Source: Phycisphaerae bacterium RAS1
Lineage (GTDB): Bacteria; Planctomycetota; Phycisphaerae; UBA1845; Fen-1342
Length of the DNA: 64,000 bases
NCBI GenBank assembly: GCA_007859745.1
Contig: SMLU01000002.1
Coordinates: 52,942 to 116,941 of the forward strand
Direction of reading: 5' to 3'
The translations under genes and the position numbers were made by a program. Below the pieces are notes generated by a model. That model saw nothing but the letters and a program-made list of their open reading frames with translations, made no database searches and had not been told where the DNA came from. How positions within the stretch are numbered: position 1 is the first letter of the stretch; the number at the start of each line of letters is the position of its first letter. Positions 1 to 64,000 of this stretch are shown here, in pieces.

Positions 1-1130
1 CGAACCGCAACGGCCGCGTCGTGGCGGGCGGCGGCGTCCTTGGCCACCTCCTCGGCCTGCTGGAAGCGCGCCTCCAGCTCGCCGCGCCGCTGCTCCAGCT
101 CCGCGAAGCCGGCCTCCAGCCGCTGGGTCTCCTCATGCAGCCCGGCGGCCTTCTGTTCGAGCTGCGCCTGGCGCTGCTCGTGACGAACGGCGCGCGTCTC
201 CAGTTCCGCCTGCTTCTGCTCGACCAACCGCTGCTGGCCCGCCAGGTCTTCGGCCCGGCGGCCGACGCTTTGCCGCTCGCGGCGCAGCGCATCGGCGGCG
301 GCCGACTGCTGCTGCGCCTCGCTCGCCAGCCGCTGGCGCGCGTCCTCCACCTCGCGGACCGTCTGCTGAATCTCGAACCGCCGCGCCTCCAGCTCCGTCC
401 GCCGTGCTTCCAGCTCCAGCGCCTTTCGCTCGACCTCGCCGGCCCGCGACTGCGTCGCGCTCAGCCGCTGCTCCAGCTCGGCGCGGCGCGACTCGAGTTC
501 GCGGCGCAGCTCGTCGAGCTCGCCCTGCTCGGTCCGCAGCGCGGTCCGCTGCTCCTCCAGCGCCGCGCGCTCGCGGACCACCTGGTCCCGCGCCAGTCGC
601 ATGCGGCGCTCCAGCTCCGTCTCGCGCTGCCGCACCAGGCCTATGCGGTGCAGCAGGTTGCGCCGGTCCTGCTCGCGCTGCTGCGCAATGGCGTCACTGC
701 GCACGCGGATCGCGTCGAGGGCCGCGTCAAGCCGCTTCTGGGCGTCAGCCAGTTCCCGCTCACGCGCCGCGACGCGCTGCTCGTGCTGCGCCAGTCGTGT
801 GGCGCGCACCGACAGGTCGATCGTCTGGGCGTCCAGCTCGGCGCTGCGCACCTCCAGCCGCTCCTGCAGGCCGCGCGTCTGCTGCTCCGCGGCGTCGCGG
901 GCTGACTGCCGCGCCGCGAGCAGCTCGCGTTCCAGCTCCTGCTCACGCCGCCGCAGCGCCAGCTCGCGCTGCGCCACTTCCGCCAGGCGCTCGCGGATTT
1001 CGTTGACGATCGGGCGAATGCGGTCGGCCGGCGCTCCGCTCGCGGGCGCCGGCGGCAGGCCGGGAGGCCGGGCGGAATTCGCGGAGGCGGGCGGAGGGTT
1101 GAGCGGCGTGTCGTCGGCGGGAGCCGTCAT
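1..1130 (-). CDS. Coiled-coil protein, N-terminal part; gene runs off the window start. Its ATG is the reverse complement of 1128-1130 (MTAPADDTPLNPP...) and it is divergent from metG.
   Basis: Reverse-complement translation of 1-1130 is stop-free. The N-terminus is Pro/Ala-rich, followed by heptad-like REQELEREL and ELEARR repeats. The ORF track missed it because there is no stop within the window; plus-strand ORFs 21-905 and 404-1006 are its antisense. Confidence 0.6.
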   Translation of the reverse strand, partial: MTAPADDTPLNPPPASANSARPPGLPPAPASGAPADRIRPIVNEIRERLAEVAQRELALRRREQELERELLAARQSARDAAEQQTRGLQERLEVRSAELDAQTIDLSVRATRLAQHEQRVAARERELADAQKRLDAALDAIRVRSDAIAQQREQDRRNLLHRIGLVRQRETELERRMRLARDQVVRERAALEEQRTALRTEQGELDELRRELESRRAELEQRLSATQSRAGEVERKALELEARRTELEARRFEIQQTVREVEDARQRLASEAQQQSAAADALRRERQSVGRRAEDLAGQQRLVEQKQAELETRAVRHEQRQAQLEQKAAGLHEETQRLEAGFAELEQRRGELEARFQQAEEVAKDAAARHDAAVAV

Positions 1131-1263
1131 ACGTGTCGGAATTGTAACCCCCGCGTCCAGTGGCGGCGGTTCCGCGGCTGCTCCGACGCCGCCGCGGCGA
1201 ACCGTTGCCCGGCTCGCGCGCCGACCGTACGATCCTCTCGCCGCTTTGGGAGACGTTGCGTCG

Positions 1264-2958
1264 ATGGCCCAGCGCTACCTCGTGACCGCCGGCTTGCCTT
1301 ACTCCAATAACCGCCTGCACGTCGGACACATCGCCGGCGCGTACCTGCCGGCCGACATCTTCGTGCGCTACCTGCGCGCCTGCGGACACGACGTCCTCTA
1401 CATCTGCGGAAGCGACGACAACGGCGTCGCGATCGAAATCTCCGCCATGAAAGAGGGCCGCTCGCCGCAGGAAATCTGCACGCATTACCACGAGCGGCAG
1501 AAGCAGGATTTCCTCGGCTTGCGGATCGATTTCGACATCTACGGCGGCACGCACCAGCCAGCGTATCGGAAGCTGCATGAGCAGTTCAGCCAGGATTTCT
1601 TCAAACGAATTCACGAGCGCGGCTTCTTCACCAAGAGACGGCTCAAGCAGCTCTACGATCCCAAGGCCCAGCGCTTTCTGCCGGATCGATACGTGCGCGG
1701 CACTTGCTACCACCCTGACTGCAAGAAACCCGGCGCGACCGGCGACCAGTGCGACCAGTGCGGCCGCATGATCGACCCGCTGCTGCTGATCGAGCCGCGC
1801 AGCGAAATCACCGGCGAGAAGGCCGAGGTGCGCGAGACGACGCACTGGTATCTGCGGCTGAACGACTTCGAAAAACCGCTGGCGGCGTGGCTGGAAAGCA
1901 AGCAGGGCGTCTGGCGCTCGAACGTGCTGAACTTCGCGCTGGGGCAGATCAAGCAGGGACTGCCCGAGCGCGCCATGACGCGCGATATTCAGTGGGGCAT
2001 CCCGGTGCCGCTCGACGATCCCGACGCCGCCGGGAAGGTCGTCTTCGTGTGGTTCGACGCGCCAATCGGCTACATCACGTTTACCGCCGCGCTGTGCGAG
2101 CAGCGTTTCGGCGACCGCGAGGCGTACCGGCAGTGGTGGTGCGATCCGAACACGCCCATTCTGCATTTCATCGGCGAAGACAACACCGTCTTCCACGCCC
2201 TGATCTGGCCGGCGATGCTGATGGCCGAGGCGCAGCAGCATCAGCTTCCGTCCTACGTCGTCGCCAACAACTTTCTGAACCTGCGCAAAGGCGGCGAATT
2301 GGAGAAGATCAGCAAGAGCACCACGCCGCCCGACGCGCCCGTCTGGATCGAAGAGTATCTCAAGAAGTACGACGCCGACGCACTGCGCTACTACCTGACG
2401 GCGCTCGCGCCAGAGACGGCCCGGACGGCGTTCGACTTCGAGGAGTTTGTGAATCGAAACGACGGCGAGCTGGTCGCGGCGCTGGGCAATTTCGTGAATC
2501 GCTGCCTCACCTTCGCCCAGAAGTACTTCGAAAACCGCGTTCCGGACACCTCACCGGCAATCGACGCCGACCGGGCGGTTCTCGCCCGTGGAGACGAGGC
2601 GCTGCGCGCCGTGGGCGAGCACATCGAGGGGCATCGCTTTCGCGCAGCCATCGAGGAGGTCATGGCCTTCTCACGCGCCTGCAATCAGTACTTCGGCCTC
2701 CGCGAGCCGTGGAAAACGCGAAAAGACAACGTGCCCGACTGCGGCGCGGCGATCGCCACGTGCATCCACGCCGTGCAGTATCTCGCGACGCTCTGCGCCC
2801 CGTTCATGCCGTCGGCGGCCGAGCGCATGGCCGCGATGCTGAGCCTGCCGGACGGCTGGAAGGCGTGGCAACCGCCGGCACGCCTCCCCAGCGGCGCGCC
2901 GCTGGGCGAGCCGAAGATTTTGTTTACGAAGCTTTCGCAAGCGGAGGCAGCCAAGTGA
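1264..2958 (+). CDS. metG: Methionyl-tRNA synthetase (short form, no C-terminal EMAP/tRNA-binding domain)
   Basis: Class I aaRS motifs: HVGH as PYSNNRLHVGHIAG and KISKS as KGGELEKISKST. CxxC...CxxC zinc knuckle. ATG at 1264 is in frame with ORF 601-2958. Confidence 0.93.
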   Translation: MAQRYLVTAGLPYSNNRLHVGHIAGAYLPADIFVRYLRACGHDVLYICGSDDNGVAIEISAMKEGRSPQEICTHYHERQKQDFLGLRIDFDIYGGTHQPAYRKLHEQFSQDFFKRIHERGFFTKRRLKQLYDPKAQRFLPDRYVRGTCYHPDCKKPGATGDQCDQCGRMIDPLLLIEPRSEITGEKAEVRETTHWYLRLNDFEKPLAAWLESKQGVWRSNVLNFALGQIKQGLPERAMTRDIQWGIPVPLDDPDAAGKVVFVWFDAPIGYITFTAALCEQRFGDREAYRQWWCDPNTPILHFIGEDNTVFHALIWPAMLMAEAQQHQLPSYVVANNFLNLRKGGELEKISKSTTPPDAPVWIEEYLKKYDADALRYYLTALAPETARTAFDFEEFVNRNDGELVAALGNFVNRCLTFAQKYFENRVPDTSPAIDADRAVLARGDEALRAVGEHIEGHRFRAAIEEVMAFSRACNQYFGLREPWKTRKDNVPDCGAAIATCIHAVQYLATLCAPFMPSAAERMAAMLSLPDGWKAWQPPARLPSGAPLGEPKILFTKLSQAEAAK

Positions 2959-3539
2959 AACGCGCGACCGGCCTTTTATCGCTCATGCTGACGGCCACGG
3001 CACTTCTGACCGGCGGCTGCGGCGACAACCAGGCCGCGGAAGCCGCCAAGACGGCCGCCGCCGCCGCGAAACTGGATCTGAAAATCGCCCAGGCCACGCC
3101 TGAAGAGGCGGTGCGAACGCTCTTCGAGCTGGTTCGAGTCGACCTGGCCGCCGCCGCCAGGCAGGACCGGCCGGCCCAGAAAGTGATCTCCGGCACGCTG
3201 GAGCGCCTGGCGTCCCGCGAGGACATTCACCGTCGCGTGCGGAACATCGCGCGGCTCAGCGGCAAGCCGGCGGACGAGTTCTTTGACAAGGTCATCGGGC
3301 GCTGGAGCGCGGTGCTCGCGCCGTACTACGAAAAGGCCGACCTGGCCGCCATGCGCGTGCTTTCCACGCGAGACGACGGCGGGTATGTCCGCATTCGAAT
3401 CGCCTCGGCTGACCCGCAGGGCCGACCGGCCGGGCTGATGGTGGAGTGCAGCAACGACAGGGGGGCCTGGAAAATCGCCGGCGTCTATTTTGACTCGCCC
3501 GGCGCAGCGTCACAGCCGGCGAGTTCGTCGGCGCCGTGA
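2955..3539 (+). CDS. Lipoprotein, hypothetical
   Basis: GTG at 2955 overlaps the metG stop by 4 nt. Signal peptide plus lipobox LLTGGC. C-terminal part of ORF 1749-3539. Confidence 0.6.
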   Translation: MKRATGLLSLMLTATALLTGGCGDNQAAEAAKTAAAAAKLDLKIAQATPEEAVRTLFELVRVDLAAAARQDRPAQKVISGTLERLASREDIHRRVRNIARLSGKPADEFFDKVIGRWSAVLAPYYEKADLAAMRVLSTRDDGGYVRIRIASADPQGRPAGLMVECSNDRGAWKIAGVYFDSPGAASQPASSSAP

Positions 3540-3567
3540 AACCGCGCGGCGGCATGGCGGACGTCTC

Positions 3568-4971
3568 ATGCAGCTTCCGGTTCTCACCGACACCATCGTC
3601 GCGGTTTCGAGCGAATGGACCGCATCCCCGCTGGCGATCATCCGGCTAAGCGGGCCGCGGGCGCTTGAGCTGGTCGAATCCGTCGCCCCTCTTGGCCGAT
3701 CCGAAGGCCGCCGTCTTTCCGAATCCGCCGCGCCAAGCGGCGGGTCGACGTCCACTCGCGCACATCCTGCAGCGTGGCGACGCGCGTCGCTCCGCGTCGA
3801 GAATCAGCCGGCGGCAAAGCGCGATTCTCACGTTCCTTGCGATGTATTCACCTTCGTCGCCCCGCGCAGCTACACCGGGCAGGATCTGGTCGAACTGCAC
3901 ACGATTGGCTGCTTGCCGCTGGTTCGCACAATCGCGGACCAACTCGCGGAGCGGGGGGCGCGACGGGCACTTCCGGGAGAATTCACAGCCCGCGCGGTCC
4001 TGGCCGGGAAAATCCGCCCCGAGCAGGTGGAGACGATTCTCGGGCTGATTCAGGCGGATGACGCGGCTGCGGCGCGGGCGGCGCGGCGCGGGGCGGGCTC
4101 GACGGCTGCGGCGGTGCGGCAGCGCGTCGCCGAGCGCCTCAGCGACGTCCTGGCGCGAGTCGAGGCCGGGATCGACTTTGTGGACGAAGAGGACGTGCGT
4201 TTCATCACGGACGAGGAACTTGCGGCGGAGATCGCTGCGGCGCTGACGGAACTGGATGGGCTGGACCCGCAGGATGTCGCTGATCAAGCCGCGCTGCGTC
4301 CGCACGTGGCGCTGGCGGGTCTGCCGAACGCCGGCAAGAGCACGCTCTACAACGCCCTGGTCGGCGCGGAGCGCGCCATCGTCTCGCCCGTGATCGGCAC
4401 GACGCGCGACGTGATCAGCGCCGAGCTGGTCATCAACGGAGTCCGCCTGATCCTGCAGGACACCGCCGGATTGCACGGCAGCCCGGGCGAGCTTGAGCTC
4501 GCGGCGCACATTGCGGCCGAACGTGCCGCCGACTCGGCGGAGCTGGTGCTGTGGGCGCACGAGGCGCAGGCGGCTTGGTCCTCCGGCGAGCTCGAAGCAC
4601 TTCGGCGGGTCTCGAGCTCGAAGATCGTCGTATTGACGAAGGCGGACCGCGCGGCCCCGTCGTGCGACGCTTCGGACGGTTACGCTCGACGGTTCCTGAT
4701 CGTCAGCGCCGTCAGCGGAAGTGGCATGTCGGAGTTGCGAGACGCGATCGCTTCCGAATTGGCGGTCGAATCGCGGGAGCGCTCGGGTCCGACTTCTGTG
4801 ATCGACGCGGAGGCACGCGCCGCGCTGCGGCGCGCGGCGTCTGCGACGGGCTTGGAAGTCGTTGCAATGGAGCTCCGTGAATCAGTCGAACGACTTCGCG
4901 GTATAAGCGGCGTTGGGTTGGTTGACGATATTCTCGGACGGATTTTTGGGCGGTTTTGCATCGGCAAGTAG
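3568..4971 (+). CDS. mnmE: tRNA modification GTPase MnmE (TrmE), carrying a ~26-aa in-frame insertion derived from a family-A repeat
   Basis: N-terminal domain DTIVAVSS...RLSGP, G-domain GLPNAGKSTL, DTAG, TKAD, and the C-terminal CIGK tetrapeptide. Start MQLPVL at 3568. Confidence 0.9.
   Translation: MQLPVLTDTIVAVSSEWTASPLAIIRLSGPRALELVESVAPLGRSEGRRLSESAAPSGGSTSTRAHPAAWRRASLRVENQPAAKRDSHVPCDVFTFVAPRSYTGQDLVELHTIGCLPLVRTIADQLAERGARRALPGEFTARAVLAGKIRPEQVETILGLIQADDAAAARAARRGAGSTAAAVRQRVAERLSDVLARVEAGIDFVDEEDVRFITDEELAAEIAAALTELDGLDPQDVADQAALRPHVALAGLPNAGKSTLYNALVGAERAIVSPVIGTTRDVISAELVINGVRLILQDTAGLHGSPGELELAAHIAAERAADSAELVLWAHEAQAAWSSGELEALRRVSSSKIVVLTKADRAAPSCDASDGYARRFLIVSAVSGSGMSELRDAIASELAVESRERSGPTSVIDAEARAALRRAASATGLEVVAMELRESVERLRGISGVGLVDDILGRIFGRFCIGK
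3713..3790. repeat. Family-A palindromic repeat lying in frame inside mnmE: intact left arm, degenerate right arm
   Basis: TTTCCGAATCCGCCGCGCCAAGCGGCGGGTCGACG matches the family-A arm. It translates SESAAPSGGSTS...PAAWRRA, the same peptide signature that intergenic A copies give (SEPAAPSGG...PAAWRGGFG). Confidence 0.7.
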
Positions 4972-5193
4972 AAAGCGGTTCCGACGGCCGCGGAGAGGGC
5001 GTTGAAAATGTGTTGAAAAGTCGCGCCGCTCAAGCGGGCATGCACAACGTAACTAATTGATAGTAAACATCTTATGTCGCTATCGCCTCTCATTGGGTAG
5101 AAATACTGACGGTGGATTGATGATGGCGCGCGTCGTGCTAGCCGATAAACGATGTAAGCCCCGGAAATTTGAAAACTTCCGGCTATTATCCTG

Positions 5194-5222
5194 TTGACGT
5201 TTGATAAACGGCCGAATAATAA
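5194..5222 (+). promoter_or_regulatory. Sigma70-like promoter: TTGACG, 17 nt spacer, TAATAA
   Basis: Read directly from the AT-rich island. The nearby palindrome CCGGAAATTTGAAAACTTCCGG (5161-5182) could be an operator. Confidence 0.4.
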
Positions 5223-5229
5223 GTAGGAG

Positions 5230-5338
5230 GTCGTAGTTAATACCGGACCTTGAGTAACGGGTCCACGAAGTAAAAAGGCTTCTTTCCCCTCCGGAGAGCA
5301 CCGAGACGCCTATGGCACTCGGTGCCTCTCTTTTTTTT
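5230..5338 (+). ncRNA. Candidate small RNA (~110 nt) bounded by the promoter above and the terminator below
   Basis: AT-rich island in a high-GC genome between convergent mnmE and rnr, with no credible ORF. Contains a GGACC...GGUCC hairpin and ends in the intrinsic terminator. Confidence 0.3.
5296..5338 (+). terminator. Rho-independent terminator: GCACCGAG stem, 13-nt loop, CTCGGTGC, then an 8-U run
   Basis: Stem 5298-5305 pairs with 5319-5326, followed by T8 at 5331-5338. Plus-strand orientation only. Confidence 0.65.
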
Positions 5339-5367
5339 GCCGCGTGTGATTTCAATCGGTCGCGAGG

Positions 5368-7608
5368 TCAGCGCCGACCGCGGTGTCCCGCGGCGCGCTT
5401 CCCGCGCGGGGCATCACCACGACCGCGCTGCTTCCCCTCACGCAGCTCGCTGACCATTCCGAGCATTCGTCCACGGGCGGGGATCAGCGCGATTTCGCCG
5501 CGAACGTCGTCGACCGCGGCCACCAGCACGCGCACTGCCTGGCCCAGGCATACAATCCGGCGCGATTGGCGGCTGCGGATGACCATGCGCTGGTCGTCGA
5601 ACTCCCAACTCTCGCGGCCGAAGTCGCCGATGCGGATCAGTCCTTCGGCGAGGCTCGGGCGGAGCTGCACGAATGCGCCGAACGATGTCACGCCGGTGAT
5701 CAGCCCGTCGAATTCCTCGCCGACGCGGCTCTTCATCAGCTCCAGCACGAGCAGGCTCTTCAGCTCGCGCTCAGCCTGCTGCGCGCGGCGCTCCGTGGCG
5801 CTGATGTGCCGGCCGATTGACTCCAGGTCTTCCTCCTCCTGGTCGCGCCGCCGATGGCGGGCACGCGCCGCTTCCGATGAGCCGCGAAGCACCTGGTCGA
5901 GCAGCCGGTGTACCGTGAGATCCGCGTAGCGGCGGATGGGGGAAGTGAAGTGGGCATAGTCCTCGCTCGCAAGGGCGAAGTGGCCCTCGTCCGTGGGACG
6001 GTAGACGGCCTGGGCCATCGAGCGCAGCAGCACGAAATGCACCGCCGGCTCCTCGGGCTTGCCGCGAACCGCGTCGAGCAGCTCGCGAATCGTCGCCCGA
6101 TCCAGCACGCGCGGGAGCTGGCGGCCCACCAGCGGCTCGATCTGCACCAGCGCCTTCTGCGCCTCGTCCGGCGGCGGCGGATGCACACGCCGCAGGTGAT
6201 TCACGCCATGCTCGCGAAGAAACCGGCTTACGGCCTCGTTCGCCTCGACCATGAACATTTCAATCAGCGTGTGCGAGAAAGCCGTATCCGCCGCCCCGCT
6301 GCTGATCGGCCGGCCGCCGGCGTCCAACTTGATTTCCAGCTCGGGCAGGTTCAGAACGAGCATCCCCTCCGCCAGCCGGCGCGTGCGGATGCGCTTCGCC
6401 AGCGACTCGGCGTCCTTCAGGAGTTTCAGAAGCGCCGGGTCGAGCCCGCCGTTGCGGCCTTCGAGCACCTCCGTCACCTCGTCGTACGTGAATCGTCGTT
6501 TCGATCGGATGACGCTGCCGGCGAAGCGCGTCGCAATCACTTTTGCTTGCCGGTCGTACGTGATGAACGCGCTCCTGGCGAGCCGCGCCTGGTCGGGTTG
6601 CAGGCTGCAAACGCCGTTCGAGAGCACCTCGGGCAGCATCGGCACGACGTACCCCGGAAAGTAGACGCTGTTGCCGCGCTCGCGCGCCTCGGCGTCCAGC
6701 GCTTCGCCGGGCGTGACGAAGAACGCGACATCCGCAATGTGAACTCCCAGCTCCACGTTTCCGCCGGGCAAATGCGAGAGCGAGATCGCGTCGTCGAAGT
6801 CGCGCGCATCAGCCGGGTCGATCGTGATGGTCAGCAGCTCGCGCAAGTCCGTGCGGCCGGCGACGTCTTCGGGGTCGAAGCGCTGCAGAGCCTCGTGCGC
6901 CGCGCGGCGCACCTCGGCCGGAAACACGTCGCGAATGCCCGCCCGCCGTATCACCGACAGGATCTTCGTCTGCGTCTGTGTCGGGTCGCCCAGCCGCTCC
7001 ACGATCACGCCGCGGACCACGGCCGAGTCAAGCGTGTGCTCGAGCGGCTCGACCACGACCATGTCGCCTGGTTTCGCGCTTTTGGCGGTGGGGTCGTCAA
7101 TCTGCACCATCGGCAGCGCGGCCCGGCCCTGGGGCTGCACGACCCAGGCCCGGCCGCGCCGCTCCAGAACGCCCACCCAGGTCAGCGGTGCACGCTCGAC
7201 GATCTTGATCACTTCGGCCGTCGGCGGACGTCCATCCCGCCCGCGCACCAGCCGCACCTGCACCGTGTCGCCTTCGAGCGCCCCGCCGGTGTCGCCGCGG
7301 CGGACGTACAGATCCTCGCGATCGGCGATTTCGACGAAGCCGTAGCCGTGCCGGGTCGCGCGGAACACGCCGGTCAGCCGGCCCGCGGCCTGCGGCAGCG
7401 CCAGGCTGCGGCCGGGGCCGAGCAGGAGGCGGCCGTCTTCGAGCATGTCGCGTACCAACGCGCGGAAATCGGCGTAGTCGGTTCCGGCAAGCTCAAGTTC
7501 CCGTGCGAGGGTTCGCGCTTTCAGTGGCCGGTCCTGGTGTTGTTCGATATAGTGAAGAATGGCCGAAGGCCAGTCTTGCGGGCTGCGGCCTTGAGAAGAC
7601 TTGGGCAT
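5368..7608 (-). CDS. rnr: Ribonuclease R (RNB-family 3'-5' exoribonuclease with C-terminal S1 domain and basic tail)
   Basis: Motifs DPADARDFDDAIS and VYRPTDEGHFALASEDYAHFTSPIRRYADL; S1 domain. Start MPKSSQ at 7608. The ORF extends to 8127 only as antisense of the ACT gene. Confidence 0.9.
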   Translation of the reverse strand: MPKSSQGRSPQDWPSAILHYIEQHQDRPLKARTLARELELAGTDYADFRALVRDMLEDGRLLLGPGRSLALPQAAGRLTGVFRATRHGYGFVEIADREDLYVRRGDTGGALEGDTVQVRLVRGRDGRPPTAEVIKIVERAPLTWVGVLERRGRAWVVQPQGRAALPMVQIDDPTAKSAKPGDMVVVEPLEHTLDSAVVRGVIVERLGDPTQTQTKILSVIRRAGIRDVFPAEVRRAAHEALQRFDPEDVAGRTDLRELLTITIDPADARDFDDAISLSHLPGGNVELGVHIADVAFFVTPGEALDAEARERGNSVYFPGYVVPMLPEVLSNGVCSLQPDQARLARSAFITYDRQAKVIATRFAGSVIRSKRRFTYDEVTEVLEGRNGGLDPALLKLLKDAESLAKRIRTRRLAEGMLVLNLPELEIKLDAGGRPISSGAADTAFSHTLIEMFMVEANEAVSRFLREHGVNHLRRVHPPPPDEAQKALVQIEPLVGRQLPRVLDRATIRELLDAVRGKPEEPAVHFVLLRSMAQAVYRPTDEGHFALASEDYAHFTSPIRRYADLTVHRLLDQVLRGSSEAARARHRRRDQEEEDLESIGRHISATERRAQQAERELKSLLVLELMKSRVGEEFDGLITGVTSFGAFVQLRPSLAEGLIRIGDFGRESWEFDDQRMVIRSRQSRRIVCLGQAVRVLVAAVDDVRGEIALIPARGRMLGMVSELREGKQRGRGDAPRGKRAAGHRGRR

Positions 7609-7816
7609 ATTGGAAAGGTCAGCGGGCGTGACGCATCGCCGAACATCGGCGTCTTTCGCGTCAAGAGGCACGTCCGGCCCGATCATAGGGCCGCGGGCGC
7701 CGCGACACCAACCAGCCGTTTTTTCGCAATCGAGCTTCGCCGCCGCTGCCGCCGGAAAGACCGGCCGAAGGCCGGTCCCCCATCGGCGCGGGCGAAGTTC
7801 CCTTTGGGAGCCGACC

Positions 7817-8293
7817 ATGAACAACACCCCGACCGCGATCAAGAGCGAGACGCAGTTTTCCGTTTTTCTGGCCAACAAGCCGGGCATCCTGGCGCGGGTG
7901 TGCCAGTGCCTGGCTGCGGAGCATGTCAACATCCTCGCCATGAGCATGATGGACGCGACCGAGCACGGCGTGCTGCGGCTGGTGGTTGAGGATCCTGAAA
8001 ACGCACGGCGGGCGATCTCCATGCTCGACCTGCCGGTCAGCGAATCCGCCGTGCTGGCGACGACGCTGCCGAACCGGCCGGGCGCGCTGGCGGACGTGGT
8101 CGAGCGCCTGGCGTCGGCGCACGTCAACGTGAACTACGCGTATTGCACGACCGGGGCGGCGGGCGGAAAAACGCTCGGCATTTTCCGAGTCTCGGACCTG
8201 GCCAAGGCGCACCGCGTCCTGGCGGAGCGCAAGCTGAAGCGGCGCGAGAACATGGCGGCGGTGAGGGGCAACGGGCGTCTGCGGAGGAAATAA
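7817..8293 (+). CDS. Tandem ACT-domain protein (amino-acid-binding regulatory protein)
   Basis: FSVFLANKPGILARVC and LATTLPNRPGALADVV are two ACT repeats. ATG at 7817. Confidence 0.7.
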   Translation: MNNTPTAIKSETQFSVFLANKPGILARVCQCLAAEHVNILAMSMMDATEHGVLRLVVEDPENARRAISMLDLPVSESAVLATTLPNRPGALADVVERLASAHVNVNYAYCTTGAAGGKTLGIFRVSDLAKAHRVLAERKLKRRENMAAVRGNGRLRRK

Positions 8294-8364
8294 CCGACGG
8301 ATCGGGAGGAATGGCGAATGGCGAATAGCGAGTCGCGAATCGCAAAGTGCCCTTTGGAATTTCT

Positions 8365-8430
8365 CGGGTGGAACGGGCATCTTGCCCGTTCGTGAGACGG
8401 CGCGAACGGGCGAGACGCCCGTCCCACCCC
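8365..8430. repeat. Family-B palindromic repeat (GGGTGGGACGGGCGTCTCGCCCGTCC ... GGACGGGCGAGACGCCCGTCCCACC)
   Basis: Inverted arms, each arm itself a hairpin. Intergenic, between the ACT gene and ftsK. Confidence 0.8.
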
Positions 8431-8441
8431 AAGGCGCGTCT

Positions 8442-11102
8442 CTAACTCGCCTCGTCCGCCGCCTCGGCCGCCTCTTCCCGGTCGCGCTGGCCGCGGATCG
8501 CCTCCCATTCCTCTTTCGTCACGATCACTTCCCGCGCCTGGCTGCCCTTGTACTCACCGACAATCCCGGCCGCGTACATCTGGTCGATCAGCCGTGAGGC
8601 GCGGCCGTAGCCGACCGTCAGCCGCCGTTGCAGCAGGCTCACCGAGCCGCGGCCGGACTGAATGATCATGTCCACAGCCTCGTCGAACAGCTCGTCACGC
8701 TCTCCGTCCGAGCCGGCCTTGCCCGGGGCGCGGATCAGTTCGGGATGGAATTCGGGCTGACGCTGCTCCTTGCAGTGCCGCACGACGGCTTTCAGCTCCT
8801 CGTCGGAAATGAACGTGCCCTGCGAGCGCACCAGCTTCGACATTCCCGGCGGCAGGAAAAGCATGTCGCCCTGGCCCATCAGCACTTCGCCGCCGTTCTG
8901 ATCGAGCACGATGCGCGAATCCAGCCGCGAGGCGACGCGGAAGCAGATGCGGCTGGGCAGGTTGCTTTTGATGAGGCCGGTGACGACGTTGGCCTGCGGA
9001 CGTTGTGTGCTGACGATCAGGTGGATGCCGACGGCGCGGCTCTTTTGCGCCAGGCGGCAGAGGTAGAACTCGACCTCCTTGGCGGAGGTCATCATCATGT
9101 CGGCCAGCTCGTCGATGACGATGACGATGTAAGGCAGCGTCACCTGGATGCGCGTCATTTCCTCATCAGTGTCGATCTGCAGGCGCGTCTTCAGCTCGTT
9201 GTAACCCAGCCGGTTGTAGCCGCGGATGTCCTTCACGCCGGCCTCGGCCAGGAGAGCGTAGCGCTCGTCCATCTTGGTGGCGGCCCAGTCGAGGATGCCC
9301 TCGGCCTTGCTCATTTCGGTGACGATCGGGCACATCAGGTGCGGCACGTCGCGGTACATCGCCAGCTCGACCACTTTCGGATCGACCATGATGAGCTTGC
9401 ATTCATCAGGTGAGCGCGTCAGCAGAATCGACATGATCACGCTGCTGACGCAGACGCTCTTGCCCGAGCCGGTCGTGCCGGCGATCAGGCAGTGCGGCAT
9501 GCGCGTCAGGTCGGAGACGAGCGGCTGGCCGGAAGCGTCTTTGCCGAGATAGAGCGGCAATCCCATGCCGTCGGCCCGCTGGCCGAAGTTGTGGATGATG
9601 TCCTTGAGGCGGACTTTTTCCTTGTCGAGATTCGGCACTTCGATGCCGATCGTGTTCTTGCCCGGCAGCGGCGCGACGACACGGACGGCGGGCGCCTTGA
9701 GGGCGCGGGCCATGTCGTTGGTCAGCGAGGCGATCTGGCTGACCTTGATACCGGGGGCGAGCTTCAGCTCGAAGACCGTGATGACCGGCCCCGTGTCGAT
9801 CGCGACGACCTGCACTTCGAGGCGGAATTCGTTCAGCGTCTGCTCAAGAATGAACGCCTTTTCGCGGCAGAGGATTTCGATGGCCGACTTGTCGATCGGC
9901 GTCGCGTCCTCCAGAAGCGCCAGCGGCGGGAGGATGTAGTCGCCCTGCACAGTCCGCAGCGGCGCCTTGGGCGGCGGCGATTTCGGCGCGCCGCGAGCCG
10001 CCTCGTCGTCGCCGCGCATCTCGCGGACGACCGGGCCGCTTGAGCCGCGGGCGGCGCCGTTGGACTTGGGCGTCGTGAGCAACGGAAGTCCGCGGTCGGC
10101 GTCTGCGCCGCCCGGCTGATCGACGGCGGCAGCGCCGCCGTCATGAGACTCATCGGGCGCGTCGTCTGCCGCCGATGCCGCGTCATCCGCACGTGGCGCG
10201 GGCGGCGCGAAGCGCTCTCGTGCGGGCGTCGGCGCGAGGCGGTCGCGGTCGGCCGCGCGGTCATCCTCGGCCTCGATTTCCTCGTCGCGTGCGCGGCGGA
10301 GTTGCTCGCGTTCGTCGCGGGTCGGCGCGCGGGGCGCGGGGCGCGACGGCTCATGACGCGAGGCCTTGGGCGGCTCCAGCGCCGGCGTTCGCCCCTTCAG
10401 GGCGACGACGCCGGACATAGCTGCCGCCGCTCCGGCCGAGGCGACCGCGGCGCCGGCATTGGCGACGGCGCTGCCGGCGTTCACGACCACTTCGCTGCCG
10501 CGGACGATCATCGGCATGGAGCGCCGGCCGAGCCAGCCGATCGCTCGCAGCAGGTGGAGCACAATTTCATCGGCTGCCAAGACCGCGCCAACTACGACCG
10601 CGCATAGCAGGAACATCAGCGTTCCACCCCAGCGGAGGTAGTGTTGCAGCGTCGCCCCCGCCGCCGCGCCGAGCACTCCGCCCGGCCCGCTCATCGGGTA
10701 GCGATCGGACGCGCCGATCAGCATCGCGCCCGCGGCGGCGACGGCGGTGGTCACCATCGCCAACCCCACGGCCCGCAATCCCATGTCGGTCAGGTTGACG
10801 CCCTTGCCCCAGGCCCAGATCAGCACGCTGACCAGGAACAGAAACGCGTAGGACCCGATGCCCAGGTAGAAGAGCAGGTGATGGGCGAGCGTCGCGCCGA
10901 CCACGCCGCACAGGTTCTTGGCCGGATCGTTCGCGGGCCAGACGGAGTTCGACGGCGGATCGGCGATGTCATAACTGAGGACGCAGATCCAGATGAAGAG
11001 GCAGACGAGAGCGGCGACAAAGGACAGGCAGAAGCGCAGCGCCGCCTGACGTTCATCCGTGCGTGCCATTGCGGCCATCCATGAACGAGCCGAGTCCGGC
11101 AT
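8442..11102 (-). CDS. ftsK: DNA translocase FtsK
   Basis: N-terminal TM segments, Pro/Ala-rich linker, motor domain GTTGSGKSV, C-terminal gamma wHTH (GRGSVSLLQRRLTVGYGRASRLID). Confidence 0.9.
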   Translation of the reverse strand: MPDSARSWMAAMARTDERQAALRFCLSFVAALVCLFIWICVLSYDIADPPSNSVWPANDPAKNLCGVVGATLAHHLLFYLGIGSYAFLFLVSVLIWAWGKGVNLTDMGLRAVGLAMVTTAVAAAGAMLIGASDRYPMSGPGGVLGAAAGATLQHYLRWGGTLMFLLCAVVVGAVLAADEIVLHLLRAIGWLGRRSMPMIVRGSEVVVNAGSAVANAGAAVASAGAAAAMSGVVALKGRTPALEPPKASRHEPSRPAPRAPTRDEREQLRRARDEEIEAEDDRAADRDRLAPTPARERFAPPAPRADDAASAADDAPDESHDGGAAAVDQPGGADADRGLPLLTTPKSNGAARGSSGPVVREMRGDDEAARGAPKSPPPKAPLRTVQGDYILPPLALLEDATPIDKSAIEILCREKAFILEQTLNEFRLEVQVVAIDTGPVITVFELKLAPGIKVSQIASLTNDMARALKAPAVRVVAPLPGKNTIGIEVPNLDKEKVRLKDIIHNFGQRADGMGLPLYLGKDASGQPLVSDLTRMPHCLIAGTTGSGKSVCVSSVIMSILLTRSPDECKLIMVDPKVVELAMYRDVPHLMCPIVTEMSKAEGILDWAATKMDERYALLAEAGVKDIRGYNRLGYNELKTRLQIDTDEEMTRIQVTLPYIVIVIDELADMMMTSAKEVEFYLCRLAQKSRAVGIHLIVSTQRPQANVVTGLIKSNLPSRICFRVASRLDSRIVLDQNGGEVLMGQGDMLFLPPGMSKLVRSQGTFISDEELKAVVRHCKEQRQPEFHPELIRAPGKAGSDGERDELFDEAVDMIIQSGRGSVSLLQRRLTVGYGRASRLIDQMYAAGIVGEYKGSQAREVIVTKEEWEAIRGQRDREEAAEAADEAS

Positions 11103-11614
11103 CCGGTCCGGACGTGCTTCTTTTCGCCGATGGGGGGAGTATAGCGGGTCTCCGGGGGCAATTCGACGGGCGGCGGCGATGGGAACGTGAGAACGCCGTC
11201 AGAACGTAAGAACGACGTGCACCGGACGGTCGAGCTGAGTCATCGCCTTGCATCAGCCGTGCGACCAGCCAGGCGCAGTCGGATGATGGCAGGCAAGAGC
11301 TGTTTCACTTGGATCAGCGTAGCGACTTTGTGGTTGAGCTTCCAAAAAACGGCTGCAAAGGCTGTGAAAGGTGTCCAAGTCACAGCACAACTCCAGCGCA
11401 CGTGGATCAAATTCCGCGCGCGATGCGCGAAATCCCACAGGCGAGTGGCCATCAGCCGATGCTGTGACGAATTCTAGGCCGACCTGCGTTGCGAAGTCCA
11501 ACTCGGCGGATCGAGGGATCGAGCGTGAGCGCTTGGCGGGGCGTACACCTGGTGTTCGCGGGGCCCGACGCACGTTTCGATATCGATGACGACATACGGG
11601 CGCCGTACTGATCC

Positions 11615-11848
11615 GGCCGCCCTCCGGGCGGAAGAAAATTGGGGATGGGGTTTGTCTACCAGGGGCTGAAGCCCCCGGCAACCATCGTGCGCCCTCCGGG
11701 CGAAGAGCGTACGCTCCCTGAGCGAAGAGCGCACCCTCTGGGTGAAGAGCGCGCCGTGCGCGCTCCGGGCAGCCCGCCCGGAGGGCGAACGAGCGTTGCC
11801 AGGGGCTTCAGCCCCTGGGTTGCAAGCCGCCACCCCTCTTCTTTTTTC
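11615..11848. repeat. Family-C composite palindromic element, copy 1 (~235 bp), ending in a CCCCTCTTCTTTTTT tract
   Basis: CAGGGGCTGAAGCCCCTGGCAAC...GTTGCCAGGGGCTTCAGCCCCTGG nested inverted repeats; near-identical to copy 2. Confidence 0.8.
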
Positions 11849-11889
11849 CGCCCGGAGTCGCCATGCCGCCATGCGGCACACTGGGTGAT

Positions 11890-13375
11890 GAAAATGGGGT
11901 CGAAGGGTACGCTTTCGAGGCGCGGATTGGGAACGGGTTGAAGTCGTCGCCCAGTGAGCTTTGAGCTCGCCCCGGAGTCTGACTCGGACGCCGTGTTACG
12001 CACACTGATTTGTCGCCCCCGTGTTTGCGGGTGAGGACGCAGGACAGGTTGTTGAATGGATTGGCGTCTCCCGTTTCCAGTGCCGGCGGAGCGGAGGTCA
12101 TGTCATGGAGATTCTGTTTGGCTGCTGCGGCGCGTTGGACATTCATCTGAAGTCGATTCAGGCCCATGTGCGGCGACGGAACGCGAACGGAGTGGTCTCG
12201 TCGTTCGCGCAACGTTTCGGCACGACCACGGCCCAGATTCTGGCGCTGGGCGATTGGCTGGCTGAGCACCAGGTCGAGAAGGTCGCGATGGAGGCGACCG
12301 GCGTGTACTGGAAGCCGATCTGGAATCTGCTCGAGGATCGCTTCTCGTTGATGCTGGTCAATGCCCAGCACTTCCACAACGTGCCCGGACGCAAGACCGA
12401 CGTCAACGACGCAGCCTGGCTGGCGCAGTTGTTGCAGTGCGGCCTGCTGCGCGACAGCTTCGTGCCGCCGCGGCCGCAGCGCGAGCTGCGCGATCTGGCC
12501 CGTCAACGGACCGCGCTGGTTGAGGACAAGAGCCGTGTGGTGAATCGAATCCAGAAGACGTTGGAAGACGCCAACATCAAGCTCTCCTCGGTCGCCAGCG
12601 ACGTGGTCGGCGTCTCGGGTCGGGCCATGATCCGGGCCATGATCGCCGGCCAGCAGGACCCCGCCGCACTGGCCGATCTGGCACGCCAGCGGCTGCGGAC
12701 CAAGATTCCCGAGCTGCGCGAGGCGCTGCGCGGCGGCGTGCGCGCGCACCATCGCTTCATGCTGAAGCAACTGATGGATCAGTTGCAGATGTTGGAAGGA
12801 CAGATCGAGGCCTTCGAAGCGCGGCTCGACGAGCTGCTCTCCAACAACCGGGAGCCGATCGAACGCTTGCGCGAAATTCCCGGCATCGACACGACCGCCG
12901 CGCGTCTGATTCTGTCCGAGATCGGCACGGACATGAGCCGCTTCCCCTCCGCCGCACACCTGTGCGCCTGGGCGGGAGTTTGTCCCGGCAACAACGAAAG
13001 CGCCGGCAAATGCAAGAGCGGCCGAACCCGCGACGGCAACCGCTGGCTGCGGCGCGTGCTGGTGCAAGTGGCCTGGGCCGCGAGCCAGAAGAAGGACTCC
13101 TACTTCTACGCCCAGCACCGCCGCATCGCCTTCCGCCGCGGCATGAAGCGAGCCACGATGGCCGTCGCGCGCAGCATCCTGACCACGCTTTACCACATGC
13201 TGAAAACGGGCTCAGACTTCATCGACCTCGGCGTTCAGTTCTTCGACAAGCTCAAACCGATGCGGGCCGTCAACTCGCTTGTGCGTCGATTGGAGGCGAT
13301 CGGATACCAAGTGCAACTCCGCCCCAAGGTAGCCTAGCCACGCCTCCGGAGGCGTATTTTCAGGACAGGGCGGAC
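11890..13375 (+). mobile_element. IS110-family insertion sequence. Boundaries approximate; has a ~215-bp non-coding leader.
   Basis: Transposase ORF plus a lower-GC upstream leader. Lies between family-C copy 1 and the 3' end of the IS200 tnpA. Confidence 0.6.
12105..13337 (+). CDS. IS110-family transposase (DEDD RuvC-like N-domain plus Transposase_20 C-domain)
   Basis: KVAMEATGVYWKPIW; IPGIDTTAARLILSEIGTDMSRFPSAAHLCAWAGVCPGNNESAGK. ATG at 12105. Confidence 0.9.
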   Translation: MEILFGCCGALDIHLKSIQAHVRRRNANGVVSSFAQRFGTTTAQILALGDWLAEHQVEKVAMEATGVYWKPIWNLLEDRFSLMLVNAQHFHNVPGRKTDVNDAAWLAQLLQCGLLRDSFVPPRPQRELRDLARQRTALVEDKSRVVNRIQKTLEDANIKLSSVASDVVGVSGRAMIRAMIAGQQDPAALADLARQRLRTKIPELREALRGGVRAHHRFMLKQLMDQLQMLEGQIEAFEARLDELLSNNREPIERLREIPGIDTTAARLILSEIGTDMSRFPSAAHLCAWAGVCPGNNESAGKCKSGRTRDGNRWLRRVLVQVAWAASQKKDSYFYAQHRRIAFRRGMKRATMAVARSILTTLYHMLKTGSDFIDLGVQFFDKLKPMRAVNSLVRRLEAIGYQVQLRPKVA

Positions 13376-13380
13376 GAAGC

Positions 13381-13833
13381 TCACTTGAAGACCTCATTCT
13401 CGTCAAACTCAATCCCATGTCGGCGCAGCAGTTCTAGAAACTCCGTTTTGAAATCCATGCGCCGGTGATGCTCCTTTTGCCGCGCGATGTAGGCCTCGAC
13501 CTCGGGCACGGCGGATTTGCTCACAGTGAAGCCGCCGTAACCCTCCTGCCATGAGAAGCGCCCACGCTGCGGCCAGGTCTCGTTGATCCACTTCGAGGAT
13601 CGGCCCTTGATCTGCTGGAGCATTTCCGAATGAGAGAGGTCGGCCCGGTAGCGAATGAGCAGATGAATATGGTCGGGCATGCCGTTGATCGAAAGAAGCG
13701 TGCAGCGCAAGTCGCGAAGGATTCCGCCCATAAATGGGTAGAGGCGCTCTTCCAGTTCGGGAGTGATGAGTATGGCTCGGAGTTTCGTGCTGAACACCGT
13801 GTGGTAGAAGTTCTGCGTGTAAGCGCTGGGCAT
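13381..13833 (-). CDS. tnpA: IS200/IS605-family Y1 HUH transposase TnpA
   Basis: YHTVFSTKLR, HUH motif DHIHLLI, KGRSSKW, and catalytic Y in WQEGYGGFTV, all closely like IS608 TnpA. Start MPSAYTQ at 13833. Confidence 0.85.
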   Translation of the reverse strand: MPSAYTQNFYHTVFSTKLRAILITPELEERLYPFMGGILRDLRCTLLSINGMPDHIHLLIRYRADLSHSEMLQQIKGRSSKWINETWPQRGRFSWQEGYGGFTVSKSAVPEVEAYIARQKEHHRRMDFKTEFLELLRRHGIEFDENEVFK

Positions 13834-13855
13834 GGCGGGCTCCGTCCGCCCTCCG

Positions 13856-14127
13856 GGCGGAAACACGATCCGGGTGGGGCCTGTCTACCAGGGGCTGAAG
13901 CCCCTGGCAACAATCGTGCGCCCTCCGGGCGAAGAGCGATGCTCCTGACCGATCCCAACGGGAACCCGATGGCCCTGGCAACAATCGTGCGCCCCCCCCG
14001 GGAGACGAGCGTGCACCCAACGGGCGAAGAGCGTGTGCGCTCCGGGCAGCCCGCCCGGAGGGCGGACGCTCGTTGCCAGGGGCTTCAGCCCCTGGGCTGC
14101 AAGCCGCCACCCCTCTTCTTTTTTTCC
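13856..14127. repeat. Family-C composite palindromic element, copy 2 (~270 bp, with an internal ~60-bp duplication), abutting the tnpA 5' end
   Basis: Shares more than 200 bp with copy 1, including the hairpin CCAGGGGCTGAAGCCCCTGG and the T-rich tail. Confidence 0.8.
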
Positions 14128-14228
14128 CCGCCGGCCAACGACGGCGCGAGTGGCGTGCAGCCCCCATCGCCTTCCCCGGCCCGCGACGCTACGCTACCGC
14201 CGCGCGGTCGACGGACCGCCGGACACTC

Positions 14229-15062
14229 ATGGCGCGACAGGACGCACTCACCGCCACGCTGAACGCCCTGCAGGCAGCCGTTGCACAAGGGCTGGCTGGC
14301 TTCGGGCTATTCTGGACTTTTGGCGCACACGCGGCCGCCTACGCCCCGGTCGAGCTGACCACGCGGCGCGGCTGGCATCGGCTGCTGCCGCAGTGTTTCG
14401 CGATCGGCACCAAGTCCGTGCCCGTGATCATGTTGACCGGCATGTTCGTCGGCATGGTGCTCATCGTTCAGGGCTGGAACCAGTTTGACGCCGCCAACCT
14501 GCTCGACCGGCTGGGGTCGATCGTGATCATCTCGGTCGTGTCAGAGCTGGGGCCGGTGTTGGCGGGCGTGATGGTCGCCGGGCGGGTGGGCGGCGCGCTG
14601 ACCGCCGAGCTGGGCACGATGAACGTCACCGAGCAGTTGCTGGCGATGCGCTCGATGGGCGCCGATCCGATCCGATTTCTCGTGACGCCGCGGTTCCTCG
14701 CGTGCCTGCTTCTGACGCCGCTGCTCACGTGCTACGCCGACGTGACCGGCTCACTGGGGGCCTACTTCGTGTACCTGGGCTACGGCGGGGAGTCGGGGCC
14801 CTTCTGGAGCTACACGCGCGATACCGTGCAGGTGTGGGACATCGCCTCGGGCATGACCAAGGCGTTCTGTTTCGGCGGGGCGATTGGGCTGATCAGTTGT
14901 TTCTACGGCTTTAACTGCCGGCCGGGCGCCGAGGGAGTGGGCCAGGCCTGCACGCGGGCGTTCGTGATCAGCTTTATCGTGATTCTCGTGCTCGATTTTT
15001 TCCTGAATCTGGTCATCAACAGCGTGTACGAGCGGCTATACGGCTTCCGGCCGCTGATTTAG
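14229..15062 (+). CDS. mlaE: MlaE-family ABC transporter permease (phospholipid/toluene-tolerance Ttg2B type)
   Basis: About 278 aa with 5-6 TM segments and the conserved LVTPRFLACLL...GGA.GVG signature. No mlaF or mlaD adjacent. Confidence 0.8.
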   Translation: MARQDALTATLNALQAAVAQGLAGFGLFWTFGAHAAAYAPVELTTRRGWHRLLPQCFAIGTKSVPVIMLTGMFVGMVLIVQGWNQFDAANLLDRLGSIVIISVVSELGPVLAGVMVAGRVGGALTAELGTMNVTEQLLAMRSMGADPIRFLVTPRFLACLLLTPLLTCYADVTGSLGAYFVYLGYGGESGPFWSYTRDTVQVWDIASGMTKAFCFGGAIGLISCFYGFNCRPGAEGVGQACTRAFVISFIVILVLDFFLNLVINSVYERLYGFRPLI

Positions 15063-15099
15063 TGTCACTTGAGGCGCCGCGGCATCGAGGAGCGCGGGA

Positions 15100-15170
15100 G
15101 TCTGGGGGACCGGCCTCTGGCCGGTCTCGCGTCGGCCGTGAGAATTAAGACCGGTCCGAGGCCGGTCCCC
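15100..15170. repeat. Family-G palindrome: GGGGGACCGGCCTCTGGCCGGTC...GACCGGTCCGAGGCCGGTCCCCC
   Basis: Inverted repeat. Partial copies also at about 7750-7790 and 41685-41700. Confidence 0.6.
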
Positions 15171-15192
15171 CACATTCGACCTTCCCGGCCGC

Positions 15193-16362
15193 TCATTCTT
15201 CCGTGCACGTCACGCGAATATCGTGCCGCGGCAGCTCCTCCATGTAGTGCGCCGTCGGCACGCATTTCTCCAGCGGCTGGGCGCCGGGGGCGATGACGCC
15301 GCGGGCCTGCATGTGCGCCACCAGCGCCGTCGGAAACGCCGTGGTCCGCTCCATCGCGGTGAACCCGGTTGCTTCGTCGTGGCGGTCGAAGAGGTCGAAG
15401 CTCACCGTGCGCGGCCGGCCGCGATCCGTCCCGATCACCTTGGCGCGCAGCACGACCAGGTCGCGCACATCCGGATACGCCAGGCGCTCCTCGAACAGAC
15501 GCTGCATCAGCGGCTTCGGAGAAATCTCGCCGCCGCTCCGAAGGGCGATGTGCTCCTCGAAGCAGCCCAGCTCGAACATCGCGCGAATCAGCGCGAAATG
15601 GCCGGCGTAGCGGACGGTCTTGTAGTCATACGATTGCAGTCGGCCGGCGAAGCTGTCCGGGCAGGTGCTGGTCCCGCCCGACGTGACGGCCGCTTCGCAC
15701 TTTCCGACCGGGCTGGGGAACTCGATCTCTTCCAGTTCGGTGAGGGCGGGGATCTCCACCTTGCGTCCGTCGCGCAGGAACTCGCCCGCCCCGCTGTACT
15801 CATTGACCAGTCCCTGGAAGTTGAAAACCAGCTTGTAACCCAGCGGACCCACGCGACGCTGGGGCAGGCCGCCGCAGCGCACGTGCGCGTGCTGCGGGTC
15901 GCTCATCGAGGCGACGCCGTGGGCGGCGAGGATGTTGCCCAGCCCCGGCGCGAGGCCGCAGTCGGGTACGACGCTGACACCGGCGGACAAGGCCCGTGCG
16001 TGGCGCGAAAGCTGCTTGCGAACGACGGTCGTATTTCCGCCCAGGTCGCAGAAGTGCACGCCGGCCAGAATCGCCGCGTCGGTCAGCTCGACGTTGAAGC
16101 GGTAGGGGACCGCCGAAATGGCGCCGCTCGCGCCGCGGAGGGCGCGCGTCACGGCCGAGGCGTCGCTGACATCCATCACGCTGCCCACCAGCTCGCAGCG
16201 CTGCGAGGCCAGCAGGGCCCGCAACCGGTCGATGGCGCGGGTGACGGCGGCGCCGTCTGAATCGGCCAGGGTGACTTTTGCAGCTTCGCCGTTGCGAGCC
16301 AGATCGTAGGCCAGCGCGACGCCCTGACGGCCGGCCCCGAGAATGACGTATTGGTATTTCAT
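15193..16362 (-). CDS. Saccharopine dehydrogenase family NAD(P)-binding oxidoreductase
   Basis: Rossmann motif MKYQYVILGAGRQG. Architecture of the Sacchrp_dh N- and C-domains. Confidence 0.75.
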   Translation of the reverse strand: MKYQYVILGAGRQGVALAYDLARNGEAAKVTLADSDGAAVTRAIDRLRALLASQRCELVGSVMDVSDASAVTRALRGASGAISAVPYRFNVELTDAAILAGVHFCDLGGNTTVVRKQLSRHARALSAGVSVVPDCGLAPGLGNILAAHGVASMSDPQHAHVRCGGLPQRRVGPLGYKLVFNFQGLVNEYSGAGEFLRDGRKVEIPALTELEEIEFPSPVGKCEAAVTSGGTSTCPDSFAGRLQSYDYKTVRYAGHFALIRAMFELGCFEEHIALRSGGEISPKPLMQRLFEERLAYPDVRDLVVLRAKVIGTDRGRPRTVSFDLFDRHDEATGFTAMERTTAFPTALVAHMQARGVIAPGAQPLEKCVPTAHYMEELPRHDIRVTCTEE

Positions 16363-16403
16363 GTTCAACTCCTTCGTTCGGCGCACTTCTCCGAGCTCCC
16401 CAC

Positions 16404-16967
16404 TCACGCGCGGCTGTCCCAGACCGGATCCGCGGCGCCGCTCATCTTGTTCTGATATCGGGCCATCACGAACAGGGCATCGGACAACCGGTTCAAATAC
16501 GGAATAATCCCCGCCCCGATCGGCTCCTCCTCGCGCAGCCGGATCGCGATTCGCTCCGCCCGGCGGCAGACGCAGCGGGCGACGTGCAATTCGGCGGCGG
16601 GCAGCGTTCCACCGGGGAGGATGAAGTTTTCGAGCGGGTCGAGCCGCTCGCTGAGCCGATCCATGAGCGTCTCGAGGGCGGTGACGTGTGCTTCGCCGAT
16701 GCGCGGGCCGGGGACGCGGGCTTTATCGGCTTCGGGTACGCACAGGTCGGCGCCGACGTGAAAGAGCTCGTTCTGGATCCGCCGCAGCGGTTCGATCAGC
16801 TCGGGTTTCGGGCCGGCGGCAAGAATGGCGCCGAGGACGGAATTGAGCTCGTCGACCGTTCCGTAGCACTCGATGCGCGTGGCGGTCTTCGAGACGCGGG
16901 CGCCGCTTCCCAGCCCGGTCGTGCCGTCGTCGCCGGTGCGGGTATAGACCTTGGTAATCCGGGGCAT
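16404..16967 (-). CDS. ATP:cob(I)alamin adenosyltransferase, PduO/MMAB type
   Basis: Motifs TRTGDDGTT, RIECYGTVDELNS, LPGG. Four-nt overlap with the upstream gene. Confidence 0.8.
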   Translation of the reverse strand: MPRITKVYTRTGDDGTTGLGSGARVSKTATRIECYGTVDELNSVLGAILAAGPKPELIEPLRRIQNELFHVGADLCVPEADKARVPGPRIGEAHVTALETLMDRLSERLDPLENFILPGGTLPAAELHVARCVCRRAERIAIRLREEEPIGAGIIPYLNRLSDALFVMARYQNKMSGAADPVWDSRA

Positions 16968-17151
16968 CGCATTCTCCGCACCGCAGGGGAACCCGCTGAA
17001 ATTATAGGCGGATCAGGCCGGGGGAGTGCGGCACACGCGGCTTTGCGGGGCGCGGCGCGAAAAGATTTCGTAGACTACAGCATCGAGGCAGGTCCGCCGG
17101 TCGTGCGGTCCGTCCTGCCGCTGAATCTCGGCATAACAAGACGGTGAGGAC

Positions 17152-17592
17152 ATGGACAGCAATTGGAAGCAGAGTTTCGTCGAGAAGCTGAATCGGGCCC
17201 AGTCGCAGTGGACCAGCAAGTTCACCGAGGTCATGGAATCGCAGGTGTCCGAGACGTTCGAGGACATCCGCCGCTTCGTGCAGGACAACGGCTTTGCGGC
17301 CAGCACTCCGCTGCGCGAGGACTCGCGCCGCTCGTTCAAGTTCGAGCTGGCTGAGAACGCCTACCTGCTGATGATCTTCCGCTCGGTCGGCGTGGGCGAG
17401 TTCGAGGTGCGCAGCGAGAGCTTCGTGCCCGGCCGCGACGCCAAGCTGGCCAAGATGCGCTGCCGGCTGGTGGACGTGGACGAAGCCTGGGCCCGCGACC
17501 AGTTCCAGGCGGCTCTGGACGCGTTCGTCGCGCACCTCGCGGACGAAACCGCGGGCGCGCCGGAGGTAAACGAGGAGCTCGTGCTGGTCTAG
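17152..17592 (+). CDS. Hypothetical protein (146 aa)
   Basis: Clean ORF with coding-like composition. No motif recognised. Confidence 0.5.
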   Translation: MDSNWKQSFVEKLNRAQSQWTSKFTEVMESQVSETFEDIRRFVQDNGFAASTPLREDSRRSFKFELAENAYLLMIFRSVGVGEFEVRSESFVPGRDAKLAKMRCRLVDVDEAWARDQFQAALDAFVAHLADETAGAPEVNEELVLV

Positions 17593-17617
17593 CGAGGAAG
17601 TGGGAAGTGAGAGCGGG

Positions 17618-17732
17618 CTTTCCGAGCCGCGACCGTGAGGGAGCGGAGACTTGAAGAACCGCTTGCTTACGCGCGCGGCTCGGATCTTGCCGCCGCGCGC
17701 GGCTCTGATCTTGCCGCCGCGCGCGGCTCCGA
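17618..17732. repeat. Family-D palindromic repeat (TCCGAGCCGCGACCGTGAGGGAGCGG ... CCGCTTGCTTACGCGCGCGGCTCGGA)
   Basis: Inverted arms with a variable spacer and tandem GATCTTGCCGCCGCGCGCGGCTC sub-repeats. Confidence 0.75.
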
Positions 17733-17740
17733 GCTGCCGA

Positions 17741-19027
17741 TCATGCCAGCGGATTGACAATCAGCCCGCTCGCCAGCTTCGGATAGAAGAACGTGCTCTT
17801 CTGCGGCATCAGGTCGTTCGCCTTGCACACACCGCGCAGCTCTTCCATCGTCGTCGGGGCCATCAGGAATACGCAGCCGCCCTCGCGATCCGCTTCTTTC
17901 ACCGCGTCCGTCGCCGACTTGACGTAGTGAATCTCCGGCGGATTGCCGCCTGTCAGCTTCGGGGCCACGCAGCGATCCAGAAGATAGGCGTGCAGCACGG
18001 CCAGCGCCAGCCCGCGCCACGCCGGGCTGTGATCCGGCTCCAGCTTGTCGAGCAGTCGCGCGTCGCGCGGCCGGACGCCGACGTACTTTCGCGTGGACGA
18101 TTCGTACAAACCGACCGCCTGCGGGCCGAGCGTCGCCAGTGTCTTCAGCGCGCCGTCCGCGTCGGCGGCGTTCAGGTCGCGCACTTCAAGGGCCGCGTCC
18201 GACGCCAGCAGCGCCGCGACGCCCTTGACGCGCGGCAGCACGCGGTGCGTCGCGAGAATTTGCAGCCCGGGATCCTCCATGGCACAAAAGACGCACAGCA
18301 CGAAGTTCGCCGGGTGATCCGCCGGCAGGGCGCCTCGCTCGGACGCGAGCCAGTCGCGGTACATCAGTCCGGTCCCGTAACGGTGATGGCCGTCCGCGAT
18401 GAAAATCGCGCGCAACGCCATCAGTTCGGTTACGTCGCGAACAGCGGCATCGTCTGTCACGGCCCAGACGCGGTTCGTGACGCCGTCCATTTGCCCGTGC
18501 ATCAGCGGCTCGCCGCCGATGGCTTTCTGCAGGCGGGCGGCGACGGCGTTGGCGCCGTCTTCGTACAGACCGAAAATCGGGCTGAGGTTGGCCTGGGTCG
18601 CCTGGGTGAGCAGCAGGCGGTCTTCCTTGGGGCCGCCGAAGGTGCGTTCGTGCGGGAAGACGCTGCCCTTTCCGAACGGCTCGAGGCGCAAACGGGCGAA
18701 GAACATTTTTCGCAAGTAGTCGACGCCCGCGTGCCGGTAGGCCTGGTGATACACGTAGATCGCCGGCGACGCGTCGCGCACCATCACGCGCGTCTCAAGC
18801 CAGCGGTCGAGCGTCTTGCGGGCGGCGGCGTAGACTTCCGCCGGGCCGGCGGTCTTGGCCGGGCACTGCGGAAGATCGACGGCGACGAAGTTGCGGGCGT
18901 CGCGGGCCAGCAGCGCCTGCTTGTCGGCGATGTCGAGCACGTCGTAAGGCGGGGCGATGAGGTTTGAAAGGTCCGAGCCGGAGGCGGTGTTGTATCGGAT
19001 CGCCGGAATCGGGCGGATCGCGGCCAT
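17741..19027 (-). CDS. DUF1015 family protein
   Basis: Start MAAIRPIPAIRY. IADGHHRY motif, typical of DUF1015. The upstream in-frame extension is antisense/repeat-derived. Confidence 0.7.
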   Translation of the reverse strand: MAAIRPIPAIRYNTASGSDLSNLIAPPYDVLDIADKQALLARDARNFVAVDLPQCPAKTAGPAEVYAAARKTLDRWLETRVMVRDASPAIYVYHQAYRHAGVDYLRKMFFARLRLEPFGKGSVFPHERTFGGPKEDRLLLTQATQANLSPIFGLYEDGANAVAARLQKAIGGEPLMHGQMDGVTNRVWAVTDDAAVRDVTELMALRAIFIADGHHRYGTGLMYRDWLASERGALPADHPANFVLCVFCAMEDPGLQILATHRVLPRVKGVAALLASDAALEVRDLNAADADGALKTLATLGPQAVGLYESSTRKYVGVRPRDARLLDKLEPDHSPAWRGLALAVLHAYLLDRCVAPKLTGGNPPEIHYVKSATDAVKEADREGGCVFLMAPTTMEELRGVCKANDLMPQKSTFFYPKLASGLIVNPLA

Positions 19028-19105
19028 GGTGTGAACTCCTGCGGGTTTTCCGCATGCTAGCGCGCGGCATGCGCAGCCGCAAGCAAACCGGACGCCGCGG
19101 CGGTC

Positions 19106-19206
19106 TTTCCGAACCCGCCGCGCCAAGCGGCGGGTTGACGATCGCGCGCGAGCGGCGCCTCGCAGGCCGGGGAGGTCGACTCGCCGCCTGGCGAGGCGGG
19201 TTCGGA
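19106..19206. repeat. Family-A palindromic repeat (TTCCGAACCCGCCGCGCCAAGCGGCGGGTTGACG ... inverted arm ... GGGTTCGGA)
   Basis: Full two-arm copy, intergenic. Confidence 0.85.
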
Positions 19207-19268
19207 GATGTCTGCCCGCCGAGCCTCCCAATGATTGGTCACACGCCGGTCGCGATATAATCGGGCGT

Positions 19269-19484
19269 ATGGACGCGCGGCTCGAGGCCTACCTGAAGGA
19301 ACACTGCGGCCCGCTCTGCTATGGCGAGCAGGACGAGAACGGCATCGATCTGTCGCTCATCCGCGCGAATCTCAAACTGACGCCGCTGGAACGGGCTCGG
19401 CTGGCCGACGCGATGCGGCGGCAGACGGAGAGGTTGAATGAAATCCGGCGAACTCGACCGCGACCGGTTCGAGAAGATCGCTAA
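19269..19484 (+). CDS. Small hypothetical protein (71 aa) overlapping the start of the downstream nucleotidyltransferase gene
   Basis: ORF with a 47-nt overlap onto the next gene. Could instead be a 5' extension artefact. Confidence 0.35.
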   Translation: MDARLEAYLKEHCGPLCYGEQDENGIDLSLIRANLKLTPLERARLADAMRRQTERLNEIRRTRPRPVREDR

Positions 19485-19947
19485 ACTCCTGACCGCAAGG
19501 AAAGTCGAGTTCATCGTGATCGGCGGGCAGGCGGAAGCCCTGTTGGGTAGCGCGCGCGTCACTTACGATACCGATCTGTGCTACCGACGAACGAACGAAA
19601 ACCTGGAACGCGTTGCGACTGCGCTGAAAGAGCTCGGGCCGACGCTGAGAGGCGCGCCAGCTGACTTGCCATTCAAGCTGGATGTGAAAGCCCTGCAGCT
19701 CGGCAACAACTTCACGTTTGACACGACGCTCGGCAGCCTCGACTTGCTCGGATGGGTCGAACCGCTGGGAACGTACGACGAATTCATCGGCCGAGCCGAG
19801 ACCATGCCGTTCGACGACATTGAGTTGAAGGTCATCTCGCTCGACGACCTGATCCGCGTCAAGCAGCACGTCAACCGCCCCAAGGACCGCGAGTCGCTGA
19901 TGCACCTGCTGGCGATCAAACGCGTCCGCGACGGGCAAGGCGGATGA
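19438..19947 (+). CDS. Minimal nucleotidyltransferase (Pol-beta fold) domain protein
   Basis: FIVIGGQAEALLGSARVTYDTDL gives the hG[GS] and DxD NTase motif. C-terminal helix DDLIRVKQHVNRPKDRESLMHL. Confidence 0.6.
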   Translation: MKSGELDRDRFEKIAKLLTARKVEFIVIGGQAEALLGSARVTYDTDLCYRRTNENLERVATALKELGPTLRGAPADLPFKLDVKALQLGNNFTFDTTLGSLDLLGWVEPLGTYDEFIGRAETMPFDDIELKVISLDDLIRVKQHVNRPKDRESLMHLLAIKRVRDGQGG

Positions 19948-19953
19948 TCGCCG

Positions 19954-20574
19954 ATGCTCTACGACCTCACTCCTCCGGTCTCTGAATCTCTCCGCGTCTG
20001 GCCCGGCGACACGCCGGTGTCGCGCGAAGTGCTGCTGGACATGCGGCAGGGGGCGAATATCACGCTCTCGACGCTGCGCGCCACGGTTCACCTGGGCGCA
20101 CACGCCGACGCGCCGAATCACTACGGCACGCACGCGCCCGCCATCCACGAGCGGCCGCTCGACTTGTACCTGGGCCCGTGCCAGGTGATGCGGGTCGCGG
20201 TCGGGCGCGGGCAGCGCATCACGCCCGCCATGCTCACCGGCCCGATCGTCGCCCCTCGAATTTTGTTTCACACCGGCACGTTTCCCGACCCGACCAACTG
20301 GAACGGCGACTTTGCCGCACTCTCGCCCGAGCTGGTCGATCGGGCGCACGAGCGGGGCGTGCGGCTGATCGGACTGGACACGCCCAGCGTGGACCTGATC
20401 GACTCGAAGGACCTGCCGGCGCACAAGCGGATTCTCGCCTGCGACATGGCCATTCTCGAGGGCGTCGTGCTGAAAGCCGTGCCTGACGGGGTGTATGAGC
20501 TGATCGCCCTGCCGCTGCCGCTGGTCGGCTTCGACGCCAGCCCGGTGCGCGCGATTCTGCGCACGATTTCGTAA
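19954..20574 (+). CDS. Cyclase-family protein / kynurenine formamidase-like (KynB)
   Basis: HxGxHxD-type motif VHLGAHADAPNHY. About 206 aa. Seven-nt gap from the upstream gene. Confidence 0.7.
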   Translation: MLYDLTPPVSESLRVWPGDTPVSREVLLDMRQGANITLSTLRATVHLGAHADAPNHYGTHAPAIHERPLDLYLGPCQVMRVAVGRGQRITPAMLTGPIVAPRILFHTGTFPDPTNWNGDFAALSPELVDRAHERGVRLIGLDTPSVDLIDSKDLPAHKRILACDMAILEGVVLKAVPDGVYELIALPLPLVGFDASPVRAILRTIS

Positions 20575-20583
20575 TCGGCAACT

Positions 20584-23500
20584 TCACTGCGCCGCCGCGT
20601 CCATCGCCAGCTTCTCCGCTTCACGCAGGAATTGCTGCCAGAGCTCGTCACGGGCAAACCAGGGCTGCCCCATCAGCTCGCGCAGATGAACGAGCTCGCG
20701 GGCCGCCTCCTCCGACCGGCCGAGCTTCTGCAAGCTCATCGCCGCGAACGCGACGTCGGCCGGGTGCTCGCCGTTGCGGGCGCGGGACGCGGCCAGCGTT
20801 TCGAGCGCCTCGGCGTATCGCCCGCAGCGGAACCGGGCGATGCCGAGCGTGTTCAGATACGAGCCGACGCGCGGCGACATGTCGCACGCCGTCTCCGCCA
20901 TGCGCAGCGCACGGCGGTATTCCGCCGCCGGGCGGCCGGCCGTCTTGACCAGCGTCCATGCGGCGTCGTTGAGTTGCTGCGGATTGTTGCCGCGCGCCTG
21001 GACGATTTCGATCGCCGTTGCGCGAAGCGCGCTCTCCAAGTCTTTCCGCTCGCGCAGCCTCCCGATGACGTCATCCGCGAAGACCGCGGCGGCGAATTCG
21101 GCATCGACCCGCTGGTGCGCCGCGGCGACGTGCGCCCGGCGGGCGGCGACGTCCGGCAGCGGCTCAGCCGTTTCCCAGACACGAATAACCCCGCTGCTGC
21201 CACCCGCCACGATGCGCGGCGCGATCGCCGGATTCGCGTGCGGCGTGGAGGAGCTCCGGCTCGCGGGCGCCTGTGCGGCGGCTGCCGGCGGCGCCGCTCC
21301 CACCGCGACGGCGAGCGCCGCTTCACGCGATTCGCGGAGTTCCTGCAACTCTTCGCCGGTAACCGTGTCCCACAGCTTGACGGCGCCGTCGTCTCCACCG
21401 GAAACGAGCCGCTCGCCGTCGGGCAGGCAGGCGAGACTGCGAACCGCCTGCCGATGACCGCGCAGAACGAGCGTCTGATCTGAGCGGCCCAGCCGCCAGA
21501 TGCGGATGGTCGTATCGTCGGCCCCTGACGCGAGCGATCGCCCATCGGGCATGAATGTGACGCACGTCACGCGTCCCTCGTGGCCCGCGAGCGTCGCCAG
21601 GCAGCGGCCCGACGCGACCGCCCAGACGCGAACCGTCCGATCCGCCGAGCAGGACGCAAGCTGCTTGCCATCCGGGCTGAAGGCGAGCGCCAGGACGTCG
21701 TCGCTGTGGCCCGACAAGGCGAGAATGTCCGCACCGCTGTGCACATCCCAGAGATGCACGCGGTCGTCGAACCCGCCGCTCGCGACCACGCGCCCCTGCG
21801 GGCTGACCGCCAAAGCGAACACGTGCTCCTCATCCGCCTTCCACGTGCGAAGTGATTCGAGCGTCGCGGCATTCCAGACGGCGGCGCGCCCATCGTCGCC
21901 GACGGAAACCAGCGAGGCGCCGTCAGGCGTGAACGCGACGCCGGTCACCGTCCACTCGTGCCCGCGGCCGGTGCGCAGCTCCTGTCCGGTCGCCGCGTCC
22001 CAGAGCTTCACCGTGAAATCGCGTCCGCCCGAAGCGACGAATCGCCCATCCGGGCTGACGGCCAGCGCGTGGACGGCGCTGTGATGCCCGGCCAGCGCAA
22101 GTACATCCGCCGCGGCGGCGGCATCCCAGACGCGCAGCGTGTTGTCGCGCCCGCCGCTGGCAATGCTCGCGCCGCCGGGGCTGAACGCGACGCTGTCGAT
22201 CGGCGCCGCGTGCCCGCGCAGGGTCACGGCGCAGGCGCCCGAACCGGCGTCCCAGACCCGCAGCGCGCGGTCCTCTCCGCCACTGGCAACGCGCCGGCCG
22301 TCCGGGCTCCAAGCCACGCCGTGCACCGCCGAGCCGTGAGTGAGGATCACGACCGGAATCGCGCCATTCTCGGCGGAAACCGGCCGGGCCGCGCTGCCCC
22401 AGATTCGGATGGTGCCGTCGCTTCCGCCGCTGGCGAGCCGCCGGCCCTCCGGATCAAACGCGACCGACCAGGCGCGGCCCTCGTGCCCGCGCAGCACCGC
22501 CGTCTCGGCGCCATGCGCCGCGTCCCAGAGGCGCACGGTGCCGTCCTCGCCGGCGGTCGCGATCGTCGCGCCGTCGGGCGAATACGCGACACCATCCACC
22601 GCGCCCTCATGTCCGTAGAGCGTTGTCGGCTCGTCGCCGGTGGCGATGTGCCAGATTCGCAGCGTACCGTCGTGTCCCACGGACGCGAGTTGCCCGCCGT
22701 CTGAACGCCAGGCCAGCCCGGCGACGTGCGACCAGTGTCCTTCGAGCGTCCGCAGCGGCTCGCCTGTGGCAGCGTCCCAGAGACGAATGACGCGATCCTG
22801 GCCGCCGCTCGCAAGTGTCTTGCCATCCGGGCTGAACTCGGCGCACATCACCGGCCGGTCATGGTCCTTCAGCACCGCAGACGCGGCGAACTCGCCGGCT
22901 TCATTCTGCGTCCACAGGCGCACGGTTCCGTCGAAGCCGGCCGACGCGATCTGCTTGCCGCCGCTGCGCCACGCCACTGCCGAAACGAAGTGGTCATGGC
23001 CGCGCAACGTCATCCGGCTGCGATCCGCCAGCCAGTCGAGCCGCTGCCACTCCCAGCCGCGCAGCTCCTGCGGACAGCCGATCAGCAGGTCGCGCACCAG
23101 CGCCACGTCTCCGTCGTCGAGCTTTCCGCCGGCCAGCGCCACGCGCGTGCCATACAGCCGCCGCGCGACCAGCCGCTCGCGCTCCTCGGCCGCCTCGCGC
23201 GCCGCGACGGCCTCGGCCCGCTCGCGCGCCTGCAGCTTGGCCGCCGCCTGCTGATACAGAAACGTCATCGCCACCCCGAACCCCACGCCGGCCACCAGCA
23301 TGACGGCGGCGATGCTGGCGGCGGCCCAGTAGCGGCGAATCCCCTTGCGCAGCATGTACCAGCCGCTGTCGCGCTTGGCCTCGATCGGCTGGCCCGCAAG
23401 ATAGCGGCGAATGTCGTTGGCCAATTCGCCGGCCGACTGGTAGCGCCGCGGCGGTTCCTTGCTCAGGCACTTGAGGACGATCGTCTCGACTTCGTCGTCA

Positions 23501-24327
23501 ATCTCGGGCCGATGCCGGCTGGGGGGCGTTGGGGCGACGTTCAGGATGTTGTCGATGACCTTCCGCATGTTGCCACCCACGTCATACGGAAACGTCCCCA
23601 CGGTCAGCATCTGGTAGAGCACGACGCCCAGTGAATAGACGTCCGTGCGGATGTCCACGTCGTCCTGCCGCCCCTCGGCCTGCTCCGGGCTGGCCCATGG
23701 CACCGAGCCTATGAACTGCCCGGTCATGGTCATGTGCGGAGTCTTCGAATCCACCGATTCATTGTCCTCGGTCAGCTTTGCCAGCCCGAAATCCAGAACG
23801 TGCGGCTCACCCGCCTCGTCGATGCGGATGTTGCCCGGCTTGATGTCGCGGTGAATCACGCCGCGGAGATGGGCGGCGTTGATGGCGTCGCAGATCTTGC
23901 CGAACAGCTCAAGCGTGCGGCGGACGGGCAGCGCCGTGGTCTGCACGAACCGGTCCAGCGGTTGACCGGGGATGAAGTCCATCACGTAGTAGAAGCAGCC
24001 CGCCGCCGTGCCGCTGTCGTGAATGCCGACGATGTTCGGGTGATTGAGCTGTCCGAGCACCTGAATTTCGCGCTCGAAGCGGACGCGGTCACTGGGGCGC
24101 GCCAGCGGGCCTTCGTGCATCACCTTGATGGCGACGTTGCGGCGGGTGGATTTCTGCACCGCCTTGTAGACCACCCCTTGCCCGCCGCGGTGAATCTCGC
24201 CCACGATCGTGTAGCCCGGCAGCGATTCGGCGCCGACGGACTTCTCCACCTCAACGGCGGAAGGCGCGTCGCCGCTGGCGGCGGTGGCGGTGACTTCGAT
24301 GCGCTGCGGCGCAGGCAGGCCGGACAA
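20584..24327 (-). CDS. Serine/threonine protein kinase fused to a TM segment, about 14 WD40 repeats and C-terminal TPR repeats
   Basis: Kinase motifs VAIKVM, HRDIKPGN, DFGLAK, SPEQ. Repeated GH...WD / LASGG.D.T.R.WD units. TPR-like tail. Confidence 0.9.
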   Translation of the reverse strand: MSGLPAPQRIEVTATAASGDAPSAVEVEKSVGAESLPGYTIVGEIHRGGQGVVYKAVQKSTRRNVAIKVMHEGPLARPSDRVRFEREIQVLGQLNHPNIVGIHDSGTAAGCFYYVMDFIPGQPLDRFVQTTALPVRRTLELFGKICDAINAAHLRGVIHRDIKPGNIRIDEAGEPHVLDFGLAKLTEDNESVDSKTPHMTMTGQFIGSVPWASPEQAEGRQDDVDIRTDVYSLGVVLYQMLTVGTFPYDVGGNMRKVIDNILNVAPTPPSRHRPEIDDEVETIVLKCLSKEPPRRYQSAGELANDIRRYLAGQPIEAKRDSGWYMLRKGIRRYWAAASIAAVMLVAGVGFGVAMTFLYQQAAAKLQARERAEAVAAREAAEERERLVARRLYGTRVALAGGKLDDGDVALVRDLLIGCPQELRGWEWQRLDWLADRSRMTLRGHDHFVSAVAWRSGGKQIASAGFDGTVRLWTQNEAGEFAASAVLKDHDRPVMCAEFSPDGKTLASGGQDRVIRLWDAATGEPLRTLEGHWSHVAGLAWRSDGGQLASVGHDGTLRIWHIATGDEPTTLYGHEGAVDGVAYSPDGATIATAGEDGTVRLWDAAHGAETAVLRGHEGRAWSVAFDPEGRRLASGGSDGTIRIWGSAARPVSAENGAIPVVILTHGSAVHGVAWSPDGRRVASGGEDRALRVWDAGSGACAVTLRGHAAPIDSVAFSPGGASIASGGRDNTLRVWDAAAAADVLALAGHHSAVHALAVSPDGRFVASGGRDFTVKLWDAATGQELRTGRGHEWTVTGVAFTPDGASLVSVGDDGRAAVWNAATLESLRTWKADEEHVFALAVSPQGRVVASGGFDDRVHLWDVHSGADILALSGHSDDVLALAFSPDGKQLASCSADRTVRVWAVASGRCLATLAGHEGRVTCVTFMPDGRSLASGADDTTIRIWRLGRSDQTLVLRGHRQAVRSLACLPDGERLVSGGDDGAVKLWDTVTGEELQELRESREAALAVAVGAAPPAAAAQAPASRSSSTPHANPAIAPRIVAGGSSGVIRVWETAEPLPDVAARRAHVAAAHQRVDAEFAAAVFADDVIGRLRERKDLESALRATAIEIVQARGNNPQQLNDAAWTLVKTAGRPAAEYRRALRMAETACDMSPRVGSYLNTLGIARFRCGRYAEALETLAASRARNGEHPADVAFAAMSLQKLGRSEEAARELVHLRELMGQPWFARDELWQQFLREAEKLAMDAAAQ

Positions 24328-24448
24328 GGCGTACTCCGAGTGTCACAAAAGGAATAGTATCGCCCACCGCGCGCGATTGCATCGCGCGGGGAGTGATGGT
24401 GATGCGCCGGGTGTGACCGGAGATTGTCGCGACTCAGCGGGCGAGTCT

Positions 24449-24549
24449 GTCCGAACCCGCCGCGCCAAGCGGCGGGTTGACGACCGTAGGTCTTTTGGCG
24501 CCACACAGGCCGGGGACGTCACCCCGCCGCTTGGCGCGGCGGGTTCGGA
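24449..24549. repeat. Family-A palindromic repeat
   Basis: Full two-arm copy between the STK start and the ispB end. Confidence 0.85.
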
Positions 24550-24585
24550 AATACGGCCGCGTCGGAAGAACGGCCCGCCGTCCGG

Positions 24586-25587
24586 CTATCGGCGACGGTT
24601 GATCACAAAATCGGCCATTACACACAGACTGTCACGCGCCGCGCCGGCCGGGAGCGCGGCAAGGGCGGCTTGCGCCGTGCGGATGTACTCGGCCGCCGCG
24701 TCGATGGCGAACTGCATGCTACCGGCGGCTTGCAGGCGGGCGGCGATCTGGCGGTGACGCCGGGCGTCGTCGCTGCCGAGCAGCGCCAGCATGTCGGCCT
24801 TTTCGGCCTGAGACGCGCCGCCCAGGAAGTGAATCAGCGGCAGCGTGAGCTTCCCTTTTTCGACATCGCGGCCGAGCGATTTTCCGGCCTCAATCTCGTC
24901 GCCGGTCAGGTCCAGCACGTCGTCGATGATCTGAAACGCAATCCCGATCGACAACCCGAAGCGGCGCAGCCGCGCGACGGTCGGCGGCGGCGCGTCAGCG
25001 AAGTGCGCCCCCAGCTCGCACGAAGCCGCAATCAGCGAGGCGGTCTTGCGGCTGATGATGTCGATGTATTCGCGCTGCGTCAGCTCGACATTGCCGCGAT
25101 TGGCGACCTGCATCATCTCGCCTTCGCAGACCGTGTTGGTCGTGCGGCCGATCAGGCGCGAGGCGTGCTGCGAGTCGAGACTGCTGCACAGGTGAAAGGC
25201 GTGGCTGATGAGAAAATCGCCCATCAGCACCGCCCGCTCGTTGCCCCACAGGCGGTTGACGGTGGCCGCCCGCCGGCGAATGTCCGCGTCGTCCAGCACG
25301 TCATCGTGCACCAGCGTCGCGAGGTGCACCATCTCGACCACCGCCGCGAGCACGTGATGCGCCGGCCTCACCTCGCCGCAGGCCCGCCCGGCCAAGAGCA
25401 GCAGCGCCGGCCGCAGCGACTTGCCCTGAAAATGAGCCACGTGGGCGCACAGGTCGGAGATGAAGCCCTGATCGCTGATCAGCTCGTCGCGGAACACGCG
25501 CCGGGCGGCGTCGAGATCGGCGGCGATCGGCGCATAGAGCATCCCCAGGTCGAGCGTCGGTGCGTCGGGTGTGCCGGCCACGTCCAC
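24586..25587 (-). CDS. ispB: Polyprenyl diphosphate synthase (octaprenyl/heptaprenyl type)
   Basis: First DDxxD as LVHDDVLDDAD and second as FQIIDDVLD. Confidence 0.85.
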   Translation of the reverse strand: MDVAGTPDAPTLDLGMLYAPIAADLDAARRVFRDELISDQGFISDLCAHVAHFQGKSLRPALLLLAGRACGEVRPAHHVLAAVVEMVHLATLVHDDVLDDADIRRRAATVNRLWGNERAVLMGDFLISHAFHLCSSLDSQHASRLIGRTTNTVCEGEMMQVANRGNVELTQREYIDIISRKTASLIAASCELGAHFADAPPPTVARLRRFGLSIGIAFQIIDDVLDLTGDEIEAGKSLGRDVEKGKLTLPLIHFLGGASQAEKADMLALLGSDDARRHRQIAARLQAAGSMQFAIDAAAEYIRTAQAALAALPAGAARDSLCVMADFVINRRR

Positions 25588-25676
25588 CTCCTGTCGTAGT
25601 GGACAGTATTTCCGGGCGCTCGCCCCAACGTCCAGTTGCGCCTGAATCTTTCAGAATGATTGAAAATGAGAGGTCG

Positions 25677-26321
25677 CTACCCCGCCAGCGGCTCCAACTC
25701 GTCGCTGAGAGATGAAACGATCAGGAGCAGGCACCCGCTCTGCGTGGATTGCACCACGTGCCGCGAACCCTGCCCCGCCCGCTGATAGTCGCCCGCGCTG
25801 AGCACTGCAATATCGCCGATCTGCAAGTCGCCTTCGAGGACCAGGCACTCCTCCGGACCCGCGTGACGGTGCGCCGGGTATGCCGCTCCAGGGTCCATCC
25901 GAACCAGCATCGTGATCTGGTCCTTGGCCGGATCGGCGAACAGGCGCCGGACACGGACGCCGGCGACGCCCGTCTCGGTCCACTCGCCCTCGTTGGCCCG
26001 GCGGATGAACATGCCCTCGGTCGGGTCGGCGCTCCACTGCTTCCAGACTTGCGCATCCGCGTGCGCCGAATGGCCGGCCGCGCGCGGGCCTTGAATGCGC
26101 TCGAGGACGGCGGCGCGAACCTCGGCGTCGGGCGGGACGGGCGCCACCGCCAGCGACAACTGCTCCACCACGCCATCATAAGAGCGCAGCTCGCTCTCGC
26201 ACGCCGAGCAGCCGGTCGCGAGGTGCGCCTCGAACGCGGCCGCCTGCTCGGCCGGCATGGCGCCGGCCGCATAGAGAGCCGCCAGTTCTGCGGAGTCGCC
26301 GATGGAATGCAGCGCGGTCAT
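25677..26321 (-). CDS. chrR: ChrR-type anti-sigma factor (zinc-binding N-domain plus C-terminal cupin)
   Basis: HLATGCSACESE gives the HxxxCxxC motif. Cupin motifs AYPAHRHAGPEECLVLEGD. ATGA overlap with the upstream ECF sigma. Confidence 0.75.
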   Translation of the reverse strand: MTALHSIGDSAELAALYAAGAMPAEQAAAFEAHLATGCSACESELRSYDGVVEQLSLAVAPVPPDAEVRAAVLERIQGPRAAGHSAHADAQVWKQWSADPTEGMFIRRANEGEWTETGVAGVRVRRLFADPAKDQITMLVRMDPGAAYPAHRHAGPEECLVLEGDLQIGDIAVLSAGDYQRAGQGSRHVVQSTQSGCLLLIVSSLSDELEPLAG

Positions 26322-26872
26322 TGTGAACTCACCTCGCCTGTCAGCGTTTCGCGCAGGCGCTTCATGCCAAGCCGGATGCGGGTCTTCACGGTTCCCAGGG
26401 GCAGCGATCGCTGCAACGCGATCTGCTCGTGCGTCAGGCCGCCGTAGAACGCCAGCTCGATGACGCTGCGTTGCTCCGGCGGCAGGTCCGCCAGAGCGCG
26501 GCGCGCACCACGGCTGGTTTCATCGCGATCGATGAGGCTGGCAGCGTCGTCGGCCGCGACGCGTTCGACCGCAGCGCCGGGATTTGTATCGCGGCGGCGC
26601 CGCCGCAGATAGTCGATGGCCCGCGAGCGCGCGATCAGGAGCAACCACGCGATCGGCGAGCCACGCTCGGCATTGTACTCGGCCGCCCGGGTCCAGACGG
26701 CGCAAAAAACGTCCTGAAGTACATCATCGGCGTCCGGCCTGCTGCGAAGCAGCTTCAGCAGCAAACCCAGCGCCCGCGGCGCGTGCCGGTCAAAAAAAAG
26801 CGAAAAGGCATCGCGGTCGCCCGCGCCCGCGCGGGCCAGAAGCCGGATGTCGTCGTCATGCTCGCTGGGCAT
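26318..26872 (-). CDS. ECF (sigma-70 family group 4) RNA polymerase sigma factor, partner of ChrR
   Basis: Sigma2 region DVLQDVFCAVW. Sigma4 HTH LTHEQIALQRSLPLGTVKTRIRLGMKRL. Start MPSEHDDD at 26872. Confidence 0.8.
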   Translation of the reverse strand: MPSEHDDDIRLLARAGAGDRDAFSLFFDRHAPRALGLLLKLLRSRPDADDVLQDVFCAVWTRAAEYNAERGSPIAWLLLIARSRAIDYLRRRRRDTNPGAAVERVAADDAASLIDRDETSRGARRALADLPPEQRSVIELAFYGGLTHEQIALQRSLPLGTVKTRIRLGMKRLRETLTGEVSSQ

Positions 26873-27228
26873 TCCACCGGTCCGCCGCGGTGCTAGCGCC
26901 TGACCGCCGGCGGTTTCTGCGGCGCCGGCCGCGCGGGCGTGCTTCGGGCAGGCCATCCTAAGTGCCGATCGCGACGGCGGCAACGGATGCGCACGCAATC
27001 GGGCGACGGGCGGTTTTCGAGACGATTTCAAGTCGCAAACTCCGCGCCGCGTCGAACGCCAGGTAGGGCGCCGGCTGGGGCGCCGTCCCCGCGCAGCCCA
27101 TGCCTGAGGAGGCACGTCGGCCCCGACGCTGGTGACGTTTCCGGGATATACGCAGCGGGGGACGATTCAGATTTGGCATTAACCTGCCGTGCCGGAGTTT
27201 TATTCCAGAGAGAGCCGTGAACATCTTG

Positions 27229-27300
27229 GTGAGACGGGCGTCTGGCGCATCTTGCCCGTTCCTGAAGACCGCAGGGACGGGCGAGACGCCCGTCCCACCC
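27229..27300. repeat. Family-B palindromic repeat
   Basis: Intergenic. Confidence 0.8.
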
Positions 27301-27345
27301 AAATGTTCACAACCTCTCTCGCCCGTCCCTCGTTTCAACAGGCTG

Positions 27346-28095
27346 CTATGCCTGCTGCAATCCCAGGTCGCCCTCGATGCGTTCGATCCGGCGGCGCAAG
27401 GCCGCGATGGCCTGGTGCATCTCAGCCATCTCCGCCTGCAGGTTTTCCATTTCGGCGCTCAGGCTCGACCGCTCAGCGGGTCCGTCGGCCGGGTGCGGCG
27501 CGGGCGCATGCGGCGTCGGGGCGACAACACTCGATGTCGCTGCCGCAGGCGCGCTGTGCGATGCCGCCGGCGGGGCAGAAATCGCCGGCTGCTCGCCCTC
27601 CGGGTACAGCAGGTGCGTGTAGCGCGTGGCCGATTGGCCGGGCTGCCGCGGCAGCGGCGCGACCAGCGGCGGATCGGTGCGCGCGAGGCCGTCGAGAATC
27701 CCGTTGATCAACTCCGGCCCGTCAATCGCAATCATGCGCTCGCAGCGGGTGCGCAGCTCGGCCGGCGTCTGCGGCCCGCGCAGCAGCAGCTCGCACAGCA
27801 CGGCCCGTTGCGGCTTCTCCCAGCCGAGGCGCTCCTTCAATTCATGTTTGTAGCGATCGACGCGGCTGCCCATTCCCGGCAGCAGGCGCGAGACGAGTCC
27901 GCCGGCCCGCAACACTTCGAGCGTGTTCCAGACGGATTCCTCGTCCAGCTCCATGAGCGGGTCGCGGTTGTTCTTCTGGTTGCAGGCCACGACGATCGCG
28001 TTCAGCGTCATCGGATAGTACTGCGGCTGGGCGAGGGCCTTTTCGACCAGCACGCCCAGCACGCGGCGTTCGGTGGGATTGAACGTGAGAGCCAT
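27346..28095 (-). CDS. DUF480 (YceH-like) family protein
   Basis: N-terminal LTFNPTERRVLGVLVEKALAQPQYYPMTLNAIV and C-terminal coiled coil. Confidence 0.7.
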   Translation of the reverse strand: MALTFNPTERRVLGVLVEKALAQPQYYPMTLNAIVVACNQKNNRDPLMELDEESVWNTLEVLRAGGLVSRLLPGMGSRVDRYKHELKERLGWEKPQRAVLCELLLRGPQTPAELRTRCERMIAIDGPELINGILDGLARTDPPLVAPLPRQPGQSATRYTHLLYPEGEQPAISAPPAASHSAPAAATSSVVAPTPHAPAPHPADGPAERSSLSAEMENLQAEMAEMHQAIAALRRRIERIEGDLGLQQA

Positions 28096-28140
28096 CGAGC
28101 GGAGATGATACCGCGTTCGGCACGCCGTGCATCAGGATAG

Positions 28141-28266
28141 GAACCGCTGGCTTACGCGCGCGGCTCGGATCACGCGGCTCGGATCTCGCGGGTGGGGCCA
28201 ACATCCGAGCCGCGGCCGTGAGGGAGCGGTCCGGGAGAAGACCGCTTGCTTACGCGCGCGGCTCGG
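28141..28266. repeat. Family-D palindromic repeat
   Basis: Overlaps the 3' end of larA; it supplies the last codons ...RKSEPRA. Confidence 0.75.
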
Positions 28267-29566
28267 ACTTGCGTGCGGCGACGCAGACGTTTCCCGCGTC
28301 ATGGACGCGGACCGCGGACGCGCGCGGCGAATCGCCCGCCGCGGCCAGCGCGGCCTCGATGTCTGGACATAACGTCATTCCGCACAGTGCGGCGGCGTCC
28401 TGCGGAACATGGCGGCTGACGAGAAAAACCCGCACGCCGCGGCCATGCGCGTCGGTCAGATGCCGCAGTTTCACCGCCTTATGATCGCCGAGCCGATAAC
28501 CGTTGGCCGCGACGGTTTGACGTGCGGCGGCGTAGGTGGACGCGGATCGCAGCAGCGCCAGGAAACCGTCGGGCCCGACGCCTTCGCGGCACTCGGCGTC
28601 GAGAATAATGGCGCCGCCATCTCGAACGGCGAGATGGTTGTTTTTCAGCGCCTTGTCGGCCTGATACAGGTTTCGGCTCAGCGGCGGCGCGACGCACAAG
28701 TGCAGGATATCCGCCGGATTCGGAATCTCGTGCGAGAACGTGCGCCGCGCGACGGGCGCGAGCCGATGGAGCGCTTCAAGCGGATCCCCGACGGCACAGG
28801 CGACAAGTGCATCTTGAGCGATGACCTCGTTGATCGCGACCAGCGATTTGCCGGCCGACCGAAGGCTTTCGACGACATGTCGAACGCCGTCATAAACCGG
28901 GTTGCCGTCGAGCCGGAAGAGATCGGAGGCCGGATCGAGCGCGCCGGCGTGGTTCTTCTCGATATCGGCGCGGGCCATGACGCCGATGGTGGCGGTCTTG
29001 TGTGCCCCGGTCAGCCCGGCGAAGTAATGCGGCTCGACGCTGCCGATTGCCAGCAGGCAGCGCGCCTCCGCGACCAGCGGGTGCAGCCGGACGCCGCCAA
29101 ACTCGCGCAGATCGACGGCGTCGCAGTCGTGCCAGTCGATTTGTGCGATCGGCAAGCCGCAGTCGGCGAAGGTGGCGTGCTCGAACGCGGCCCGCTCGGG
29201 CGCGGGGAACTTGTGCGTACCGGTTGCGACAATCGCACGGCAGGGGGGCAGCGCTTGCGCCGCACGTCGGGCGGCTTCGGACAGCGCGAGTAGCGCGGCG
29301 CGGGTCAGCGTGGCGCGGTGAGGATCGTTGACCAGCAGGACCAGCGCGTGTGCGGTGTGTGCGGCGGTCTCAAGAAGCTCCCGCAGTCCGGCGTGGTGCG
29401 AGATTTCGGCGCCCAGCACGTCCGCCGCCAGTCCGGCGTTGCGCGGCGTGATCGGCCCGAATTCCTGCCAGGCGGCCATTGCCGATTCTCCGCGCATCAG
29501 AGCATGTGTTCGCGCGAATCCGGCGATATTGAAGTGCTGTTGGCGGAGATTGTCGAGGCGCGGCAT
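28250..29566 (-). CDS. LarA-like protein (DUF2088 / nickel-pincer lactate racemase family)
   Basis: About 438 aa; resembles LarA-type nickel-pincer racemases (DUF2088) and has conserved His residues, but the assignment is low-confidence. No larB, larC or larE nearby. Confidence 0.55.
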   Translation of the reverse strand: MPRLDNLRQQHFNIAGFARTHALMRGESAMAAWQEFGPITPRNAGLAADVLGAEISHHAGLRELLETAAHTAHALVLLVNDPHRATLTRAALLALSEAARRAAQALPPCRAIVATGTHKFPAPERAAFEHATFADCGLPIAQIDWHDCDAVDLREFGGVRLHPLVAEARCLLAIGSVEPHYFAGLTGAHKTATIGVMARADIEKNHAGALDPASDLFRLDGNPVYDGVRHVVESLRSAGKSLVAINEVIAQDALVACAVGDPLEALHRLAPVARRTFSHEIPNPADILHLCVAPPLSRNLYQADKALKNNHLAVRDGGAIILDAECREGVGPDGFLALLRSASTYAAARQTVAANGYRLGDHKAVKLRHLTDAHGRGVRVFLVSRHVPQDAAALCGMTLCPDIEAALAAAGDSPRASAVRVHDAGNVCVAARKSEPRA

Positions 29567-29616
29567 GCGATGCCGGGCCGCGGCGCCCTCCCGCCAGCGC
29601 CGCGGCTACGGTTGCG

Positions 29617-29690
29617 TCGGCCCTCCATGGCCGACGACGGATTTCACGGGGCGCTCGTACCCAACGTCGGCCACAGAGGGCCGGCGCCAG
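29617..29690. repeat. Family-F palindrome (GGCCCTC..GGCCGACG ... CGTCGGCCACAGAGGGCC)
   Basis: Related copies at 37470-37560 and 40285-40350. Confidence 0.65.
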
Positions 29691-29697
29691 GGGCTCT

Positions 29698-30375
29698 TCA
29701 GTGCGACGCGAGCCGGCGGCGCGACACGTAGCCGCACGCCGCCGCCGACGCGAAGAGCGCCAGCGTTCCCGGCTCGGGCACCGAAGCGAACTCGGCGCCG
29801 GCCAGGACGATCGAGTAGGCCCCGACGCCGCCGTTCATGTCGCCGTTGCCGTCCCAGCCGCTGATTGGCGACGCGCCGCCGGCCCCGACCGGGCCGACGA
29901 CGCCGGTGTAGACGGTGTCATCATTGAACATGGCCGCGCCGCCGCTGTTCGGATCCCGGTCCCAGCCGGAGACCGCCAGGAAGTAGACGCCCGGCGCCGC
30001 CGGTTTGTAGGTTCCGGCGCTGTTCAGCGCGGAATGGGGCGTGTACGGGCTGTGCGAGATATCGTCATTCGCCGACACGCCGAGTCCGGAGGAGTCGAAC
30101 AGGAAGAGCTGTGTGTCGAAGACGGCCGTCCCGGCATCGTCCGTCGTGGCGGAAAACGCGTTGATATCGACAATCGTGATGGCGTACATGTCGGCGTCGT
30201 CAAACCCGCTGAGGGCGCCGGTGATCAGCGTCAAGGCGCCGACGCCCGTCGTCACCTGCGCGCTGCCCGGGAGGTCGCCCGTGTCGCCGACTTCGGTGAC
30301 CGTGTCGGCGCTCGCCGTGCAGGCGAACCCGAACAGGGCCGCCAGCGCCGCATTGCTGCATTTGTTTCGAGACAT
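29698..30375 (-). CDS. PEP-CTERM sorting-domain secreted protein
   Basis: Signal peptide. C-terminal VPEPGTLALFASAAACGYVSRRR is PEP, a TM helix and an Arg cluster. Confidence 0.8.
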   Translation of the reverse strand: MSRNKCSNAALAALFGFACTASADTVTEVGDTGDLPGSAQVTTGVGALTLITGALSGFDDADMYAITIVDINAFSATTDDAGTAVFDTQLFLFDSSGLGVSANDDISHSPYTPHSALNSAGTYKPAAPGVYFLAVSGWDRDPNSGGAAMFNDDTVYTGVVGPVGAGGASPISGWDGNGDMNGGVGAYSIVLAGAEFASVPEPGTLALFASAAACGYVSRRRLASH

Positions 30376-30929
30376 TCTTTCATCTCCTATGCACTTCCGG
30401 ACCGGCCACGTTTCAGCGTCCCGCCGGTCGGCGGCAGTACGAGAAGAGCATTCAAAATGAATGCGCTCCAGTCAAACCCGAGTGGCGCGGGTTCGGCCGG
30501 TTCCCATAAGAGGCGTGACCTGGAAAACTGGCTATCCGGGTAAACTGTGCTATACTATTGGGAATGCTGCAAACGCCGAATGTCGAGCCGCCACCAGCGG
30601 CTCGGCAACGGGGAACCCAACGCGGCGCACGGCTTCACGGCGTGTGTCGCAGGGGCTAATCCGGCCGAAGCCGGACGCTTACTCAGCGAAGCGAGCCCGT
30701 CAGCTAACCCCGCAGGCAAACGCTGGAGTCTCGCTTTGCGCGTTTTCATCAAACGACGATAGCCGCCTGCGCCTCGCGAGCCGGGCTTCCGTTGCATCTT
30801 CGCGCGAGCGCCGCGCCGACTTTTTCATTGGTCGGCCGACGTCGCACGAAATGGCGTAGAAGTTTCGGTGATCGAGGTCTGCGGCCGCATTCGGCGTTTG
30901 CTGGGATCGAGGCATGCGGGAGAAGAGCC

Positions 30930-33071
30930 ATGTTACTCGCAATGGTCAGTGCAACGATGGTGGTGGTCGGCGTGCTTGCCGCGCTGACGGTGTTGGCGAT
31001 GCTCACCGGCCTGGCCGGCATTCGCTACATTCCCAACAAGCGCGTCGGAATCGTCGAGAAACTCTGGAGCCGGACCGGCTCGCTGGAGAGCGGGCTGATC
31101 GCGCTTCACGGCGAGGCTGGATTCCAGCCGGAGGTGCTGCGCGGCGGTCTGCATTTCCTGACGCCGTTCCAGTTTCGCGTGCACGTCGTCCCGCTGGTGA
31201 CGATCGGGCAGGGACACATCGGGTACGTCTTCGCGCGTGACGGCGCGCCGCTGCCGGCGTCGCAATCGCTGGCCGGCAACCAGAAGGCGCAGAATTTCGA
31301 AGACGTGCGCGCGTTTCTCGGCGCCGGCGGCCAGCGCGGCCCGCAGCGCAAGCTGCTGCGCGAGGGCACGTACGCGATCAACCTGGCGCAGTTCGCGGTC
31401 ATCACGGACGACCAGAATTACTTCCTTCCGCTGGAGCGCGACGACAAGGCGGTGTTCGAGAACATGGCGGAGGAAATCGCGCGGCGCGAGGGATTCAAGC
31501 CCATCGTCATCAAGGGCAACGACGACCTGCTCGGCATCATCACCGTGCATGACGGCCCGTCGCTGCCGCCGGGAGAGATCATCGCGCCGGTGGTCGGACA
31601 CGACCCGGAGCAGCCGGACACGTTCCACAATAACTTCCAGGAAGCCGAGCGGTTCCTGGCCGCCGGCGGCTGCCGCGGGCGGCAGCTCCAGGTGCTGGTG
31701 GACGGCACGTTCTACCTGAACCGGCTGTTCGCCACGGTCGAGATGGTCGCCAAGACGATCATTGAAGTCGGCAGCGTCGGCGTGGTCGTGTCCTACACCG
31801 GCGAGCACGGCGCCGACCTGTCCGGCGTCGAATACAAGCACGGCGAGCTGGTCCGTCCCAGCCAGCGCGGCGTCTGGAGCGAGCCGTTGCTGCCGGGCAA
31901 GTACGCCTTCAATACGTACGCGGGCAAGATCATCGCCGTTCCGACGACGAACTTCATATTGAAGTGGATCCGCAGCGAGAGCGGGATGCACAAGTATGAC
32001 GAGAACCTGAAAGAGGTCTCGCTCATCACGAAAGACGCGTTCGAGCCGTCGCTGCCGCTGAGCGTGGTCGTGCACATTGACTACCGCAAGGCGCCGCTCG
32101 TGATCCAGCGTTTCGGCGACGTGAAGCGGCTGGTGGAGCAGACGCTGGACCCGATGGTGTCCGCCTATTTCAAAAACATCGGACAGACGCGCACGCTGAT
32201 CCAGCTCCTGCAGGATCGCGCCATGATTCAGAAGCTGGCCGGCGAGGAGATGCAGGAAAAATTCGCGCACTACAACCTCGAGCTGGAGGAAGTGCTGATC
32301 GGCACGCCTACGGCGTCCGCCGGCGATGAGCGGATCGAGAATATCCTGACGCAGCTCCGCGCCCGGCAGATCGCCGAGGAACAGGTCGAGACCTACGCCC
32401 GCCAGGAGAAGGCCGCCGTCAAGGAGCGCGAGCTGCGCGAGGCCGAATCGCGCGCCCGCCAGCAGGCGCACCTGACCGAGAGCGAGCTGGCGATCCGCGT
32501 GCAGGAGAACCAGGGCAAGGCCGAGTATCAGCGCGCCCTGCAGCAGGCGGCGCAGATGCGGGCCATCGCCGAAGCCGAGGCCGCCCGCACGCGGGCGCTG
32601 GCCGACGCCGAGGCGGCGCGGATCCGCGTCACCGGCCAAGCCGAGGCGGACAAGGCCGCCCGCATCGGAATCGCACAAGCCATCGCGACCGAGGAGCAGG
32701 TCCGCGCTTACGGCGGACCGCAGTACCAACTCACGCGGCAGGTGATGGAGCGCTTCGCCGAGGCCGTGCAGCAGTCCGGCGTCGACCTGGTGCCGAAGAT
32801 CGTGATCGGTGGTTCGCCTGCTCCGGCCGGCGACGGCGGGTTGCAGTCTTCGGTAACCGGCGCGAACGTGATGGAAGCGCTGCTCACGATGCTGTTGTCG
32901 GACCGGCTCAGCAACGGGTTGCTTAAGAGCGAGCATGTTGCCCATGCCGGCAACGGCGGCGCTGCTGAGCAGCCGGCGGCGCGCGAGGTTCGCGCCGGAG
33001 CGGACCGGCTGCGCAGCGAGGTCCGCCGCGGGCTGAGCGAAGATCAGCTTGTTCCGGTGAAGACTGCGTAA
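30930..33071 (+). CDS. SPFH/Band-7 (flotillin-like) domain membrane protein with a long coiled-coil region
   Basis: N-terminal TM. SPFH core. Extended EA-rich repeats (flotillin-type). 713 aa. Confidence 0.7.
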   Translation: MLLAMVSATMVVVGVLAALTVLAMLTGLAGIRYIPNKRVGIVEKLWSRTGSLESGLIALHGEAGFQPEVLRGGLHFLTPFQFRVHVVPLVTIGQGHIGYVFARDGAPLPASQSLAGNQKAQNFEDVRAFLGAGGQRGPQRKLLREGTYAINLAQFAVITDDQNYFLPLERDDKAVFENMAEEIARREGFKPIVIKGNDDLLGIITVHDGPSLPPGEIIAPVVGHDPEQPDTFHNNFQEAERFLAAGGCRGRQLQVLVDGTFYLNRLFATVEMVAKTIIEVGSVGVVVSYTGEHGADLSGVEYKHGELVRPSQRGVWSEPLLPGKYAFNTYAGKIIAVPTTNFILKWIRSESGMHKYDENLKEVSLITKDAFEPSLPLSVVVHIDYRKAPLVIQRFGDVKRLVEQTLDPMVSAYFKNIGQTRTLIQLLQDRAMIQKLAGEEMQEKFAHYNLELEEVLIGTPTASAGDERIENILTQLRARQIAEEQVETYARQEKAAVKERELREAESRARQQAHLTESELAIRVQENQGKAEYQRALQQAAQMRAIAEAEAARTRALADAEAARIRVTGQAEADKAARIGIAQAIATEEQVRAYGGPQYQLTRQVMERFAEAVQQSGVDLVPKIVIGGSPAPAGDGGLQSSVTGANVMEALLTMLLSDRLSNGLLKSEHVAHAGNGGAAEQPAAREVRAGADRLRSEVRRGLSEDQLVPVKTA

Positions 33072-33159
33072 GTGCGGATGTTCGGCGACTCCAGCGCTGC
33101 GACGCCCGGCCCGTCGGTGATGCGCGGGCCGGGCGCTGGAGTCCGCCGGAGAGAGCGGA

Positions 33160-33215
33160 GGAGTGAGTGCCAAGTAGCAAGTAGCGAGTAGCGAGTAGCC
33201 AGTAGCGAGTTGAAG
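33160..33215. repeat. Tandem hexamer repeat (AGTAGCG)n-like, about 8 units
   Basis: agtgagtgccaagtagcaagtagcgagtagcgagtagccagtagcgagttg. Confidence 0.7.
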
Positions 33216-33289
33216 ATGCGCGGCGAACGCCAATGGCGAAAGGCCAAAGTCGGTGGCTAATACTCCGACGCTATGTGCGTCAGCCCTGG

Positions 33290-33500
33290 AAGGGCGAAAG
33301 AATACAGCCCCGGGCGAAAGCGCGGGGACGTCATTGAAGCAAGACCGCGCAGCCCCGGAGGGGCGAAAGAGAGGGGCAGCGTGTGCGGCACCGTGCCGCA
33401 TCGCAAGCAGAGCTTTCGCCCCTCCGGGGCTTGTGGTCTCTTGCGCGGAGCACCCCGGGCTGACGCCCGGGGCTTTATTCTGCCGCCCCTACGGGGCTGA
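33290..33500. repeat. Family-E nested palindromes rich in the motif GGGCGAAAG
   Basis: CCGGAGGGGCGAAAGAGAGGGGCAGCGTGTGCGGCACCGTGCCGCATCGCAAGCAGAGCTTTCGCCCCTCCGG is a perfect 15-bp inverted repeat enclosing an inner hairpin. Confidence 0.6.
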
Positions 33501-33616
33501 ATGCCCAATGCGGCGAACCATCGGCGTACCGAAGTAGCGTTGTAGTGCCAGAGGAGCCTCGTTGAATACGAGCTTCCGGATTCGGATTTCTGACTTCTGA
33601 CCTCTGATTCCTCCCC

Positions 33617-34021
33617 ATGTTCCGTCAATGCCCTCGATGTCGAGCCGCCGCTGATACAGACGCCCGGTATTGCGGGCGCTGCGGGAGTGCTTTGGCGGTC
33701 GCGGCGGCGGCACAGAATGACCCTCTGGTCTGCTCAGCCACGCGCCTGACGCCGTTGATGCAGCAGTGGCGGAAGCTGTCGCACGCCATGACGAGAAAGG
33801 AAGTTCGCAAGCTGCTGGGCGAGCCGCTGCGAATCGACGCCCCGCCGCCGGGCGCGAATCCGGAAGCGCCGGCTTCGGGCCAGGTTGAGACGTGGATGTA
33901 TGAGTATGCTTCGGTCGCGGACGGGACGATTCACAAGTCGGTCGGGGGAAGTGTGTTCATTTCGGTTGCTGAATCGCGCGTGGCGGGCTGGACCGAACCG
34001 GATTTCTCGCTGCTTCGATAG
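33617..34021 (+). CDS. Zinc-ribbon hypothetical protein (CPRC...CGRC)
   Basis: N-terminal CxxC...CxxC. ORF of 134 aa. Confidence 0.5.
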   Translation: MFRQCPRCRAAADTDARYCGRCGSALAVAAAAQNDPLVCSATRLTPLMQQWRKLSHAMTRKEVRKLLGEPLRIDAPPPGANPEAPASGQVETWMYEYASVADGTIHKSVGGSVFISVAESRVAGWTEPDFSLLR

Positions 34022-34024
34022 CCG

Positions 34025-35299
34025 CTATGCGCCGCCGCGCCGCGCGGCCGAATCCGCCACGAGTTTCTCAACCGCTTCACTCGCTACGCGGGCGCCGTCC
34101 TCGTTGCGCAGCAGGCCCGCCAACCGATCGGCGTGGCGCCTGAACGCTGGGTCAGATGCAACCGGCGCCAGCGCGGCCGCAAGCTTGCGCGCGTTCAGCC
34201 CTACGCGCGGCGTGTTCAGGCCCACGCCCAGCCGGCGGACGTGCAGCGCGTTGTGAAACTGGTCGTGTGCGTGGGGTACGACCACCTGCGGGCAGCCGGC
34301 GCGCAGCGATTGCGCCGTCGATCCGATGCCGCCGTGCTGCACCACCGCCGCGGCGCGCGGCAGGAGCAGCGAGAAGGGGGCGTAGTGCACCGGCAGGATG
34401 TCTGCCGGCAGATCGGGCGGCGCATTCGCATCCTTTCCGACGAGCAGAACGCCGCGGCGGCCGAGTCGCTGACACGTCTCTGCTGCGATGTGGTAGTAAT
34501 CACCTGGGTGATACACCGCCGCCGTACCCAGTGAGAAGACGATCGGTGGCTGCCCGCGCGAGAGAAATCGCTCCAGTTCGGGCGGGAGCATCGGCTCGCG
34601 GTCGCTGCGGTCGTACCAGGTGAAGCCGCACACCAGCGAACGCGGCGGATCGGCGGTGGTCGGTGCGCGGTAGTGCGGCGACCACAAGCCCAGCAGCGCG
34701 TCTCCACCGTGCATGTCCGCCCAGAACGCGTTGCGCTCCGCGGCGACGCCGCATTGCCTTCGGATGCGATTGACGCGCCTGCCGACGATCCAGCTCGCGA
34801 GCGGCTTCACGCAGGGCAGCATGGCGCGGGCGATGGCCGCGGCCGCCCGGCCGTGACGTCGTTGAAAAACGGGCACGGGATCGCGCGGGGAGAACCAGAG
34901 CAGCGGCGCGAGCGTGCAGAGCGCCAGGGGAATGTGCAACTCGTTGCACACCCAGCGAACGCCGATGCAGATGTGGTGGGCGACGACCACGTCGGGCCGG
35001 TCGTTCCGCCACGCATCCCGAAGCGTCCGCAGACCGGCGGGCACGGAGCCGAGAATCAGGTCGAGCACACGCCCGCCGCCGCGGCGATGGTGCATCAGGT
35101 CAGGATCGTTGAGGATGGCCGGCACATCGACGTGCTCGCCGATCGGCGAATGCTCAAGCCCCGCGGCGAGGACATCATCACGGAAGTGCGGATGCACGCA
35201 GAGTACGACGCGATGGCCGCGGCGCTGCATGGTCTGGCCGAGGGCGAGAAAGGGATGCACGTCGCCGTGTGAGCCGCCGGTGGAAATCCAAACGAACAT
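34025..35299 (-). CDS. Family-1 glycosyltransferase (GT-B; MGT/UDP-glucuronosyltransferase-like)
   Basis: C-terminal HGGIGS...VVPHAHDQFHNA resembles the UDPGT signature. N-terminal STGGSHGDVHP. Confidence 0.75.
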   Translation of the reverse strand: MFVWISTGGSHGDVHPFLALGQTMQRRGHRVVLCVHPHFRDDVLAAGLEHSPIGEHVDVPAILNDPDLMHHRRGGGRVLDLILGSVPAGLRTLRDAWRNDRPDVVVAHHICIGVRWVCNELHIPLALCTLAPLLWFSPRDPVPVFQRRHGRAAAAIARAMLPCVKPLASWIVGRRVNRIRRQCGVAAERNAFWADMHGGDALLGLWSPHYRAPTTADPPRSLVCGFTWYDRSDREPMLPPELERFLSRGQPPIVFSLGTAAVYHPGDYYHIAAETCQRLGRRGVLLVGKDANAPPDLPADILPVHYAPFSLLLPRAAAVVQHGGIGSTAQSLRAGCPQVVVPHAHDQFHNALHVRRLGVGLNTPRVGLNARKLAAALAPVASDPAFRRHADRLAGLLRNEDGARVASEAVEKLVADSAARRGGA

Positions 35300-35397
35300 G
35301 GGGCTTCATCATGGGGGCCACGATGCACACGGACAAGCGGAGCGCCGCTTGTCGTGGGTGTCGCCGAAGTTCTCGCCAGACGCCGCCGGCGGGGCCG

Positions 35398-35503
35398 TTT
35401 TTCCGAACCCGCCGCGCCAAGCGGCGGGTTGACGATGGTGGGCGAGCGGCGCGTCACAGCCCGGGGACGTCACCCCGCCGCTCGGCGCGGCGGGTTCGGA
35501 CAG
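35398..35503. repeat. Family-A palindromic repeat
   Basis: Full copy, intergenic. Confidence 0.85.
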
Positions 35504-35564
35504 AGAAAAGGTTGCCCGGCCTTGCCGAGCTTGCTGGTCCACCCCCCCTGGATCAGCCGCACGG

Positions 35565-36029
35565 CTATCGTCTGCGCAGGGCGCGGATCATCTCGCGTTT
35601 GGCGTCGCGTTCCTTGATTGACTGGCGTTTGTCCCCATGTGTCTTGCCGCGGGCGAGGGCCAAAAGCACCTTCGCCAGCCCGCGTTCGTTGAAATAAATC
35701 GAAAGCGGTATCAGCGTCAGCCCGCGAGTGGTGACCTTCGCCTCCCACTTGCGGATTTCGCGGCGGTGCATCAGCAGCCGCCTGGGCCGGGTCGGCTTGT
35801 GCTGAACATAACCTGCCATGGGATAAGGAGATATGTTGCAGTCGCGGAGCGACATCTGGCCGTTTTCGATGAAGGCGTAGGCCTCGTCCAGGGAGGCTTT
35901 ACCGGCCCGCAGGCTCTTCACCTCGCTGCCCATCAGCTCGATTCCGGCCTCGATCTCTTCCAGCAGCTCGAAGTTGAACGTAGCCTTCTTATTGTTGATC
36001 TTCGGGGTGGGTGGTGGACCTTTGGCCAT
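35565..36029 (-). CDS. smpB: SsrA-binding protein
   Basis: KTIAQNKKARHDY-like KINNKKATFNFELLE, and C-terminal DKRQSIKERDAKREM. Start MAKGPPP at 36029. Confidence 0.85.
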   Translation of the reverse strand: MAKGPPPTPKINNKKATFNFELLEEIEAGIELMGSEVKSLRAGKASLDEAYAFIENGQMSLRDCNISPYPMAGYVQHKPTRPRRLLMHRREIRKWEAKVTTRGLTLIPLSIYFNERGLAKVLLALARGKTHGDKRQSIKERDAKREMIRALRRR

Positions 36030-36145
36030 AGGATCGATAGATTCTAAGTGTGTCGAAATAGCGTCGCAACCGTAACTGCGGCGGCGTGTAGAAAGTTGTG
36101 AGAGGCGGCCGTGTGCCGCCGACGCCGACCGCGATCGAGCAGCGT

Positions 36146-36742
36146 ATGGCACGATCGGATGAAGCGCGGCTGATATCCCGCGCCAAGCGCGGTCACGCCG
36201 ATGCGTTTCGCGACCTGGTTGATCTCTACAAGGATCGCCTGTTCGCGTTCGTGTGGCGGACGGTGCGCAACCACCACGAAGCTGAGGACATCTGTCAATC
36301 GGCCTTCGTGAAGGCGTACGAGTCGCTGGCGGCGTACAACGAGACCTACGCTTTCAGCACGTGGCTGTTCACGATCGCCTACCGGCTGAGCCTGAACATG
36401 CTGCGCAAGCGGCGTGCGGTCAGCAGCGACATCGACCTGACCGAAGTCGGCGGCGAAGGCGATGAGACGGCCATTTGCCTGGCGAACAGCGAGGAAGCCA
36501 ACCGGCTGCGTGAGCGCATCTGGGCGGCGGTGGAGCAGCTTTCGACGGCGCAGCGGGCCGCTGTGCTGCTGTTTTATCGAGAGGGCAAGGGTTGCCCGGA
36601 AATTGGCGAAATCCTTGGCATGCCGGCGGTGACGGTGAAGAGTCACTTGCACCGCGCCCGCGAAAAACTGCGGAGCCTGCTGGACGGCGAGCTGGCGGAC
36701 GACTGGATGTCGGTCCGATTTACCGACTCGCGCGCGGGCTAG
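36146..36742 (+). CDS. ECF RNA polymerase sigma factor
   Basis: Region 2 FRDLVDLYKDRLFAFVW. Region 4 HTH GKGCPEIGEILGMPAVTVKSHLHRAREKL. Confidence 0.85.
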   Translation: MARSDEARLISRAKRGHADAFRDLVDLYKDRLFAFVWRTVRNHHEAEDICQSAFVKAYESLAAYNETYAFSTWLFTIAYRLSLNMLRKRRAVSSDIDLTEVGGEGDETAICLANSEEANRLRERIWAAVEQLSTAQRAAVLLFYREGKGCPEIGEILGMPAVTVKSHLHRAREKLRSLLDGELADDWMSVRFTDSRAG

Positions 36743-36753
36743 GACGACCGGGA

Positions 36754-37404
36754 ATGAACTGTTCGGACTTTGAAAGACTGATCGACGCCCACCTCGACGG
36801 CGAGCTGGCCGGGAGCGTGCGGCTCGAATTCGACGCGCATCACCTGCGCTGCGCGCGCTGTCGGCAGCTTGTGGCGATGCTCGAGTCGGTCGGCAACGTG
36901 GTGGCCGTCGATCGCCGCGACGAGCCGCGCCTTTCGGATGATTTCACCGTCCGCGTGATGGGCGACGTGACCAGCGTCAATCGCGAGCCGGTCCGCTCCT
37001 ATCGCGGACTGCGGATCGCCATCGCGGCCGGCGTGCTGGTGCAGGCGGCGGCGGTGGTCATGTTTGCGACGATGTTTCCGGTCGAGCCGTCGCGGCCGAG
37101 GATTCCGATTACCAAGCCGCCCGAGACGCTGGATGTCTCGCAGTATTCACACGCCGATCTCGCGGCGTACATCACCGGCCGGGTCTATGCGCGCGTGGCC
37201 TCAATCAGCGACGGTCTGTCGAAGGATGTCGGCAATGTCGGCATGTGGGCGGCGAACCTGCGCGTTTCGGATGACGTGGCCCGCTCGTCTCGCAAACTGG
37301 CTGAGGTCGATCCGCTGTTCGGGCTGCTGGGAGCGCTGCTGGCCGCCGACGATGAGCAGGATCAACCCGCCGAAGGCGGCGCGGACAATCAGTATTCCCT
37401 CTAG
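36754..37404 (+). CDS. Anti-sigma factor (zf-HC2 putative zinc finger plus TM segment)
   Basis: MNCSDFERLIDAHLDGEL...HHLRCARCRQ is the HxxxCxxC zinc-finger motif. Central TM helix. Immediately downstream of the ECF sigma. Confidence 0.75.
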   Translation: MNCSDFERLIDAHLDGELAGSVRLEFDAHHLRCARCRQLVAMLESVGNVVAVDRRDEPRLSDDFTVRVMGDVTSVNREPVRSYRGLRIAIAAGVLVQAAAVVMFATMFPVEPSRPRIPITKPPETLDVSQYSHADLAAYITGRVYARVASISDGLSKDVGNVGMWAANLRVSDDVARSSRKLAEVDPLFGLLGALLAADDEQDQPAEGGADNQYSL

Positions 37405-39655
37405 CTCACCTGCCGCCGCCGCGCCGGAAACCAAGGTCACTTTCCGAACCCGCCGCGCTCACAGCCCGTTCATAAAACCCGTAGCGTCGGCCCTCTGCGG
37501 CCGACGATCCGCGAAAACCCCACGAAAATCGTCATCGGCCACAGAGGGCCGACGCTACCGTCGCCGGGTTCGGACAGACGCGAGCGCCGCGGCGGGGAAC
37601 GGCCTTGCGATTGCCGCGTTTCTGTTCGCGACGCTGGCCGTTGCGCCGCTCGGAGAGGCCGCGGCGGATGACGCCTCGCTCGCCCGCCACACCCCCGCAA
37701 ATGTCGGCCTGTTTGTCGAGCTTCGCAAGCTCGACGGCCTGCTGGTCGATTTGCTCGACGCGCAGCTCTGGCTGACGCTCGCCGATCTGGCGGGCCAGCC
37801 GGCGCGCGAGGACGAACCCGAGGAGTGGCAGCGCCGCGTTCGGCATGCCATTCAGATGGATCCGACCGAAGCGATCAAGGCGCTGTTCGCCGATCGTGTG
37901 GCGTTCGTGGGAGACGCGCCCTGGCACGCGCAGGACGCCGCCGTTCTGTGCCGCCCGCCGACCGACGTGAAAGAACTGCTGAAGCGCTGGAAGCCGGCGC
38001 CGCTGCCGTACGCCGGACGGGCGTCGGTTTATCGTTTGCCGGGCAGCGTCGGGCTGGGGCGGTTCGACGACCTGCTGATGTTCGGCGACCCGCGACCGAT
38101 CGACGGCTCGTTTCAGCAGATGCTGAACCAGGCGGATCTCGGCGGTCCGACGCTGGCGGACGATCCGGTCTACTCGCAGTTGCTGGCGCGCACGCCGCCG
38201 TCGGCTGACGGCGTTCTGTTCGCGCGTCTGCGGCCGGTCGTCCGCATCGGCGGCGCGGGAGGCAGCGCATCGCAACCGGCCACGTCGCCGGCGACGCGCG
38301 CGTCGCGGCCGCTGGATGTGCTGGCCGGCGAGCTGCCCGGCCCGCTGCGGGGCGCGTCGAACGTTCTGCTTTCTTTGCACCGCGAGGGTCCACGACTGCA
38401 TGTTTGTGCGGTGGGCGACGGGCCGCCGCGTGCCCCGCGCCCGGCCGCGCTTTACGAAATGGTGCGCGACCTGCCGGCTCGAACGCTTCTGGCGCGGGCC
38501 GCGACGGTCGATTTTCCGGCGCTCTTCGACGCAGCCCAGAAACTGCCCGAGCGCAACCCGGCTCGCCTGGCCGTTTCACTGCTCGGCAAAGCCGGCGTGC
38601 TCGAGCGGCTCGAGCCGGCGCTCGGCTCGGACACGTGCATCGCGATCGGCGTTGTTGCGCCGGAGAATCGGCTCGACGGCGCGCCGCCGGCCCCGGCCGC
38701 GGCGCTCATGATCCGCACGCGCAACGCGCGCGCCGCTCTGGCCGAATTCACGAGCATCCTCGAATCGCTCTCGGGGCTGTACAACCTGCTGGCGATCAGG
38801 AACGGCTGGACCGCGCTTGACCCGCTACGCACGATCAACGCCGGCCCGGCTGACGCGCGCATGCTGGACCTGACGCCGCTGCTGCCCGCGGCGGCCGCGG
38901 GGCTTCTGGGCCCGGTGCGAATCACGTGCCTGGTGGACAATGACGTGCTGATCATCGCGACGCACGAGGACTGGATTCGACAGATCGTCGAAGCCCGCGA
39001 AGGCCGCAGCCCGCGGCTGGCTGAAGGACTGCAACTGTCACGGCAGCGCATCGGCCCCGGCTCCGACTCGATCATCTTTGCTCAGACCGGCCCGTTCGCC
39101 GATCTGAGCGTTTTGTGGCTCGATTTCGTGGGACAGCTCGCGCCGCAGGCGCTCGGCGAGCGCTTCTGGCGCGAGCTTCAGCCTGCGGGCCGAAACGTGC
39201 GGCTCGGAATCCAGGCCACGGAATTGAGCGACGCGCGGGCGCTGCGCGTGGATAGCGTCAACGAGCTCGGCCCGGCGTCCGGCGTGCTGCGGATCGGCGA
39301 CCGGATCCTGGGCTGCAACCAGCGGCGCTTCGCTACCACGCAGCCGGTGGTTGAGTTTCAGCGCGGCCTGATCGAGCGGCCCGAGGCGCGCTTCGTCGAA
39401 CTGATCGTGCAGCGAGATGACATTTCGCTCGTTCGCCGAGTCCCGCTGCCGTTCATCGATCCGGTGCAGCTCCTGCGGCGGGCGGTCTCGATCGGCAAGG
39501 CGGCGCAGCGCGTGGTCTACCACGACGATTCCGGAGACGCCGCCGGCCCGCGCGGCTTCCTGACGATTGAGCTGCGCCGTCCGGGCGACGTGGTCTATTC
39601 GTTCGACGAGCCGACGTCGCAGCCGGCGCGCTCGGAAGACTCTGTACGCGAATAG
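37349..39655 (+). CDS. Large secreted hypothetical protein with a PDZ-like C-terminal region; start codon uncertain
   Basis: Long coding-like ORF. A signal-peptide-like segment LAIAAFLFATLAVAPLGEAAA lies just after the repeat. The only in-frame canonical start upstream is ATG 37349, which reads through the composite repeat. Confidence 0.55.
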   Translation, partial: TMSRINPPKAARTISIPSSSPAAAAPETKVTFRTRRAHSPFIKPVASALCGRRSAKTPRKSSSATEGRRYRRRVRTDASAAAGNGLAIAAFLFATLAVAPLGEAAADDASLARHTPANVGLFVELRKLDGLLVDLLDAQLWLTLADLAGQPAREDEPEEWQRRVRHAIQMDPTEAIKALFADRVAFVGDAPWHAQDAAVLCRPPTDVKELLKRWKPAPLPYAGRASVYRLPGSVGLGRFDDLLMFGDPRPIDGSFQQMLNQADLGGPTLADDPVYSQLLARTPPSADGVLFARLRPVVRIGGAGGSASQPATSPATRASRPLDVLAGELPGPLRGASNVLLSLHREGPRLHVCAVGDGPPRAPRPAALYEMVRDLPARTLLARAATVDFPALFDAAQKLPERNPARLAVSLLGKAGVLERLEPALGSDTCIAIGVVAPENRLDGAPPAPAAALMIRTRNARAALAEFTSILESLSGLYNLLAIRNGWTALDPLRTINAGPADARMLDLTPLLPAAAAGLLGPVRITCLVDNDVLIIATHEDWIRQIVEAREGRSPRLAEGLQLSRQRIGPGSDSIIFAQTGPFADLSVLWLDFVGQLAPQALGERFWRELQPAGRNVRLGIQATELSDARALRVDSVNELGPASGVLRIGDRILGCNQRRFATTQPVVEFQRGLIERPEARFVELIVQRDDISLVRRVPLPFIDPVQLLRRAVSIGKAAQRVVYHDDSGDAAGPRGFLTIELRRPGDVVYSFDEPTSQPARSEDSVRE
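37437..37580. repeat. Composite repeat: family-A termini enclosing a family-F palindrome
   Basis: Starts TTTCCGAACCCGCCGCG and ends CGCCGGGTTCGGACAGAC. The core is GTCGGCCCTCTGCGGCCGACG...CGGCCACAGAGGGCCGACG. Confidence 0.7.
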
Positions 39656-39855
39656 TGGGCCTGGTGGATCACGGCGCGCGTGTGCGCGCCGACCCGCAGA
39701 GCCCCAAGCGCCAGCGCGCCGGCCTTTCGCGCGACGGACGCCGCCTCGCGGCAACCCCCGCGCGCTGGCGCTTCGGCCTCGGTTGCCGCGTACCCGCGCA
39801 CGGTCATTTACATCGGTGCGCTGATCGTCCGACGTCACGGTTGTTCAGGCCATCC

Positions 39856-40263
39856 ATGCCCCGCTTCGTACTCCTCGAACATGACCTGAGCGGCGCCGCT
39901 CCCGGCGTGGAAGGCGCCGGGACGCGACACTGGGATCTCATGATCGAGGTCCCCGGAAAGGACGCGCTCGGGACGTGGCGGCTGCTCGGCGATCCGATGG
40001 AAGAAGTCTCCGTCGTCGCGAAGCCGATCGGAGATCATCGCCGCGCCTACCTGGATTACGAAGGACCGGTCAGCCGAGGGCGCGGCGTGGTGCGGCGCGT
40101 GGATACGGGCGTCGCGGAGTGGCTCGAGCGGTCAGAAACCGGAATGTGCGTTCGATTGACCGGAGGTCTGCTGCGGGGTCGATACGTGATGGCGCCGGGC
40201 GACGGCGGCTGGCGTTTCCAACGGCTTGGGGGGGATGGCGATTCAGAACGCAGGCCCGGATAG
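39856..40263 (+). CDS. Stand-alone LigD 3'-phosphoesterase (PE) domain-like protein
   Basis: FVLLEHDLSG..GTRHWDLMIE and YLDYEGPVS...G.V.R.D.G resemble the LigD_N/PE signature. Confidence 0.5.
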   Translation: MPRFVLLEHDLSGAAPGVEGAGTRHWDLMIEVPGKDALGTWRLLGDPMEEVSVVAKPIGDHRRAYLDYEGPVSRGRGVVRRVDTGVAEWLERSETGMCVRLTGGLLRGRYVMAPGDGGWRFQRLGGDGDSERRPG

Positions 40264-40284
40264 CAACACGTTCAGCAGGGGGTA

Positions 40285-40350
40285 ACGTCGGCTCCGTGTG
40301 GCCGACGATGCGCGAATACCGCCGTCGGCCACCGAGGGCCGACGCTACCG
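40285..40350. repeat. Family-F palindrome
   Basis: GTCGGCTCCGTGTGGCCGACG...CGTCGGCCACCGAGGGCCGACG. Confidence 0.65.
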
Positions 40351-41481
40351 CGCGCGAAAGTCGACGACCACCGGCAGGTGATCGATCTTCTTGCCGACGC
40401 TGTCCAGCGCACAATCCAGCCGGTCCAGCCCCGTTTCTTTCAGCATCGCCTCGGACATCGTCAACGTATCGAGCACGAAACTGTGAACCACCGTCAGCAC
40501 GCTGTCGGAATAGATCACGTAATCCAGCCGGCCGGGCGGATACTGGTCCGTGTCGTCGCGCCAGGTATACACCTCGCCGCTCTCGGCGTTGTGCGTCGCG
40601 GGGACATCGGACAGCGGCGAGTCGTCCCAGTCCGGCGGCAGGTCGGGCCCGAATGCCTGCTCATCCTGGATGTCGCCGGTCAGAAGCGTGTCGAGCGGCT
40701 GGCGGGCGCCGACAATGTTCAAGTCGCCGCAGATGATGAGGGCGGTCTTTTCCGGCAGATCGACCTTTCCGCCGGGCGTGCGGACGTCGCGAATCCAGTT
40801 CACGATCGCGTCCGACTGTTTCTGACGCAGCGGGTCGTTCTTGGTGTCGCCGCAGCACTTGAAGTGGTTGTTCATAAGGTACAGGTCGATCGGAAAACGG
40901 TCGTTGGGAAGGTCGACCATCGCGATGCACAGCTCTCGCTCGCCGGGCGGGTCGGTTCTTTCGAGCGTCATGCTGAGCGGGAAGCGGCTGAGCGTGACGT
41001 TGGTCCAGCCCTTGCACGCGTTCCATTTTCCGCCGCCGGGCAGCGGCAGCGCTTCGTTCACCACGTTCGCCGCCGCCGCGGCGGGTTTGCGGATTTCCTG
41101 CAGCGCGAGCACATCGGGCTGCACGGCCTGCACGACGCGGCGGAACTTGGCGGCGCGCTCGGCGGGGCCGTCGGGGAAGATGCTGTCGAAATGCACGTTG
41201 TAGGTCATGACGCGCAGGTCGGTCTCTTTTTTCTTTTTCAAGAAGCCGGCCGGTTTGGCCGGCGGGCCGGATGGAATGACGACGGCGGGGCTCGTCGCGG
41301 CCGGGGCGGAGGTCGGCGCGGCGGACGGCGGCGGCGACGACTTTGGCGGCGTTGGGCTCGCGGTGGATGAGGGCGGAGCCGGCGGCTGGCCCTGGTCGCA
41401 CCCGAAAAAGGCCCACGTGAAAAGCGCGAGTGCGATGATTCCGGTGCGTGGCGATACTGATTGTCGTTGCCTGGCGTTCAA
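40345..41481 (-). CDS. Endonuclease/exonuclease/phosphatase (EEP) family lipoprotein
   Basis: EEP motifs: LRVMTYNV; a His in the C-terminal ...HLPV...; GDLN. Probable TTG start at 41481, giving MNARQRQSVSPRTGIIALALFTWAFFGC with a lipobox. Alternative ATG at 41571. Confidence 0.7.
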   Translation of the reverse strand: MNARQRQSVSPRTGIIALALFTWAFFGCDQGQPPAPPSSTASPTPPKSSPPPSAAPTSAPAATSPAVVIPSGPPAKPAGFLKKKKETDLRVMTYNVHFDSIFPDGPAERAAKFRRVVQAVQPDVLALQEIRKPAAAAANVVNEALPLPGGGKWNACKGWTNVTLSRFPLSMTLERTDPPGERELCIAMVDLPNDRFPIDLYLMNNHFKCCGDTKNDPLRQKQSDAIVNWIRDVRTPGGKVDLPEKTALIICGDLNIVGARQPLDTLLTGDIQDEQAFGPDLPPDWDDSPLSDVPATHNAESGEVYTWRDDTDQYPPGRLDYVIYSDSVLTVVHSFVLDTLTMSEAMLKETGLDRLDCALDSVGKKIDHLPVVVDFRAR

Positions 41482-41769
41482 CGGAACCTCAATTCTGTAC
41501 GCCCGTATTCGGGTCGTGGCCAAGCGATTCGAGTTTCGCGATCCCATCGGCACCGCATAATAGTCGAACATGGTCGCCAGATAGCGGCCGTTCTTCGGTG
41601 CGTTGAGGATGTAGCGAGAAGATGACCCCAACGGTCTCTCGTCGGCCCGCGTGCGTGGCGGAGACGGGCCCGAGGCGCCGGAGGCCGGTCCCCCAAACGA
41701 CCCACACTGACCCACGACCGGACACGCGGCTTGCTCGCAGGGTCGGCGATTCGCACTTATGCTGCCCGG

Positions 41770-43950
41770 ATGCAGCGCGACGAGCTTCTGAATCGCTTCA
41801 TCGACGCCCTCCCGCACGCGCTGTACAGCTACCAGGAAGAGGCCTTGCTGGCCTGGTTCGAGTCCGATGCCGGGGTCATGGTCTGCGCCCCGACCGGCAT
41901 GGGAAAAACGCTCCTGGCCGAGGCGGCGGTGTTCGAGGCGCTGCATTCGCGCCAGAGACTCTACTACACCACGCCGCTGATCGCGCTGACCGACCAGAAA
42001 TACCGCGAGCTCGGCGCCCTCGCGGAGAAATGGGGCTTCTCTCGTCAGGACGTCGGTCTGATCACTGGCAACCGCCGTGAGAATCCGGATGCGCTCGTCC
42101 GCGTGGTCGTCGCCGAAATCCTGCTGAATCACCTGCTCTCCCCCGACCCCGCGCTGCTCGACGCCGCCAACCTGCACGCCGTCGTCATGGACGAGTTTCA
42201 CAACTTCAACGACTTCGATCGCGGCGTCGTCTGGGAGCTGTCGCTGGTGCTGCTGCCGAGGCACGTGCGCGTGTTGCTGCTTTCGGCGACCGTCGGCAAT
42301 CCCTACGACTTCGCCGACTGGCTGGCCAAGGAGCACGGCCGGAAGCTCGTCGTTGTGATTTCGACCGAGCGGCGCGTGCCGCTGGAGTTCTGCTGGGTTG
42401 AAGACCGATTGCTGACTGAATACCTGCCGGCCATGGTCGCCGGCAACGACGCCGACAACCGCACGCCGGCGCTGGTCTTCTGTTTCAATCGCGACGAATG
42501 CTGGGAAGTGGCCGAGCGGCTCAAGGGGCTGCCGCTGATCAACGCCGCCACGCGGACGCAGATCGAAACCGAGCTGGCGCCCTTCAAGGCCGACCTCTCG
42601 GACGGCGTAGGGCCGAAGCTGCAACAGATGCTGATCCGCGGCGTGGGCGTGCATCACGCGGGCGTATTGCCGACGCACAAGCACGCGGTCGAGACGCTGT
42701 TCAACAAGAAGCTCGTGCCGTTTGTGGTCTGCACCGAGACGCTGGCCGCCGGCGTGAACCTGCCGGCCCGCTCGGTCGTGCTGAGCACGCTGCTGAAAGG
42801 CAAGCACGGCGACAAGAAGCTGATTCCGTCCGCAACGGCCCACCAGATTTTCGGCCGCGCCGGCCGGCCGCAGTTCGACACACAGGGCTACGTGCACGTC
42901 GTCGCGCACGAGGACGACGTGAAGATTCACAAGTGGAAGAAGCGCTACGATCAGATCGACCCGAACAGCAAAGACCCCGGCATCATGCGGATGCGCAAGG
43001 AGCTGGAGCGCAAGCGCCCCACGCGCCGCAAGACCGAGCAATACTGGAGCGAGGGGCAGCTCAAGTCGCTGATTCAGGCCGGCCCGGCCAAGCTCTTCTC
43101 GCGCTCAATGATCCCCTACTCGATGCTGATCTTTCTGCTGACCAAAACCGGCGAACTGCGCAGCGTGCGCGAATTCCTGGTGAAGCGCTTCGCGGGGGCC
43201 GAGCGGATCGAGTCGTTTCAGAAGCAGCTCGAGGTAATGGTCGGCAATCTGGCGGCGCTGGGCTACCTGACGCGCTCCGAGGACGGCGAGCACGTGACGC
43301 TGGCCGACTCGATCCACAAGCTGCTTCAGTTCCGCAGCGTCGATCCGCTCTTCGGCGCGTATGTCGCTGAGCAACTGGCGTACTCCAATTTTGACGAGAA
43401 AGTGCTGGCGCTCGATTCAATGCTGGAGATGCCGCCGGTGATCGAGCGCAAGGTGCGCGTGCCCGATCTGCCGCCCGGACCGCTCCAGACCCAGGTGCTG
43501 GAGCCGTTGATGATCCAGTTGGGGCTGACGCTCGCTCCGCTGGAATCGGACGCGCAGGACGAGGAGGACGGCTGGGACGACGGATTCGACGAAGACCAGC
43601 CGCGCCCGCCCAGCATGCCGGAGATGCTCAAGCAGGTGTTTGAAGCCCGCCTGCCCGCGCCGGAAAACGTGTTCATTCAGCCGAAATGGGTGACGGGCGG
43701 AGCAATCGAGTTCGACGGCGAGTTCTTCAAGTTCGTGCGCTCGCGCGACCTGGTGAAGCAGGAAGGAATCGTGCTGCGGCACCTGCTGCGCGTGGTGATT
43801 CTCGCGGGCGAGATTCTGACGCAGTCGAACGACCCGGACTACGCACGGATCGTCGAGCTGGCGACCAAAACCTGCCGCCGCGTGGAGCCGCAGTACACCG
43901 AGCGCTTCCTGGCGGAGGCGGCGGCGGTGAAGAAGCTGGAACCGGTCTGA
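41770..43950 (+). CDS. DEAD/DEAH-box superfamily-2 helicase (Ski2/Lhr-like)
   Basis: Motif I APTGMGKT, motif II VMDEFH, motif III SAT, motif VI HHAGV...FGRAGR. Confidence 0.85.
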   Translation: MQRDELLNRFIDALPHALYSYQEEALLAWFESDAGVMVCAPTGMGKTLLAEAAVFEALHSRQRLYYTTPLIALTDQKYRELGALAEKWGFSRQDVGLITGNRRENPDALVRVVVAEILLNHLLSPDPALLDAANLHAVVMDEFHNFNDFDRGVVWELSLVLLPRHVRVLLLSATVGNPYDFADWLAKEHGRKLVVVISTERRVPLEFCWVEDRLLTEYLPAMVAGNDADNRTPALVFCFNRDECWEVAERLKGLPLINAATRTQIETELAPFKADLSDGVGPKLQQMLIRGVGVHHAGVLPTHKHAVETLFNKKLVPFVVCTETLAAGVNLPARSVVLSTLLKGKHGDKKLIPSATAHQIFGRAGRPQFDTQGYVHVVAHEDDVKIHKWKKRYDQIDPNSKDPGIMRMRKELERKRPTRRKTEQYWSEGQLKSLIQAGPAKLFSRSMIPYSMLIFLLTKTGELRSVREFLVKRFAGAERIESFQKQLEVMVGNLAALGYLTRSEDGEHVTLADSIHKLLQFRSVDPLFGAYVAEQLAYSNFDEKVLALDSMLEMPPVIERKVRVPDLPPGPLQTQVLEPLMIQLGLTLAPLESDAQDEEDGWDDGFDEDQPRPPSMPEMLKQVFEARLPAPENVFIQPKWVTGGAIEFDGEFFKFVRSRDLVKQEGIVLRHLLRVVILAGEILTQSNDPDYARIVELATKTCRRVEPQYTERFLAEAAAVKKLEPV

Positions 43951-44056
43951 CGCGGGCGGCGCCCGGACCGCGACGGCGCTCCGTTCCCCACCGGCAATCC
44001 CGTCTCGCTACAATGTCGCGCCGAATCCTTACAAAAGAATATTCCTGGAGGCTTGA

Positions 44057-46174
44057 ATGACCTGCTCGTCCTGTGCCGCACTTTCGCTCTTCCTGGCCGC
44101 CTGTTTTCTGCCGGTCGCGTCATTTGCCCAATCCGCCGCCAAGCCGATCAACGTGCGCGACCTGCACGCCTTGGAGCGCATCAGCCAGATTCAGGTCTCG
44201 CCCGACGGCCAGCGCGTCTGCTTCGTCCTGCGAACCACCGACTTCGACGCCAACCGTGGGCGAACTAATCTGTGGATGTGCAACATCGACGGCAGCGTCC
44301 TGCGGCGGCTGACCACGCACCCGGAGGGCGGCGCAAGCAACCCGCGCTGGGCGGCCGACGGTGGCGCCATCTACTTCATTTCCAGCCGGGACGACAGCTC
44401 ACAGATTTGGCGGATTGCGGCGGACGGCGGCGAGGCGGAGCAGGTCACCAGGCTCCCGCTCGACGTCGAGAGCTTCACGCTCTCGCGCAACGGTAAGCTC
44501 ATGGCCCTCAACATGGCCGTCTTTCCCGACGCCTCACCGGCCGACACGAAAAAGCGGCTCGACGAGAAAAAGCAACAGAAGGCGACCGGCCAGCTTTATG
44601 ACAAGCTCTTCGTGCGGCACTGGGACGCATGGAAAGACGGCCGGCGCTCGCACATCTTCGTCCTGCCCGTGGGTGGGATGGGCGTCTCGCCCGTCCCTGC
44701 CGACAGCGTGAACGGGCGAGACGCCCGTTCCACCCTCAGCCCGGAGGCGGTCGACTTGATGAAGGGCATGGACGCCGACGCGCCGTCACGACCCTTCGGC
44801 GATGCAGACGAGTACACGTTTACGCCGGACGGAAAGGCCGTGGTTTTTGCCTGCCGCAACGTCGGCCGCGAAGAGGCCTGGTCCACGCGTTTTGATCTGC
44901 ATGTCGCGCCGGTTGATGGCGCCGCGCCGCCGAAGGTCATCACGCCGGGCAACAAGGCCACCATCACCCAGCCGGTCTTCTCGCCGGATGGCAGGACGCT
45001 CGCGTATCTGGCCATGACGCGGCCGGGATACGAGGCCGACCGCATGCGGATCGTGCTGCGAAGCTGGCCCGACGGCGAGCCCAAGTTGCTCACGGAAAAG
45101 TGGGACCGCTCGCCGCAGAAGATCGTCTGGTCGGGTGACGGCAAGACGATTTACGCGTTCGCCGACAACCTTGGCCAGCGTAGCATCTTCGCGGTTAGCG
45201 CCGCGGACGGCGCGGCGAAGGCGATGGTTGAGCAGGGCCACGCAACCGAATTGGGCGTCGCCGGGGATCGCGTCGTCTACGGGCTGAATTCGTTGAAAAG
45301 CCCCGTGCAAATCCACACGGTGGCCGCAGCCGGCGGCAGTCCGACGCAGATCACAAAGATCAACGGGGAAAAGCTCGCCGAGCTGAAGCTCGGTGAGCCG
45401 GAGCAGTTCGATTTCGTCGGCTGGAACGACGAGAAGGTCTACGGCTACATCGTCAAGCCGGTCGATTTTGACGCCGCGAAGAAGTATCCGATCGCGTTCC
45501 TGATTCACGGCGGCCCGCAGGGCTCGTTCGGCAACGACTGGCACTATCGCTGGAACCCGCAGCTTTTCGCGGCGGCGGGCTATGCAGCGGTGATGGTCGA
45601 TTTCCACGGCTCCACCGGCTACGGACAGGCGTTCACGGACGCGATCACCGGCCACTGGGGTGATCGGCCGCTCGAAGACTTGCAGAAAGGCCTGGCGGCG
45701 GCCCTGGCGAAATACCCGTGGATGAACGGCGAGAAGGTGGCGGCGCTGGGCGCCTCCTACGGCGGCTACATGATCAACTGGATCGCCGGCAACTGGCCCG
45801 ACCGCTTTCGCTGCCTGGTCTGCCACGACGGCAATCTCGACGAGCAGTTCGCCTACTTCGACACGGAGGAGTTGTGGTTCCCCGAGTGGGAGCACGGCGG
45901 GACGCCCTGGGAAAAACCGGAGAACTTTGCCAAGGCCAACCCGATCGACTTCGTGAAGAACTGGAAGACGCCGATGCTGGTGATCCACGGCGGGAAGGAC
46001 TACCGCGTGGTTTACACGCACGGCATCGCGACGTTCACGGCGCTCCAGCGGCGCGGGATTCCGAGCAAGTTCCTGTTCTTCCCGGATGAGAATCACTGGG
46101 TTTTGAAGCCGGCGAATGGGATCTTGTGGTATGACACGGTGCTGGGGTGGATGGATGAGTGGTGTAAGAAGTAG
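44057..46174 (+). CDS. S9-family serine peptidase (prolyl oligopeptidase/acylaminoacyl-peptidase type), secreted; carries an in-frame family-B repeat
   Basis: Signal peptide. Beta-propeller N-domain. Catalytic GASYGGY, with Asp and His in the C-terminal alpha/beta-hydrolase domain. Confidence 0.85.
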   Translation: MTCSSCAALSLFLAACFLPVASFAQSAAKPINVRDLHALERISQIQVSPDGQRVCFVLRTTDFDANRGRTNLWMCNIDGSVLRRLTTHPEGGASNPRWAADGGAIYFISSRDDSSQIWRIAADGGEAEQVTRLPLDVESFTLSRNGKLMALNMAVFPDASPADTKKRLDEKKQQKATGQLYDKLFVRHWDAWKDGRRSHIFVLPVGGMGVSPVPADSVNGRDARSTLSPEAVDLMKGMDADAPSRPFGDADEYTFTPDGKAVVFACRNVGREEAWSTRFDLHVAPVDGAAPPKVITPGNKATITQPVFSPDGRTLAYLAMTRPGYEADRMRIVLRSWPDGEPKLLTEKWDRSPQKIVWSGDGKTIYAFADNLGQRSIFAVSAADGAAKAMVEQGHATELGVAGDRVVYGLNSLKSPVQIHTVAAAGGSPTQITKINGEKLAELKLGEPEQFDFVGWNDEKVYGYIVKPVDFDAAKKYPIAFLIHGGPQGSFGNDWHYRWNPQLFAAAGYAAVMVDFHGSTGYGQAFTDAITGHWGDRPLEDLQKGLAAALAKYPWMNGEKVAALGASYGGYMINWIAGNWPDRFRCLVCHDGNLDEQFAYFDTEELWFPEWEHGGTPWEKPENFAKANPIDFVKNWKTPMLVIHGGKDYRVVYTHGIATFTALQRRGIPSKFLFFPDENHWVLKPANGILWYDTVLGWMDEWCKK
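44683..44749. repeat. Family-B palindromic repeat inserted in frame in the S9 peptidase gene
   Basis: GTGGGTGGGATGGGCGTCTCGCCCGTCC...GAACGGGCGAGACGCCCGTTCCACCC translates PVGGMGVSPVPADSVNGRDARSTL without breaking the frame. Confidence 0.8.
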
Positions 46175-46224
46175 GGCGCGCTGGATGAGCGCCGGACGCG
46201 CACCGAGATTGCTGTGGCGCGTCT

Positions 46225-46312
46225 GATCCGAGCCGCGACCGCGAGGGAGCGGTTCTTCGTCGATCGGAGCGCCGTGCTTTCAGAACCGCGCCCTTACGGT
46301 CGCGGTTCGGAT
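46225..46312. repeat. Family-D palindromic repeat
   Basis: ATCCGAGCCGCGACCGCGAGGGAGCGG...CCGCGCCCTTACGGTCGCGGTTCGGAT. Confidence 0.75.
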
Positions 46313-46336
46313 CAGCGTGAAGAGGGGCCCGCCGCG

Positions 46337-46927
46337 TCAGGCCTGCTCCACGCGGATCCACTTCTCGATCTGCGGCGGCTCATATTTCCTCATCCGGTCG
46401 AGCAGCACCCCCTCGTCCTGCTCGATCTGAATCATCGCCCGATGTTCGCGTCGCACGAGCCGCTCGGCGACGGCGTGATCCAGGAACTCAATCAGTTTGT
46501 CGTAATAGCCAGCGGCATTGAGTATGCCGCAGGGCTTGGAATGAATGCCGAGCTGAGCCCAGGTGATGATCTCGAAGATCTCCTCGAACGTTCCCAGTCC
46601 GCCGGGCAGGGCGATGAAACCGTCGGCCAGCTCCTCCATCATGGCCTTGCGCGTGTGCATGCTATCCACGACGTGCAGCTCGGTCAGGCTCTCGTGCGCG
46701 ACCTCTTTCACGGCCAGCCCGTGCGGGATGACGCCGATCACTTCGCCGCCGTGAGCGAGCACCTCGTCGGCCAGCACGCCCATCAAACCGACGTTTCCGC
46801 CGCCATAGACCAGCCGGATGCGCTCGGCCGCCAGGCGCCGGCCCAGGCGGCGCGCGGCATCGGCGTAGGCGGGGTTCGCCCCGTTGCTTGAGCCGCAGAA
46901 AACGCAGAGCCTTCGAATCTCGCGCAT
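46337..46927 (-). CDS. LOG-family protein (cytokinin riboside 5'-monophosphate phosphoribohydrolase-like)
   Basis: VFCGSS, GGGxxGLM and PGGxGTxxE motifs. Confidence 0.85.
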   Translation of the reverse strand: MREIRRLCVFCGSSNGANPAYADAARRLGRRLAAERIRLVYGGGNVGLMGVLADEVLAHGGEVIGVIPHGLAVKEVAHESLTELHVVDSMHTRKAMMEELADGFIALPGGLGTFEEIFEIITWAQLGIHSKPCGILNAAGYYDKLIEFLDHAVAERLVRREHRAMIQIEQDEGVLLDRMRKYEPPQIEKWIRVEQA

Positions 46928-47026
46928 CGGGCGCCTCCGCGGCGGATTCTACTCCGGCGCGGCCGCGGCCACACCGGCGGTGCGGCCCGTGCCACGTGAG
47001 AGCGGCTGCCCTATACTCCGGCGCAT

Positions 47027-48328
47027 ATGCGTAAGAATTACGTGCTGGACGCGAACATACTGATTCACGACCCCGAATCGATCTTTCACTTTGCCGACAA
47101 CACGGTCATCATCCCGGTCGGGATCATCAGCGAGATCGACCGCTTCAAGAAAGAAACCACGGACCGCGGCTATAACGCCCGCGCCATCGTCCGCCGCCTC
47201 GATTCGCTCCGCACGACCCACAGTCTCTCGCAGGGCGTCGACCTGCCCAATGGCGGGCGGCTGCTGGTTTTCTGCGACCCGGAGCAGGTCCTGACGCCTG
47301 TCGCGAGCCACGGCGACATCGAAGTGCTCCGCGTGGCGCAGGCGGTGCAGAAGGCCGAGCCAAGCGTACCGGTGGTCATCGTCACCAAGGACATCAATCT
47401 GCGCATCCGCGCGGACGCGGCGGGGATGCGGGCCGAGGACTACGAGTCCGACCACGTGCCGCTCTCCGACCTGTACAGCGGGCAATTCGAGTGGCCTGTC
47501 GCCCCGCAGGACCTGGATGTTTTTCGCGAGAGCGGCGAGCTGGCGCTCAACGGGCATCCGCACAATCCGAATGAATACGTCCTGCTGCGCTCTACCGGCC
47601 AATCGCGGGCGTCGGCTCTCGGTCGGGTCAACGAGCTGGCCGACCGCGTCATCGCTCTCAAGGAGCCGGAAAAAGGCCTGTGGGGCGTCAAGCCGCGCAA
47701 CAAGGAGCAGTACTTCGCGATCGACGCGCTGCTCGACGACGATCTGCAGCTCGTCACCCTCATGGGCAAGGCCGGCACCGGAAAGACGCTGTTGGCCATC
47801 GCCGCCGCCATGTACCTGGCGATCCGCCGCAAGAAATATCGCGGCGTGCTGGTGGCGCGGCCGATCGTGCCGCTGGGGCGCGACATCGGCTACCTGCCGG
47901 GCGACGTGGAACGAAAGCTCGAGCCGTGGATGAAGCCGATCGCCGACACGGTGGAGTTCCTGCTCGACGCCGGCGGGCCGATCAAGGGATACAGCGACTG
48001 TGAGGCATTGCTTCGCAGCGGCGTGATTGAGATTCAGCCGCTGACGTATATCCGGGGCCGCAGCATCTCGAATCGGATCGTGGTGATCGACGAGGCTCAG
48101 AATCTGACGCCGCTCGAAGTGAAGACGGTCATCACACGAATCGGGGCGGACGCGCGCGTCATCCTGACCGGCGATCCGTACCAGATCGACAATCCCTACG
48201 TTGACGCCAACAGCAACGGCTTTACCTATCTGGTGAATCGCTTCCGCACGCAGAAGCTCGCGGCACACGTCGAATTGAAGAAAGGCGAGCGCAGCCCGCT
48301 GGCGGAGCTGGCGGCGAACCTCCTGTAA
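47027..48328 (+). CDS. PhoH-family ATPase with N-terminal PIN domain (YlaK-like)
   Basis: N-terminal PIN (YVLDANILIHD). Walker A GKAGTGKT. Walker B VVIDEAQN. Confidence 0.85.
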   Translation: MRKNYVLDANILIHDPESIFHFADNTVIIPVGIISEIDRFKKETTDRGYNARAIVRRLDSLRTTHSLSQGVDLPNGGRLLVFCDPEQVLTPVASHGDIEVLRVAQAVQKAEPSVPVVIVTKDINLRIRADAAGMRAEDYESDHVPLSDLYSGQFEWPVAPQDLDVFRESGELALNGHPHNPNEYVLLRSTGQSRASALGRVNELADRVIALKEPEKGLWGVKPRNKEQYFAIDALLDDDLQLVTLMGKAGTGKTLLAIAAAMYLAIRRKKYRGVLVARPIVPLGRDIGYLPGDVERKLEPWMKPIADTVEFLLDAGGPIKGYSDCEALLRSGVIEIQPLTYIRGRSISNRIVVIDEAQNLTPLEVKTVITRIGADARVILTGDPYQIDNPYVDANSNGFTYLVNRFRTQKLAAHVELKKGERSPLAELAANLL

Positions 48329-48366
48329 CGCTAACCGGGTGTGCCTGTTTCCGGGCGGGCGGTCTT

Positions 48367-48488
48367 CTTTCCGAACCCGCCGCGCCAAGCGGCGGGGTGA
48401 GGTGCGCGCTGTGCTCGGCGTCAAGGTACGACGCGCCGCTGCGAACGCGCCCGGACGTCACCCCGCCGCTTGGCGCGGCGGGTTCGGA
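48367..48488. repeat. Family-A palindromic repeat
   Basis: Full copy with a longer spacer. Confidence 0.85.
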
Positions 48489-48586
48489 CAAGCCGGCGTG
48501 GTTGTCGGAGTTTCCGGGCACACGCAGCTAACGCGACCGTCCGTTCCCGCTTGACTTCCTGCGACAATATGTTACCATTTAGTCAC

Positions 48587-49408
48587 ATGAAGAAAGCCCG
48601 CCCGCGAGCGCAGGACCGGGTCTGGCGGGCGCTGGGCGATCCGTCGCGGCGCGAAATCCTCGACCGGCTCCGCGGCGCGCCGCGAACCGTTGGCGAGTTG
48701 TGCGATGGCTTCGCCCCGCGCATCAGCCGCTTCGGCGTCATGAAGCACCTGCGCGTCTTGCAGCAGGCCGGGTTGGTTGTCGCCCGCAAACAGGGCCGAC
48801 AGACGTGGAATCACCTGAACGCCGTGCCGCTGCGGCGGGTCTACGAGCGCTGGGTGTCGCGCTACGAATCACACTGGGCCGGACAGATGCTGTCGCTCGA
48901 GCGGCGGATTGAGTCCGGCCGCGACGAAACAGGAGCAGCCGCCATGGCCGATCAGGCGCCGAAGCTGGATTCGTTTCATATTGAGCAGGAGCTCGAGCTT
49001 TCGAGCCCGCCGAAAAAGGTATTCGCGGCGTTGTTGGATGTAGATGGGTGGTGGTGCCATCGCACGTTTGACGAGGGCGCGCCGTCGCACATTCGGCTGG
49101 AGGCTCATGCCGGCGGCCGCTTCTATGAAATTGGCGCCGCCGGCGAAGCGCACTACGGCACGGTGCAGGAGATTTCAGCCCCGCGACGGCTGCGGCTGGC
49201 GGGGCCGCTGGGCATGGGCCGGCTTCCGGTCATGAGCGTGTACGAATTCCGGCTTGAGGCGGCCGGCTCGGGCACGCGCCTGAAGCTCACCCATCGCGCC
49301 CATGGTTTACTCGATCCACGCTGGAGAGAGCAGCACGAGAAAGGCTGGGGCGAGTTGTGGAAGCACTTGAAGGCGCTCGTCGAGGACGGCAAGCGCTTCT
49401 CCGCCTGA
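48587..49408 (+). CDS. ArsR-family HTH regulator fused to an SRPBCC/AHSA1-like domain
   Basis: RVWRALGDPSRREILDRL...VGELC is the ArsR HTH. The C-terminal ~150 aa is Aha1/SRPBCC-like. Alternative ATG at 48569. Confidence 0.7.
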   Translation: MKKARPRAQDRVWRALGDPSRREILDRLRGAPRTVGELCDGFAPRISRFGVMKHLRVLQQAGLVVARKQGRQTWNHLNAVPLRRVYERWVSRYESHWAGQMLSLERRIESGRDETGAAAMADQAPKLDSFHIEQELELSSPPKKVFAALLDVDGWWCHRTFDEGAPSHIRLEAHAGGRFYEIGAAGEAHYGTVQEISAPRRLRLAGPLGMGRLPVMSVYEFRLEAAGSGTRLKLTHRAHGLLDPRWREQHEKGWGELWKHLKALVEDGKRFSA

Positions 49409-49452
49409 CCGGAGTTGAGACCGCGCGTGCAAGGAAGCTGTCCCAAAACTCC

Positions 49453-49517
49453 TTCCGAGCCGCGACCGTGAGGGAGCGGAGCCTGAAGAACCGCTTGCTT
49501 ACGCGCGCGGCTCGGAT
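49453..49517. repeat. Family-D palindromic repeat
   Basis: TTCCGAGCCGCGACCGTGAGGGAGCGG..CCGCTTGCTTACGCGCGCGGCTCGGA. Confidence 0.75.
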
Positions 49518-49664
49518 TGAAGCAGTGGTCTTGAGATAGTCGCATGGGCTTCTGGCCCGTTTGTTCGCCGAGATCGAGGCGGCGGGGGCGCGGACAGGCT
49601 GATTTCGGAGTTAAGATGGCCGCGCGCGTCGCTCGGCCGACCCGTCACGAATGGAGGGCTGAAC

Positions 49665-49955
49665 GTGAAGTGGATTGCATCTATTGTTGCCGGCGTTTCG
49701 ATCATCGGTCTGGCCGCCGCGGCTGTCGCGGATGAACCGGCCGCCGCGAAACCGCGGGCGTCTGAAGCGTCGGCCAAGCCTGAAGCCGAGCAACGGCTCG
49801 AGCGGATCAAGAAACTGGCCGGCGCGTGGGAGTCCGGCGACGAAGACGGCGCCGGTATGGCCGACACGCAGGCGTACTATCGCATCGTCTCCGGCGGCAC
49901 GGCCGTGGCGGAGTTTCTCATGCGCCCGGGTGGGACGGGCGTCTCGCCCGTCTAA
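49665..49955 (+). CDS. Small secreted hypothetical protein (96 aa); its C-terminus runs into a family-B repeat
   Basis: Signal peptide MKWIASIVAGVSIIGLAAAAVA. The last residues GGTGVSPV are repeat-derived. Confidence 0.4.
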   Translation: MKWIASIVAGVSIIGLAAAAVADEPAAAKPRASEASAKPEAEQRLERIKKLAGAWESGDEDGAGMADTQAYYRIVSGGTAVAEFLMRPGGTGVSPV

Positions 49956-49990
49956 TTGGGCCGGGACGGGCGAGACGCCCGTCCCACCCA
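49927..49990. repeat. Family-B palindromic repeat
   Basis: GGGTGGGACGGGCGTCTCGCCCGTC..GGGACGGGCGAGACGCCCGTCCCACCC. Confidence 0.85.
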
Positions 49991-50056
49991 AGTCATCGTA
50001 GCTGACACTTCGTTAGCGCTTCCCGTGAGTGAGTTGGACGTTCGGAGAATTCACGC

Positions 50057-50755
50057 GTGCCCGACAAAGCCTGCATCATCACCGGCGCCAGCCGCGGCAT
50101 CGGGCTGGCCACGGCGCTTCGCTTGGCCCGCGGCGGTTATCACGTGACGCTCGCGGCTCGGAATCCCGTCGAGCTCGAGGCCGCGGCCCGGCAGGTTTCA
50201 GCGGTGGGGGTCGGCGTGGAGGCCGTTCCGGTTGACGTCGCAGAGCCGCCCGCCGCCGCAGAGCTGACGGCGATCTCACTCCGGCGTTTCGGCCGGATCG
50301 ACGTGCTCATTAACAACGCCGGCTACGGTTTGCTCGCCCCCATCGACCAACTCGCCGCTGCGGAGTTTCAGAAGTTGCTGGCGGTCAACGTGGTGTCGGT
50401 GTTTCACCTGACGCAGGCCGTGTGGCCGGTCATGCGCGACCAGCGCGGGGGCGTAATCGTGAATGTCTCGTCGATCGCCGCGTTCGATCCATTTCCCGGA
50501 TTCGCGGTCTACGGCGCGTGCAAGGCATGGGTGAACACGTTTACGCGCGCGATCGCCGAAGAAGGCAAGAAGCTCGGCATCCGCGTCTTCGCCGTCGCGC
50601 CGGGCGCCGTGGAGACGCAGATGCTTCGCTCGGCGTTCCCTTCGTTTCCGGCTGAGCAAACGCTCGACCCGGATCATGTGGCGGCGACGATCGAAGCGCT
50701 GGTCGACGAGCGCCTGGCGCACTGCAGCGGGCAAACGGTGATCGTGAAGCGATAG
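50057..50755 (+). CDS. SDR-family oxidoreductase
   Basis: TGASRGIG, NNAG and YxxxK (YGACKAW) motifs. GTG start. Confidence 0.85.
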   Translation: MPDKACIITGASRGIGLATALRLARGGYHVTLAARNPVELEAAARQVSAVGVGVEAVPVDVAEPPAAAELTAISLRRFGRIDVLINNAGYGLLAPIDQLAAAEFQKLLAVNVVSVFHLTQAVWPVMRDQRGGVIVNVSSIAAFDPFPGFAVYGACKAWVNTFTRAIAEEGKKLGIRVFAVAPGAVETQMLRSAFPSFPAEQTLDPDHVAATIEALVDERLAHCSGQTVIVKR

Positions 50756-50798
50756 TCGGCGGTAGCGCTGGTATAGCCAATCAGAATTGGTGCATCAT

Positions 50799-50933
50799 GG
50801 GTGGGACGGGCGTCTCGCCCGTCCCCGCGGTCTCAGGAACGGGTAAGATTCCGGTTCACCCGAACGGTGCTCACATGTCCTCTTGCCCGTCGCGCGGGAC
50901 GGGCGAGACGCCCGTCCCACCCATTGAGATGCA
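50799..50933. repeat. Family-B palindromic repeat, extended double copy
   Basis: Two outer arms plus internal half-arms spanning 135 bp. Confidence 0.8.
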
Positions 50934-50952
50934 AACAGCGCGACTTACTACA

Positions 50953-52092
50953 CTAGCGCTCGATCGCCAGTTCGTTGCCCCTTGCGGCTTGGATGGCCAG
51001 CATCGCATATGCCGTGGTCAGCGCCGGGTGGCCCTCCATCCAGCGGTCGGCGTCATTCACCCAGCTTCCGTCCGGCTTTTGCAGTTTTGCCAACTTGGTG
51101 AGCAGCTCCTCGCGCCAGACGTGCTTCTCGCCGCGGGCGTCGCTGATGATCGGTTGGCCATACGCCGCCATGGCGCGGCCGAACGTGTGGTAGTAATAGA
51201 AGAGCCCCTCGTGTGAGCGCGTGTCGGGCATGTTCGGATTGTGATCGAGCGTCCAGTGCTTCGAAATCCAGTCGACCGCCGCCTTGACGCGCGGGTCGTC
51301 CTTCTTCAGCCCGGCGTAAAGCATGCTCTTGAAACCCGCGTAGGTCATGGAGCCGTAGCAGCGCAGCTCCGTGCGGCCGTCGATGGTCTCCTGTTCCGCC
51401 TTGCTCTCGCCGCCGTTGGCGGGCGAATAGATAAAACCGCCCTGCGTCGAGCCTTTGGCGTAGGGCTGGTCGTTCGACTCGCCGCGCATCTGGCAGCGTT
51501 GAATGAACACCAGCGCCTTCTGATAGGCCGGGTCATCCTGCGGGACGCCGCTGTCGCGCAGCGCGTCGAGCATGTACTGAAGATTCGAGAGGTCCGGCCG
51601 CGCCCCGCGGCCGTAGCCGGCGCCGCCATACCAGGGGTCGTCGCGCTTCTTTCCCTCGCTCTCGTCCCACTGGAGGTCCTTGAGGTACTTCTGCGCGGCG
51701 GCGGCGACCGGCCGCGTTTCGCTGCTGTTGATCAGGGCCAGCATCGAAAGTGCGACGCTCGTTTCATAGTTCTTGAGCAGCCCCTCGGCAGAGTAGATGC
51801 CGCCGTCGTCGCGCCGCGAACGCAGCACGAAGGCGACGCCGTTCTTGACGGCCGGGTGCTCCGGGCCGATGGTCGGCTCCTGGATGAGCGCCTTGAGCAC
51901 CAGCGCGGAGATGCCCGGGCCGGTGTCGGACGCCCAGCCGCCGCTGGAATCCTGCGTGGAGAGCAGGAACATCGCGGCGCGGGCGGTGATTTCGGCGGCG
52001 CCGGGCGGCGCAGCCGGCTGAGAAGCGCGCGGTGCGGAAGCCGGTGGATCAGGCAGGAACAGCAATAGGGCGGATACAACCAGTACGATCAT
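50953..52092 (-). CDS. Secreted prenyltransferase/squalene-oxidase-repeat (terpenoid cyclase-like alpha/alpha toroid) protein
   Basis: Signal peptide. Repeated QxxDGGW-like motifs (QDSSGGW, RDDGGIY, QKPDGSW). Confidence 0.65.
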   Translation of the reverse strand: MIVLVVSALLLFLPDPPASAPRASQPAAPPGAAEITARAAMFLLSTQDSSGGWASDTGPGISALVLKALIQEPTIGPEHPAVKNGVAFVLRSRRDDGGIYSAEGLLKNYETSVALSMLALINSSETRPVAAAAQKYLKDLQWDESEGKKRDDPWYGGAGYGRGARPDLSNLQYMLDALRDSGVPQDDPAYQKALVFIQRCQMRGESNDQPYAKGSTQGGFIYSPANGGESKAEQETIDGRTELRCYGSMTYAGFKSMLYAGLKKDDPRVKAAVDWISKHWTLDHNPNMPDTRSHEGLFYYYHTFGRAMAAYGQPIISDARGEKHVWREELLTKLAKLQKPDGSWVNDADRWMEGHPALTTAYAMLAIQAARGNELAIER

Positions 52093-52161
52093 AGGGAAAG
52101 ACCCTCACAGATTCGCGAAACGGCGTTGCCTATCATACCGACGCGCGCTACGGCACAGGCC

Positions 52162-52225
52162 TTTCAGAGCCGCGACCGTGAGAGAGCGGTTCTTCGAGCC
52201 TTTCCGAGCCGCGACCGTGAGAGAG
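52162..52225. repeat. Family-D half-arms, two tandem copies, interrupted by an IS insertion
   Basis: CAGAGCCGCGACCGTGAGAGAGCGGTTCTTCGAGCCTTTCCGAGCCGCGACCGTGAGAGAG. Confidence 0.75.
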
Positions 52226-53700
52226 TGAGAATAAATCCCCCTTGCCGGGGATGGTACATTATTCGACATGGACACGACGATGCTGATTGCCGGAATGGAT
52301 GCCGTGATGAACGACCCAGTATCGGAATCGACGGGGCGGCGTGCGTTGGCGGAGCCGCCGCGGCTTCGGCGGCCGAATCGCGAGCAGTCGTTGCTGCTGC
52401 CGTGCTGTCTGGAGGATCTGCTGCCGGCGGATCACGCGGCGCGGGCGGTTTGGTCGGTCGTGGAGCGGCTCGATCTTTCGGCGTTCAGCGCCCCGCTCAA
52501 GGCGCGCGGCGACGAGCCGGGCCGGCCGGCGACGGATCCGCAGTTGCTGACGGCGTTGTGGCTGTACGCGACGATCGAGGGGATTGGCAGTGGGCGCGAG
52601 ATCGAGCGACGCTGCGGCTGCCAGGACGCTTTTCGCTGGCTGTGCGGCGGCGTGCCGGTGAACTATCACACGTTGAATGACTTCCGCGTCGGTCACGGGG
52701 CGGCGCTGGACGAACTGTTTTCGCAGGTGTTGGCGGTGCTGATGCACAAGCGGATCGTGAGCGTGCGTCGGATTGCGCAGGACGGAACCAAGGTGCGGGC
52801 CGACGCCGGGCGGCACACCTTCCGCCGCGAGGCGACGCTGCAGCGTCAACTGACGGAAGCCCGCGCCCATGTGGCGGCGGTCAAGGCCCAGTCGGACAAC
52901 CCTGCCGCGGATGCGCGACGGCGTGCCGCGCAGGAGCGTGCGGCCCGGGAGCGGGTCGAGCGAATCGAAGCGGCGTTGGCCGAGTTGCCGAAGATTGGCG
53001 CAGACCAGCAGCAGTCCAAGCGGCCGGACGTGCGTGCCAAAGAGCCGCGGGCCTCGACGATCGACCCGCAAGCGCGCGTCATGAAGATGCCCGACGGCGG
53101 CTACCGTCCGGCGTATAACGTACAACTGGCAACCGACGTGGAGAGCCGCGCGATTGTGGGGGTGGACGTCACCCAGGCCCGCAGCGACCACCAGCAAGCA
53201 GCGCCGCTGCGCGCCCAGGTGGAGCGGCGCAGCGGCGCGAAGGTGGTAGAGCACCTGCTCGACGGCGGCTACGTGCAGTTGGCCGAGATCGAGCGCGCCG
53301 AAGCGGCGGGCACGCGCATCTATGCGCCGCCGCAGAAGACCGGGAACGACACCGCGGGCTTTGCGCCCAAACGCTCTGACGGTCCGGGCGTGGCGGCCTG
53401 GCGCGTGCGCATGGGAACGCCGGCGGGCCAGACGATCTATAAGCAGCGAGCCTCGACCGCCGAGCCGGTCAACGCCGACTTGAAACGGTATCGCGGACTG
53501 GCGCAATGCGTCGTGCGCGGGCTGGCCAAAGTACGCTGCCAGGCCCTTTGGGCCGCCCTCGCCTACAACGTGATGCACTTCACCGCGCAGCTCGTCACCT
53601 GACCAACGGTGAGCGAATGAACCCGCCGGTGCAGCCGAAGTAAACAAGCGAATCACGAGCCGCAGACCATGCGACAAGGAAACCGACGCCGGCCAAAGGA
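52226..53700 (+). mobile_element. IS5/IS1182-like insertion sequence (boundaries approximate) inserted into a family-D repeat cluster
   Basis: Transposase ORF with candidate terminal inverted repeats TGAGAATAAAT... and ...AGTTCTCAGTCT. Flanked on both sides by CGTGAG(A/G)GAG from repeat D. Confidence 0.6.
52268..53602 (+). CDS. IS5/IS1182-family DDE transposase
   Basis: N-terminal InsH-like domain RPNREQSLLLPCCLEDLLPADHAARAV. The C-terminal DDE-region identification is weaker. Confidence 0.75.
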   Translation: MDTTMLIAGMDAVMNDPVSESTGRRALAEPPRLRRPNREQSLLLPCCLEDLLPADHAARAVWSVVERLDLSAFSAPLKARGDEPGRPATDPQLLTALWLYATIEGIGSGREIERRCGCQDAFRWLCGGVPVNYHTLNDFRVGHGAALDELFSQVLAVLMHKRIVSVRRIAQDGTKVRADAGRHTFRREATLQRQLTEARAHVAAVKAQSDNPAADARRRAAQERAARERVERIEAALAELPKIGADQQQSKRPDVRAKEPRASTIDPQARVMKMPDGGYRPAYNVQLATDVESRAIVGVDVTQARSDHQQAAPLRAQVERRSGAKVVEHLLDGGYVQLAEIERAEAAGTRIYAPPQKTGNDTAGFAPKRSDGPGVAAWRVRMGTPAGQTIYKQRASTAEPVNADLKRYRGLAQCVVRGLAKVRCQALWAALAYNVMHFTAQLVT

Positions 53701-53707
53701 AAAGTTC

Positions 53708-53893
53708 TCAGTCTCGTGAGGGAGCGGTTCTTCGAGCCTTTCCGAGCCGCGACCGTGAGGGAGCGGTTCTTCGAGCCTTTCCGAGCCGCGACCGTAAGGG
53801 AGCGGTTCCTGGCGTCTCCGCGGTTCCTGGCGTCTCCGCTGCCGTACGGTGATTGCCGGATCCGCTCCCTCACGGTTGCGGCTCGGAAGGGTC
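53708..53893. repeat. Family-D cluster: three tandem left half-arms, then spacer and right arm
   Basis: GTGAGGGAGCGGTTCTTCGAGCCTTTCCGAGCCGCGACC occurs three times, followed by CCGCTCCCTCACGGTTGCGGCTCGGA. Confidence 0.8.
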
Positions 53894-53895
53894 TC

Positions 53896-54270
53896 TCAAC
53901 CATATCCCAGCTCGTCCAGCCCTTCCTCGTCCATGCCGAAGTGGTGTCCCACCTCGTGCAGGACGGTGATGCGGATTTCATCGATCAGCTCGTCATACGA
54001 CTCGCACATGTCGCACAGGTTGTGGCGGAAGATGAAGATGCGATCCGGCATGGAAGCGGCCCGCAGGTCGGACATCTTCTCGTCCAGCGGCACGCCGACG
54101 TAAAGCCCCAGCAGGTCGTCGGGCACATCATGCTCGGCGCAGAACTGCGGCTCCGGGCGGTCGCACACTTCGATCATGACGTTCTCAAGGTGCGGCTTGA
54201 ACTCGGGCGGGATCTCCGCAAGCGCCTCCTCGACGGCCCGGTCGAACTCGGCGCGGGACACGTGTATCAT
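53896..54270 (-). CDS. Zincin-like metallopeptidase (DUF1025/MtfA-related; HExxH)
   Basis: HEVGHHFG motif. About 124 aa. Start MIHVSRAEF at 54270. Confidence 0.7.
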   Translation of the reverse strand: MIHVSRAEFDRAVEEALAEIPPEFKPHLENVMIEVCDRPEPQFCAEHDVPDDLLGLYVGVPLDEKMSDLRAASMPDRIFIFRHNLCDMCESYDELIDEIRITVLHEVGHHFGMDEEGLDELGYG

Positions 54271-54323
54271 CTGGCCGGTCGCCTTTACAGCAGGTCGGTC
54301 TTGGCGGACCGATCTCTTTTTTC

Positions 54324-54389
54324 GGGTGGTACGGGCATCCTGCCGGTTCCTGACCGCGCACGGACGGGCGAGACGCCCGTCCCACCCCA
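54324..54389. repeat. Family-B palindromic repeat
   Basis: GGTGGTACGGGCATCCTGCCGGTTCC...GGACGGGCGAGACGCCCGTCCCACC. Confidence 0.8.
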
Positions 54390-54411
54390 ATCGATTCTCG
54401 GAGTATATGCC

Positions 54412-55425
54412 TTGATTCTTCAACCGTCACCGAAACTCTGTCGCGGCGGGGCACTGCTGCTGCTAGGCTCGCTGCTCGGCGGCGGGTGCGCGCCGATGTC
54501 GTTTCTGGTCACGCCCGTGCCCGCGCCGCGCGCGTTGCAGGAACAGGTGGTCCGCCGCGAGAGCCTGTTCGCCTCGCAGCGGATCGCCGTCATCGAGATC
54601 GACGGGATGATCCAGAACGGCCGCGAGCAGTCGCTGGCCGGGGCCACGGGCGAGAATCCGGTGGCGCTGTTCAAGGAGAAGCTCGACAAGGCCGGCGGCG
54701 ACTCGCGCGTCAGGGCTGTCGTTCTGCGCATCAACTCACCCGGCGGCACCGTGACCGCCAGCGACATCATGCACGGCGAGGTGGTCGCGTTTCGCAAGCG
54801 GACCGGCAAGCCGGTGATCGCGTCGATGCTGGATGTGGCCGCGTCGGGCGGGTACTACGTCGCATGCGCCTGCGACCGCATCTACGCCCATCCCACCACG
54901 GTGACCGGCAGCATCGGCGTCATCGCGCTTCTGCCCGATTTCTCGGGGACCATGCAGAAGCTGGGGATCGCCGTGAACGCGATCAAGAGCGGCGCGATGA
55001 AGGACTCCGGGTCGCCCTTTCGTGAGATGACCGAAGCCGACCGGGCCGTGTTTCAGAAGATGATCAATGACATGTATGAGCGCTTCCTGGCCGTGGTGCA
55101 TGCCGGCCGGCCGGGAATCGCGGCCGACGAGCTGCGGAAAATCGCGGACGGACGCATCTACATGGCCGACGACGCGCGGCGTCTGGGGCTGATCGATACG
55201 GTCGGCGGGCTGGAGGACGCGATCACCGCGGCGCGAGAGGCCGCCGGCATCGGCGCGACGCCGATTGTCATCGTGCAGTACGCGCCGACGCATGTCTACC
55301 GGCCGAACATCTACGCTCATTCGCCGGACGGCCCGACGCAGGTGAACCTCGTGCATCTCGAGCTGCCGGCCCTGCTGAAGGGCGGGGAGCCACAATTCTT
55401 GTATCTCTGGTCGCCCGGCTGGTGA
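54412..55425 (+). CDS. sppA: Signal peptide peptidase SppA (36K type), lipoprotein
   Basis: ClpP/crotonase-fold S49 motifs: INSPGG, ASGGYY, catalytic S and K. Lipobox LLGGGC. TTG start at 54412. Confidence 0.8.
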   Translation: MILQPSPKLCRGGALLLLGSLLGGGCAPMSFLVTPVPAPRALQEQVVRRESLFASQRIAVIEIDGMIQNGREQSLAGATGENPVALFKEKLDKAGGDSRVRAVVLRINSPGGTVTASDIMHGEVVAFRKRTGKPVIASMLDVAASGGYYVACACDRIYAHPTTVTGSIGVIALLPDFSGTMQKLGIAVNAIKSGAMKDSGSPFREMTEADRAVFQKMINDMYERFLAVVHAGRPGIAADELRKIADGRIYMADDARRLGLIDTVGGLEDAITAAREAAGIGATPIVIVQYAPTHVYRPNIYAHSPDGPTQVNLVHLELPALLKGGEPQFLYLWSPGW

Positions 55426-55556
55426 GCGGCGTTTGCCGTAGGCGCCCCCGCGTGCGCGAGTCGGCGCCGCATTTTCAGAACGCGAAGCGCAAGCGAGCGC
55501 CCATGGCGATGTGCGCTCGCTTGCGACTTCGAGTGGTTCCGATTCAATGATTTTCT

Positions 55557-55610
55557 CGTGGGGAGCTCGGCGTCCCGCCGGTGCGCACCGGCGAGACGCC
55601 GATGCTCCCC
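55557..55610. repeat. Family-B variant palindrome
   Basis: GGGGAGCTCGGCGTCCCGCCGGTGCGCACCGGCGAGACGCCGATGCTCCCC. Confidence 0.55.
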
Positions 55611-55772
55611 GAAACAGCGTGCGTGACGCGGCACTAGCCCGCATATTTCATCAGTTGTCGCTTGGGCTGCCGGTTGCTGTGCGTTCGGGTTGGCGTGGGT
55701 TGTTTGTGTGGTTTGAGCGGTTTTGGCGCGCAGCGCCCCCTTACCCCCGGTCGCGATTCGGGCTGTTGGGGG

Positions 55773-57124
55773 CTACGCCGGGGCGGGTCGCCGGGGCGGG
55801 CCGGTGCGTAGGCGGGCGAGGATGCGGGCGAATAGTTCGTGCAGGGGATAGGCGCTCGACAGGTGCAGCACGACTCGCCGAACGCTGGTGACGATCCGCG
55901 CGGCGACCTTGAAGAGCCTGAGCCGGATGGTGTCGGTCTGGGCCTGCGCCAGTTCGGTGTCGAGCAGCGCGGTGCGGCGCAGGTGCTCGACCAGCACGTA
56001 GGCGGCGCTCGACAGCAGCAGCCGGAATTGATTGGCGATGAACGCGTGGCAGCTGGTTCGGTCGGCGAACAGCATGAGCTGCTGCTCCTTGATGCGATTC
56101 TCCATCTCGCCGCGCTGCGTGTAGAGGTCGTCGTAGATCTGCTGCGGACGGCGATCGATGAGGTTGGTGACCACGAAGCGGACGTTCGGGCCTTGCGGCA
56201 GATGTTCGGCCTTCACGATCACGCGCCGCGCGCGATCCCAGGTCTGCGCGGCGTACTCGAATTCGTGGAAGTTTCGCACCTTCTGATTCGCGGCCTCGAA
56301 TTGTGCCTGGGCCGCCGCCATCCACGGTGCGACCTGTTTTTCGAGCGTTTTGTTGCGCGCCAGGCCCAGCACGTACTGCACGTCGTGCCGGTCGCCCCGC
56401 GCATCAGCCGCCAGCGGCAGAAGCCCGAATCGCCGCGCACGATGATCCGCACCGCCGGCCAGACCTGCCGCAGCCGCGTCACCAGCAGCTTGAGAATCGC
56501 GGCGCTGTGCAGAGCCGCATCGATGTTGCTGGGCCGCAGATAGCTGACCAGCAGCCGATCGCCGCAGAACACGTACAGCGGCAAAAAGCAGTAGCAGTCG
56601 TAAAAGCCGTGAAAGAAGCGGCCGTCCTGTTTGCCATGCAGCGGGTCGTGCGTGGCGTCGAAGTCCAGCACCAGTTCCGCCGGGGGCGCGTCATACGACG
56701 CGATGAACTGCCCGACCAGCGCCGCCGCCAGACGCCCCAGCGCTTTGCGATCGACGCGATTCTCCAGCCGGCACAGCGTCGGCGCGCTGGCCAGCGGCGC
56801 CGCGGCGTCAGGCGTCTGCTCGGCCAGAACCGCAAACAGCGGATCGCTGCGCAGCGTGGCGTGATCGTTCAGATCTTCGTAGCCCAGCGCGATGCCGAAA
56901 ATCCGCTGCGCCAACATCGTCCGCTGCGCATGCACAATCTTCGCCGGATCACGCGGATCAGTCAGACACCCGGCCAGCGCCTCGACCAGGCCCACACGCC
57001 GATCCACTTCCCGCAGCAGCAACCCGCCCGCATCCGTCGTGAGCCGCCCACCCGCAAAATCGCCCACAATCTTCTGCCGCCCCAGACTGGAAAACAGCAA
57101 CCCCTGGCCGTTACACTCTGTCAC
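55773..57124 (-). pseudogene. IS4-family DDE transposase, frameshifted (ORFs 56219-57124 and 55773-56381 overlap in different frames)
   Basis: The N-terminal part reads ...YLRPSNIDAALHS... The C-terminal part YTQRGEMENRIKEQQ matches the IS4 Y(2)R(3)E(6)K signature. The two frames overlap around 56219-56381. Confidence 0.7.
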
Positions 57125-57233
57125 ACGTGGCCTCCTTGCCTGAACACTGGCGAACCTCTAGCAAGTCCCCAGTTTACAAGGCTTCGAGGCCATGTCTATT
57201 TCAACGCAGCAACGAACTGATGAAATATCCGGG

Positions 57234-58379
57234 CTAGTCAAGTTGCTTGCGGAATCGGACCACGCTCAGCGCGAGAATTGCGACGCAGCAGGCGCTCATT
57301 CCCAGCACGTGCGGCATCAGGTCGCGCAGCGTGGCGGCCCGCAGGATGACGCCGCGCAGAATCTCCAGGAAATAGCTCACCGGAATGAGGTAGGAGAGGA
57401 TGTAGATCGGCGTCGGCATGGTCTCGCGCGGAAACACGAAGCCCGACAGCAGGATGGATGGCAGAAGCAGGATGAACGACACCTGCACGGCTTCCAGTTG
57501 CGAGCGCGCCACGGTCGACACCAGCAGCCCCATTCCCAGGGCCGTCACCAGAAACAGCACCGACAGCAGAATCAGCAGCACGAGGTCGCCGTGAATCGGA
57601 ACGCTGAACGCGAATACCATCACCAGCAACACGACCAGCGTCTCGATGAATCCGAGCAGCGCGTACGGGATGAGCTTGCCGAGCAGGAGCGCCCCGCGCC
57701 CGACCGGCGTAACGAATAGTTGTTCCAGGGTGCCCAGCTCGCGCTCGCGCACGATGGCGAAGGACGTAAGAAAGAGCGTCACGTTCTGCAGGATGATCCC
57801 CACCAGCGCCGGAACGAAGAAGTGCGCGCTGTCCAGCTCCGGGTTGTACAGCAGACGCGCCCGCACCTCGATCGGCAGCGCCAGGCGACCCTGCGGATCG
57901 CGGGCGGCGGCTTTCTGAATCGACTCAGCGTAGAGCTTTGCCCGCCGCAACGACTGGTTCAGACCCAGCAGGTTGACTGCGTTCAGCGCGCTGGTCGCCA
58001 CGTTCGAGTTGCTGCCGTCGATCAGCACCTGCACGGTCGCCTGCTGGCCGCGCAGCAGCCGATCCGAGAAATCCGGCGGAATCCGGACGCCCACCTTGGC
58101 GCGGCCGGAGGCGATGGCAGCATCAAAGGCGGCCGCGTCGGCGACGCGCTCCACGATGTGCAGCGTGTTGGTGTTCTCGAGCGCGTCAAGAAAGGCGCGG
58201 CTCTCCTGCCGGCCATCCAGATCGTGCACGACGGTCGCGATGTCTTCGATGCTCATGTTGATGCCGTAGCCGAAAATGGTCAGTTGCAGCACGGGGACCA
58301 CCAGAGCGAAGAGGAGCGTCATCGGCTCGCGGCGGATGTGTGCGAACTCCTTGATCAGGATGGCGAGCAGCCCGTTCAT
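57234..58379 (-). CDS. ABC-2 type transporter permease
   Basis: About 380 aa. N-terminal periplasmic loop followed by 5-6 C-terminal TM helices (ABC2_membrane_3-like). Confidence 0.8.
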   Translation of the reverse strand: MNGLLAILIKEFAHIRREPMTLLFALVVPVLQLTIFGYGINMSIEDIATVVHDLDGRQESRAFLDALENTNTLHIVERVADAAAFDAAIASGRAKVGVRIPPDFSDRLLRGQQATVQVLIDGSNSNVATSALNAVNLLGLNQSLRRAKLYAESIQKAAARDPQGRLALPIEVRARLLYNPELDSAHFFVPALVGIILQNVTLFLTSFAIVRERELGTLEQLFVTPVGRGALLLGKLIPYALLGFIETLVVLLVMVFAFSVPIHGDLVLLILLSVLFLVTALGMGLLVSTVARSQLEAVQVSFILLLPSILLSGFVFPRETMPTPIYILSYLIPVSYFLEILRGVILRAATLRDLMPHVLGMSACCVAILALSVVRFRKQLD

Positions 58380-59365
58380 GCGCCGCTCCGCGCCGCCTGG
58401 CTGCGGCTTAGGGTGACGAACACGTCTTCGAGGCTCGGCGAAATGGGGCGAACCGCGGCCCCAAGCGACGGATCCAGCCGCTTCAGCAGCGCGTCATCCG
58501 TGAGGGCGGCGTCGATCAGCAGGTGCAGCGCGTCGCCAAAGAGCGTCGCGTCGTGCACGCCGGGAGCCTGCTTCAGAGGACGCAGGGCGGTTGCGGCGGC
58601 GCTGCAGGTCAGCTCAACGCGGCGCGTGCGGGGCGGCGTGACATCGGGCAGGTTCTTCAGCTCATCCGGGCGGCCGCAGACGATCAGCCGGGCCAGGTAG
58701 ATGTAGCCCACGTGCGTGCAGCGTTCGGCTTCGTCCATGTAATGCGTGGTGACAAAGAGCGTGACGCCGCTGCCGGCCAGCTCGAAGAGCAGGTCCCACA
58801 AATCGCGGCGGGCGACGGGGTCGATGCCGGCGGTGGGTTCGTCCAGGAAGAGCACTTCGGGCTCGTGGATCAGGGCGCAGGCGAGCGCCAGGCGCTGCTT
58901 CCAGCCGCCTGAGAGCGTCCGGGCGAGTTGGCCGATGCGGTCGTGCATCGCGACGAGATCGAGCAGCGCGGACTTTCGCGCTTTCAGCCTGTCGCGCCGC
59001 AGACCGTAAATCCGGCCGTAGAAATCCAGGTTTTCCTCGACCGTCAGATCGGCATAGAGGCTGAATTTCTGCGACATGTAGCCGATGCGGCGCTTGATGG
59101 CCTCCGCCGCGCGGGCGACGTCGTGGCCCAGCACGCTTCCGCGGCCGGCCGTGGGGCGCAGGACGCCGCAGAGCATGCGGATGATGGTCGACTTTCCGCT
59201 TCCATTGGGACCGAGGAAGCCAAAGATCGCCCCGCGCGGAACCGTGAAGCTGACGCGGTCCACCGCGACAAGGCGCCCGAAGCTGCGCGAGAGCCCGTCG
59301 GCGACGATCACGCCGCGCGCAGCGGTGTTTCGACCGGACGTGGTGTTGGCTTCGACTCGGTCCAT
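58376..59365 (-). CDS. ABC transporter ATP-binding protein
   Basis: Walker A GPNGSGKST, signature LSGGWKQR, Walker B LFLDEPT. Four-nt overlap with the permease. Confidence 0.9.
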   Translation of the reverse strand: MDRVEANTTSGRNTAARGVIVADGLSRSFGRLVAVDRVSFTVPRGAIFGFLGPNGSGKSTIIRMLCGVLRPTAGRGSVLGHDVARAAEAIKRRIGYMSQKFSLYADLTVEENLDFYGRIYGLRRDRLKARKSALLDLVAMHDRIGQLARTLSGGWKQRLALACALIHEPEVLFLDEPTAGIDPVARRDLWDLLFELAGSGVTLFVTTHYMDEAERCTHVGYIYLARLIVCGRPDELKNLPDVTPPRTRRVELTCSAAATALRPLKQAPGVHDATLFGDALHLLIDAALTDDALLKRLDPSLGAAVRPISPSLEDVFVTLSRSQAARSGA

Positions 59366-59381
59366 TTGCTATGCATTATCC

Positions 59382-59457
59382 GATCCGAGCCGCGACCGTA
59401 AGGGAGTGGTATTTCGACGGTCGATTGGCCACCGCTCCCTTACGGTTGCGGCTCAGA
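59382..59457. repeat. Family-D palindromic repeat
   Basis: ATCCGAGCCGCGACCGTAAGGGAGTGG...CCACCGCTCCCTTACGGTTGCGGCTCAGA. Confidence 0.8.
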
Positions 59458-59464
59458 AATTAAA

Positions 59465-60601
59465 TCAGTCGAACAGCACATCCGCCGCCATGCCGGCGCG
59501 CAGCACGTCGCGCCCCTCGTCGAGCATGACCTTGATGCGGAACACCTGCTTGCTGCGCTCTTCGGGTGTCTGCACGTTTGCGGGCGTGAATTCGGCCTGT
59601 CGCGCGATAAAGGCGACGTGCCCGGCGAAGCGCCGGCCGGGGAACGAATCGACGCGGAGTGAGACTTTTTGTCCGATGGAGACGTTCAGCCGGTTTTCGG
59701 GCAGATAGGCGCGCACCCACAACTTGGAAGTATCGAGCAGCGACAGCACCGGCGCGTTCTGCGGGATCAGGTCGCCGGGCTGCAGGTCGATGGCCTCGAC
59801 GACGCACTCGATCGGGGCCAGGATCGGCAGTTCATCAATCTGCCGCTGGATCACGGAGACGGCTGCCTCGGCCGCCGCGGCCTGCGCCCGTGCTTCGTCG
59901 ATCTCCTCGGAGCGGTAGCCGCGCTGCCGCAGGGCGCGTTCGGCTTCGGCCTGCGCCAGCGCGGCGGCGGCCTCCTCGATTTCCTCGCGGCGCGGCCCCT
60001 CCTTCGCGAGGGCCAGGCTGTTGCGCGCTTCGGCGGCGCGGGCCTGGGCCACCGCCAGCGTCTTGGTGGCGTCGCGCATTTCCACTTCGGTGGCGCTGCC
60101 GCTGGCCATCATCGACTTGTAGCGCTCGTAGTCGTTCTCCGCCTTGACGAGCTCCGCCTGCGCCACGTCCAGCTTGTCCTGGTAGATCTGTATTTCGAGC
60201 GGCCGCAGCCCGGTCTTCAGGCGTTCGTACACCGCGGCCGCGCGGTCGCGAGCGGCTGTCGCCGCCGCGATCTCTTCCGGGCGGAATCCGGCTTCGAGCC
60301 GCGCCAGGCCGGCCCGCTGGGCCGCGAGCGCCGCCTTCGCCTGCGCCAGGCGCTCACTCAGGTCGAATGGCTCCAGCACGACCAGCGTCTGGCCGGCTTT
60401 CACCGGCTGGCCTTCCTGAACGCCGATCTCGCGCACGCGCCCGCCGACGCGCGAGCCGACGCGGATTTCCTCGGCTTCGACGAAGCCCGACACGAAGAAG
60501 GGCTCTGACTGTTGTTGCCGCCAGAACAAGACTCCCACGGCGGCAGCGATGAGAAGCACGATGACGGCGAATCGCCACATGACAGGGTCCGATAGCGACA
60601 T
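59465..60601 (-). CDS. HlyD-family membrane fusion protein, partner of the ABC-2 transporter
   Basis: N-terminal TM, long coiled coil, C-terminal beta-barrel. Alternative start at 60580. Confidence 0.8.
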   Translation of the reverse strand: MSLSDPVMWRFAVIVLLIAAAVGVLFWRQQQSEPFFVSGFVEAEEIRVGSRVGGRVREIGVQEGQPVKAGQTLVVLEPFDLSERLAQAKAALAAQRAGLARLEAGFRPEEIAAATAARDRAAAVYERLKTGLRPLEIQIYQDKLDVAQAELVKAENDYERYKSMMASGSATEVEMRDATKTLAVAQARAAEARNSLALAKEGPRREEIEEAAAALAQAEAERALRQRGYRSEEIDEARAQAAAAEAAVSVIQRQIDELPILAPIECVVEAIDLQPGDLIPQNAPVLSLLDTSKLWVRAYLPENRLNVSIGQKVSLRVDSFPGRRFAGHVAFIARQAEFTPANVQTPEERSKQVFRIKVMLDEGRDVLRAGMAADVLFD

Positions 60602-60701
60602 TCGGAAGGCCGGCAGCCGGGCCGCGCATTAGCCTAGCGGCAGCATTCGCGGAACGCACGCCGCGGCGCAACGCGGGCGCGGCGGCTAGAATCCCGGACC
60701 T

Positions 60702-61988
60702 ATGCGCGTCGCGCTTCTGATCGCCGGGGCCGCCAACATGTACTGCGGGAGCTGCCTGCGCGACAACCGGCTGGCGGCGACGCTGCGGCGGGCCGGTCGC
60801 GACGTCGTCGCGCTGCCGCTGTACACGCCGATCCGCACGGACGAGACGGCGGTGACCGAATCGCGCGTCTACTTCGGCGGCGTGGGTGTTTATGTGCGGC
60901 AGCGCTGGCCGCTGCTGGCGAAGCTGCCGGGCGTCGCGGCGCTGCTCAACTGGGGACCCGCCCTGAAAATGGCGTCGCGGCTTGCGGGTGCGACGCGCGC
61001 GGAGCAGCTCGGACCGCTGACGCTGTCGGTGCTTCGCGGCGAGCAGGGGGAGCAGCGGGCCGCGCTGCGCGAGCTCGTCGAGGGGTTGCGCCGATTGCGG
61101 CCGGCGGTGGTCAATCTCCCGAATCTGCTCTTCATCGGCGTGGCCGCGGAGCTGCGGCGAGCGCTCGGTGTGAAAGTCGTATGCTCGCTCAGCGGCGAAG
61201 ACCTGTTCGTCGACGCGCTGCCCGAGCCGTGGCGCCCGCGGGCGATGGCCGAAATCAGCCGGCGCTCGGCGGATGTGGACGCTTACGTCGCGATGACGCA
61301 GTACTACGCCGGGCACGCCGCCGCGCAGTTCGGGCTGCCGCGCGAGCGCATTCACCACGTACCGTTGGGCGTTGCGGTTGAGGATTTCGCGCCCGCGGCG
61401 ACGCGCGACGCGAGTCGTCCATTCACGCTCGGATACCTGGCCCGAATCTGCCCGGAGAAGGGCGTGGGAGCGCTGATCGACGCGTTTCTGCGGCTGCGGC
61501 GCGAGGGACGCCGCGCGCGGCTGCGAATCGCCGGATATCTGGGGGCGTCGGATCGCGCGTATTTTGATCAGCAGCTCGCGAAGGCCGCCGCGGCGGGAGC
61601 GCGCGACGAGATTGACGTGGTGGGGGAGGTGACGCGCGAGCAAAAGGCTGCGTTTCTGCGGTCACTGGATCTGTTCAGCGTCCCGAGCGTCTACCACGAA
61701 TCGAAGGGGCTGTATGTAATCGAGGCGATGGCCGCGGGCGTTCCGGTCGTGCAGCCGCGGCACGGGTCGTTTCCCGAGTTGGTCGAATCCTGCGTCGGTG
61801 GAGTGCTCTACGAGCCGAATGATCCGGTGGCGCTGCCGAGTGCGATTGCCACGCTGATGGATGATGCGCCGCGCCGCGCTCAGCTCGGCGCCGCCGGCGC
61901 CGCGGCCGTGCGGGCGCAGTATTCGGATGAGATCATGGCGCGGCGGATGTGGCAGATGTATGAAACGCTGCCGGCGCCGAAGGCGTAG
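60702..61988 (+). CDS. Family-4 glycosyltransferase (GT-B)
   Basis: C-terminal ...PSVYHESKGLYVIEAMAAGVPVV... carries the E-x7-E GT4 motif. Confidence 0.8.
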   Translation: MRVALLIAGAANMYCGSCLRDNRLAATLRRAGRDVVALPLYTPIRTDETAVTESRVYFGGVGVYVRQRWPLLAKLPGVAALLNWGPALKMASRLAGATRAEQLGPLTLSVLRGEQGEQRAALRELVEGLRRLRPAVVNLPNLLFIGVAAELRRALGVKVVCSLSGEDLFVDALPEPWRPRAMAEISRRSADVDAYVAMTQYYAGHAAAQFGLPRERIHHVPLGVAVEDFAPAATRDASRPFTLGYLARICPEKGVGALIDAFLRLRREGRRARLRIAGYLGASDRAYFDQQLAKAAAAGARDEIDVVGEVTREQKAAFLRSLDLFSVPSVYHESKGLYVIEAMAAGVPVVQPRHGSFPELVESCVGGVLYEPNDPVALPSAIATLMDDAPRRAQLGAAGAAAVRAQYSDEIMARRMWQMYETLPAPKA

Positions 61989-61998
61989 ACCGACGTGC

Positions 61999-62424
61999 TC
62001 ACTGTTTCGTCAGTGTCGCCGCCTGGTTGGTGAGCGTGACGACCACGTCGCCGGCGCTGACCACGCCCGTCACGCGGCCGCTGATCACGCTGCGATCGTC
62101 GTTGAACGTGCCGGAAAAAACCAGGGCGTTTCCGCCGAAGATCAGCGACACGACCACGTTGTCCCCGTCAATCTCCACCGCGGCCTGCGGCGAATCGTCG
62201 GGGATGCTGGCCACGTCCCCGACCGTGTAGGCCACGTTTGTCACGGCGCCGTTCGAATCAAACGTGAGAGTGGTCGCCAGATTCAGAGCGTCGGCGGCCT
62301 CCAGTTTCCAGGCGCCATCGAGCGGCGACGGGGGGTTGATAATCGGATTGAGAATCGAAGAGCAGCCGGCCAGTCCGGTCAAGAGACCGACGACCGCCAG
62401 CGCGAAGGTTGAGCGAGAACGCAT
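61999..62424 (-). CDS. Lipoprotein, hypothetical (about 141 aa)
   Basis: MRSRSTFALAVVGLLTGLAGCSS lipobox. The upstream in-frame extension is repeat-A derived. Confidence 0.6.
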   Translation of the reverse strand: MRSRSTFALAVVGLLTGLAGCSSILNPIINPPSPLDGAWKLEAADALNLATTLTFDSNGAVTNVAYTVGDVASIPDDSPQAAVEIDGDNVVVSLIFGGNALVFSGTFNDDRSVISGRVTGVVSAGDVVVTLTNQAATLTKQ

Positions 62425-62565
62425 GTGTACCTCCAAGTCGGCGCCGCCATACGCAGCGAACCACCGCCGAATGCTCGCGGACCGCAGGTCATTCGTCAAC
62501 GCGGTGGCGCCTTCGGGTTGTGGGTGAGCGTTGCCACGGTTCTTAGCAGATGTCGCGGGGCGGGC

Positions 62566-62672
62566 CGTTTTTCCGAACCCGCCGCGCCAAGCGGCGGGTT
62601 GACGTCCTCGACCTATGCGGCGCGGCTCGCCTACGATCGTCAACCCGCCGCTTGGCGCGGCGGGTTCAGACA
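62566..62672. repeat. Family-A palindromic repeat
   Basis: Full two-arm copy. Confidence 0.85.
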
Positions 62673-62765
62673 GACAGGCCCCGCGGACAGACAGGCCCCG
62701 CGGACAGACAGGTCCGCGGACAGACAAGCCGGCGGCACCACAAGCCCGCGGCCAGCGAAGCCGGC
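62672..62765. repeat. Imperfect tandem repeat, about 17 bp x 4-5 (GGACAGACAGGCCCCGC)
   Basis: cagacagacaggccccgcggacagacaggccccgcggacagacaggtccgcggacagacaagccggcg. Confidence 0.7.
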
Positions 62766-62842
62766 GGACAGCGATGCTCGCCGAGTCTGCTGCGCTCCGG
62801 CGATCTCTTGCCTGTACCTCCTGAGCGACTACCATCGCCGCG

Positions 62843-64000
62843 ATGCTCGCTATTTTTCGCGCCACGCACTTGGTGCTGATGGTCGGACTGCTGTCGCCCT
62901 ACGCGGCGCCCCAGGCGGCTCGGCTCGGCTTGTTCACGCACCAGCGGGATGAGCTGGCTGATCCGCAGGGCGTCGCCTTCAAGGCGGATGGGTCCATTCT
63001 CGTCTGCGACGCGACGGCTCGGGTCATCCGGCGGCTCTCACCTCAACTTGTCCCGATTGCGGAGACACCGTTGGCGGCCCGGCCTGGTACGCCCATGCGG
63101 CCGGTCGGAGTGGCGGTTGATCGCGACGGGCGCGTCTACGTTTCCGACGCCGCGGCCGACTGTGTTCGCGTTCTCGATGTTGACGGCGCGCCGCTTAAGA
63201 TCATCGGACGGCGCGGACGCGGCGACGACGAGCTGTGCGACCCGGCGGGGATCGCCGTGCACGGAGATCACATTTTCGTCGCCGATAGCGGCAACCACCG
63301 CATCATGCGTTTCTTGCGAGAGGGGACGGCGGCGGCGCCGATCGGTCGCTACGGGCAGGCCGCGGGCGAGTTGAATCGGCCGCTGGGCGTCGCGCTGGAC
63401 GGCCAGGGGAATATCTACGTCGCCGACACGGACAACCATCGCATTCAGAAATTCGATGCAGCCGGCGGCTTTCTCAAGATGTGGGGAGATTTCGGCTATT
63501 TTCCAGGCCTGCTGAGCGAGCCGAGCGGCATCGCGTTTCACGCCGGCCAGGTCTACGTTGCTGACAAGTTGAATCACCGCATTCAGGTGTTCAGCAGCGA
63601 CGGCGACTTGGTTTATGAGTGGGGCCTGCACGTGTTTGAGCCGCACGAGGGCCGCGGCAAGTTCCACTATCCCAGTGCGCTGGCGATCGCCGAGGATGGC
63701 GGGCTGGCCGCGGTGGCGGAGTCGTTCGAAGACCGCGTGCAGCTTTTTGGGCTGTCGAGCGGGCCGACCAGCGACATCCCGCCCCTGCCGCCGATGGAGC
63801 CCGGTCTGAGCTCGCACTTCGGCCCGCCGGTCTCGGTCGGCGGCAAGCTGCTGGTATTGAGCGAGCCGGAGTCGCGCAAGGTGCTCATCTACGATTACAC
63901 GCAGCCGACGCCGATCCAGATTCACAATTTCGGGGCGTTCGGCTGCCGGCTGGGGCAGTTCTCGCGGATTTCCGCGGTTGCGCTCGACCCCGGGCGGGAC
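62843..64000 (+). CDS. NHL-repeat (six-bladed beta-propeller) protein, 5' part; continues beyond the window
   Basis: Repeated NHRI(M/Q)(R/K)F..G and GxLxxPxGVAxD NHL units. In-frame stop at 62822 and first ATG at 62843. No stop before the window end, which is why the ORF track missed it. Confidence 0.7.
   Translation, partial: MLAIFRATHLVLMVGLLSPYAAPQAARLGLFTHQRDELADPQGVAFKADGSILVCDATARVIRRLSPQLVPIAETPLAARPGTPMRPVGVAVDRDGRVYVSDAAADCVRVLDVDGAPLKIIGRRGRGDDELCDPAGIAVHGDHIFVADSGNHRIMRFLREGTAAAPIGRYGQAAGELNRPLGVALDGQGNIYVADTDNHRIQKFDAAGGFLKMWGDFGYFPGLLSEPSGIAFHAGQVYVADKLNHRIQVFSSDGDLVYEWGLHVFEPHEGRGKFHYPSALAIAEDGGLAAVAESFEDRVQLFGLSSGPTSDIPPLPPMEPGLSSHFGPPVSVGGKLLVLSEPESRKVLIYDYTQPTPIQIHNFGAFGCRLGQFSRISAVALDPGRD

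Follow-up and report, generated by a model that had tools for sequence, protein, structure and literature searches.

The REP and BIME sequences of Enterobacteria and the RAYT-mobilised REPINs of Pseudomonas are short imperfect palindromes that form inverted pairs, fall into several multi-copy families in a given genome, and are mostly extragenic. In GTAG-type REPs a tag lies 5' of the stem, and GTAG and CGTC super-families have been distinguished, with a dedicated transposase reportedly lacking for the CGTC repeats (Di Nocera et al. 2013, PMC3733652). The same study described TIRtrons, in which a Y1 gene lies between long inverted repeats with self-complementary tracts, reported intragenic REPs, and noted that many tyrosine transposases of the planctomycete R. 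baltica are flanked by repeats. The majority of published TIRYTs fall into class 2.1 and have an HTH tail, and TnpA_Y1 subclass 1.2, which is mostly cyanobacterial and Bacteroidetes, is generally without typical terminal IS200 structures (Quentin et al. 2018, PMC6006769).

Here we analysed a 64-kb stretch of DNA (the window) with a G+C content of 65-70% from Phycisphaerae bacterium RAS1 (Planctomycetota); three proteins encoded in the window were 100% identical to proteins that NCBI assigns to RAS1. The repeat elements of the window belong to the well-known REP/REPIN kind and are not a new kind of element. In most of them, two short GC-rich hairpins are paired in inverted orientation, as in the REP/BIME/REPIN architecture, and they share with these systems the high copy number, the coexistence of several families and the mostly extragenic location. 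Doublets composed of two different stems (family B in the window, family A in the CAZXUI01 MAG) and tandem mosaic arrays (CAZXUI01 MAG) are further points of likeness. Families D and B carry a GT[AG]G tag directly before the stem (GTAG in D, GTGG in B) and fit the GTAG type (PMC3733652). However, families A and C have no GTAG tag, we found no RAYT-type gene with A-D units at its flanks, the host belongs to the Phycisphaerae among the planctomycetes, and the local density is high, at ~1 hairpin arm per kilobase. Read on the other strand, family A of RAS1 consists of CGTC, an AA-stem, a 5-nt loop and a TT-stem in head-to-head dimers, which agrees with the text description of CGTC REPs (PMC3733652). 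In the family A copies of two related MAGs, however, it is the opposite flank TC[AC]GAAC that is conserved and not the CGTC tag.

Repeat families of the window

We catalogued 29 palindromic repeat elements (Table 1), which cover 3,242 nt or 5.1% of the window and make up about 28% of its intergenic DNA; a sequence-only reading of the same DNA had come close with about 35 copies. Family A comprises five full doublets and one decayed copy inside mnmE, B six elements, C seven loci (two of them tandem arrays), D three elements, and E two large composites, while families F, G, H, and I have one element each. It should be noted that the family letters are our own and may differ from those of the earlier reading. 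The nested-palindrome architecture that it recognised is that of REPs and REPINs. Its statement that each arm is a perfect hairpin is correct for families A, B, D, and F and for the E/G modules, and holds weakly for family C, whose arms have a stem of 4 bp (7 bp if a G-T pair is included). The claim that the families are unrelated needs correction, since B, D, and F are built alike, each with a tag, an 8-bp stem and a short loop, and E and G have a two-hairpin module in common.

Table 1 Repeat elements, transposase gene and insertion sequences of the window
Feature	Position	Strand	Context
A, left arm, decayed remainder to about 3800	3707..3760	+	in frame inside mnmE (annotated 3568-4971; ORF from 3490)
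B doublet, GTGG tag + GACGGGCG-TCT-CGCCCGTC, left arm a variant stem	8360..8432	.	downstream of ftsK
E composite palindrome, modules 11656-11704 (+), 11773-11821 (-)	11612..11857	.	downstream flank of Y1 gene
IS110-family insertion sequence, transposase ORF 12021-13337	11858..13366	+	in loop of hairpin CCGCC[CT]CCGGGCGG, CT both sides
Y1/HUH tyrosine transposase gene, 150 aa	13381..13833	-	HUH motif DHIH, Y motif YIARQKEHH
E composite palindrome, modules 13885-13933 (+), 14050-14098 (-)	13841..14124	.	upstream flank of Y1 gene
F doublet, GGGG + GACCGGCC-TCT-GGCCGGTC	15098..15177	.	between convergent genes
C doublet, arms TCCGAGCCGCGACCGTGAGGGAGCGGTTC / reverse complement	17615..17690	.	between convergent genes
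A inverted doublet, arms TCCGAACCCGCCGCGCCAAGCGGCGGGTTGACG / reverse complement	19093..19210	.	
A inverted doublet	24439..24553	.	between STK-WD40 and polyprenyl synthase genes
B doublet	27208..27319	.	
C, two units	28141..28272	.	right unit forms last codons and TAA stop (28250-28252) of larA-like gene
D doublet, diverged	29603..29693	.	
G, two inverted Acido-Lenti-1 modules, 33282-33327 (-), 33453-33498 (+), 125 nt apart	33280..33500	.	
A inverted doublet	35391..35504	.	between glycosyltransferase gene and smpB
D doublet, GTAG tag + CGTCGGCC-CTCTGC-GGCCGACG	37478..37566	.	inside ORF starting ATG 37352
H, single-copy long palindrome, 24-nt arms	39668..39807	.	
D doublet	40282..40350	.	between convergent genes; overlaps stop of EEP-family gene
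B doublet, net 63-nt in-frame insertion (21 aa, GMGVSPVPADSVNGRDARSTLS)	44661..44745	+	S9 peptidase gene 44057-46174
C doublet	46222..46311	.	between convergent S9 peptidase and LOG genes
A inverted doublet	48359..48492	.	downstream of PhoH-PIN gene
C doublet	49451..49517	.	
B doublet, 25-nt arms, 100% complementary	49918..49992	.	
B doublet, 70-nt spacer	50789..50933	.	between convergent genes
C tandem arms, 39-nt period	52158..52225	+	left flank of IS1182-family element
IS1182-family insertion sequence, ends TGAGAA.../...TTCTCA, transposase 52268-53602	52226..53710	+	inserted within family C array
C tandem array + inverted arm	53697..53891	.	right flank of IS1182-family element
B doublet, variant left arm	54318..54391	.	
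I, two adjacent hairpins, second resembling B/F (..GGCGTCTCGCC..)	55480..55610	.	adjoins IS1380-like element
IS1380-like element	55773-57124		
C doublet	59379..59459	.	inside HlyD-ABC transporter gene cluster
A inverted doublet	62561..62674	.	

The high G+C content of the window could in principle generate palindromes by chance, and repeats may also arise as assembly artefacts. However, the cores of families A, B, C, and D had 10, 9, 11, and 5 matches in the window (up to three mismatches), compared with means of 0.00-0.01 for the four cores in 100 dinucleotide-preserving shuffles. Perfect hairpins with stems of at least 9 bp were five times as frequent as in the shuffles (24 vs 4.6 ± 2.7, maximum 10), and 21 of the 24 fall within catalogued elements. 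The elements are thus repeated far above chance. An independent Logan contig was 100% identical over 4,294 nt that include the right E element, F and a portion of a C copy, which shows that the repeats are not an assembly artefact. Furthermore, the same families were found in two other MAGs, and a 22-kb GC-rich stretch of a relative of similar divergence contained no such repeats. Taken together, these results refute a chance or artefactual origin, to which we attach practically no weight. The peptides SEPAAPSGG, PAAWRGGFG, GTGVSPVP, GRDARPT, and FPSRDRE were counted 31 times in open frames that overlap elements, in agreement with the earlier suggestion that many spurious ORFs are translations of the repeats.

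Hairpin conservation, insertions in genes and lineage differences

Elements are present in 24 of the 42 intergenic gaps and in 20 of the 27 that are 120 nt or longer, so that most intergenic gaps are indeed occupied, as had been noted from the sequence. They occur in 7/10 convergent, 13/21 same-direction and 4/11 divergent gaps, and three of the four occupied divergent gaps adjoin transposase genes. The stems of family A were analysed at 140 sites from the window and the two related MAGs, picked by their 5' flank and loop only. Stems were perfect over 8 bp at 120 of these sites, three positions showed full compensatory changes (GCC/GGC, CGT/ACG, CCT/AGG), and stem positions were paired in 95.7% of cases, compared with 80.5% when partners were shuffled. 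This pairing reflects selection on the hairpin.

Elements also lie within coding sequences. In the S9 peptidase gene, a complete B doublet forms a clean 63-nt (21 aa) in-frame insertion. Neither an ortholog with 87% identity nor six further homologs in the alignment have it; one of them (P0129) carries an unrelated insertion of its own in this loop. Neither this precisely mapped insertion nor the surroundings of the six B copies showed a visible target-site duplication. In mnmE, the left A arm falls in a variable loop and contributes the residues SESAAPSGG, and the sequence of the larA-like gene places its final codons and TAA stop in a C arm. The penetration of coding sequence proposed earlier is therefore confirmed for these three genes, and for the fourth (given as 37349, with its start at 37352) it is plausible that the D element lies within the coding sequence. 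Like Rickettsia palindromic elements (RPEs) and the intragenic REPs of Opitutus terrae (compared via PMC3733652), the copies in the S9 peptidase gene and mnmE are in-frame palindromic repeats that leave the gene open and add about 20-30 residues. However, only two to four of the 29 window elements are intragenic.

Repeat content differs between lineages. The gap downstream of ftsK contains a B doublet in RAS1 vs an A array in the CAZXUI01 MAG, which also has further copies of family F. The ftsK-mlaE gap is 3,126 nt long in RAS1 vs 176 nt in the CAZXUI01 MAG, where the Y1 cassette is absent. In addition, exact copies of the B hairpin occur widely among soil and peat contigs of lower GC content, suggesting that the origin or spread of such a simple GC-rich hairpin may not depend on any one enzyme.

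These observations bear on the possibility that the elements serve the host as regulatory hairpins (terminators, stabilisers of mRNA 3' ends or protein-binding sites), are maintained by selection, and owe their spread or homogenisation to recombination or gene conversion, without a transposase acting today. The covarying stems, the preference for gene 3' ends, the near avoidance of host divergent promoter gaps and the position of the B hairpin immediately downstream of stop codons in numerous unrelated contigs from metagenomes are consistent with such a role. No transposase for families A, B, C, and D was found in the window, between paired A copies in the MAG loci, or adjoining B-core matches in 120 metagenome loci, and CGTC-type REPs have likewise been reported without a dedicated transposase (PMC3733652). 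However, a T-run accompanies only 2 of 56 element flanks, indicating that the elements are not canonical intrinsic terminators, and in-frame intragenic copies are hard to account for by regulatory need. The orthologous gap filled by different families in two genomes and the repeat-free relative of similar divergence also argue against it, and we regard a primarily regulatory origin as unlikely. A host function gained after insertion is compatible with spread by insertion and does not compete with it.

The Y1 transposase gene and its flanking modules

The sequence-only reading stated that none of the ORF products explains the repeats. This is wrong for at least one family, as it overlooked a Y1/HUH transposase gene flanked by family E, one flank of which was split from the gene by the IS110 insertion. 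The encoded protein matches the Pfam Y1_Tnp and NCBIfam IS200 profiles. It scored 31 bits against the NCBIfam RAYT model, below the cut-off of 80, and among its PDB matches, all of which were IS200-type transposases, no chain was named a REP-associated transposase; it is not a classical RAYT. The gene and its flanks correspond to the description of TIRtrons (PMC3733652), but the protein is IS200-like, in contrast to most published TIRYTs. Its motif YIARQKEHH fits the signature Y---Q--HH of TnpA_Y1 subclass 1.2, as does YVLNQPEHH of a second protein, from locus L139 (41% identical to the window protein); both are close to IS200 transposases, and they were matched to the subclass by signature and not by the authors' profile (PMC6006769). 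In contrast to what is generally described for this subclass, the Y1 gene has conserved inverted hairpin modules on both sides in six loci (the window, L002, L003, L198, L199/L200, and L139). The five loci outside the window come from other organisms with differing gene neighbourhoods, and hairpin 1 of the module covaries between Y1 loci. In the window, E-type modules occur around the Y1 gene only, and solo modules were found in related MAG loci in which tblastn with the window protein detected no Y1 gene.

Family G has two arms that match Rfam RF01687 (Acido-Lenti-1) at 55.3 and 39.8 bits, above the gathering score of 37. In L139, a locus left out when building the flank-module model, matches above this threshold at 265-310 (-) and 791-836 (+) bracket the Y1 gene at 328-744. 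E-type flanks share the two-hairpin layout and reach 22-32 bits. The similarity between G and E is weak, with our model R1 giving G 15 bits and Rfam giving an E arm 22 bits. RF01687 is filed as an sRNA of Acidobacteria and Lentisphaerae, whereas here it occurs in a planctomycete and in a metagenome contig. The scores of the G arms and the original proposal of the motif as an RNA (PMC2864571) would allow G elements at least, and perhaps E, to be small structured RNA genes. However, the matches are paired in inverted orientation on opposite strands, whether or not they enclose a Y1 gene, and related E modules bracket a homologous Y1 gene in the five loci other than L139. A strand-symmetric pair around a transposase gene looks like terminal DNA recognition sites and not an sRNA gene, which makes the RNA-gene interpretation very improbable. 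We read family G as a miniature of the Y1 cassette without the gene.

Insertion sequences and the probable spread of the repeats

Three insertion sequences (IS110, IS1182, and IS1380-like) adjoin repeats in the window, and doublets have inverted ends, as might be expected if the repeats were MITEs, that is, deletion derivatives of the window's DDE or IS110-type elements moved via terminal inverted repeats with target-site duplication. However, the ends of the insertion sequences are unlike the repeat arms, and the elements lie inside repeats: the IS1182 element in a C arm array, the IS110 element in a hairpin loop. The repeats are thus targets of these insertion sequences and not their derivatives. 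Furthermore, the B copies have no visible target-site duplication, and every arm forms a hairpin of its own, a typical feature of REPs and not of MITE inverted repeats; a MITE origin is accordingly improbable. REP sequences serve as insertion targets for IS621 and other IS110-family elements. The IS110-family element of the window resembles them in its position, although its target, in this single case, is a flank hairpin of the Y1 cassette and not a classical REP.

The repeats are therefore probably REP-class elements of several families that spread by insertion, with Y1/HUH enzymes as the likely engine. They would be non-autonomous DNA elements built of short GC-rich hairpins, mostly in inverted doublets and sometimes in tandem arrays. 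HUH/Y1 tyrosine transposases may mobilise them in trans, recognising and cutting single-strand hairpins. The window Y1 gene with its E modules would represent one such enzyme, and G a module pair without the gene; for families A-D in particular, we infer mobilisation by enzymes of this kind. After insertion, the elements would persist mainly in convergent or same-direction gene gaps, and occasional in-frame insertions may be tolerated in surface loops or at the ends of proteins.

Density, anatomy and conservation of the repeats

The saturation of the window with GC-rich palindromic repeats, as described in the sequence-only reading, proved to be real: self-comparison and repeat finding returned the same loci, and every locus folds into a long hairpin. 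The catalogue comprised 29 elements with a total length of 3,242 nt (5.1% of the window and ~28% of its intergenic DNA), which fell into the multi-copy families A-D, the two composites of family E and the single elements F, G, H and I, with at least six families side by side. As claimed, most intergenic gaps were occupied: 24 of 42 contained an element, and among the 27 that are at least 120 nt long the figure was 20. Allowing up to three mismatches, the cores of families A, B, C and D matched the window 10, 9, 11 and 5 times, respectively, compared with 0.00-0.01 times in dinucleotide shuffles. Perfect hairpins with a stem of at least 9 bp numbered 24 (21 within catalogued elements) versus 4.6 ± 2.7 in shuffles, and chance palindromes were therefore dropped as an explanation. 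An assembly artefact was also dropped, since an independent Logan assembly was identical to the window over 4.3 kb that included three of the elements, as was a CRISPR array, because there were only 39-nt tandem units and no unique spacers. The G+C content of the window is 65-70%. GC-richness alone does not yield the pattern, because a 22-kb stretch of a relative, with an S9 peptidase 87% identical to that of RAS1, contained no comparable repeats. Judged by their counts in the window and in other genomes, the A-D cores are short palindromes repeated many times, as REPs are.

The inverted pairs of families A, B, C, D and F have arms of 24-43 nt with 82-100% complementarity, the arrangement of REP doublets. 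The family A arm (TCCGAA-CCCGCCGC-GCCAA-GCGGCGGG-TTGACG) is paired head to head across a partly conserved spacer of 28-39 nt. Families B (GGGTGG-GACGGGCG-TCT-CGCCCGTC-CC), D (GTAG-CGTCGGCC-CTCTGC-GGCCGACG) and F (GGGG-GACCGGCC-TCT-GGCCGGTC) are plainly of one common layout. A GT[AG]G tag lies 5' of the hairpin foot in B (GTGG) and D (GTAG), outermost in both doublets, and is absent from A (flank TC[AC]GAAC) and C. In three family B copies, a variant stem (AACGGGCA...TGCCCGTT) is paired with the canonical one. The family C arm (TCCGAGCCGCGACCGTGAGGGAGCGGTTC) is a poor hairpin alone, and it pairs with an inverted copy or builds 39-nt tandem arrays; most families agree with the description of each arm as a perfect hairpin, and this one does so only weakly. 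An IS1182-family element lies within such a 39-nt-period array of C arms, flanked by 67-nt direct repeats that are 94% identical. Two hairpins lie beside an IS1380-like transposase gene that reads as two overlapping ORFs, with a frameshift as the probable cause of the split. In addition, one ORF, with no more than a sub-threshold LigD_N match, contains a single-copy palindrome that may represent another family whose other copies lie elsewhere in the genome.

A scan of the 21-nt A core against 185,579 species genomes returned 41 loci from the MAG CAZXUI01 (uncultured Planctomycetales bacterium), 10 from the MAG JBFXAM01 (Phycisphaerae) and scattered single matches in unrelated GC-rich genomes. 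Families B, C and F were also present in CAZXUI01. With only the loop GCC[AG]A and the 5' flank TC[ACG]GAA as criteria, we selected 140 family A sites from the window and the two MAGs, and 120 of them had a perfect stem of 8 bp. Changes at stem positions 4, 5 and 6 were coupled (GCC/GGC, CGT/ACG, CCT/AGG), and pairing was 95.7% versus 80.5% with partners shuffled; this covariation is evidence for selection on the hairpin. In CAZXUI01, the A hairpin alternates with an inverted variant-stem hairpin in tandemly repeated pairs, much like enterobacterial BIMEs. The same MAG carries a ~280-nt composite repeat at five loci, made up of a double-hairpin module like that flanking the Y1 gene, a third hairpin (CGACAGGTC-GGA-GACCTGTCG), an F-type hairpin and tandem GAGACCGGTCCCCCAA units.

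Features of the window and of loci fetched for comparison (L-numbers)
Feature	Sequence	Position	Detail
Long open frames on both strands	Window	1-1270	21-nt periodic CTCCAGCTC motifs
Family E composites	Window	11612-11857; 13841-14124	Flank the Y1 gene
IS110-family element	Window	11858-13366	
Y1 transposase gene, annotated form	Window	13381-13833 (-)	150 aa
Y1 transposase ORF	Window	13381-13866	
c-di-AMP riboswitch	Window	30564-30733	51 bits
SPFH/Band 7 protein gene	Window	30792-33071	759 aa
Family G	Window	33280-33500	Two inverted Acido-Lenti-1 modules
RF01687 pair in G	Window	33282-33498	
Single-copy palindrome	Window	39668-39807	140 nt
tblastn match beside a D copy	Window	40351-40419	
IS1182-family element	Window	52226-53710	Ends TGAGAA.../...TTCTCA
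Two hairpins	Window	55480-55610	
IS1380-like transposase	Window	55773-57124	DDE_Tnp_1_4
Y1 gene	L139	328-744 (RF01687 pair at 265-836)	
Group II intron RNA domains	L002; L003	8737-12208; 12729-12925	
~280-nt composite repeat	L066; L031; L034; L065; L029	5270-5560; 2710-3000; 6600-6890; 3180-3470; 370-660	CAZXUI01

Insertions in genes and placement in gaps

Repeats had also been reported to penetrate coding sequences, and three cases were borne out. The S9 peptidase, which aligns to a solved homolog on either side of residues 199-231, has a 21-residue insertion (GMGVSPVPADSVNGRDARSTLS) relative to eight homologs that is missing from an 87%-identical ortholog. Comparison at the DNA level showed that the extra 63 nt are a complete in-frame B doublet without target duplication. 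In MnmE, the left A arm, translated as SESAAPSGG, and a decayed remainder occupy a length-variable loop of the N-terminal domain, and in the larA-like gene a C arm provides the last codons together with the TAA stop. In a fourth case, the ORF starting at ATG 37352, a D doublet does lie in the open frame ahead of a predicted membrane segment; as no later in-frame start precedes that segment, its intragenic position is plausible, though not proven. The peptides quoted in the sequence-only reading were direct translations of repeat arms, with 31 occurrences. The homologs P0129 (S9 peptidase) and P0242 (MnmE) have their own unrelated insertions at the loops bearing the repeat-derived ones in RAS1, and these loops seem to tolerate insertions repeatedly. 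The repeats do not resemble MITEs, as the ends of the resident insertion sequences are unlike the repeat arms and the mapped S9 insertion has no target-site duplication.

Our gene map, drawn up from third-position GC content (GC3) and Pfam matches, contained ~43 genes, including those for MetRS, MnmE, RNase R, FtsK, MlaE, SmpB, two ECF sigma factors, a DEAD helicase and an ABC transporter cluster, as well as three insertion sequences (IS110, IS1182 and IS1380 types). The Y1 transposase, the S9 peptidase and MnmE encoded in the window each show 100% identity to a protein listed by NCBI under Phycisphaerae bacterium RAS1. On this map, elements occurred in seven of 10 convergent, 13 of 21 same-direction and four of 11 divergent gaps. 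Three of the four element-bearing divergent gaps adjoin transposase genes, and host divergent promoter gaps are mostly element-free. Like REPs, the elements are mainly extragenic and biased to 3' gene ends. A run of at least four T was found in only two of 56 element flanks, and any effect on transcripts would be via REP-like 3' structures, not canonical intrinsic terminators. The gap downstream of ftsK contains a B doublet in RAS1 versus an A array in CAZXUI01.

Rfam searches of the window detected one c-di-AMP riboswitch, upstream of the SPFH/Band 7 protein gene, and two Acido-Lenti-1 matches, and no tRNA genes were found in the 64 kb. At the left end of the window, no Pfam match was obtained for long open frames that combine high third-position GC with coiled-coil-like repeats, and in the same region the MetRS domain begins only at residue 226 of its ORF.

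The Y1 transposase cassette and Acido-Lenti-1

The sequence-only reading missed a Y1 transposase gene between the two family E composites. Its ORF matched Pfam Y1_Tnp (PF01797) at 2.5e-27, and the protein scored 72.4 bits with the NCBIfam IS200 model NF033573 (cut-off 55) and 31.2 bits, below the cut-off of 80, with the RAYT model NF047646. Its PDB matches were all IS200-type transposases, and none was named REP-associated. The HUH motif is DHIH, and the tyrosine motif is that of IS200/IS605 Y1 enzymes, with the Y---Q--HH signature reading YIARQKEHH in this protein and four homologs and YVLNQPEHH in the protein of the metagenome contig L139. The window protein thereby fits the signature of TnpA_Y1 subclass 1.2, whose members are described as IS200-like but not behaving as IS, with low genomic copy number and generally without the typical terminal IS200 structures (Quentin et al., PMC6006769). 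The window cassette departs from this description in having conserved flanking hairpin modules. More than 100 clusters are 80-91% identical to the Y1 protein, mostly from Phycisphaerae assemblies and metagenomes. Most were seen on one contig, and the gene neighbourhood differed at every locus examined. The ORF form with the upstream GTG start was absent from protein records, and the 150-aa form retrieved only a 4.3-kb Logan contig.

Upstream of the Y1 gene, a small hairpin (CCGCCCGGAGGGCGG) lies directly before the start codon, followed outwards by a double-hairpin module in which a 12-nt linker joins an 8-bp stem with a TGAA loop to a 5-bp stem, and the downstream flank mirrors this arrangement. 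The flanks are thus inverted copies of one three-hairpin module, whereas IS200/IS605 elements are expected to have differing left and right subterminal hairpins. In RAS1, each flank has grown to a full palindrome of two modules. Matching inverted flanks surround the homologs in L002, L003, L198 and L199/L200, each in another gene neighbourhood, with the downstream copy degenerate in L199/L200, and across loci hairpin 1 shows covariation in its stem (CCAGGGGC, CCAGTGAC, CCAGGGAC, CCGGGGAC). The distance between ftsK and mlaE is 176 nt in CAZXUI01 versus 3,126 nt in RAS1, and the Y1 cassette is absent from the MAG gap; therefore, it was either inserted in RAS1 or lost in the MAG. The IS110-family element sits between the Y1 gene and its downstream flank, where it interrupts the small hairpin CCGCC[CT]CCGGGCGG at its 3-nt loop and has CT on both sides, which recalls REP-targeting IS110 relatives. 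Group II intron RNA domains were observed 1-3 kb from the Y1 gene in two related genomes.

A covariance model was built from seven modules; 5-nt-loop variants occur among the 13 module sequences. Its only strong matches in the window were the four E modules, and the next-best full-length match outside the cassette was a G arm (15 bits). At the other loci, the model detected every flank of the homologous Y1 genes, as well as both flanks in L139, which was excluded from model building and whose Y1 protein is 41% identical to the window protein. Solo modules also turned up in seven MAG loci for which tblastn gave no Y1 match.

The two arms of family G matched the Rfam family Acido-Lenti-1 (RF01687) with 55.3 and 39.8 bits (gathering threshold 37) on opposite strands, 125 nt apart. 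In L139, two RF01687 matches (40.6 and 39.6 bits) bracket the Y1 gene, minus-then-plus like G. L199 scored 32 bits and one E arm 22 bits. No match at E < 0.1 was obtained in L002 or L003, so the link from family E to Rfam rests on these weaker scores together with L139 and L199. Acido-Lenti-1 is filed as a candidate sRNA by Rfam and in the original paper (PMC2864571). The simplest reading would be that Acido-Lenti-1 is the terminal hairpin module of Y1 cassettes and G a gene-less miniature. In its general form, that Acido-Lenti-1 is not an sRNA gene but a DNA hairpin module at both inverted ends of IS200-like Y1/HUH cassettes of subclass 1.2, with gene-less pairs as miniatures, we regard this proposal as possible but falling a little short of probable.

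Families A-D among known REP systems

REP/REPIN-type repeats are best studied in Proteobacteria. A RAYT gene flanked by A-D units was found neither in the window nor in the 350 kb of MAG loci and 800 kb of metagenome loci listed, and a tblastn search of all fetched loci with the Y1 protein as query detected nothing near A, B, C or F copies. For two pairs of A copies, the 0.5-0.65 kb between the copies contained only a STAS-domain ORF or spurious-looking ORFs. A tblastn match beside a D copy was rejected as a transposase, being weak and part of an EEP-family gene. Among the metagenome matches listed for the B core (L078-L197), most came from lower-GC and probably unrelated organisms, with a single hairpin each, and none was a REPtron (a RAYT gene flanked by its own REPs). 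In these matches, the exact 23-nt B hairpin (GGGACGGGCGTCTCGCCCGTCCC) recurs commonly right after stop codons on soil and peat contigs (median G+C 59%); it is often followed by a further hairpin and closed by GTGGAG...CTCCAC. This occurrence in lower-GC contigs suggests that some hairpins may spread or arise independently of any single enzyme. Mobilisation of elements by Y1 enzymes is inferred from architecture and association, rather than from demonstrated activity.

Di Nocera et al. (PMC3733652) split REPs into GTAG- and CGTC-tagged super-families and report them from eight phyla including Planctomycetes; in R. baltica, they note numerous tyrosine transposases that have repeats on their flanks. 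They also describe intragenic REPs that add 20-30 residues and 'TIRtrons', Y1 genes flanked by long inverted repeats. By that account, families D and B fit the GTAG type. The CGTC repeats, reportedly without a dedicated transposase, are described there as having an unpaired CGTC at one end, an 8-9 bp stem starting with A-T pairs, a 4-5 nt loop and head-to-head dimers. Compared with this text description, family A of RAS1 fits (CGTC-A[AC]CCCGCCGC-TTGGC-GCGGCGGGTT, heads facing). However, the tag and the A-T pairs are missing from the family A copies of the two MAGs, and its CGTC membership is therefore tentative.

These findings leave the current picture of REP biology unchanged. The window provides a compact, well-mapped example of REP/REPIN-type repeats in a cultured Phycisphaerae planctomycete, with an enzyme gene that carries a datable in-frame insertion, insertion sequences that landed within repeats, and a candidate enzyme gene beside its own hairpin modules. 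For annotation of the RAS1 genome, the repeats account for one class of spurious ORFs and for start codons that have been misplaced. Our results suggest that the Rfam 'sRNA' family Acido-Lenti-1 is worth re-examining as a transposase recognition site. If the proposal is true, Planctomycetota and soil bacteria would possess a second REPIN-RAYT-like partnership, independent of the first and based on an IS200-like enzyme.

Follow-up and report, generated by a model that had tools for sequence, protein, structure and literature searches.

[quoted passage not shown] The window analysed is a stretch of 64,000 nucleotides. Between LGR and VFTFVAP the RAS1 protein has 48 residues versus 22 in E. coli; both counts agree with an earlier note on this DNA, which attributed the extra segment to a degenerate repeat of family A, embedded in frame and made up of a recognisable left arm and a decayed right arm. 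The features identified are collected in Table 1.

Table 1. Repeat-derived and native features of the window, with the basis of each assignment
Feature	Position	Strand	Basis
mnmE (tRNA modification GTPase MnmE), 467 aa, intact; ATG at 3568, stop at 4971	3568..4971	+	100% identity to RAS1 MnmE entry
Single family-A repeat arm (REP unit) in mnmE, 48 nt = 16 codons	3706..3753	+	core match, covariance model, length accounting
Hairpin core of mnmE arm: stem 3724-3731, loop GCCAA 3732-3736, stem 3737-3744	3724..3744	+	RNA fold
Native strand beta-2, W70-E78, WRRASLRVE (the right arm of the earlier note)	3775..3801	+	orthologue alignment, AF2
Second small lineage-specific insert N79-K84 (NQPAAK), beta2-beta3 turn	3802..3819	+	alignment columns
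Full family-A element (inverted arm pair), intergenic	19100..19214		repeat finding, core match, covariance model
Full family-A element between two minus-strand ORFs	24442..24557		repeat finding, core match, covariance model
Full family-A element, intergenic	35394..35508		repeat finding, core match, covariance model
Complete family-C palindromic element, 65-nt hairpin, in frame in S9 peptidase gene (44057-46174)	44671..44735	+	core match, fold
Full family-A element, longer spacer, intergenic	48362..48496		repeat finding, core match, covariance model
Full family-A element, intergenic, upstream of lipoprotein-like gene	62564..62678		repeat finding, core match, covariance model

The host gene has all the hallmarks of MnmE. 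Pfam on the identical protein gave TrmE_N (PF10396), MnmE_helical (PF12631) and MMR_HSR1 (PF01926), and the three-domain MnmE/TrmE architecture is present, with TrmE_N, the helical domain and an inserted Ras-like G domain. The best Foldseek matches of the MnmE model were all solved MnmE structures (3GEI, 9HIP, 3GEH and 1XZP). A phmmer search against the PDB matched 3GEH with E = 1.9e-46, and the alignment splits exactly at the repeat-bearing loop. All of the catalytic motifs are intact: in an alignment of 117 sequences, G251, N254, G256, K257 and S258 of the P-loop GLPNAGKS and F463, C464, G466 and K467 of the C-terminal motif FCIGK are invariant, and the DTAG motif is conserved. Most E. coli backgrounds can do without mnmE, and the description of MnmE as essential in the earlier note was overstated.

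Family A is an inverted-pair palindromic repeat. In all five pairs in the window the ends GACG...CGTC face inward, with spacers of 33 nt and, in one pair, 53 nt. The element at 19100 folds with -82 kcal/mol (z = -6.08; none of 200 shuffles was as stable) and is located upstream of the probable start, MAAIRP..., of a minus-strand gene. Nine of the 11 arms in the window, the mnmE copy included, end in ...GACG (CGTC on the other strand), while one has CCTC (arm 48362-48408) and one GGTC. The window holds 10 matches to the 33-nt family-A core TCCGAACCCGCCGCGCCAAGCGGCGGGTTGACG, versus 0.00 expected by chance. In a comparison of 21 arms drawn from four genomes, pairing holds in 95% of stem cells, and three pairs show double changes. 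Inspection of the flanks of five family-A copies revealed no shared direct duplication, but the element ends are fuzzy. Rfam contains no family matching family A or the second palindromic family of the window, family C.

One arm of this genome-wide palindromic repeat sits in frame within mnmE, where it was also recovered in repeat finding (as family D3). The left arm of the earlier note is well founded: positions 3718-3750 differ from the 33-nt core by two mismatches, and a covariance model trained on 15 further arms, with the mnmE copy left out, scored 3710-3756 at 55.1 bits (E = 2e-12). The 12 nt of element-specific flank, GGCCGCCGTCTT, agree with the family consensus, and the arm has the CGTC-type end (GACG on the read strand). 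As RNA, the 48-nt arm folds with -20.9 kcal/mol, an energy ordinary for its G+C content (z = -0.9). Its private substitutions are C3724T (P->S) and T3746C (L->S), and the sole change in the stem is C-G to U-G. The arm reads in frame as G47-S62, GRRLSESAAPSGGSTS, and the predicted tryptic peptide spanning it is LSESAAPSGGSTSTR, MnmE residues 50-64. The bounds given earlier for the repeat, S51-L75, have to be redrawn accordingly: the repeat-derived part is G47-S62, and residues 63-78 (TRAHPAAWRRASLRVE) have native counterparts in the orthologue alignment.

The length of the loop was compared across 112 homologues from Phycisphaerae and Planctomycetota, in which the spacing from RLSG to PxSYTG has a median of 47 residues versus 69 in RAS1. 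The arm makes up 16 of the 22 residues above the clade's modal loop length. Deleting its 16 codons leaves a segment V39..W70 of 16 residues, which is the modal orthologue loop length, as seen for example in P0053. Residues 43-54 are occupied in 1-2% of 116 homologues. The arm segment is conserved in no orthologue of the alignment, so that the conservation in distant MnmE proteins lacking the repeat, named in the earlier note as the observation that would count against it, was not seen. The second insert, N79-K84, occupies columns filled in 3-4% of homologues and has no significant similarity to the family-A repeat. Another four orthologues with inserts in the loop (P0076, P0111, P0017 and P0004; loci L005-L008) were searched for family-A arms there, and none was found.

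The nearest orthologue (P0002, locus L001), whose neighbouring MetG is 90% identical and whose MnmE is 58% identical, carries a different, longer loop of 36 residues at the same place. This loop has no similarity to family A or to any part of the window, and its DNA is not unusually structured (z = +1.2). A relative with a 90%-identical MetG is present in metagenomes SRR28863569-73. The total spacing in P0002 is also 69, as would be expected if the expanded loop were native to the RAS1 lineage and had acquired its likeness to the repeat by gene conversion or patch repair from an intergenic copy, or if the repeat family descended from the gene segment. Immediately upstream of the arm, TCCGAAGGCCGCCG (3700-3713) is similar to the arm start TCCGAATCCGCCG and could offer microhomology. 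Such an origin is nonetheless highly improbable. The arm matches the consensus together with its 12-nt flank, and its two private substitutions are those of a derived copy, not of a founder. Once the arm is taken out, the loop of RAS1 MnmE is of exactly modal length. Moreover, the same hairpin occurs in other genomes whose MnmE lacks the arm: an arm-pattern scan of a genome collection that does not include RAS1 returned only three loci, and two further planctomycete MAGs contain the hairpin with loop GCCAA and flank TC[CA]GAAC, with compensatory stem changes. By eye, the ORFs adjoining the repeat at loci L003 and L004 are not transposase-like. Metagenome scans for the family-A arm found nothing. 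Since P0002 carries a different longer loop at the same place, it is possible that an older expanded loop of mnmE was later overwritten by the arm.

The proposed decayed right arm fared differently. Local alignment of 3751-3860 with five real right arms gave a score of 23, which 59.5% of random window segments reach or exceed. The best ungapped core match downstream of the arm was 18/33 at 3760, equalled in 13.9% of null windows, and the covariance model detected no minus-strand match in 3757-3860 at E <= 10 with filters off. All three tests are thus at background, and the stretch is a native strand: WRRASLRVE aligns with WRRAMLAVE of the nearest relative and with the family consensus, and the AF2 model places a strand at residues 69-77 with a pLDDT of about 90. 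The preceding PAAW motif is native as well, with TPAAW in P0011 and tryptophan the commonest residue of its column (55/117). What stands of the degenerate family-A repeat is therefore one arm in frame in an otherwise intact MnmE; its second arm is undetectable.

These results bear on whether mnmE received a complete two-armed family-A element whose right arm then decayed, within 3760-3795 or 3800-3825. In real right arms, QPAAWRGGFGK is encoded in the same frame as the HPAAWRR found just downstream in MnmE (19/25 DNA identities), MAFFT is able to align 3776-3823 with the spacer and right arm, and singlets are often remnants of doublets (PMC3116915). Nevertheless, this course of events is unlikely, given the three tests at background and the native character of PAAW and the strand that follows. 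In addition, the elements measure 115-116 nt, lengths not divisible by three, and a full element would need about 38 codons. The insertion of a full element was rejected, because the 22 excess codons cannot hold about 115 nt. As singlets are treated in the REPIN literature as doublet remnants (PMC3116915), insertion of a doublet followed by partial excision would be a possible route to the present state.

In the AF2 model, residues 40-68 form coil with block pLDDT values of 66, 52 and 70, flanked by elements of at least 90. The arm falls between helix alpha-1 and strand beta-2 of the N-terminal domain, in a solvent-exposed loop of variable length. Many orthologues differ in how long this loop is, and tolerance of an insert is therefore expected there. 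The claim that MnmE tolerates a repeat-derived loop holds in so far as the arm is in frame and the protein intact, but such tolerance is what the varying loop length among orthologues would lead one to expect.

Our preferred reading, to which we assign a probability of about 0.8, is that a single arm of a mobile palindromic repeat family was inserted in mnmE and is carried as a translated, tolerated passenger, not as an adaptation. One unit would have entered the gene, presumably in a single step. As the 48-nt insert divides evenly into codons, has no stop in the frame used and lies in a variable exposed loop, mnmE would have stayed open. The arm would then be translated as a 16-residue segment rich in Ser, Gly, Ala and Pro, most likely disordered and most likely harmless to folding, dimerisation and catalysis, and the insert is probably neutral. 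Selection would remove copies that fall in structured regions or break the frame. Mobilisation may have occurred by host-enzyme transposition acting on the DNA hairpin, or by copying from another locus during repair.

A functional role would be implied if the insert had been co-opted, with the 8-bp G+C hairpin in the mRNA modulating translation or stability of the mnmE message, or with the loop altering binding of MnmG or tRNA. The hairpin has been kept, with the one C-G to U-G change in its stem, both private substitutions are non-synonymous and lead to serine, and RNA-level roles have been proposed for REPs (PMC3733652). Against this, the segment is conserved in no orthologue, the hairpin energy is ordinary for the G+C content, and two substitutions carry no statistical weight. 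A search of 3400-5200 found no terminator-like or promoter-like site, and the arm hairpin has no terminator-like tail. There is thus very little likelihood of co-option, and the arm is best regarded as a passenger.

The window contains a second, independent in-frame case, which belongs to a palindromic family other than that of the mnmE arm. A family-C element in an S9 peptidase gene adds 21 residues (aa 208-228, MGVSPVPADSVNGRDARSTLS). Its arms differ from the 27-nt family-C core by one and three mismatches, and the window has nine matches to this core versus none expected. The hairpin is predicted at -57.2 kcal/mol (z = -8.2). The added residues are missing in 10 of 10 aligned homologues, including one at 87% identity (P0122), and a nucleotide-level empty site was found at two loci (L009 and L010); in the 87%-identical relative the empty site is clean. 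A further family-C copy, at 54334-54387, was considered as intragenic and rejected: it lies in a long stop-free frame that extends an SppA-like gene upstream and that overlaps a genuine gene on the minus strand.

Family A agrees in broad terms with CGTC-tagged REPs as published (Di Nocera, De Gregorio & Rocco 2013; PMC3733652), to which Rickettsia RPE-4 and RPE-6 belong. Read on the other strand, its unit is CGTC-AACCCGCCGC-TTGGC-GCGGCGGGTT-CGGA, a short stem-loop with terminal CGTC. Like the CGTC REPs it has a loop of 5 nt (GCCAA/TTGGC; published, 4-5 nt), and its units occur mostly as inverted pairs with the tagged ends facing (published spacers, 20-100 bp). Intragenic copies, as singles or dimers, and the tag variants TGTC and CCTC are also described there. 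The family-A stem opens with A/T pairs, as the published repeats do at positions 1-2, but not uniformly: it has eight G-C pairs and up to two A-T pairs, versus 8-9 bp in the published repeats; an AA/TT extension brings it to 10 bp in GGGTTGACG variants, and the second A/T pair is lost in GGGGTGACG variants. Its tail is CGG(A), within conserved TTCGGA/TCCGAA, and not the usual CCA, although the latter holds for "most" CGTC REPs and is hence not strictly defining (PMC3733652). A further difference is that the CGTC end is not kept in the arms of the two other MAGs, where the conserved end is TC[CA]GAAC. CGTC repeats have been listed in five phyla, Planctomycetes not among them (PMC3733652), and the text-format supplementary tables of that paper hold no mnmE/trmE entry.

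Intragenic REPs, single or dimeric, are documented, including those of CGTC type and the Rickettsia RPEs, and neutrality has been suggested for those in loops (PMC3733652; PMC10969869). As in Rickettsia, palindromic repeats are found here in frame in unrelated housekeeping genes; the RPEs are translated and judged compatible with the fold of the host protein (PMC10969869, PMC3733652). However, RPE-1 type repeats are about 150 bp long with a conserved peptide, whereas the mnmE insert is a single arm of 48 nt, and, unlike RAS1, the RPE host has a reduced genome and is an obligate intracellular alpha-proteobacterium. The resemblance to RPEs is a functional one, as in-frame palindromic inserts, and no sequence homology is claimed. 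REPINs go with RAYT genes, which encode IS200/IS605-like tyrosine transposases and are flanked by the repeats. Family A also resembles REPINs (Bertels & Rainey 2011; PMC3116915, PMC3337134) in that two inverted units and a spacer form one long hairpin, doublets are common and singlets exceptional, and many copies lie in local intergenic space. Unlike REPINs, it has no GTAG at the 5' end, its conserved ends being TCCGAAC and CGTC, and the mnmE copy is intragenic, whereas REPINs are described as extragenic. Bacterial MITEs such as ERIC, BOX and the Anabaena MITEs (PMC10969869) are likewise small non-autonomous repeats, sometimes in frame with host ORFs. They are, however, 70-300 bp long with terminal inverted repeats and target-site duplications, while the mnmE insert is a 48-nt half unit; the inverted ends of family A are trivial in an element that is a palindrome throughout, and no consistent duplication is seen at its fuzzy ends.

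In-frame palindromic insertion is already known as a type of event, through intragenic REP and RPE insertions. The present case is a new example that places a planctomycete and a tRNA-modification GTPase among those with translated palindromic repeats, and it adds Phycisphaerae to the range of CGTC-type REP-like elements. In the N-terminal domain of MnmE, the alpha1-beta2 loop is a permissive site that could serve tagging or engineering; many Phycisphaerae orthologues carry unrelated inserts in it. For annotation, segments of this kind make proteins look more divergent than they are and can break up HMM alignments. Taken with the S9 peptidase element and its empty site in a close relative, the mnmE arm suggests that repeat insertion still generates loop-length variation in the RAS1 genome.

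Both insertion sites adjoin native sequence that resembles the element's own end, which hints at a homology- or structure-guided insertion of REPs. It is conceivable, though we consider it doubtful, that RAS1, and perhaps related Phycisphaerae, harbours several unrelated palindromic families that have spread widely in frame, inserted in such a guided manner without a dedicated transposase. If so, the two clean cases, one from each of two families, among about 55 genes would translate into roughly a hundred or more decorated proteins, a density that would rival that of Rickettsia or Opitutus, yet in a bacterium that is free-living and has a large, G+C-rich genome.

A repeat search of the window detected six left arms (group D3) and five right arms (group D8) of the palindromic repeat family A. 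The 33-nt core TCCGAACCCGCCGCGCCAAGCGGCGGGTTGACG gave 10 matches at no more than 3 mismatches in the window, compared with 0.00 expected. Five complete elements of 115–135 nt were found, each made of two arms in inverted orientation with a spacer of 33 nt between them, or 53 nt in one. One of these folds into a single hairpin (-82 kcal/mol, z = -6.1), and a single arm is a hairpin itself, with an 8-bp G+C stem and a GCCAA loop. At 62671–62725 a 17-nt unit, GACAGACAGGCCCCGCG, is repeated three to four times in tandem, directly adjoining the right end of the family-A element there.

Coordinates of genes, repeat elements and other features in the window
Feature	Position	Strand	Remark
mnmE	3568–4971	+	100% identity to 'tRNA modification GTPase MnmE [Phycisphaerae bacterium RAS1]'
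Complete family-A element	19100–19214		between genes
Complete family-A element	24442–24557		between genes
Complete family-A element	35394–35508		between genes
Complete family-A element	48362–48496		between genes
Complete family-A element	62564–62678		between genes
Complete palindromic family-C element	44671–44735		in frame in S9 peptidase gene 44057–46174
ORF of 1253 residues	21370–22963	-	nine repeat copies, mostly at 126-nt (42-codon) spacing; product looks like a beta-propeller-type repeat protein
c-di-AMP riboswitch (ydaO/yuaA type)	30564–30733	+	51 bits
Acido-Lenti-1 RNA (Rfam)	33282–33327	-	39.8 bits; inverted relative to the next, ~125 nt apart
Acido-Lenti-1 RNA (Rfam)	33453–33498	+	55.3 bits

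The start of mnmE was placed at ATG 3568 because the N-termini of its orthologues are alike (MQLP..., MQFP...). The protein has TrmE_N, MnmE_helical and MMR_HSR1 domains, and its P-loop, DTAG and C-terminal FCIGK motifs are kept across an alignment of 117 sequences. The top structural matches of its AlphaFold model (mean pLDDT 83.5) are all solved MnmE structures. By these domains, motifs and matches the gene looks functional. Its G4 motif (4630–4650, residues 355–361) is TKAD; most Phycisphaerae homologues have SKxD or TKxD, and E. coli MnmE the canonical NKxD.

Within mnmE, 3718–3750 differs from the 33-nt core at two positions, 3724 and 3746, and the 12 nt 5' of this match (GGCCGCCGTCTT) also fit the element-specific flank of other copies. 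An independent covariance model, built from 15 arms with the mnmE copy left out, matched 3710–3756 with 55.1 bits (E = 2e-12). Core, flank and score therefore confirm the left arm that an earlier note had placed in frame in the N-terminal domain, and its presence is beyond doubt. In the mnmE frame, 3706–3753 makes exactly 16 codons, G47–S62 (GRRLSESAAPSGGSTS). Both substitutions private to this arm introduce serine, one in place of P and the other in place of L; as evidence two such events prove nothing.

RAS1 has 69 residues from RLSG to PxSYTG; the median for 112 homologues is 47. Column occupancy marked residues 43–54 (present in 1–2% of sequences) and 79–84 (3–4%) as lineage-specific blocks. 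From V39 to W70 there are 32 residues where 16 are typical, as in LGVMLPTADARPRAGW of the homologue P0053, and taking out the 16 repeat codons returns this interval to exactly 16. In the model, helix 32–39 is followed by coil 40–68 and strand 69–77; pLDDT by block over residues 41–70 is 66, 52 and 70, and at least 90 on both sides. The identity, frame and boundaries of the arm and its location in a loop are established. A second RAS1-specific insert, the six residues NQPAAK (3802–3819), lies in the beta2–beta3 turn and has no counterpart in 96–97% of homologues.

The decayed right arm claimed alongside the left one was not recovered, all three sequence tests being at background. Local alignment of 3751–3860 with five real right halves scored 23, which 59.5% of random window segments reached. 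Ungapped comparison of the supposed right-arm stretch with the arm core gave at best 18/33, matched in 13.9% of null windows. The covariance model, run with its filters disabled and at E values up to 10, found no minus-strand match in 3757–3860. The stretch holds native PAAW followed by strand beta-2, modeled with high confidence at residues 69–77. In the mnmE frame, QPAAWRGGFGK is the translation of true right arms and HPAAWRR stands in MnmE itself, a coincidence that misled the first reading. PAAW is native: homologue P0011 carries TPAAW, W is the most frequent residue of its column (55/117), and the RAS1 strand WRRASLRVE pairs with WRRAMLAVE of the nearest relative. Moreover, the excess in RAS1 MnmE is only 22 codons, whereas a full element (at least 115 nt) needs ~38 and breaks the frame. 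That a full element was inserted and one of its arms then decayed, as the PAAW likeness had suggested, is thus improbable. Insertion of a single arm would be the simplest history; insertion of a doublet followed by partial excision is a possible alternative, since REP singlets are regarded as doublet remnants (PMC3116915, PMC3337134).

The nearest relative, the source organism of P0002 (locus L001), has the metG–lipoprotein–mnmE gene order of RAS1 and a MetG fragment with 90% identity to RAS1 MetG. Nevertheless, its MnmE is only 58% identical, so mnmE is evolving unusually fast here. No MnmE closer than P0002's was found among 5.8 billion clusters searched. Its loop is not an empty site: 36 residues (L001 1800–1915) occupy the position of the RAS1 arm; they resemble neither family A nor anything else in the window, and their DNA shows no unusual folding. 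It is more economical to suppose that the loop expanded independently in the two lineages, but an older expanded loop is possible. That gene conversion patched an expansion already native to RAS1 is very unlikely.

Inserts unrelated in sequence and length occupy this loop in many orthologues: P0002, P0004, P0006/P0017, P0020, P0023/P0076, P0080, P0091, P0094 and P0111. The covariance model found no family-A arm in mnmE in any of four fetched orthologue loci (4/4). Such varied inserts indicate a permissive site gathering insertions and deletions, so tolerance of 16 small, polar residues is unsurprising. The MnmE dimer interface and folate site lie between the N-terminal domains (PMC2749940), and for intragenic CGTC-tagged REPs in flexible linkers or loops neutrality has been suggested (PMC3733652). 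Co-option of the hairpin or loop has very little probability.

All window repeat families were screened for copies inside long frames. The S9 peptidase gene carries a complete element of family C, a separate palindromic hairpin repeat. Its arms have 1 and 3 mismatches to a 27-nt core with 9 matches in the window (0 expected), and the element folds with -57.2 kcal/mol (z = -8.2). The peptidase has 705 residues, compared with ~683 in most homologues and 684 in P0122 (87% identical), and the 21 added residues are a clean gap in 10/10 homologues aligned. The 87%-identical relative (loci L009 and L010) has an empty site at the nucleotide level, both flanks matching. The case directly demonstrates in-frame insertion of palindromic repeats in the RAS1 lineage and makes the mnmE reading more secure. 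Another candidate, 54334–54387, was an artefact: the frame around it is a long upstream extension free of stop codons.

Native sequence beside each of the two insertions is similar to the end of the inserted element (3700–3713 and 3763–3787; 44660–44680). In mnmE, TCCGAAGGCCGCCG lies 5' of the arm's TCCGAATCCGCCG and CCTGCAGCGTGGCG lies 3' of the arm; the peptidase site has the G-rich GGGYGG. This may be microhomology, or chance in G+C-rich DNA.

A genome search matched the arm pattern in two other planctomycete MAGs. The covariance model found more arms and pairs in both, and in L007, the mnmE region of one of them (Phycisphaerae bacterium CA_2019_TPBS_22), which has the mnmE–RNase R–ACT gene order of RAS1. 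In a set of 21 arms, pairing holds at 95% of stem positions, three stem pairs are changed on both sides (e.g. CCCGTGC/GCACGGG), and the GCCAA loop and TC[CA]GAAC flank are constant. This points to structured DNA or RNA recognized by some factor. The flank TCCGA[AG]C also occurs in a third inverted-pair family, TTCCGAGCCGCGACCGTGAGGGAGCGG plus its complement (17620–17685, 28144–28268, 46226–46312, 49453–49517, 52163–52229, 53740–53888 and 59383–59458), and in a fourth hairpin type at 37553 (37545–37590), so several repeat families may share one recognition motif.

Family A has no Rfam entry. Read on the other strand, its unit is CGTC-AACCCGCCGC-TTGGC-GCGGCGGGTT-CGGA, and most of the published description of CGTC-tagged REPs (PMC3733652) fits. 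Shared features are the CGTC tag (CCTC is a variant already described), a loop of 5 nt, an arrangement mostly as inverted dimers whose arms lie 20–100 bp apart, and intragenic copies, single or dimer. A/T pairs also occupy the first stem positions, the second of them being lost in some variants, and the published class has no associated transposase. Family A differs in its tail (CGG rather than CCA), in a somewhat longer stem, in phylum, and in that the arms from the other MAGs have lost the tag. Rickettsia RPE-4 and RPE-6 have been equated with CGTC REPs (PMC3733652), and in-frame palindromic inserts have been reviewed (PMC10969869).

In-frame palindromic insertion is thus already known, having been described since the Rickettsia work and surveyed across phyla in 2013. 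A broader possibility would be that several repeat families have densely colonized, in frame, the genome of a free-living planctomycete. For mnmE, we infer neutrality, a one-step history and the means of mobilization. With a probability of about 0.8, one repeat arm inserted in frame in a permissive loop of MnmE and is tolerated there as a passenger.

Follow-up and report, generated by a model that had tools for sequence, protein, structure and literature searches.

A candidate small RNA family of Phycisphaerae with an invariant pyrimidine-rich core, encoded downstream of mnmE

RESULTS

A predicted small RNA gene lies between mnmE and rnr. We consider it very probable that the gap between mnmE and rnr contains a real small RNA gene, predicted from sequence to produce a plus-strand transcript of about 110 nt. 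The RNA probably belongs to a previously undescribed family that occurs in Phycisphaerae, in which dozens of distantly related genomes share an identical 26-nt core. The reading that we favor overall, with moderate confidence, is a new trans-acting sRNA that would pair with purine-rich ribosome-binding regions. The preliminary description of this DNA had raised a trans-acting sRNA as one of its two interpretations, and syntenic conservation, a covarying stem-loop, a conserved promoter, the lack of an open reading frame (ORF), and the lack of an Rfam match all support it.

In the window, i.e., the whole 64-kb stretch of DNA that was analyzed, mnmE (plus strand, ending at 4971) and rnr (minus strand, ending at 5368) are convergent and separated by 396 nt. 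Public gene calls exist for an identical contig in the Logan assembly of run ERR1149362; they place no gene in the gap and name its neighbors MnmE and an RNase R-type protein. The gap had been described as an AT-rich island, which was confirmed by its GC content of 0.446 over positions 5040 to 5290 and 0.468 over positions 5040 to 5340, compared with 0.667 for the window and 0.68 for the flanking genes; the 250-nt segments with the lowest GC content in the 64 kb begin at 5001 to 5051. This case shows that, where the overall GC content is high, the island with the lowest GC content can reveal a small RNA gene and its promoter. Since the features of the island are not clearly above chance in the window alone, their significance rests on their conservation in other genomes.

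The copy in the window represents what we call the long form, which has a variable 5′ end, a stem-loop (SL1), an A-rich linker, the invariant core, and a terminator, in this order, over approximately 100 to 115 nt (Table 1). The variable 5′ end is either GGAGG-containing or of the (G)GUUCUGAUAA type. From the promoter geometry, we infer that the transcript of the window copy starts at 5226 to 5229. The fold of positions 5222 to 5341 has a free energy of −46.1 kcal/mol, with a z-score of −3.67 relative to shuffled sequences. The Rho-independent terminator that had been noted earlier is present as a hairpin at 5293 to 5330 followed by eight T residues (5331 to 5338); one such terminator-like site is no more than the average of 1.0 in shuffled controls.

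Table 1. Positions of the predicted RNA, its parts, and the neighboring features in the window
Feature	Position	Strand	Remarks
mnmE	3568-4971	+	Pfam TrmE_N, MnmE_helical, MMR_HSR1; syntenic upstream neighbor of the long form
CCGATA motif	5142-5147	unstranded	Fixed distance upstream of the promoter
AT-rich imperfect palindrome CCGGAAATTTGAAAACTTCCGG	5161-5182	unstranded	10-nt arms, 90% complementary, 2 nt between them
Sigma70-type promoter	5194-5223	+	−35 TTGACG at 5194-5199; −10 TAATAA at 5217-5222 or AATAAG at 5218-5223
Predicted sRNA, long form, ~110 nt	5226-5338	+	5′ end from promoter geometry, 3′ end in the T-run
5′ GGAGG	5226-5230	+	Predicted pairing with CCUCC at 5288-5292 (window fold)
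Stem-loop SL1 (GGACCU / GGGUCC)	5245-5264	+	Window fold; sequence varies, pairing kept
Invariant core GCUUCUUUCCCCUCCGGAGAGCACCG	5278-5303	+	Pyrimidine-rich candidate seed plus 5′ arm of the terminator stem
Pyrimidine-rich candidate seed CUUCUUUCCCCUCC	5279-5292	+	Part of the invariant core
Intrinsic terminator	5293-5338	+	Hairpin 5293-5330, U-tract 5331-5338; terminator scan and folds
rnr (RNase R)	5368-7689	-	Pfam OB_RNB, RNB, S1; convergent neighbor at many long-form loci

The core is invariant among distantly related genomes. A search for MnmE in a collection with one genome per GTDB species led to metagenome-assembled genomes (MAGs) of Phycisphaerae and other Planctomycetota. Their MnmE proteins are only 38 to 47% identical to that of the window, indicating that the collection holds no close relative of it; the RNase R proteins are 52 to 59% identical. 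The element was found just downstream of mnmE in 19 of the 25 Planctomycetota genomes and was not found after mnmE at the six other loci (L003, L010, L018, L021, L022, and L024). When the 396-nt gap was used as a blastn query, 20 loci matched with 80 to 90% identity over 60 to 100 nt (E values of 1e-11 to 1e-23), each of them 180 to 450 nt past the mnmE stop codon. The element is far better conserved than its neighbors mnmE and rnr at these loci. The 24-mer CTTCTTTCCCCTCCGGAGAGCACC is exactly conserved in all 20 sequences formed by the window and the 19 loci that pass a stricter core-and-terminator pattern.

We also scanned metagenome contigs for TCCCCTCCGGAGAG followed, after a gap of 25 to 50 nt, by CTCTTTTT, and obtained 59 further loci, five of which are chance matches, leaving about 54 that carry the element. 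A scan of viral contigs yielded zero copies. The 26-nt core is identical in all 47 distinct copies of the long form, which lies downstream of mnmE and on the same strand at every locus that reaches far enough upstream, often facing rnr. A few lower-GC variants (L048, L074, and L097) carry other 5′ extensions. Conservation in related genomes, which had been proposed as a check on the candidate, is thus evident both in the synteny with mnmE (19 of 25 genomes) and in the core sequence (47 of 47 copies).

SL1 and the terminator are conserved as RNA structures. A covariance model was built from 16 long forms, with the window among the seed sequences. It matched the window, itself a seed sequence, only once (5224 to 5337; 91.7 bits), and over 0.7 Mb it detected one copy per carrier locus, with a partial second copy in L074 only. 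In an alignment of the 47 distinct long forms fitted to this model, 16 rows of which are its own seeds, standard base pairs occupied 97% of the cells, compared with 87.7% in column shuffles and 38 to 55% with slid partners, and 11 pairs had changes on both sides. All six pairs of the SL1 main helix and an extra closing pair change on both sides, and the main helix is 94% paired. As for the terminator, 8 of its 12 main pairs never vary and its upper stem and loop do; in the lower stem, the sequence of both arms is fixed as well as their pairing.

Two results independent of the model agree with these patterns. Single-sequence folds gave almost every relative a hairpin at the place of SL1, and RNAalifold, run on a plain MAFFT alignment, found 15 terminator pairs, four of them with compensatory changes. 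The covariation analysis that had been suggested for the candidate therefore came out in its favor, with every SL1 pair covarying and the terminator stem showing compensatory changes.

The preliminary description had seen no resemblance to tmRNA, 6S, SRP, or RNase P RNA by eye, and database scans bore this out. An Rfam 15 scan of positions 4800 to 5500 with E values up to 10 returned nothing that overlaps 5226 to 5338; weak matches elsewhere in the gap were to chance-level miRNA, snoRNA, and lncRNA models. At gathering thresholds, the whole window contained only Acido-Lenti-1 and a c-di-AMP riboswitch, both away from the gap element. The element in eight other members likewise had no Rfam 15 match at E values up to 1, and ARAGORN found neither a tRNA nor a tmRNA in the window.

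The promoter is conserved, and that of the window is among the weaker versions. The window promoter has a spacer of 17 nt if its −10 is read as TAATAA and 18 nt if it is read as AATAAG. Its −35 matches five of the six consensus positions, and its −10 matches three with the 17-nt spacer or four with the 18-nt spacer. The final T is missing from this −10, and for this reason a consensus promoter scan of the window made no call at 5194 to 5223. The combination TTGACG-17-TAATAA that had been reported is thus present, but with a weak −10 that the scan left uncalled; calling it near-consensus was an overstatement. Other long-form copies typically have TTGACG, a 17-nt spacer, and AATAAT or TATACT. 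At least 9 of the 12 sigma70 consensus positions are found at the matching place in 40 of 52 long-form copies and in all 12 copies of the short form described below, and the scan tool itself called a promoter at this place in L008, L025, L081, and L065. By sequence prediction, a conserved promoter and a conserved terminator together delimit an independent transcription unit.

The AT-rich palindrome CCGGAAATTTGAAAACTTCCGG ends 11 nt upstream of the −35 and hence lies outside the transcript. It exists as previously described, but as upstream promoter DNA and not as a part of the RNA. A/T-rich stretches, often inverted repeats, were read by eye at the same place in many relatives, and we read the palindrome as putative UP-element-like DNA or as the binding site (operator) of a regulator. 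Further upstream is the motif [CT]CGAT[AG]. Of the long-form loci listed, roughly half have it 123 to 130 nt before the core, and 10 of the 12 short-form loci have it at 46 to 49 nt; CCGATA, the version in the window, is possibly a regulator site.

A short form consists of the core and terminator with a promoter of their own. At 12 loci, the element is only 56 to 62 nt long (typically about 57 nt), with its own promoter directly upstream. This promoter matches 9 to 11 of the 12 consensus positions, and its −10 ends 6 to 7 nt before the G of GCUUCUUUCCCCUCC, so that the predicted RNA contains nothing but the invariant single strand and the terminator. The short form begins precisely at the invariant pyrimidine-rich stretch, which is predicted to be unpaired with a probability of 0.98.

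The short-form loci lack mnmE, yet they share a synteny of their own. Upstream is a divergent gene for a xylose-isomerase-like TIM-barrel protein, about 80% identical among the loci, and downstream is either a Cys-rich ORF of approximately 170 amino acids or proC. Some close homologues of the TIM-barrel protein are labeled Phycisphaerae and others Chloroflexota. Contigs that encode the homologue named by NCBI from a Phycisphaerae MAG carry the short form; those of a homologue labeled Ardenticatenaceae (Chloroflexota), the only such context fetched, carry a sugar operon and no copy of the RNA. We considered whether the short form might be a cis-regulatory leader and rejected this, as the downstream genes differ (proC, a deaminase, or the Cys-rich ORF of approximately 170 amino acids) and apparently have their own promoters.

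DISCUSSION

A trans-acting RNA that would pair with ribosome-binding regions. In the model that we propose, the RNA would act in trans, with the pyrimidine-rich stretch CUUCUUUCCCCUCC, which contains CCUCC, serving as the seed. The seed would pair with purine-rich mRNA regions consisting of a Shine-Dalgarno-type GGAGG followed by a GAAAGAAG-like sequence, and this pairing would block translation initiation or alter mRNA stability. Stability, and possibly a platform for chaperone binding, would come from the terminator hairpin and U-tail. The perfect complement of the seed is GGAGGGGAAAGAAGC, a Shine-Dalgarno core followed by a spacer sequence, which makes occlusion of the ribosome-binding site the most economical model. 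The chance that the RNA exerts its effect through pairing of the seed with purine-rich or ribosome-binding-site regions is, in our estimate, even or slightly better.

The predicted accessibility of the seed is consistent with such a role, with a mean unpaired probability per nucleotide of 0.3 to 0.7 in the long forms, next to the 0.98 of the short form. A 5′ GGAGG is found in 16 of the 47 long forms (the window and 15 others), and the mean unpaired probability of CCUCC is 0.30 in those that have it and 0.66 in those that do not. The window fold speaks against an accessible seed, however: this probability falls to 0.01, with CCUCC paired to the 5′ GGAGG and part of CUUCU in a small hairpin. The 5′ GGAGG would accordingly mask the CCUCC of the seed in the window and in about one third of the long forms, and it could gate the seed; since it is not universal, we regard it as an accessory feature.

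The search for targets covered 64 kb of the genome and flanks of approximately 13 kb from relatives, and its power is correspondingly small. The complement of the seed, exact or near, was absent elsewhere in the 64-kb window, and with at most one mismatch it was absent from 0.94 Mb of related loci; three matches with two mismatches in the fetched loci look like chance. An RNAduplex scan of the window gave top energies no better than those of shuffled seeds, and its top matches coincide with repeated hairpins that contain CCCTCCGGG. Downstream of the short form, no DNA complementary to the seed was found.

Alternative explanations. The strongest alternative, although we consider it unlikely, is that the RNA binds a protein, as a sequestering or scaffolding RNA whose invariant strand and lower stem are recognized by a conserved RNA-binding protein, the ribosome, or its protein S1. 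The 26-nt invariant block is longer than a usual seed, and with lower-stem arms that are also fixed in sequence, it exceeds what seed pairing normally needs and would fit protein recognition as well. The invariance of the lower stem has two possible explanations: either the 5′ arm also contacts targets, in which case the 3′ arm would be forced to stay fixed, or a protein reads the region. The close-to-consensus promoter and the AT-rich DNA upstream of it suggest high expression, and the authors of the Yfr1 study raised the same alternative for an ultraconserved motif (PMC2190773). On the other hand, no protein accompanies the element consistently enough to be a candidate partner, and the neighbors differ between the long and short forms. 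A tblastn search for Hfq and CsrA in the window and the loci found a csrA homologue only in the odd variant L097, approximately 700 nt from the element, which counts in favor of protein binding; the window has no homologue of either protein, although 64 kb is too little to judge by. With only one or two GGA motifs, the RNA is not CsrB-like.

The anti-Shine-Dalgarno sequence of 16S rRNA has a CCUCC core, as does the 26-nt block. We see a slim chance that the RNA is a class-wide housekeeping riboregulator, which would influence translation initiation globally by competing for the Shine-Dalgarno-like sequences of many mRNAs, or dock on a universally conserved protein or ribosomal component. Either role would place the RNA in a new functional class, not among the stress-specific sRNAs, with the long and short forms as alternative ways in which evolution has packaged a single essential module.

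It is very unlikely that the element is merely the 3′ untranslated region (UTR) and terminator of mnmE, shared by the convergent mnmE and rnr, with no independent RNA. The element is always on the mnmE strand, 180 to 450 nt past the stop codon, and often faces rnr; moreover, because the scan found no other terminator-like site between the mnmE stop codon and the hairpin at 5293 to 5330, this hairpin probably terminates mnmE transcripts, too. Nevertheless, 26 invariant nucleotides would be abnormal for a terminator when the gene before it diverges to about 45% amino acid identity, a plain terminator region has no need for a covarying SL1, and a conserved promoter lies directly upstream of the element. 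A plain terminator would conserve a hairpin and a U-tract and nothing else, and here the promoter, SL1, and the 26-nt block are conserved as well. Some loci that lack mnmE carry the same core and terminator, with a promoter of their own. The alternative offered at the outset, that this is simply the mnmE terminator region, therefore fails as a full explanation and probably holds in part.

Still less credible is an element that acts at the DNA level with no functional RNA, either as an operator around the palindrome CTCCGGAG or as a relative of the repeated palindromes that contain CCCTCCGGG. It is true that CTCCGGAG (5289 to 5296) is a perfect 8-bp palindrome and that the window has 12 occurrences of CCCTCCGGR where 1.7 would be expected, most of them in repeated hairpins at 11.6, 13.9, and 33.4 kb. 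These hairpins, however, have just an 8- to 9-mer in common with the element, which as a whole is present once in the window and once per related locus (the partial second copy in L074 being the sole exception) and has strand-specific features, namely, a U-tract on one strand, an oriented promoter, and compensatory changes in two hairpins. Finally, a very small protein can be dismissed with near certainty: the window copy starts with a perfect Shine-Dalgarno sequence (AGGAGG), but no start codon is suitably spaced from it, the 47 long forms share no conserved ORF (about half have no start-to-stop ORF at all, and the ORFs of the rest vary in frame and length), the length differences in SL1 are not multiples of three, and the short form is too small for any ORF. 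Coding potential was thus rejected, in agreement with the empty public gene calls and with the earlier claim that the transcript has no ORF.

Relationship to known small RNAs. Having set these explanations against it, we return to the preferred reading of a trans-acting sRNA and compare its two forms with known systems. The enterobacterial RybB and OmrA/B have their seed at the very 5′ end. The short form resembles them in having a conserved single-stranded 5′ seed directly before a terminator hairpin and U-tail, but it has no sequence relationship to them and its seed composition differs. MicL and DapZ are type I sRNAs, which are embedded in a 3′ UTR and have their own promoter. The long form is similar to these in its location downstream of mnmE on the same strand, its own promoter, and a terminator that is probably shared. 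Its promoter, however, is intergenic, approximately 220 nt past the mnmE stop codon, whereas that of the MicL and DapZ type lies inside the coding sequence, and the short form, unlike this type, is a free-standing gene.

In overall design, the long form resembles Yfr1, which has an ultraconserved undecanucleotide, ACUCCUCACAC, unpaired between two stem-loops (PMC2190773). Both have a variable 5′ stem-loop, an unpaired pyrimidine-rich motif containing CUCC, a GC-rich terminator hairpin, and a U-tail, and both are conserved across a large taxon, usually at a fixed genomic position (PMC2190773). The authors of that study named base pairing at ribosome-binding sites as one of two possibilities for the ultraconserved motif (PMC2190773). 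The two RNAs differ in the motif itself (ACUCCUCACAC in Yfr1 and CUUCUUUCCCCUCC here), in size and taxon (54 to 69 nt in Cyanobacteria versus about 110 nt for the long form in Phycisphaerae), and in the extent of the invariant block, which here reaches into the terminator stem. We rejected membership in the Yfr1 family, as the unpaired section is (G)GCUUCUUUCCCCUCC without ACUCCUCACAC and there is no Rfam match.

RsaE/RoxS offers a parallel for the proposed mechanism, since its unpaired C-rich motifs are proposed to bind several mRNAs at G-rich or Shine-Dalgarno sequences, which would prevent ribosomal initiation complexes from forming (PMC6158497). Like Yfr1 (PMC2190773), it has an unpaired C-rich motif placed between a 5′ stem-loop and a terminator, and this is the layout of sRNAs that are known or proposed to act through base pairing. 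The likeness lies in the proposed pairing of a C-rich motif with Shine-Dalgarno sequences and in the strong sequence conservation, which in RsaE/RoxS extends across an order (PMC6158497). RsaE, however, carries its C-rich region in two to four repeats, of which some lie in loops, whereas the new RNA has a single long pyrimidine stretch; RsaE/RoxS is also unrelated to it in sequence, belongs to another phylum (Bacillales), and has known targets. With a single pyrimidine stretch, no duplicated CRR1-4 motifs, and no Rfam match, the RNA was not assigned to this family (as defined in PMC6158497). Because the defining sequence features of both Yfr1 and RsaE/RoxS are absent and there is no match in Rfam 15, we file the RNA as a new family.

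For the PVC group as a whole, a survey from 2022 counts eight annotated sRNA families (PMC9029176). In the literature library that we searched, the core sequence appears in no paper and no sRNA study of Planctomycetes or Phycisphaerae was found. For the Planctomycetota, with almost no described regulatory RNAs, the element is a well-supported candidate family. Its gene model is clear, it comes in two architectures, and its promoter elements are conserved; its invariant core, which is unusually long, provides an immediate handle for target prediction, probes, and a genome-wide covariance-model search. The principle of C-rich sRNAs directed against Shine-Dalgarno sequences is known from Firmicutes and has been proposed for cyanobacteria (PMC6158497, PMC2190773); if the pyrimidine stretch is indeed a seed against ribosome-binding sites, this principle would reach a third distant phylum.

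The short form and its surroundings

The short form of the sRNA (56 to 62 nt, predicted as the seed stretch plus the terminator) was found to have conserved gene surroundings of its own across L045, L051, L056, L065, L079, L081, L096, and L106 to L109 (loci fetched from related genomes or metagenome contigs). Upstream lies a divergent gene for a xylose-isomerase-like TIM-barrel protein (PF01261), approximately 80% identical between loci, and downstream is either proC or a Cys-rich ORF of approximately 170 aa that had no Pfam match. We failed to find the RNA in the fetched contigs that carry the TIM-barrel homologue labelled Ardenticatenaceae (Chloroflexota; L102 to L105).

A CCGATA-type motif precedes the invariant 26-nt core in both forms, 46 to 49 nt before it at 10 of 12 short-form loci and approximately 125 to 130 nt before it in about half of the listed long-form loci. 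This motif may be a regulator binding site. In the window, the long form lies downstream of mnmE. Public gene calls for an identical contig also show a 194-aa ORF, which had no Pfam match, flanked on one side by a class I aminoacyl-tRNA synthetase gene (601-2958) and on the other by mnmE.

Variant copies

The partial copy in L074 retains the terminator module and downstream flank of the full copy, with the purine-rich AGAAAGAGAGCUAAGAG in place of the pyrimidine seed; it may represent a paralogue or act as a sponge-like partner. The L097 variant has a 5′ extension of approximately 45 nt including GAAAGAGAGC, which by base complementarity can pair with the seed, a predicted self-masking. A csrA homologue lies approximately 700 nt upstream of this variant.

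A riboswitch and palindromic repeats

An ORF at 30792-33071 has a c-di-AMP riboswitch upstream. At 33280-33500 is an inverted repeat of approximately 220 nt, bounded by two oppositely oriented Acido-Lenti-1 matches; the resemblance of its inner arms to the sRNA seed or its complement was not significant when judged on duplex energy alone. Two copies of an intergenic element, approximately 240 to 290 nt long and approximately 2.2 kb apart, are 87 to 93% identical, each palindromic within itself and built from the small hairpins GGGGCTGAAGCCCC and CGCCCTCCGGGCG. CCCTCCGGR, shared by such hairpins and the sRNA core region, is found 12 times across the window, where 1.7 occurrences would be expected. 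These two elements look like a repeated palindromic or MITE-like family related to the 33.4-kb element.

Coordinates of the features (window positions unless a locus is named)
Feature	Position	Strand	Remark
194-aa ORF	2955-3539		public gene calls, identical contig
CCGATA-type motif	5142-5147, and matching positions in L001-L100		fixed spacing upstream of sRNA promoter
Intergenic repeat, copy 1	11612-11852		
Intergenic repeat, copy 2	13841-14129		
c-di-AMP riboswitch (RF00379)	30564-30733		51 bits
Acido-Lenti-1 (RF01687)	33282-33327	-	one end of inverted repeat
Inner arm GCCCCGGAGGGGCGAAAG	33352-33369		complementary to seed
Inner arm CTTTCGCCCCTCCGGGGC	33414-33431		similar to seed
Acido-Lenti-1 (RF01687)	33453-33498	+	other end of inverted repeat
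L074, one full and one partial copy	375-428 and 1937-2055		lower-GC contig (48% GC)
L097 variant, two regions	361-522 and 1189-1286
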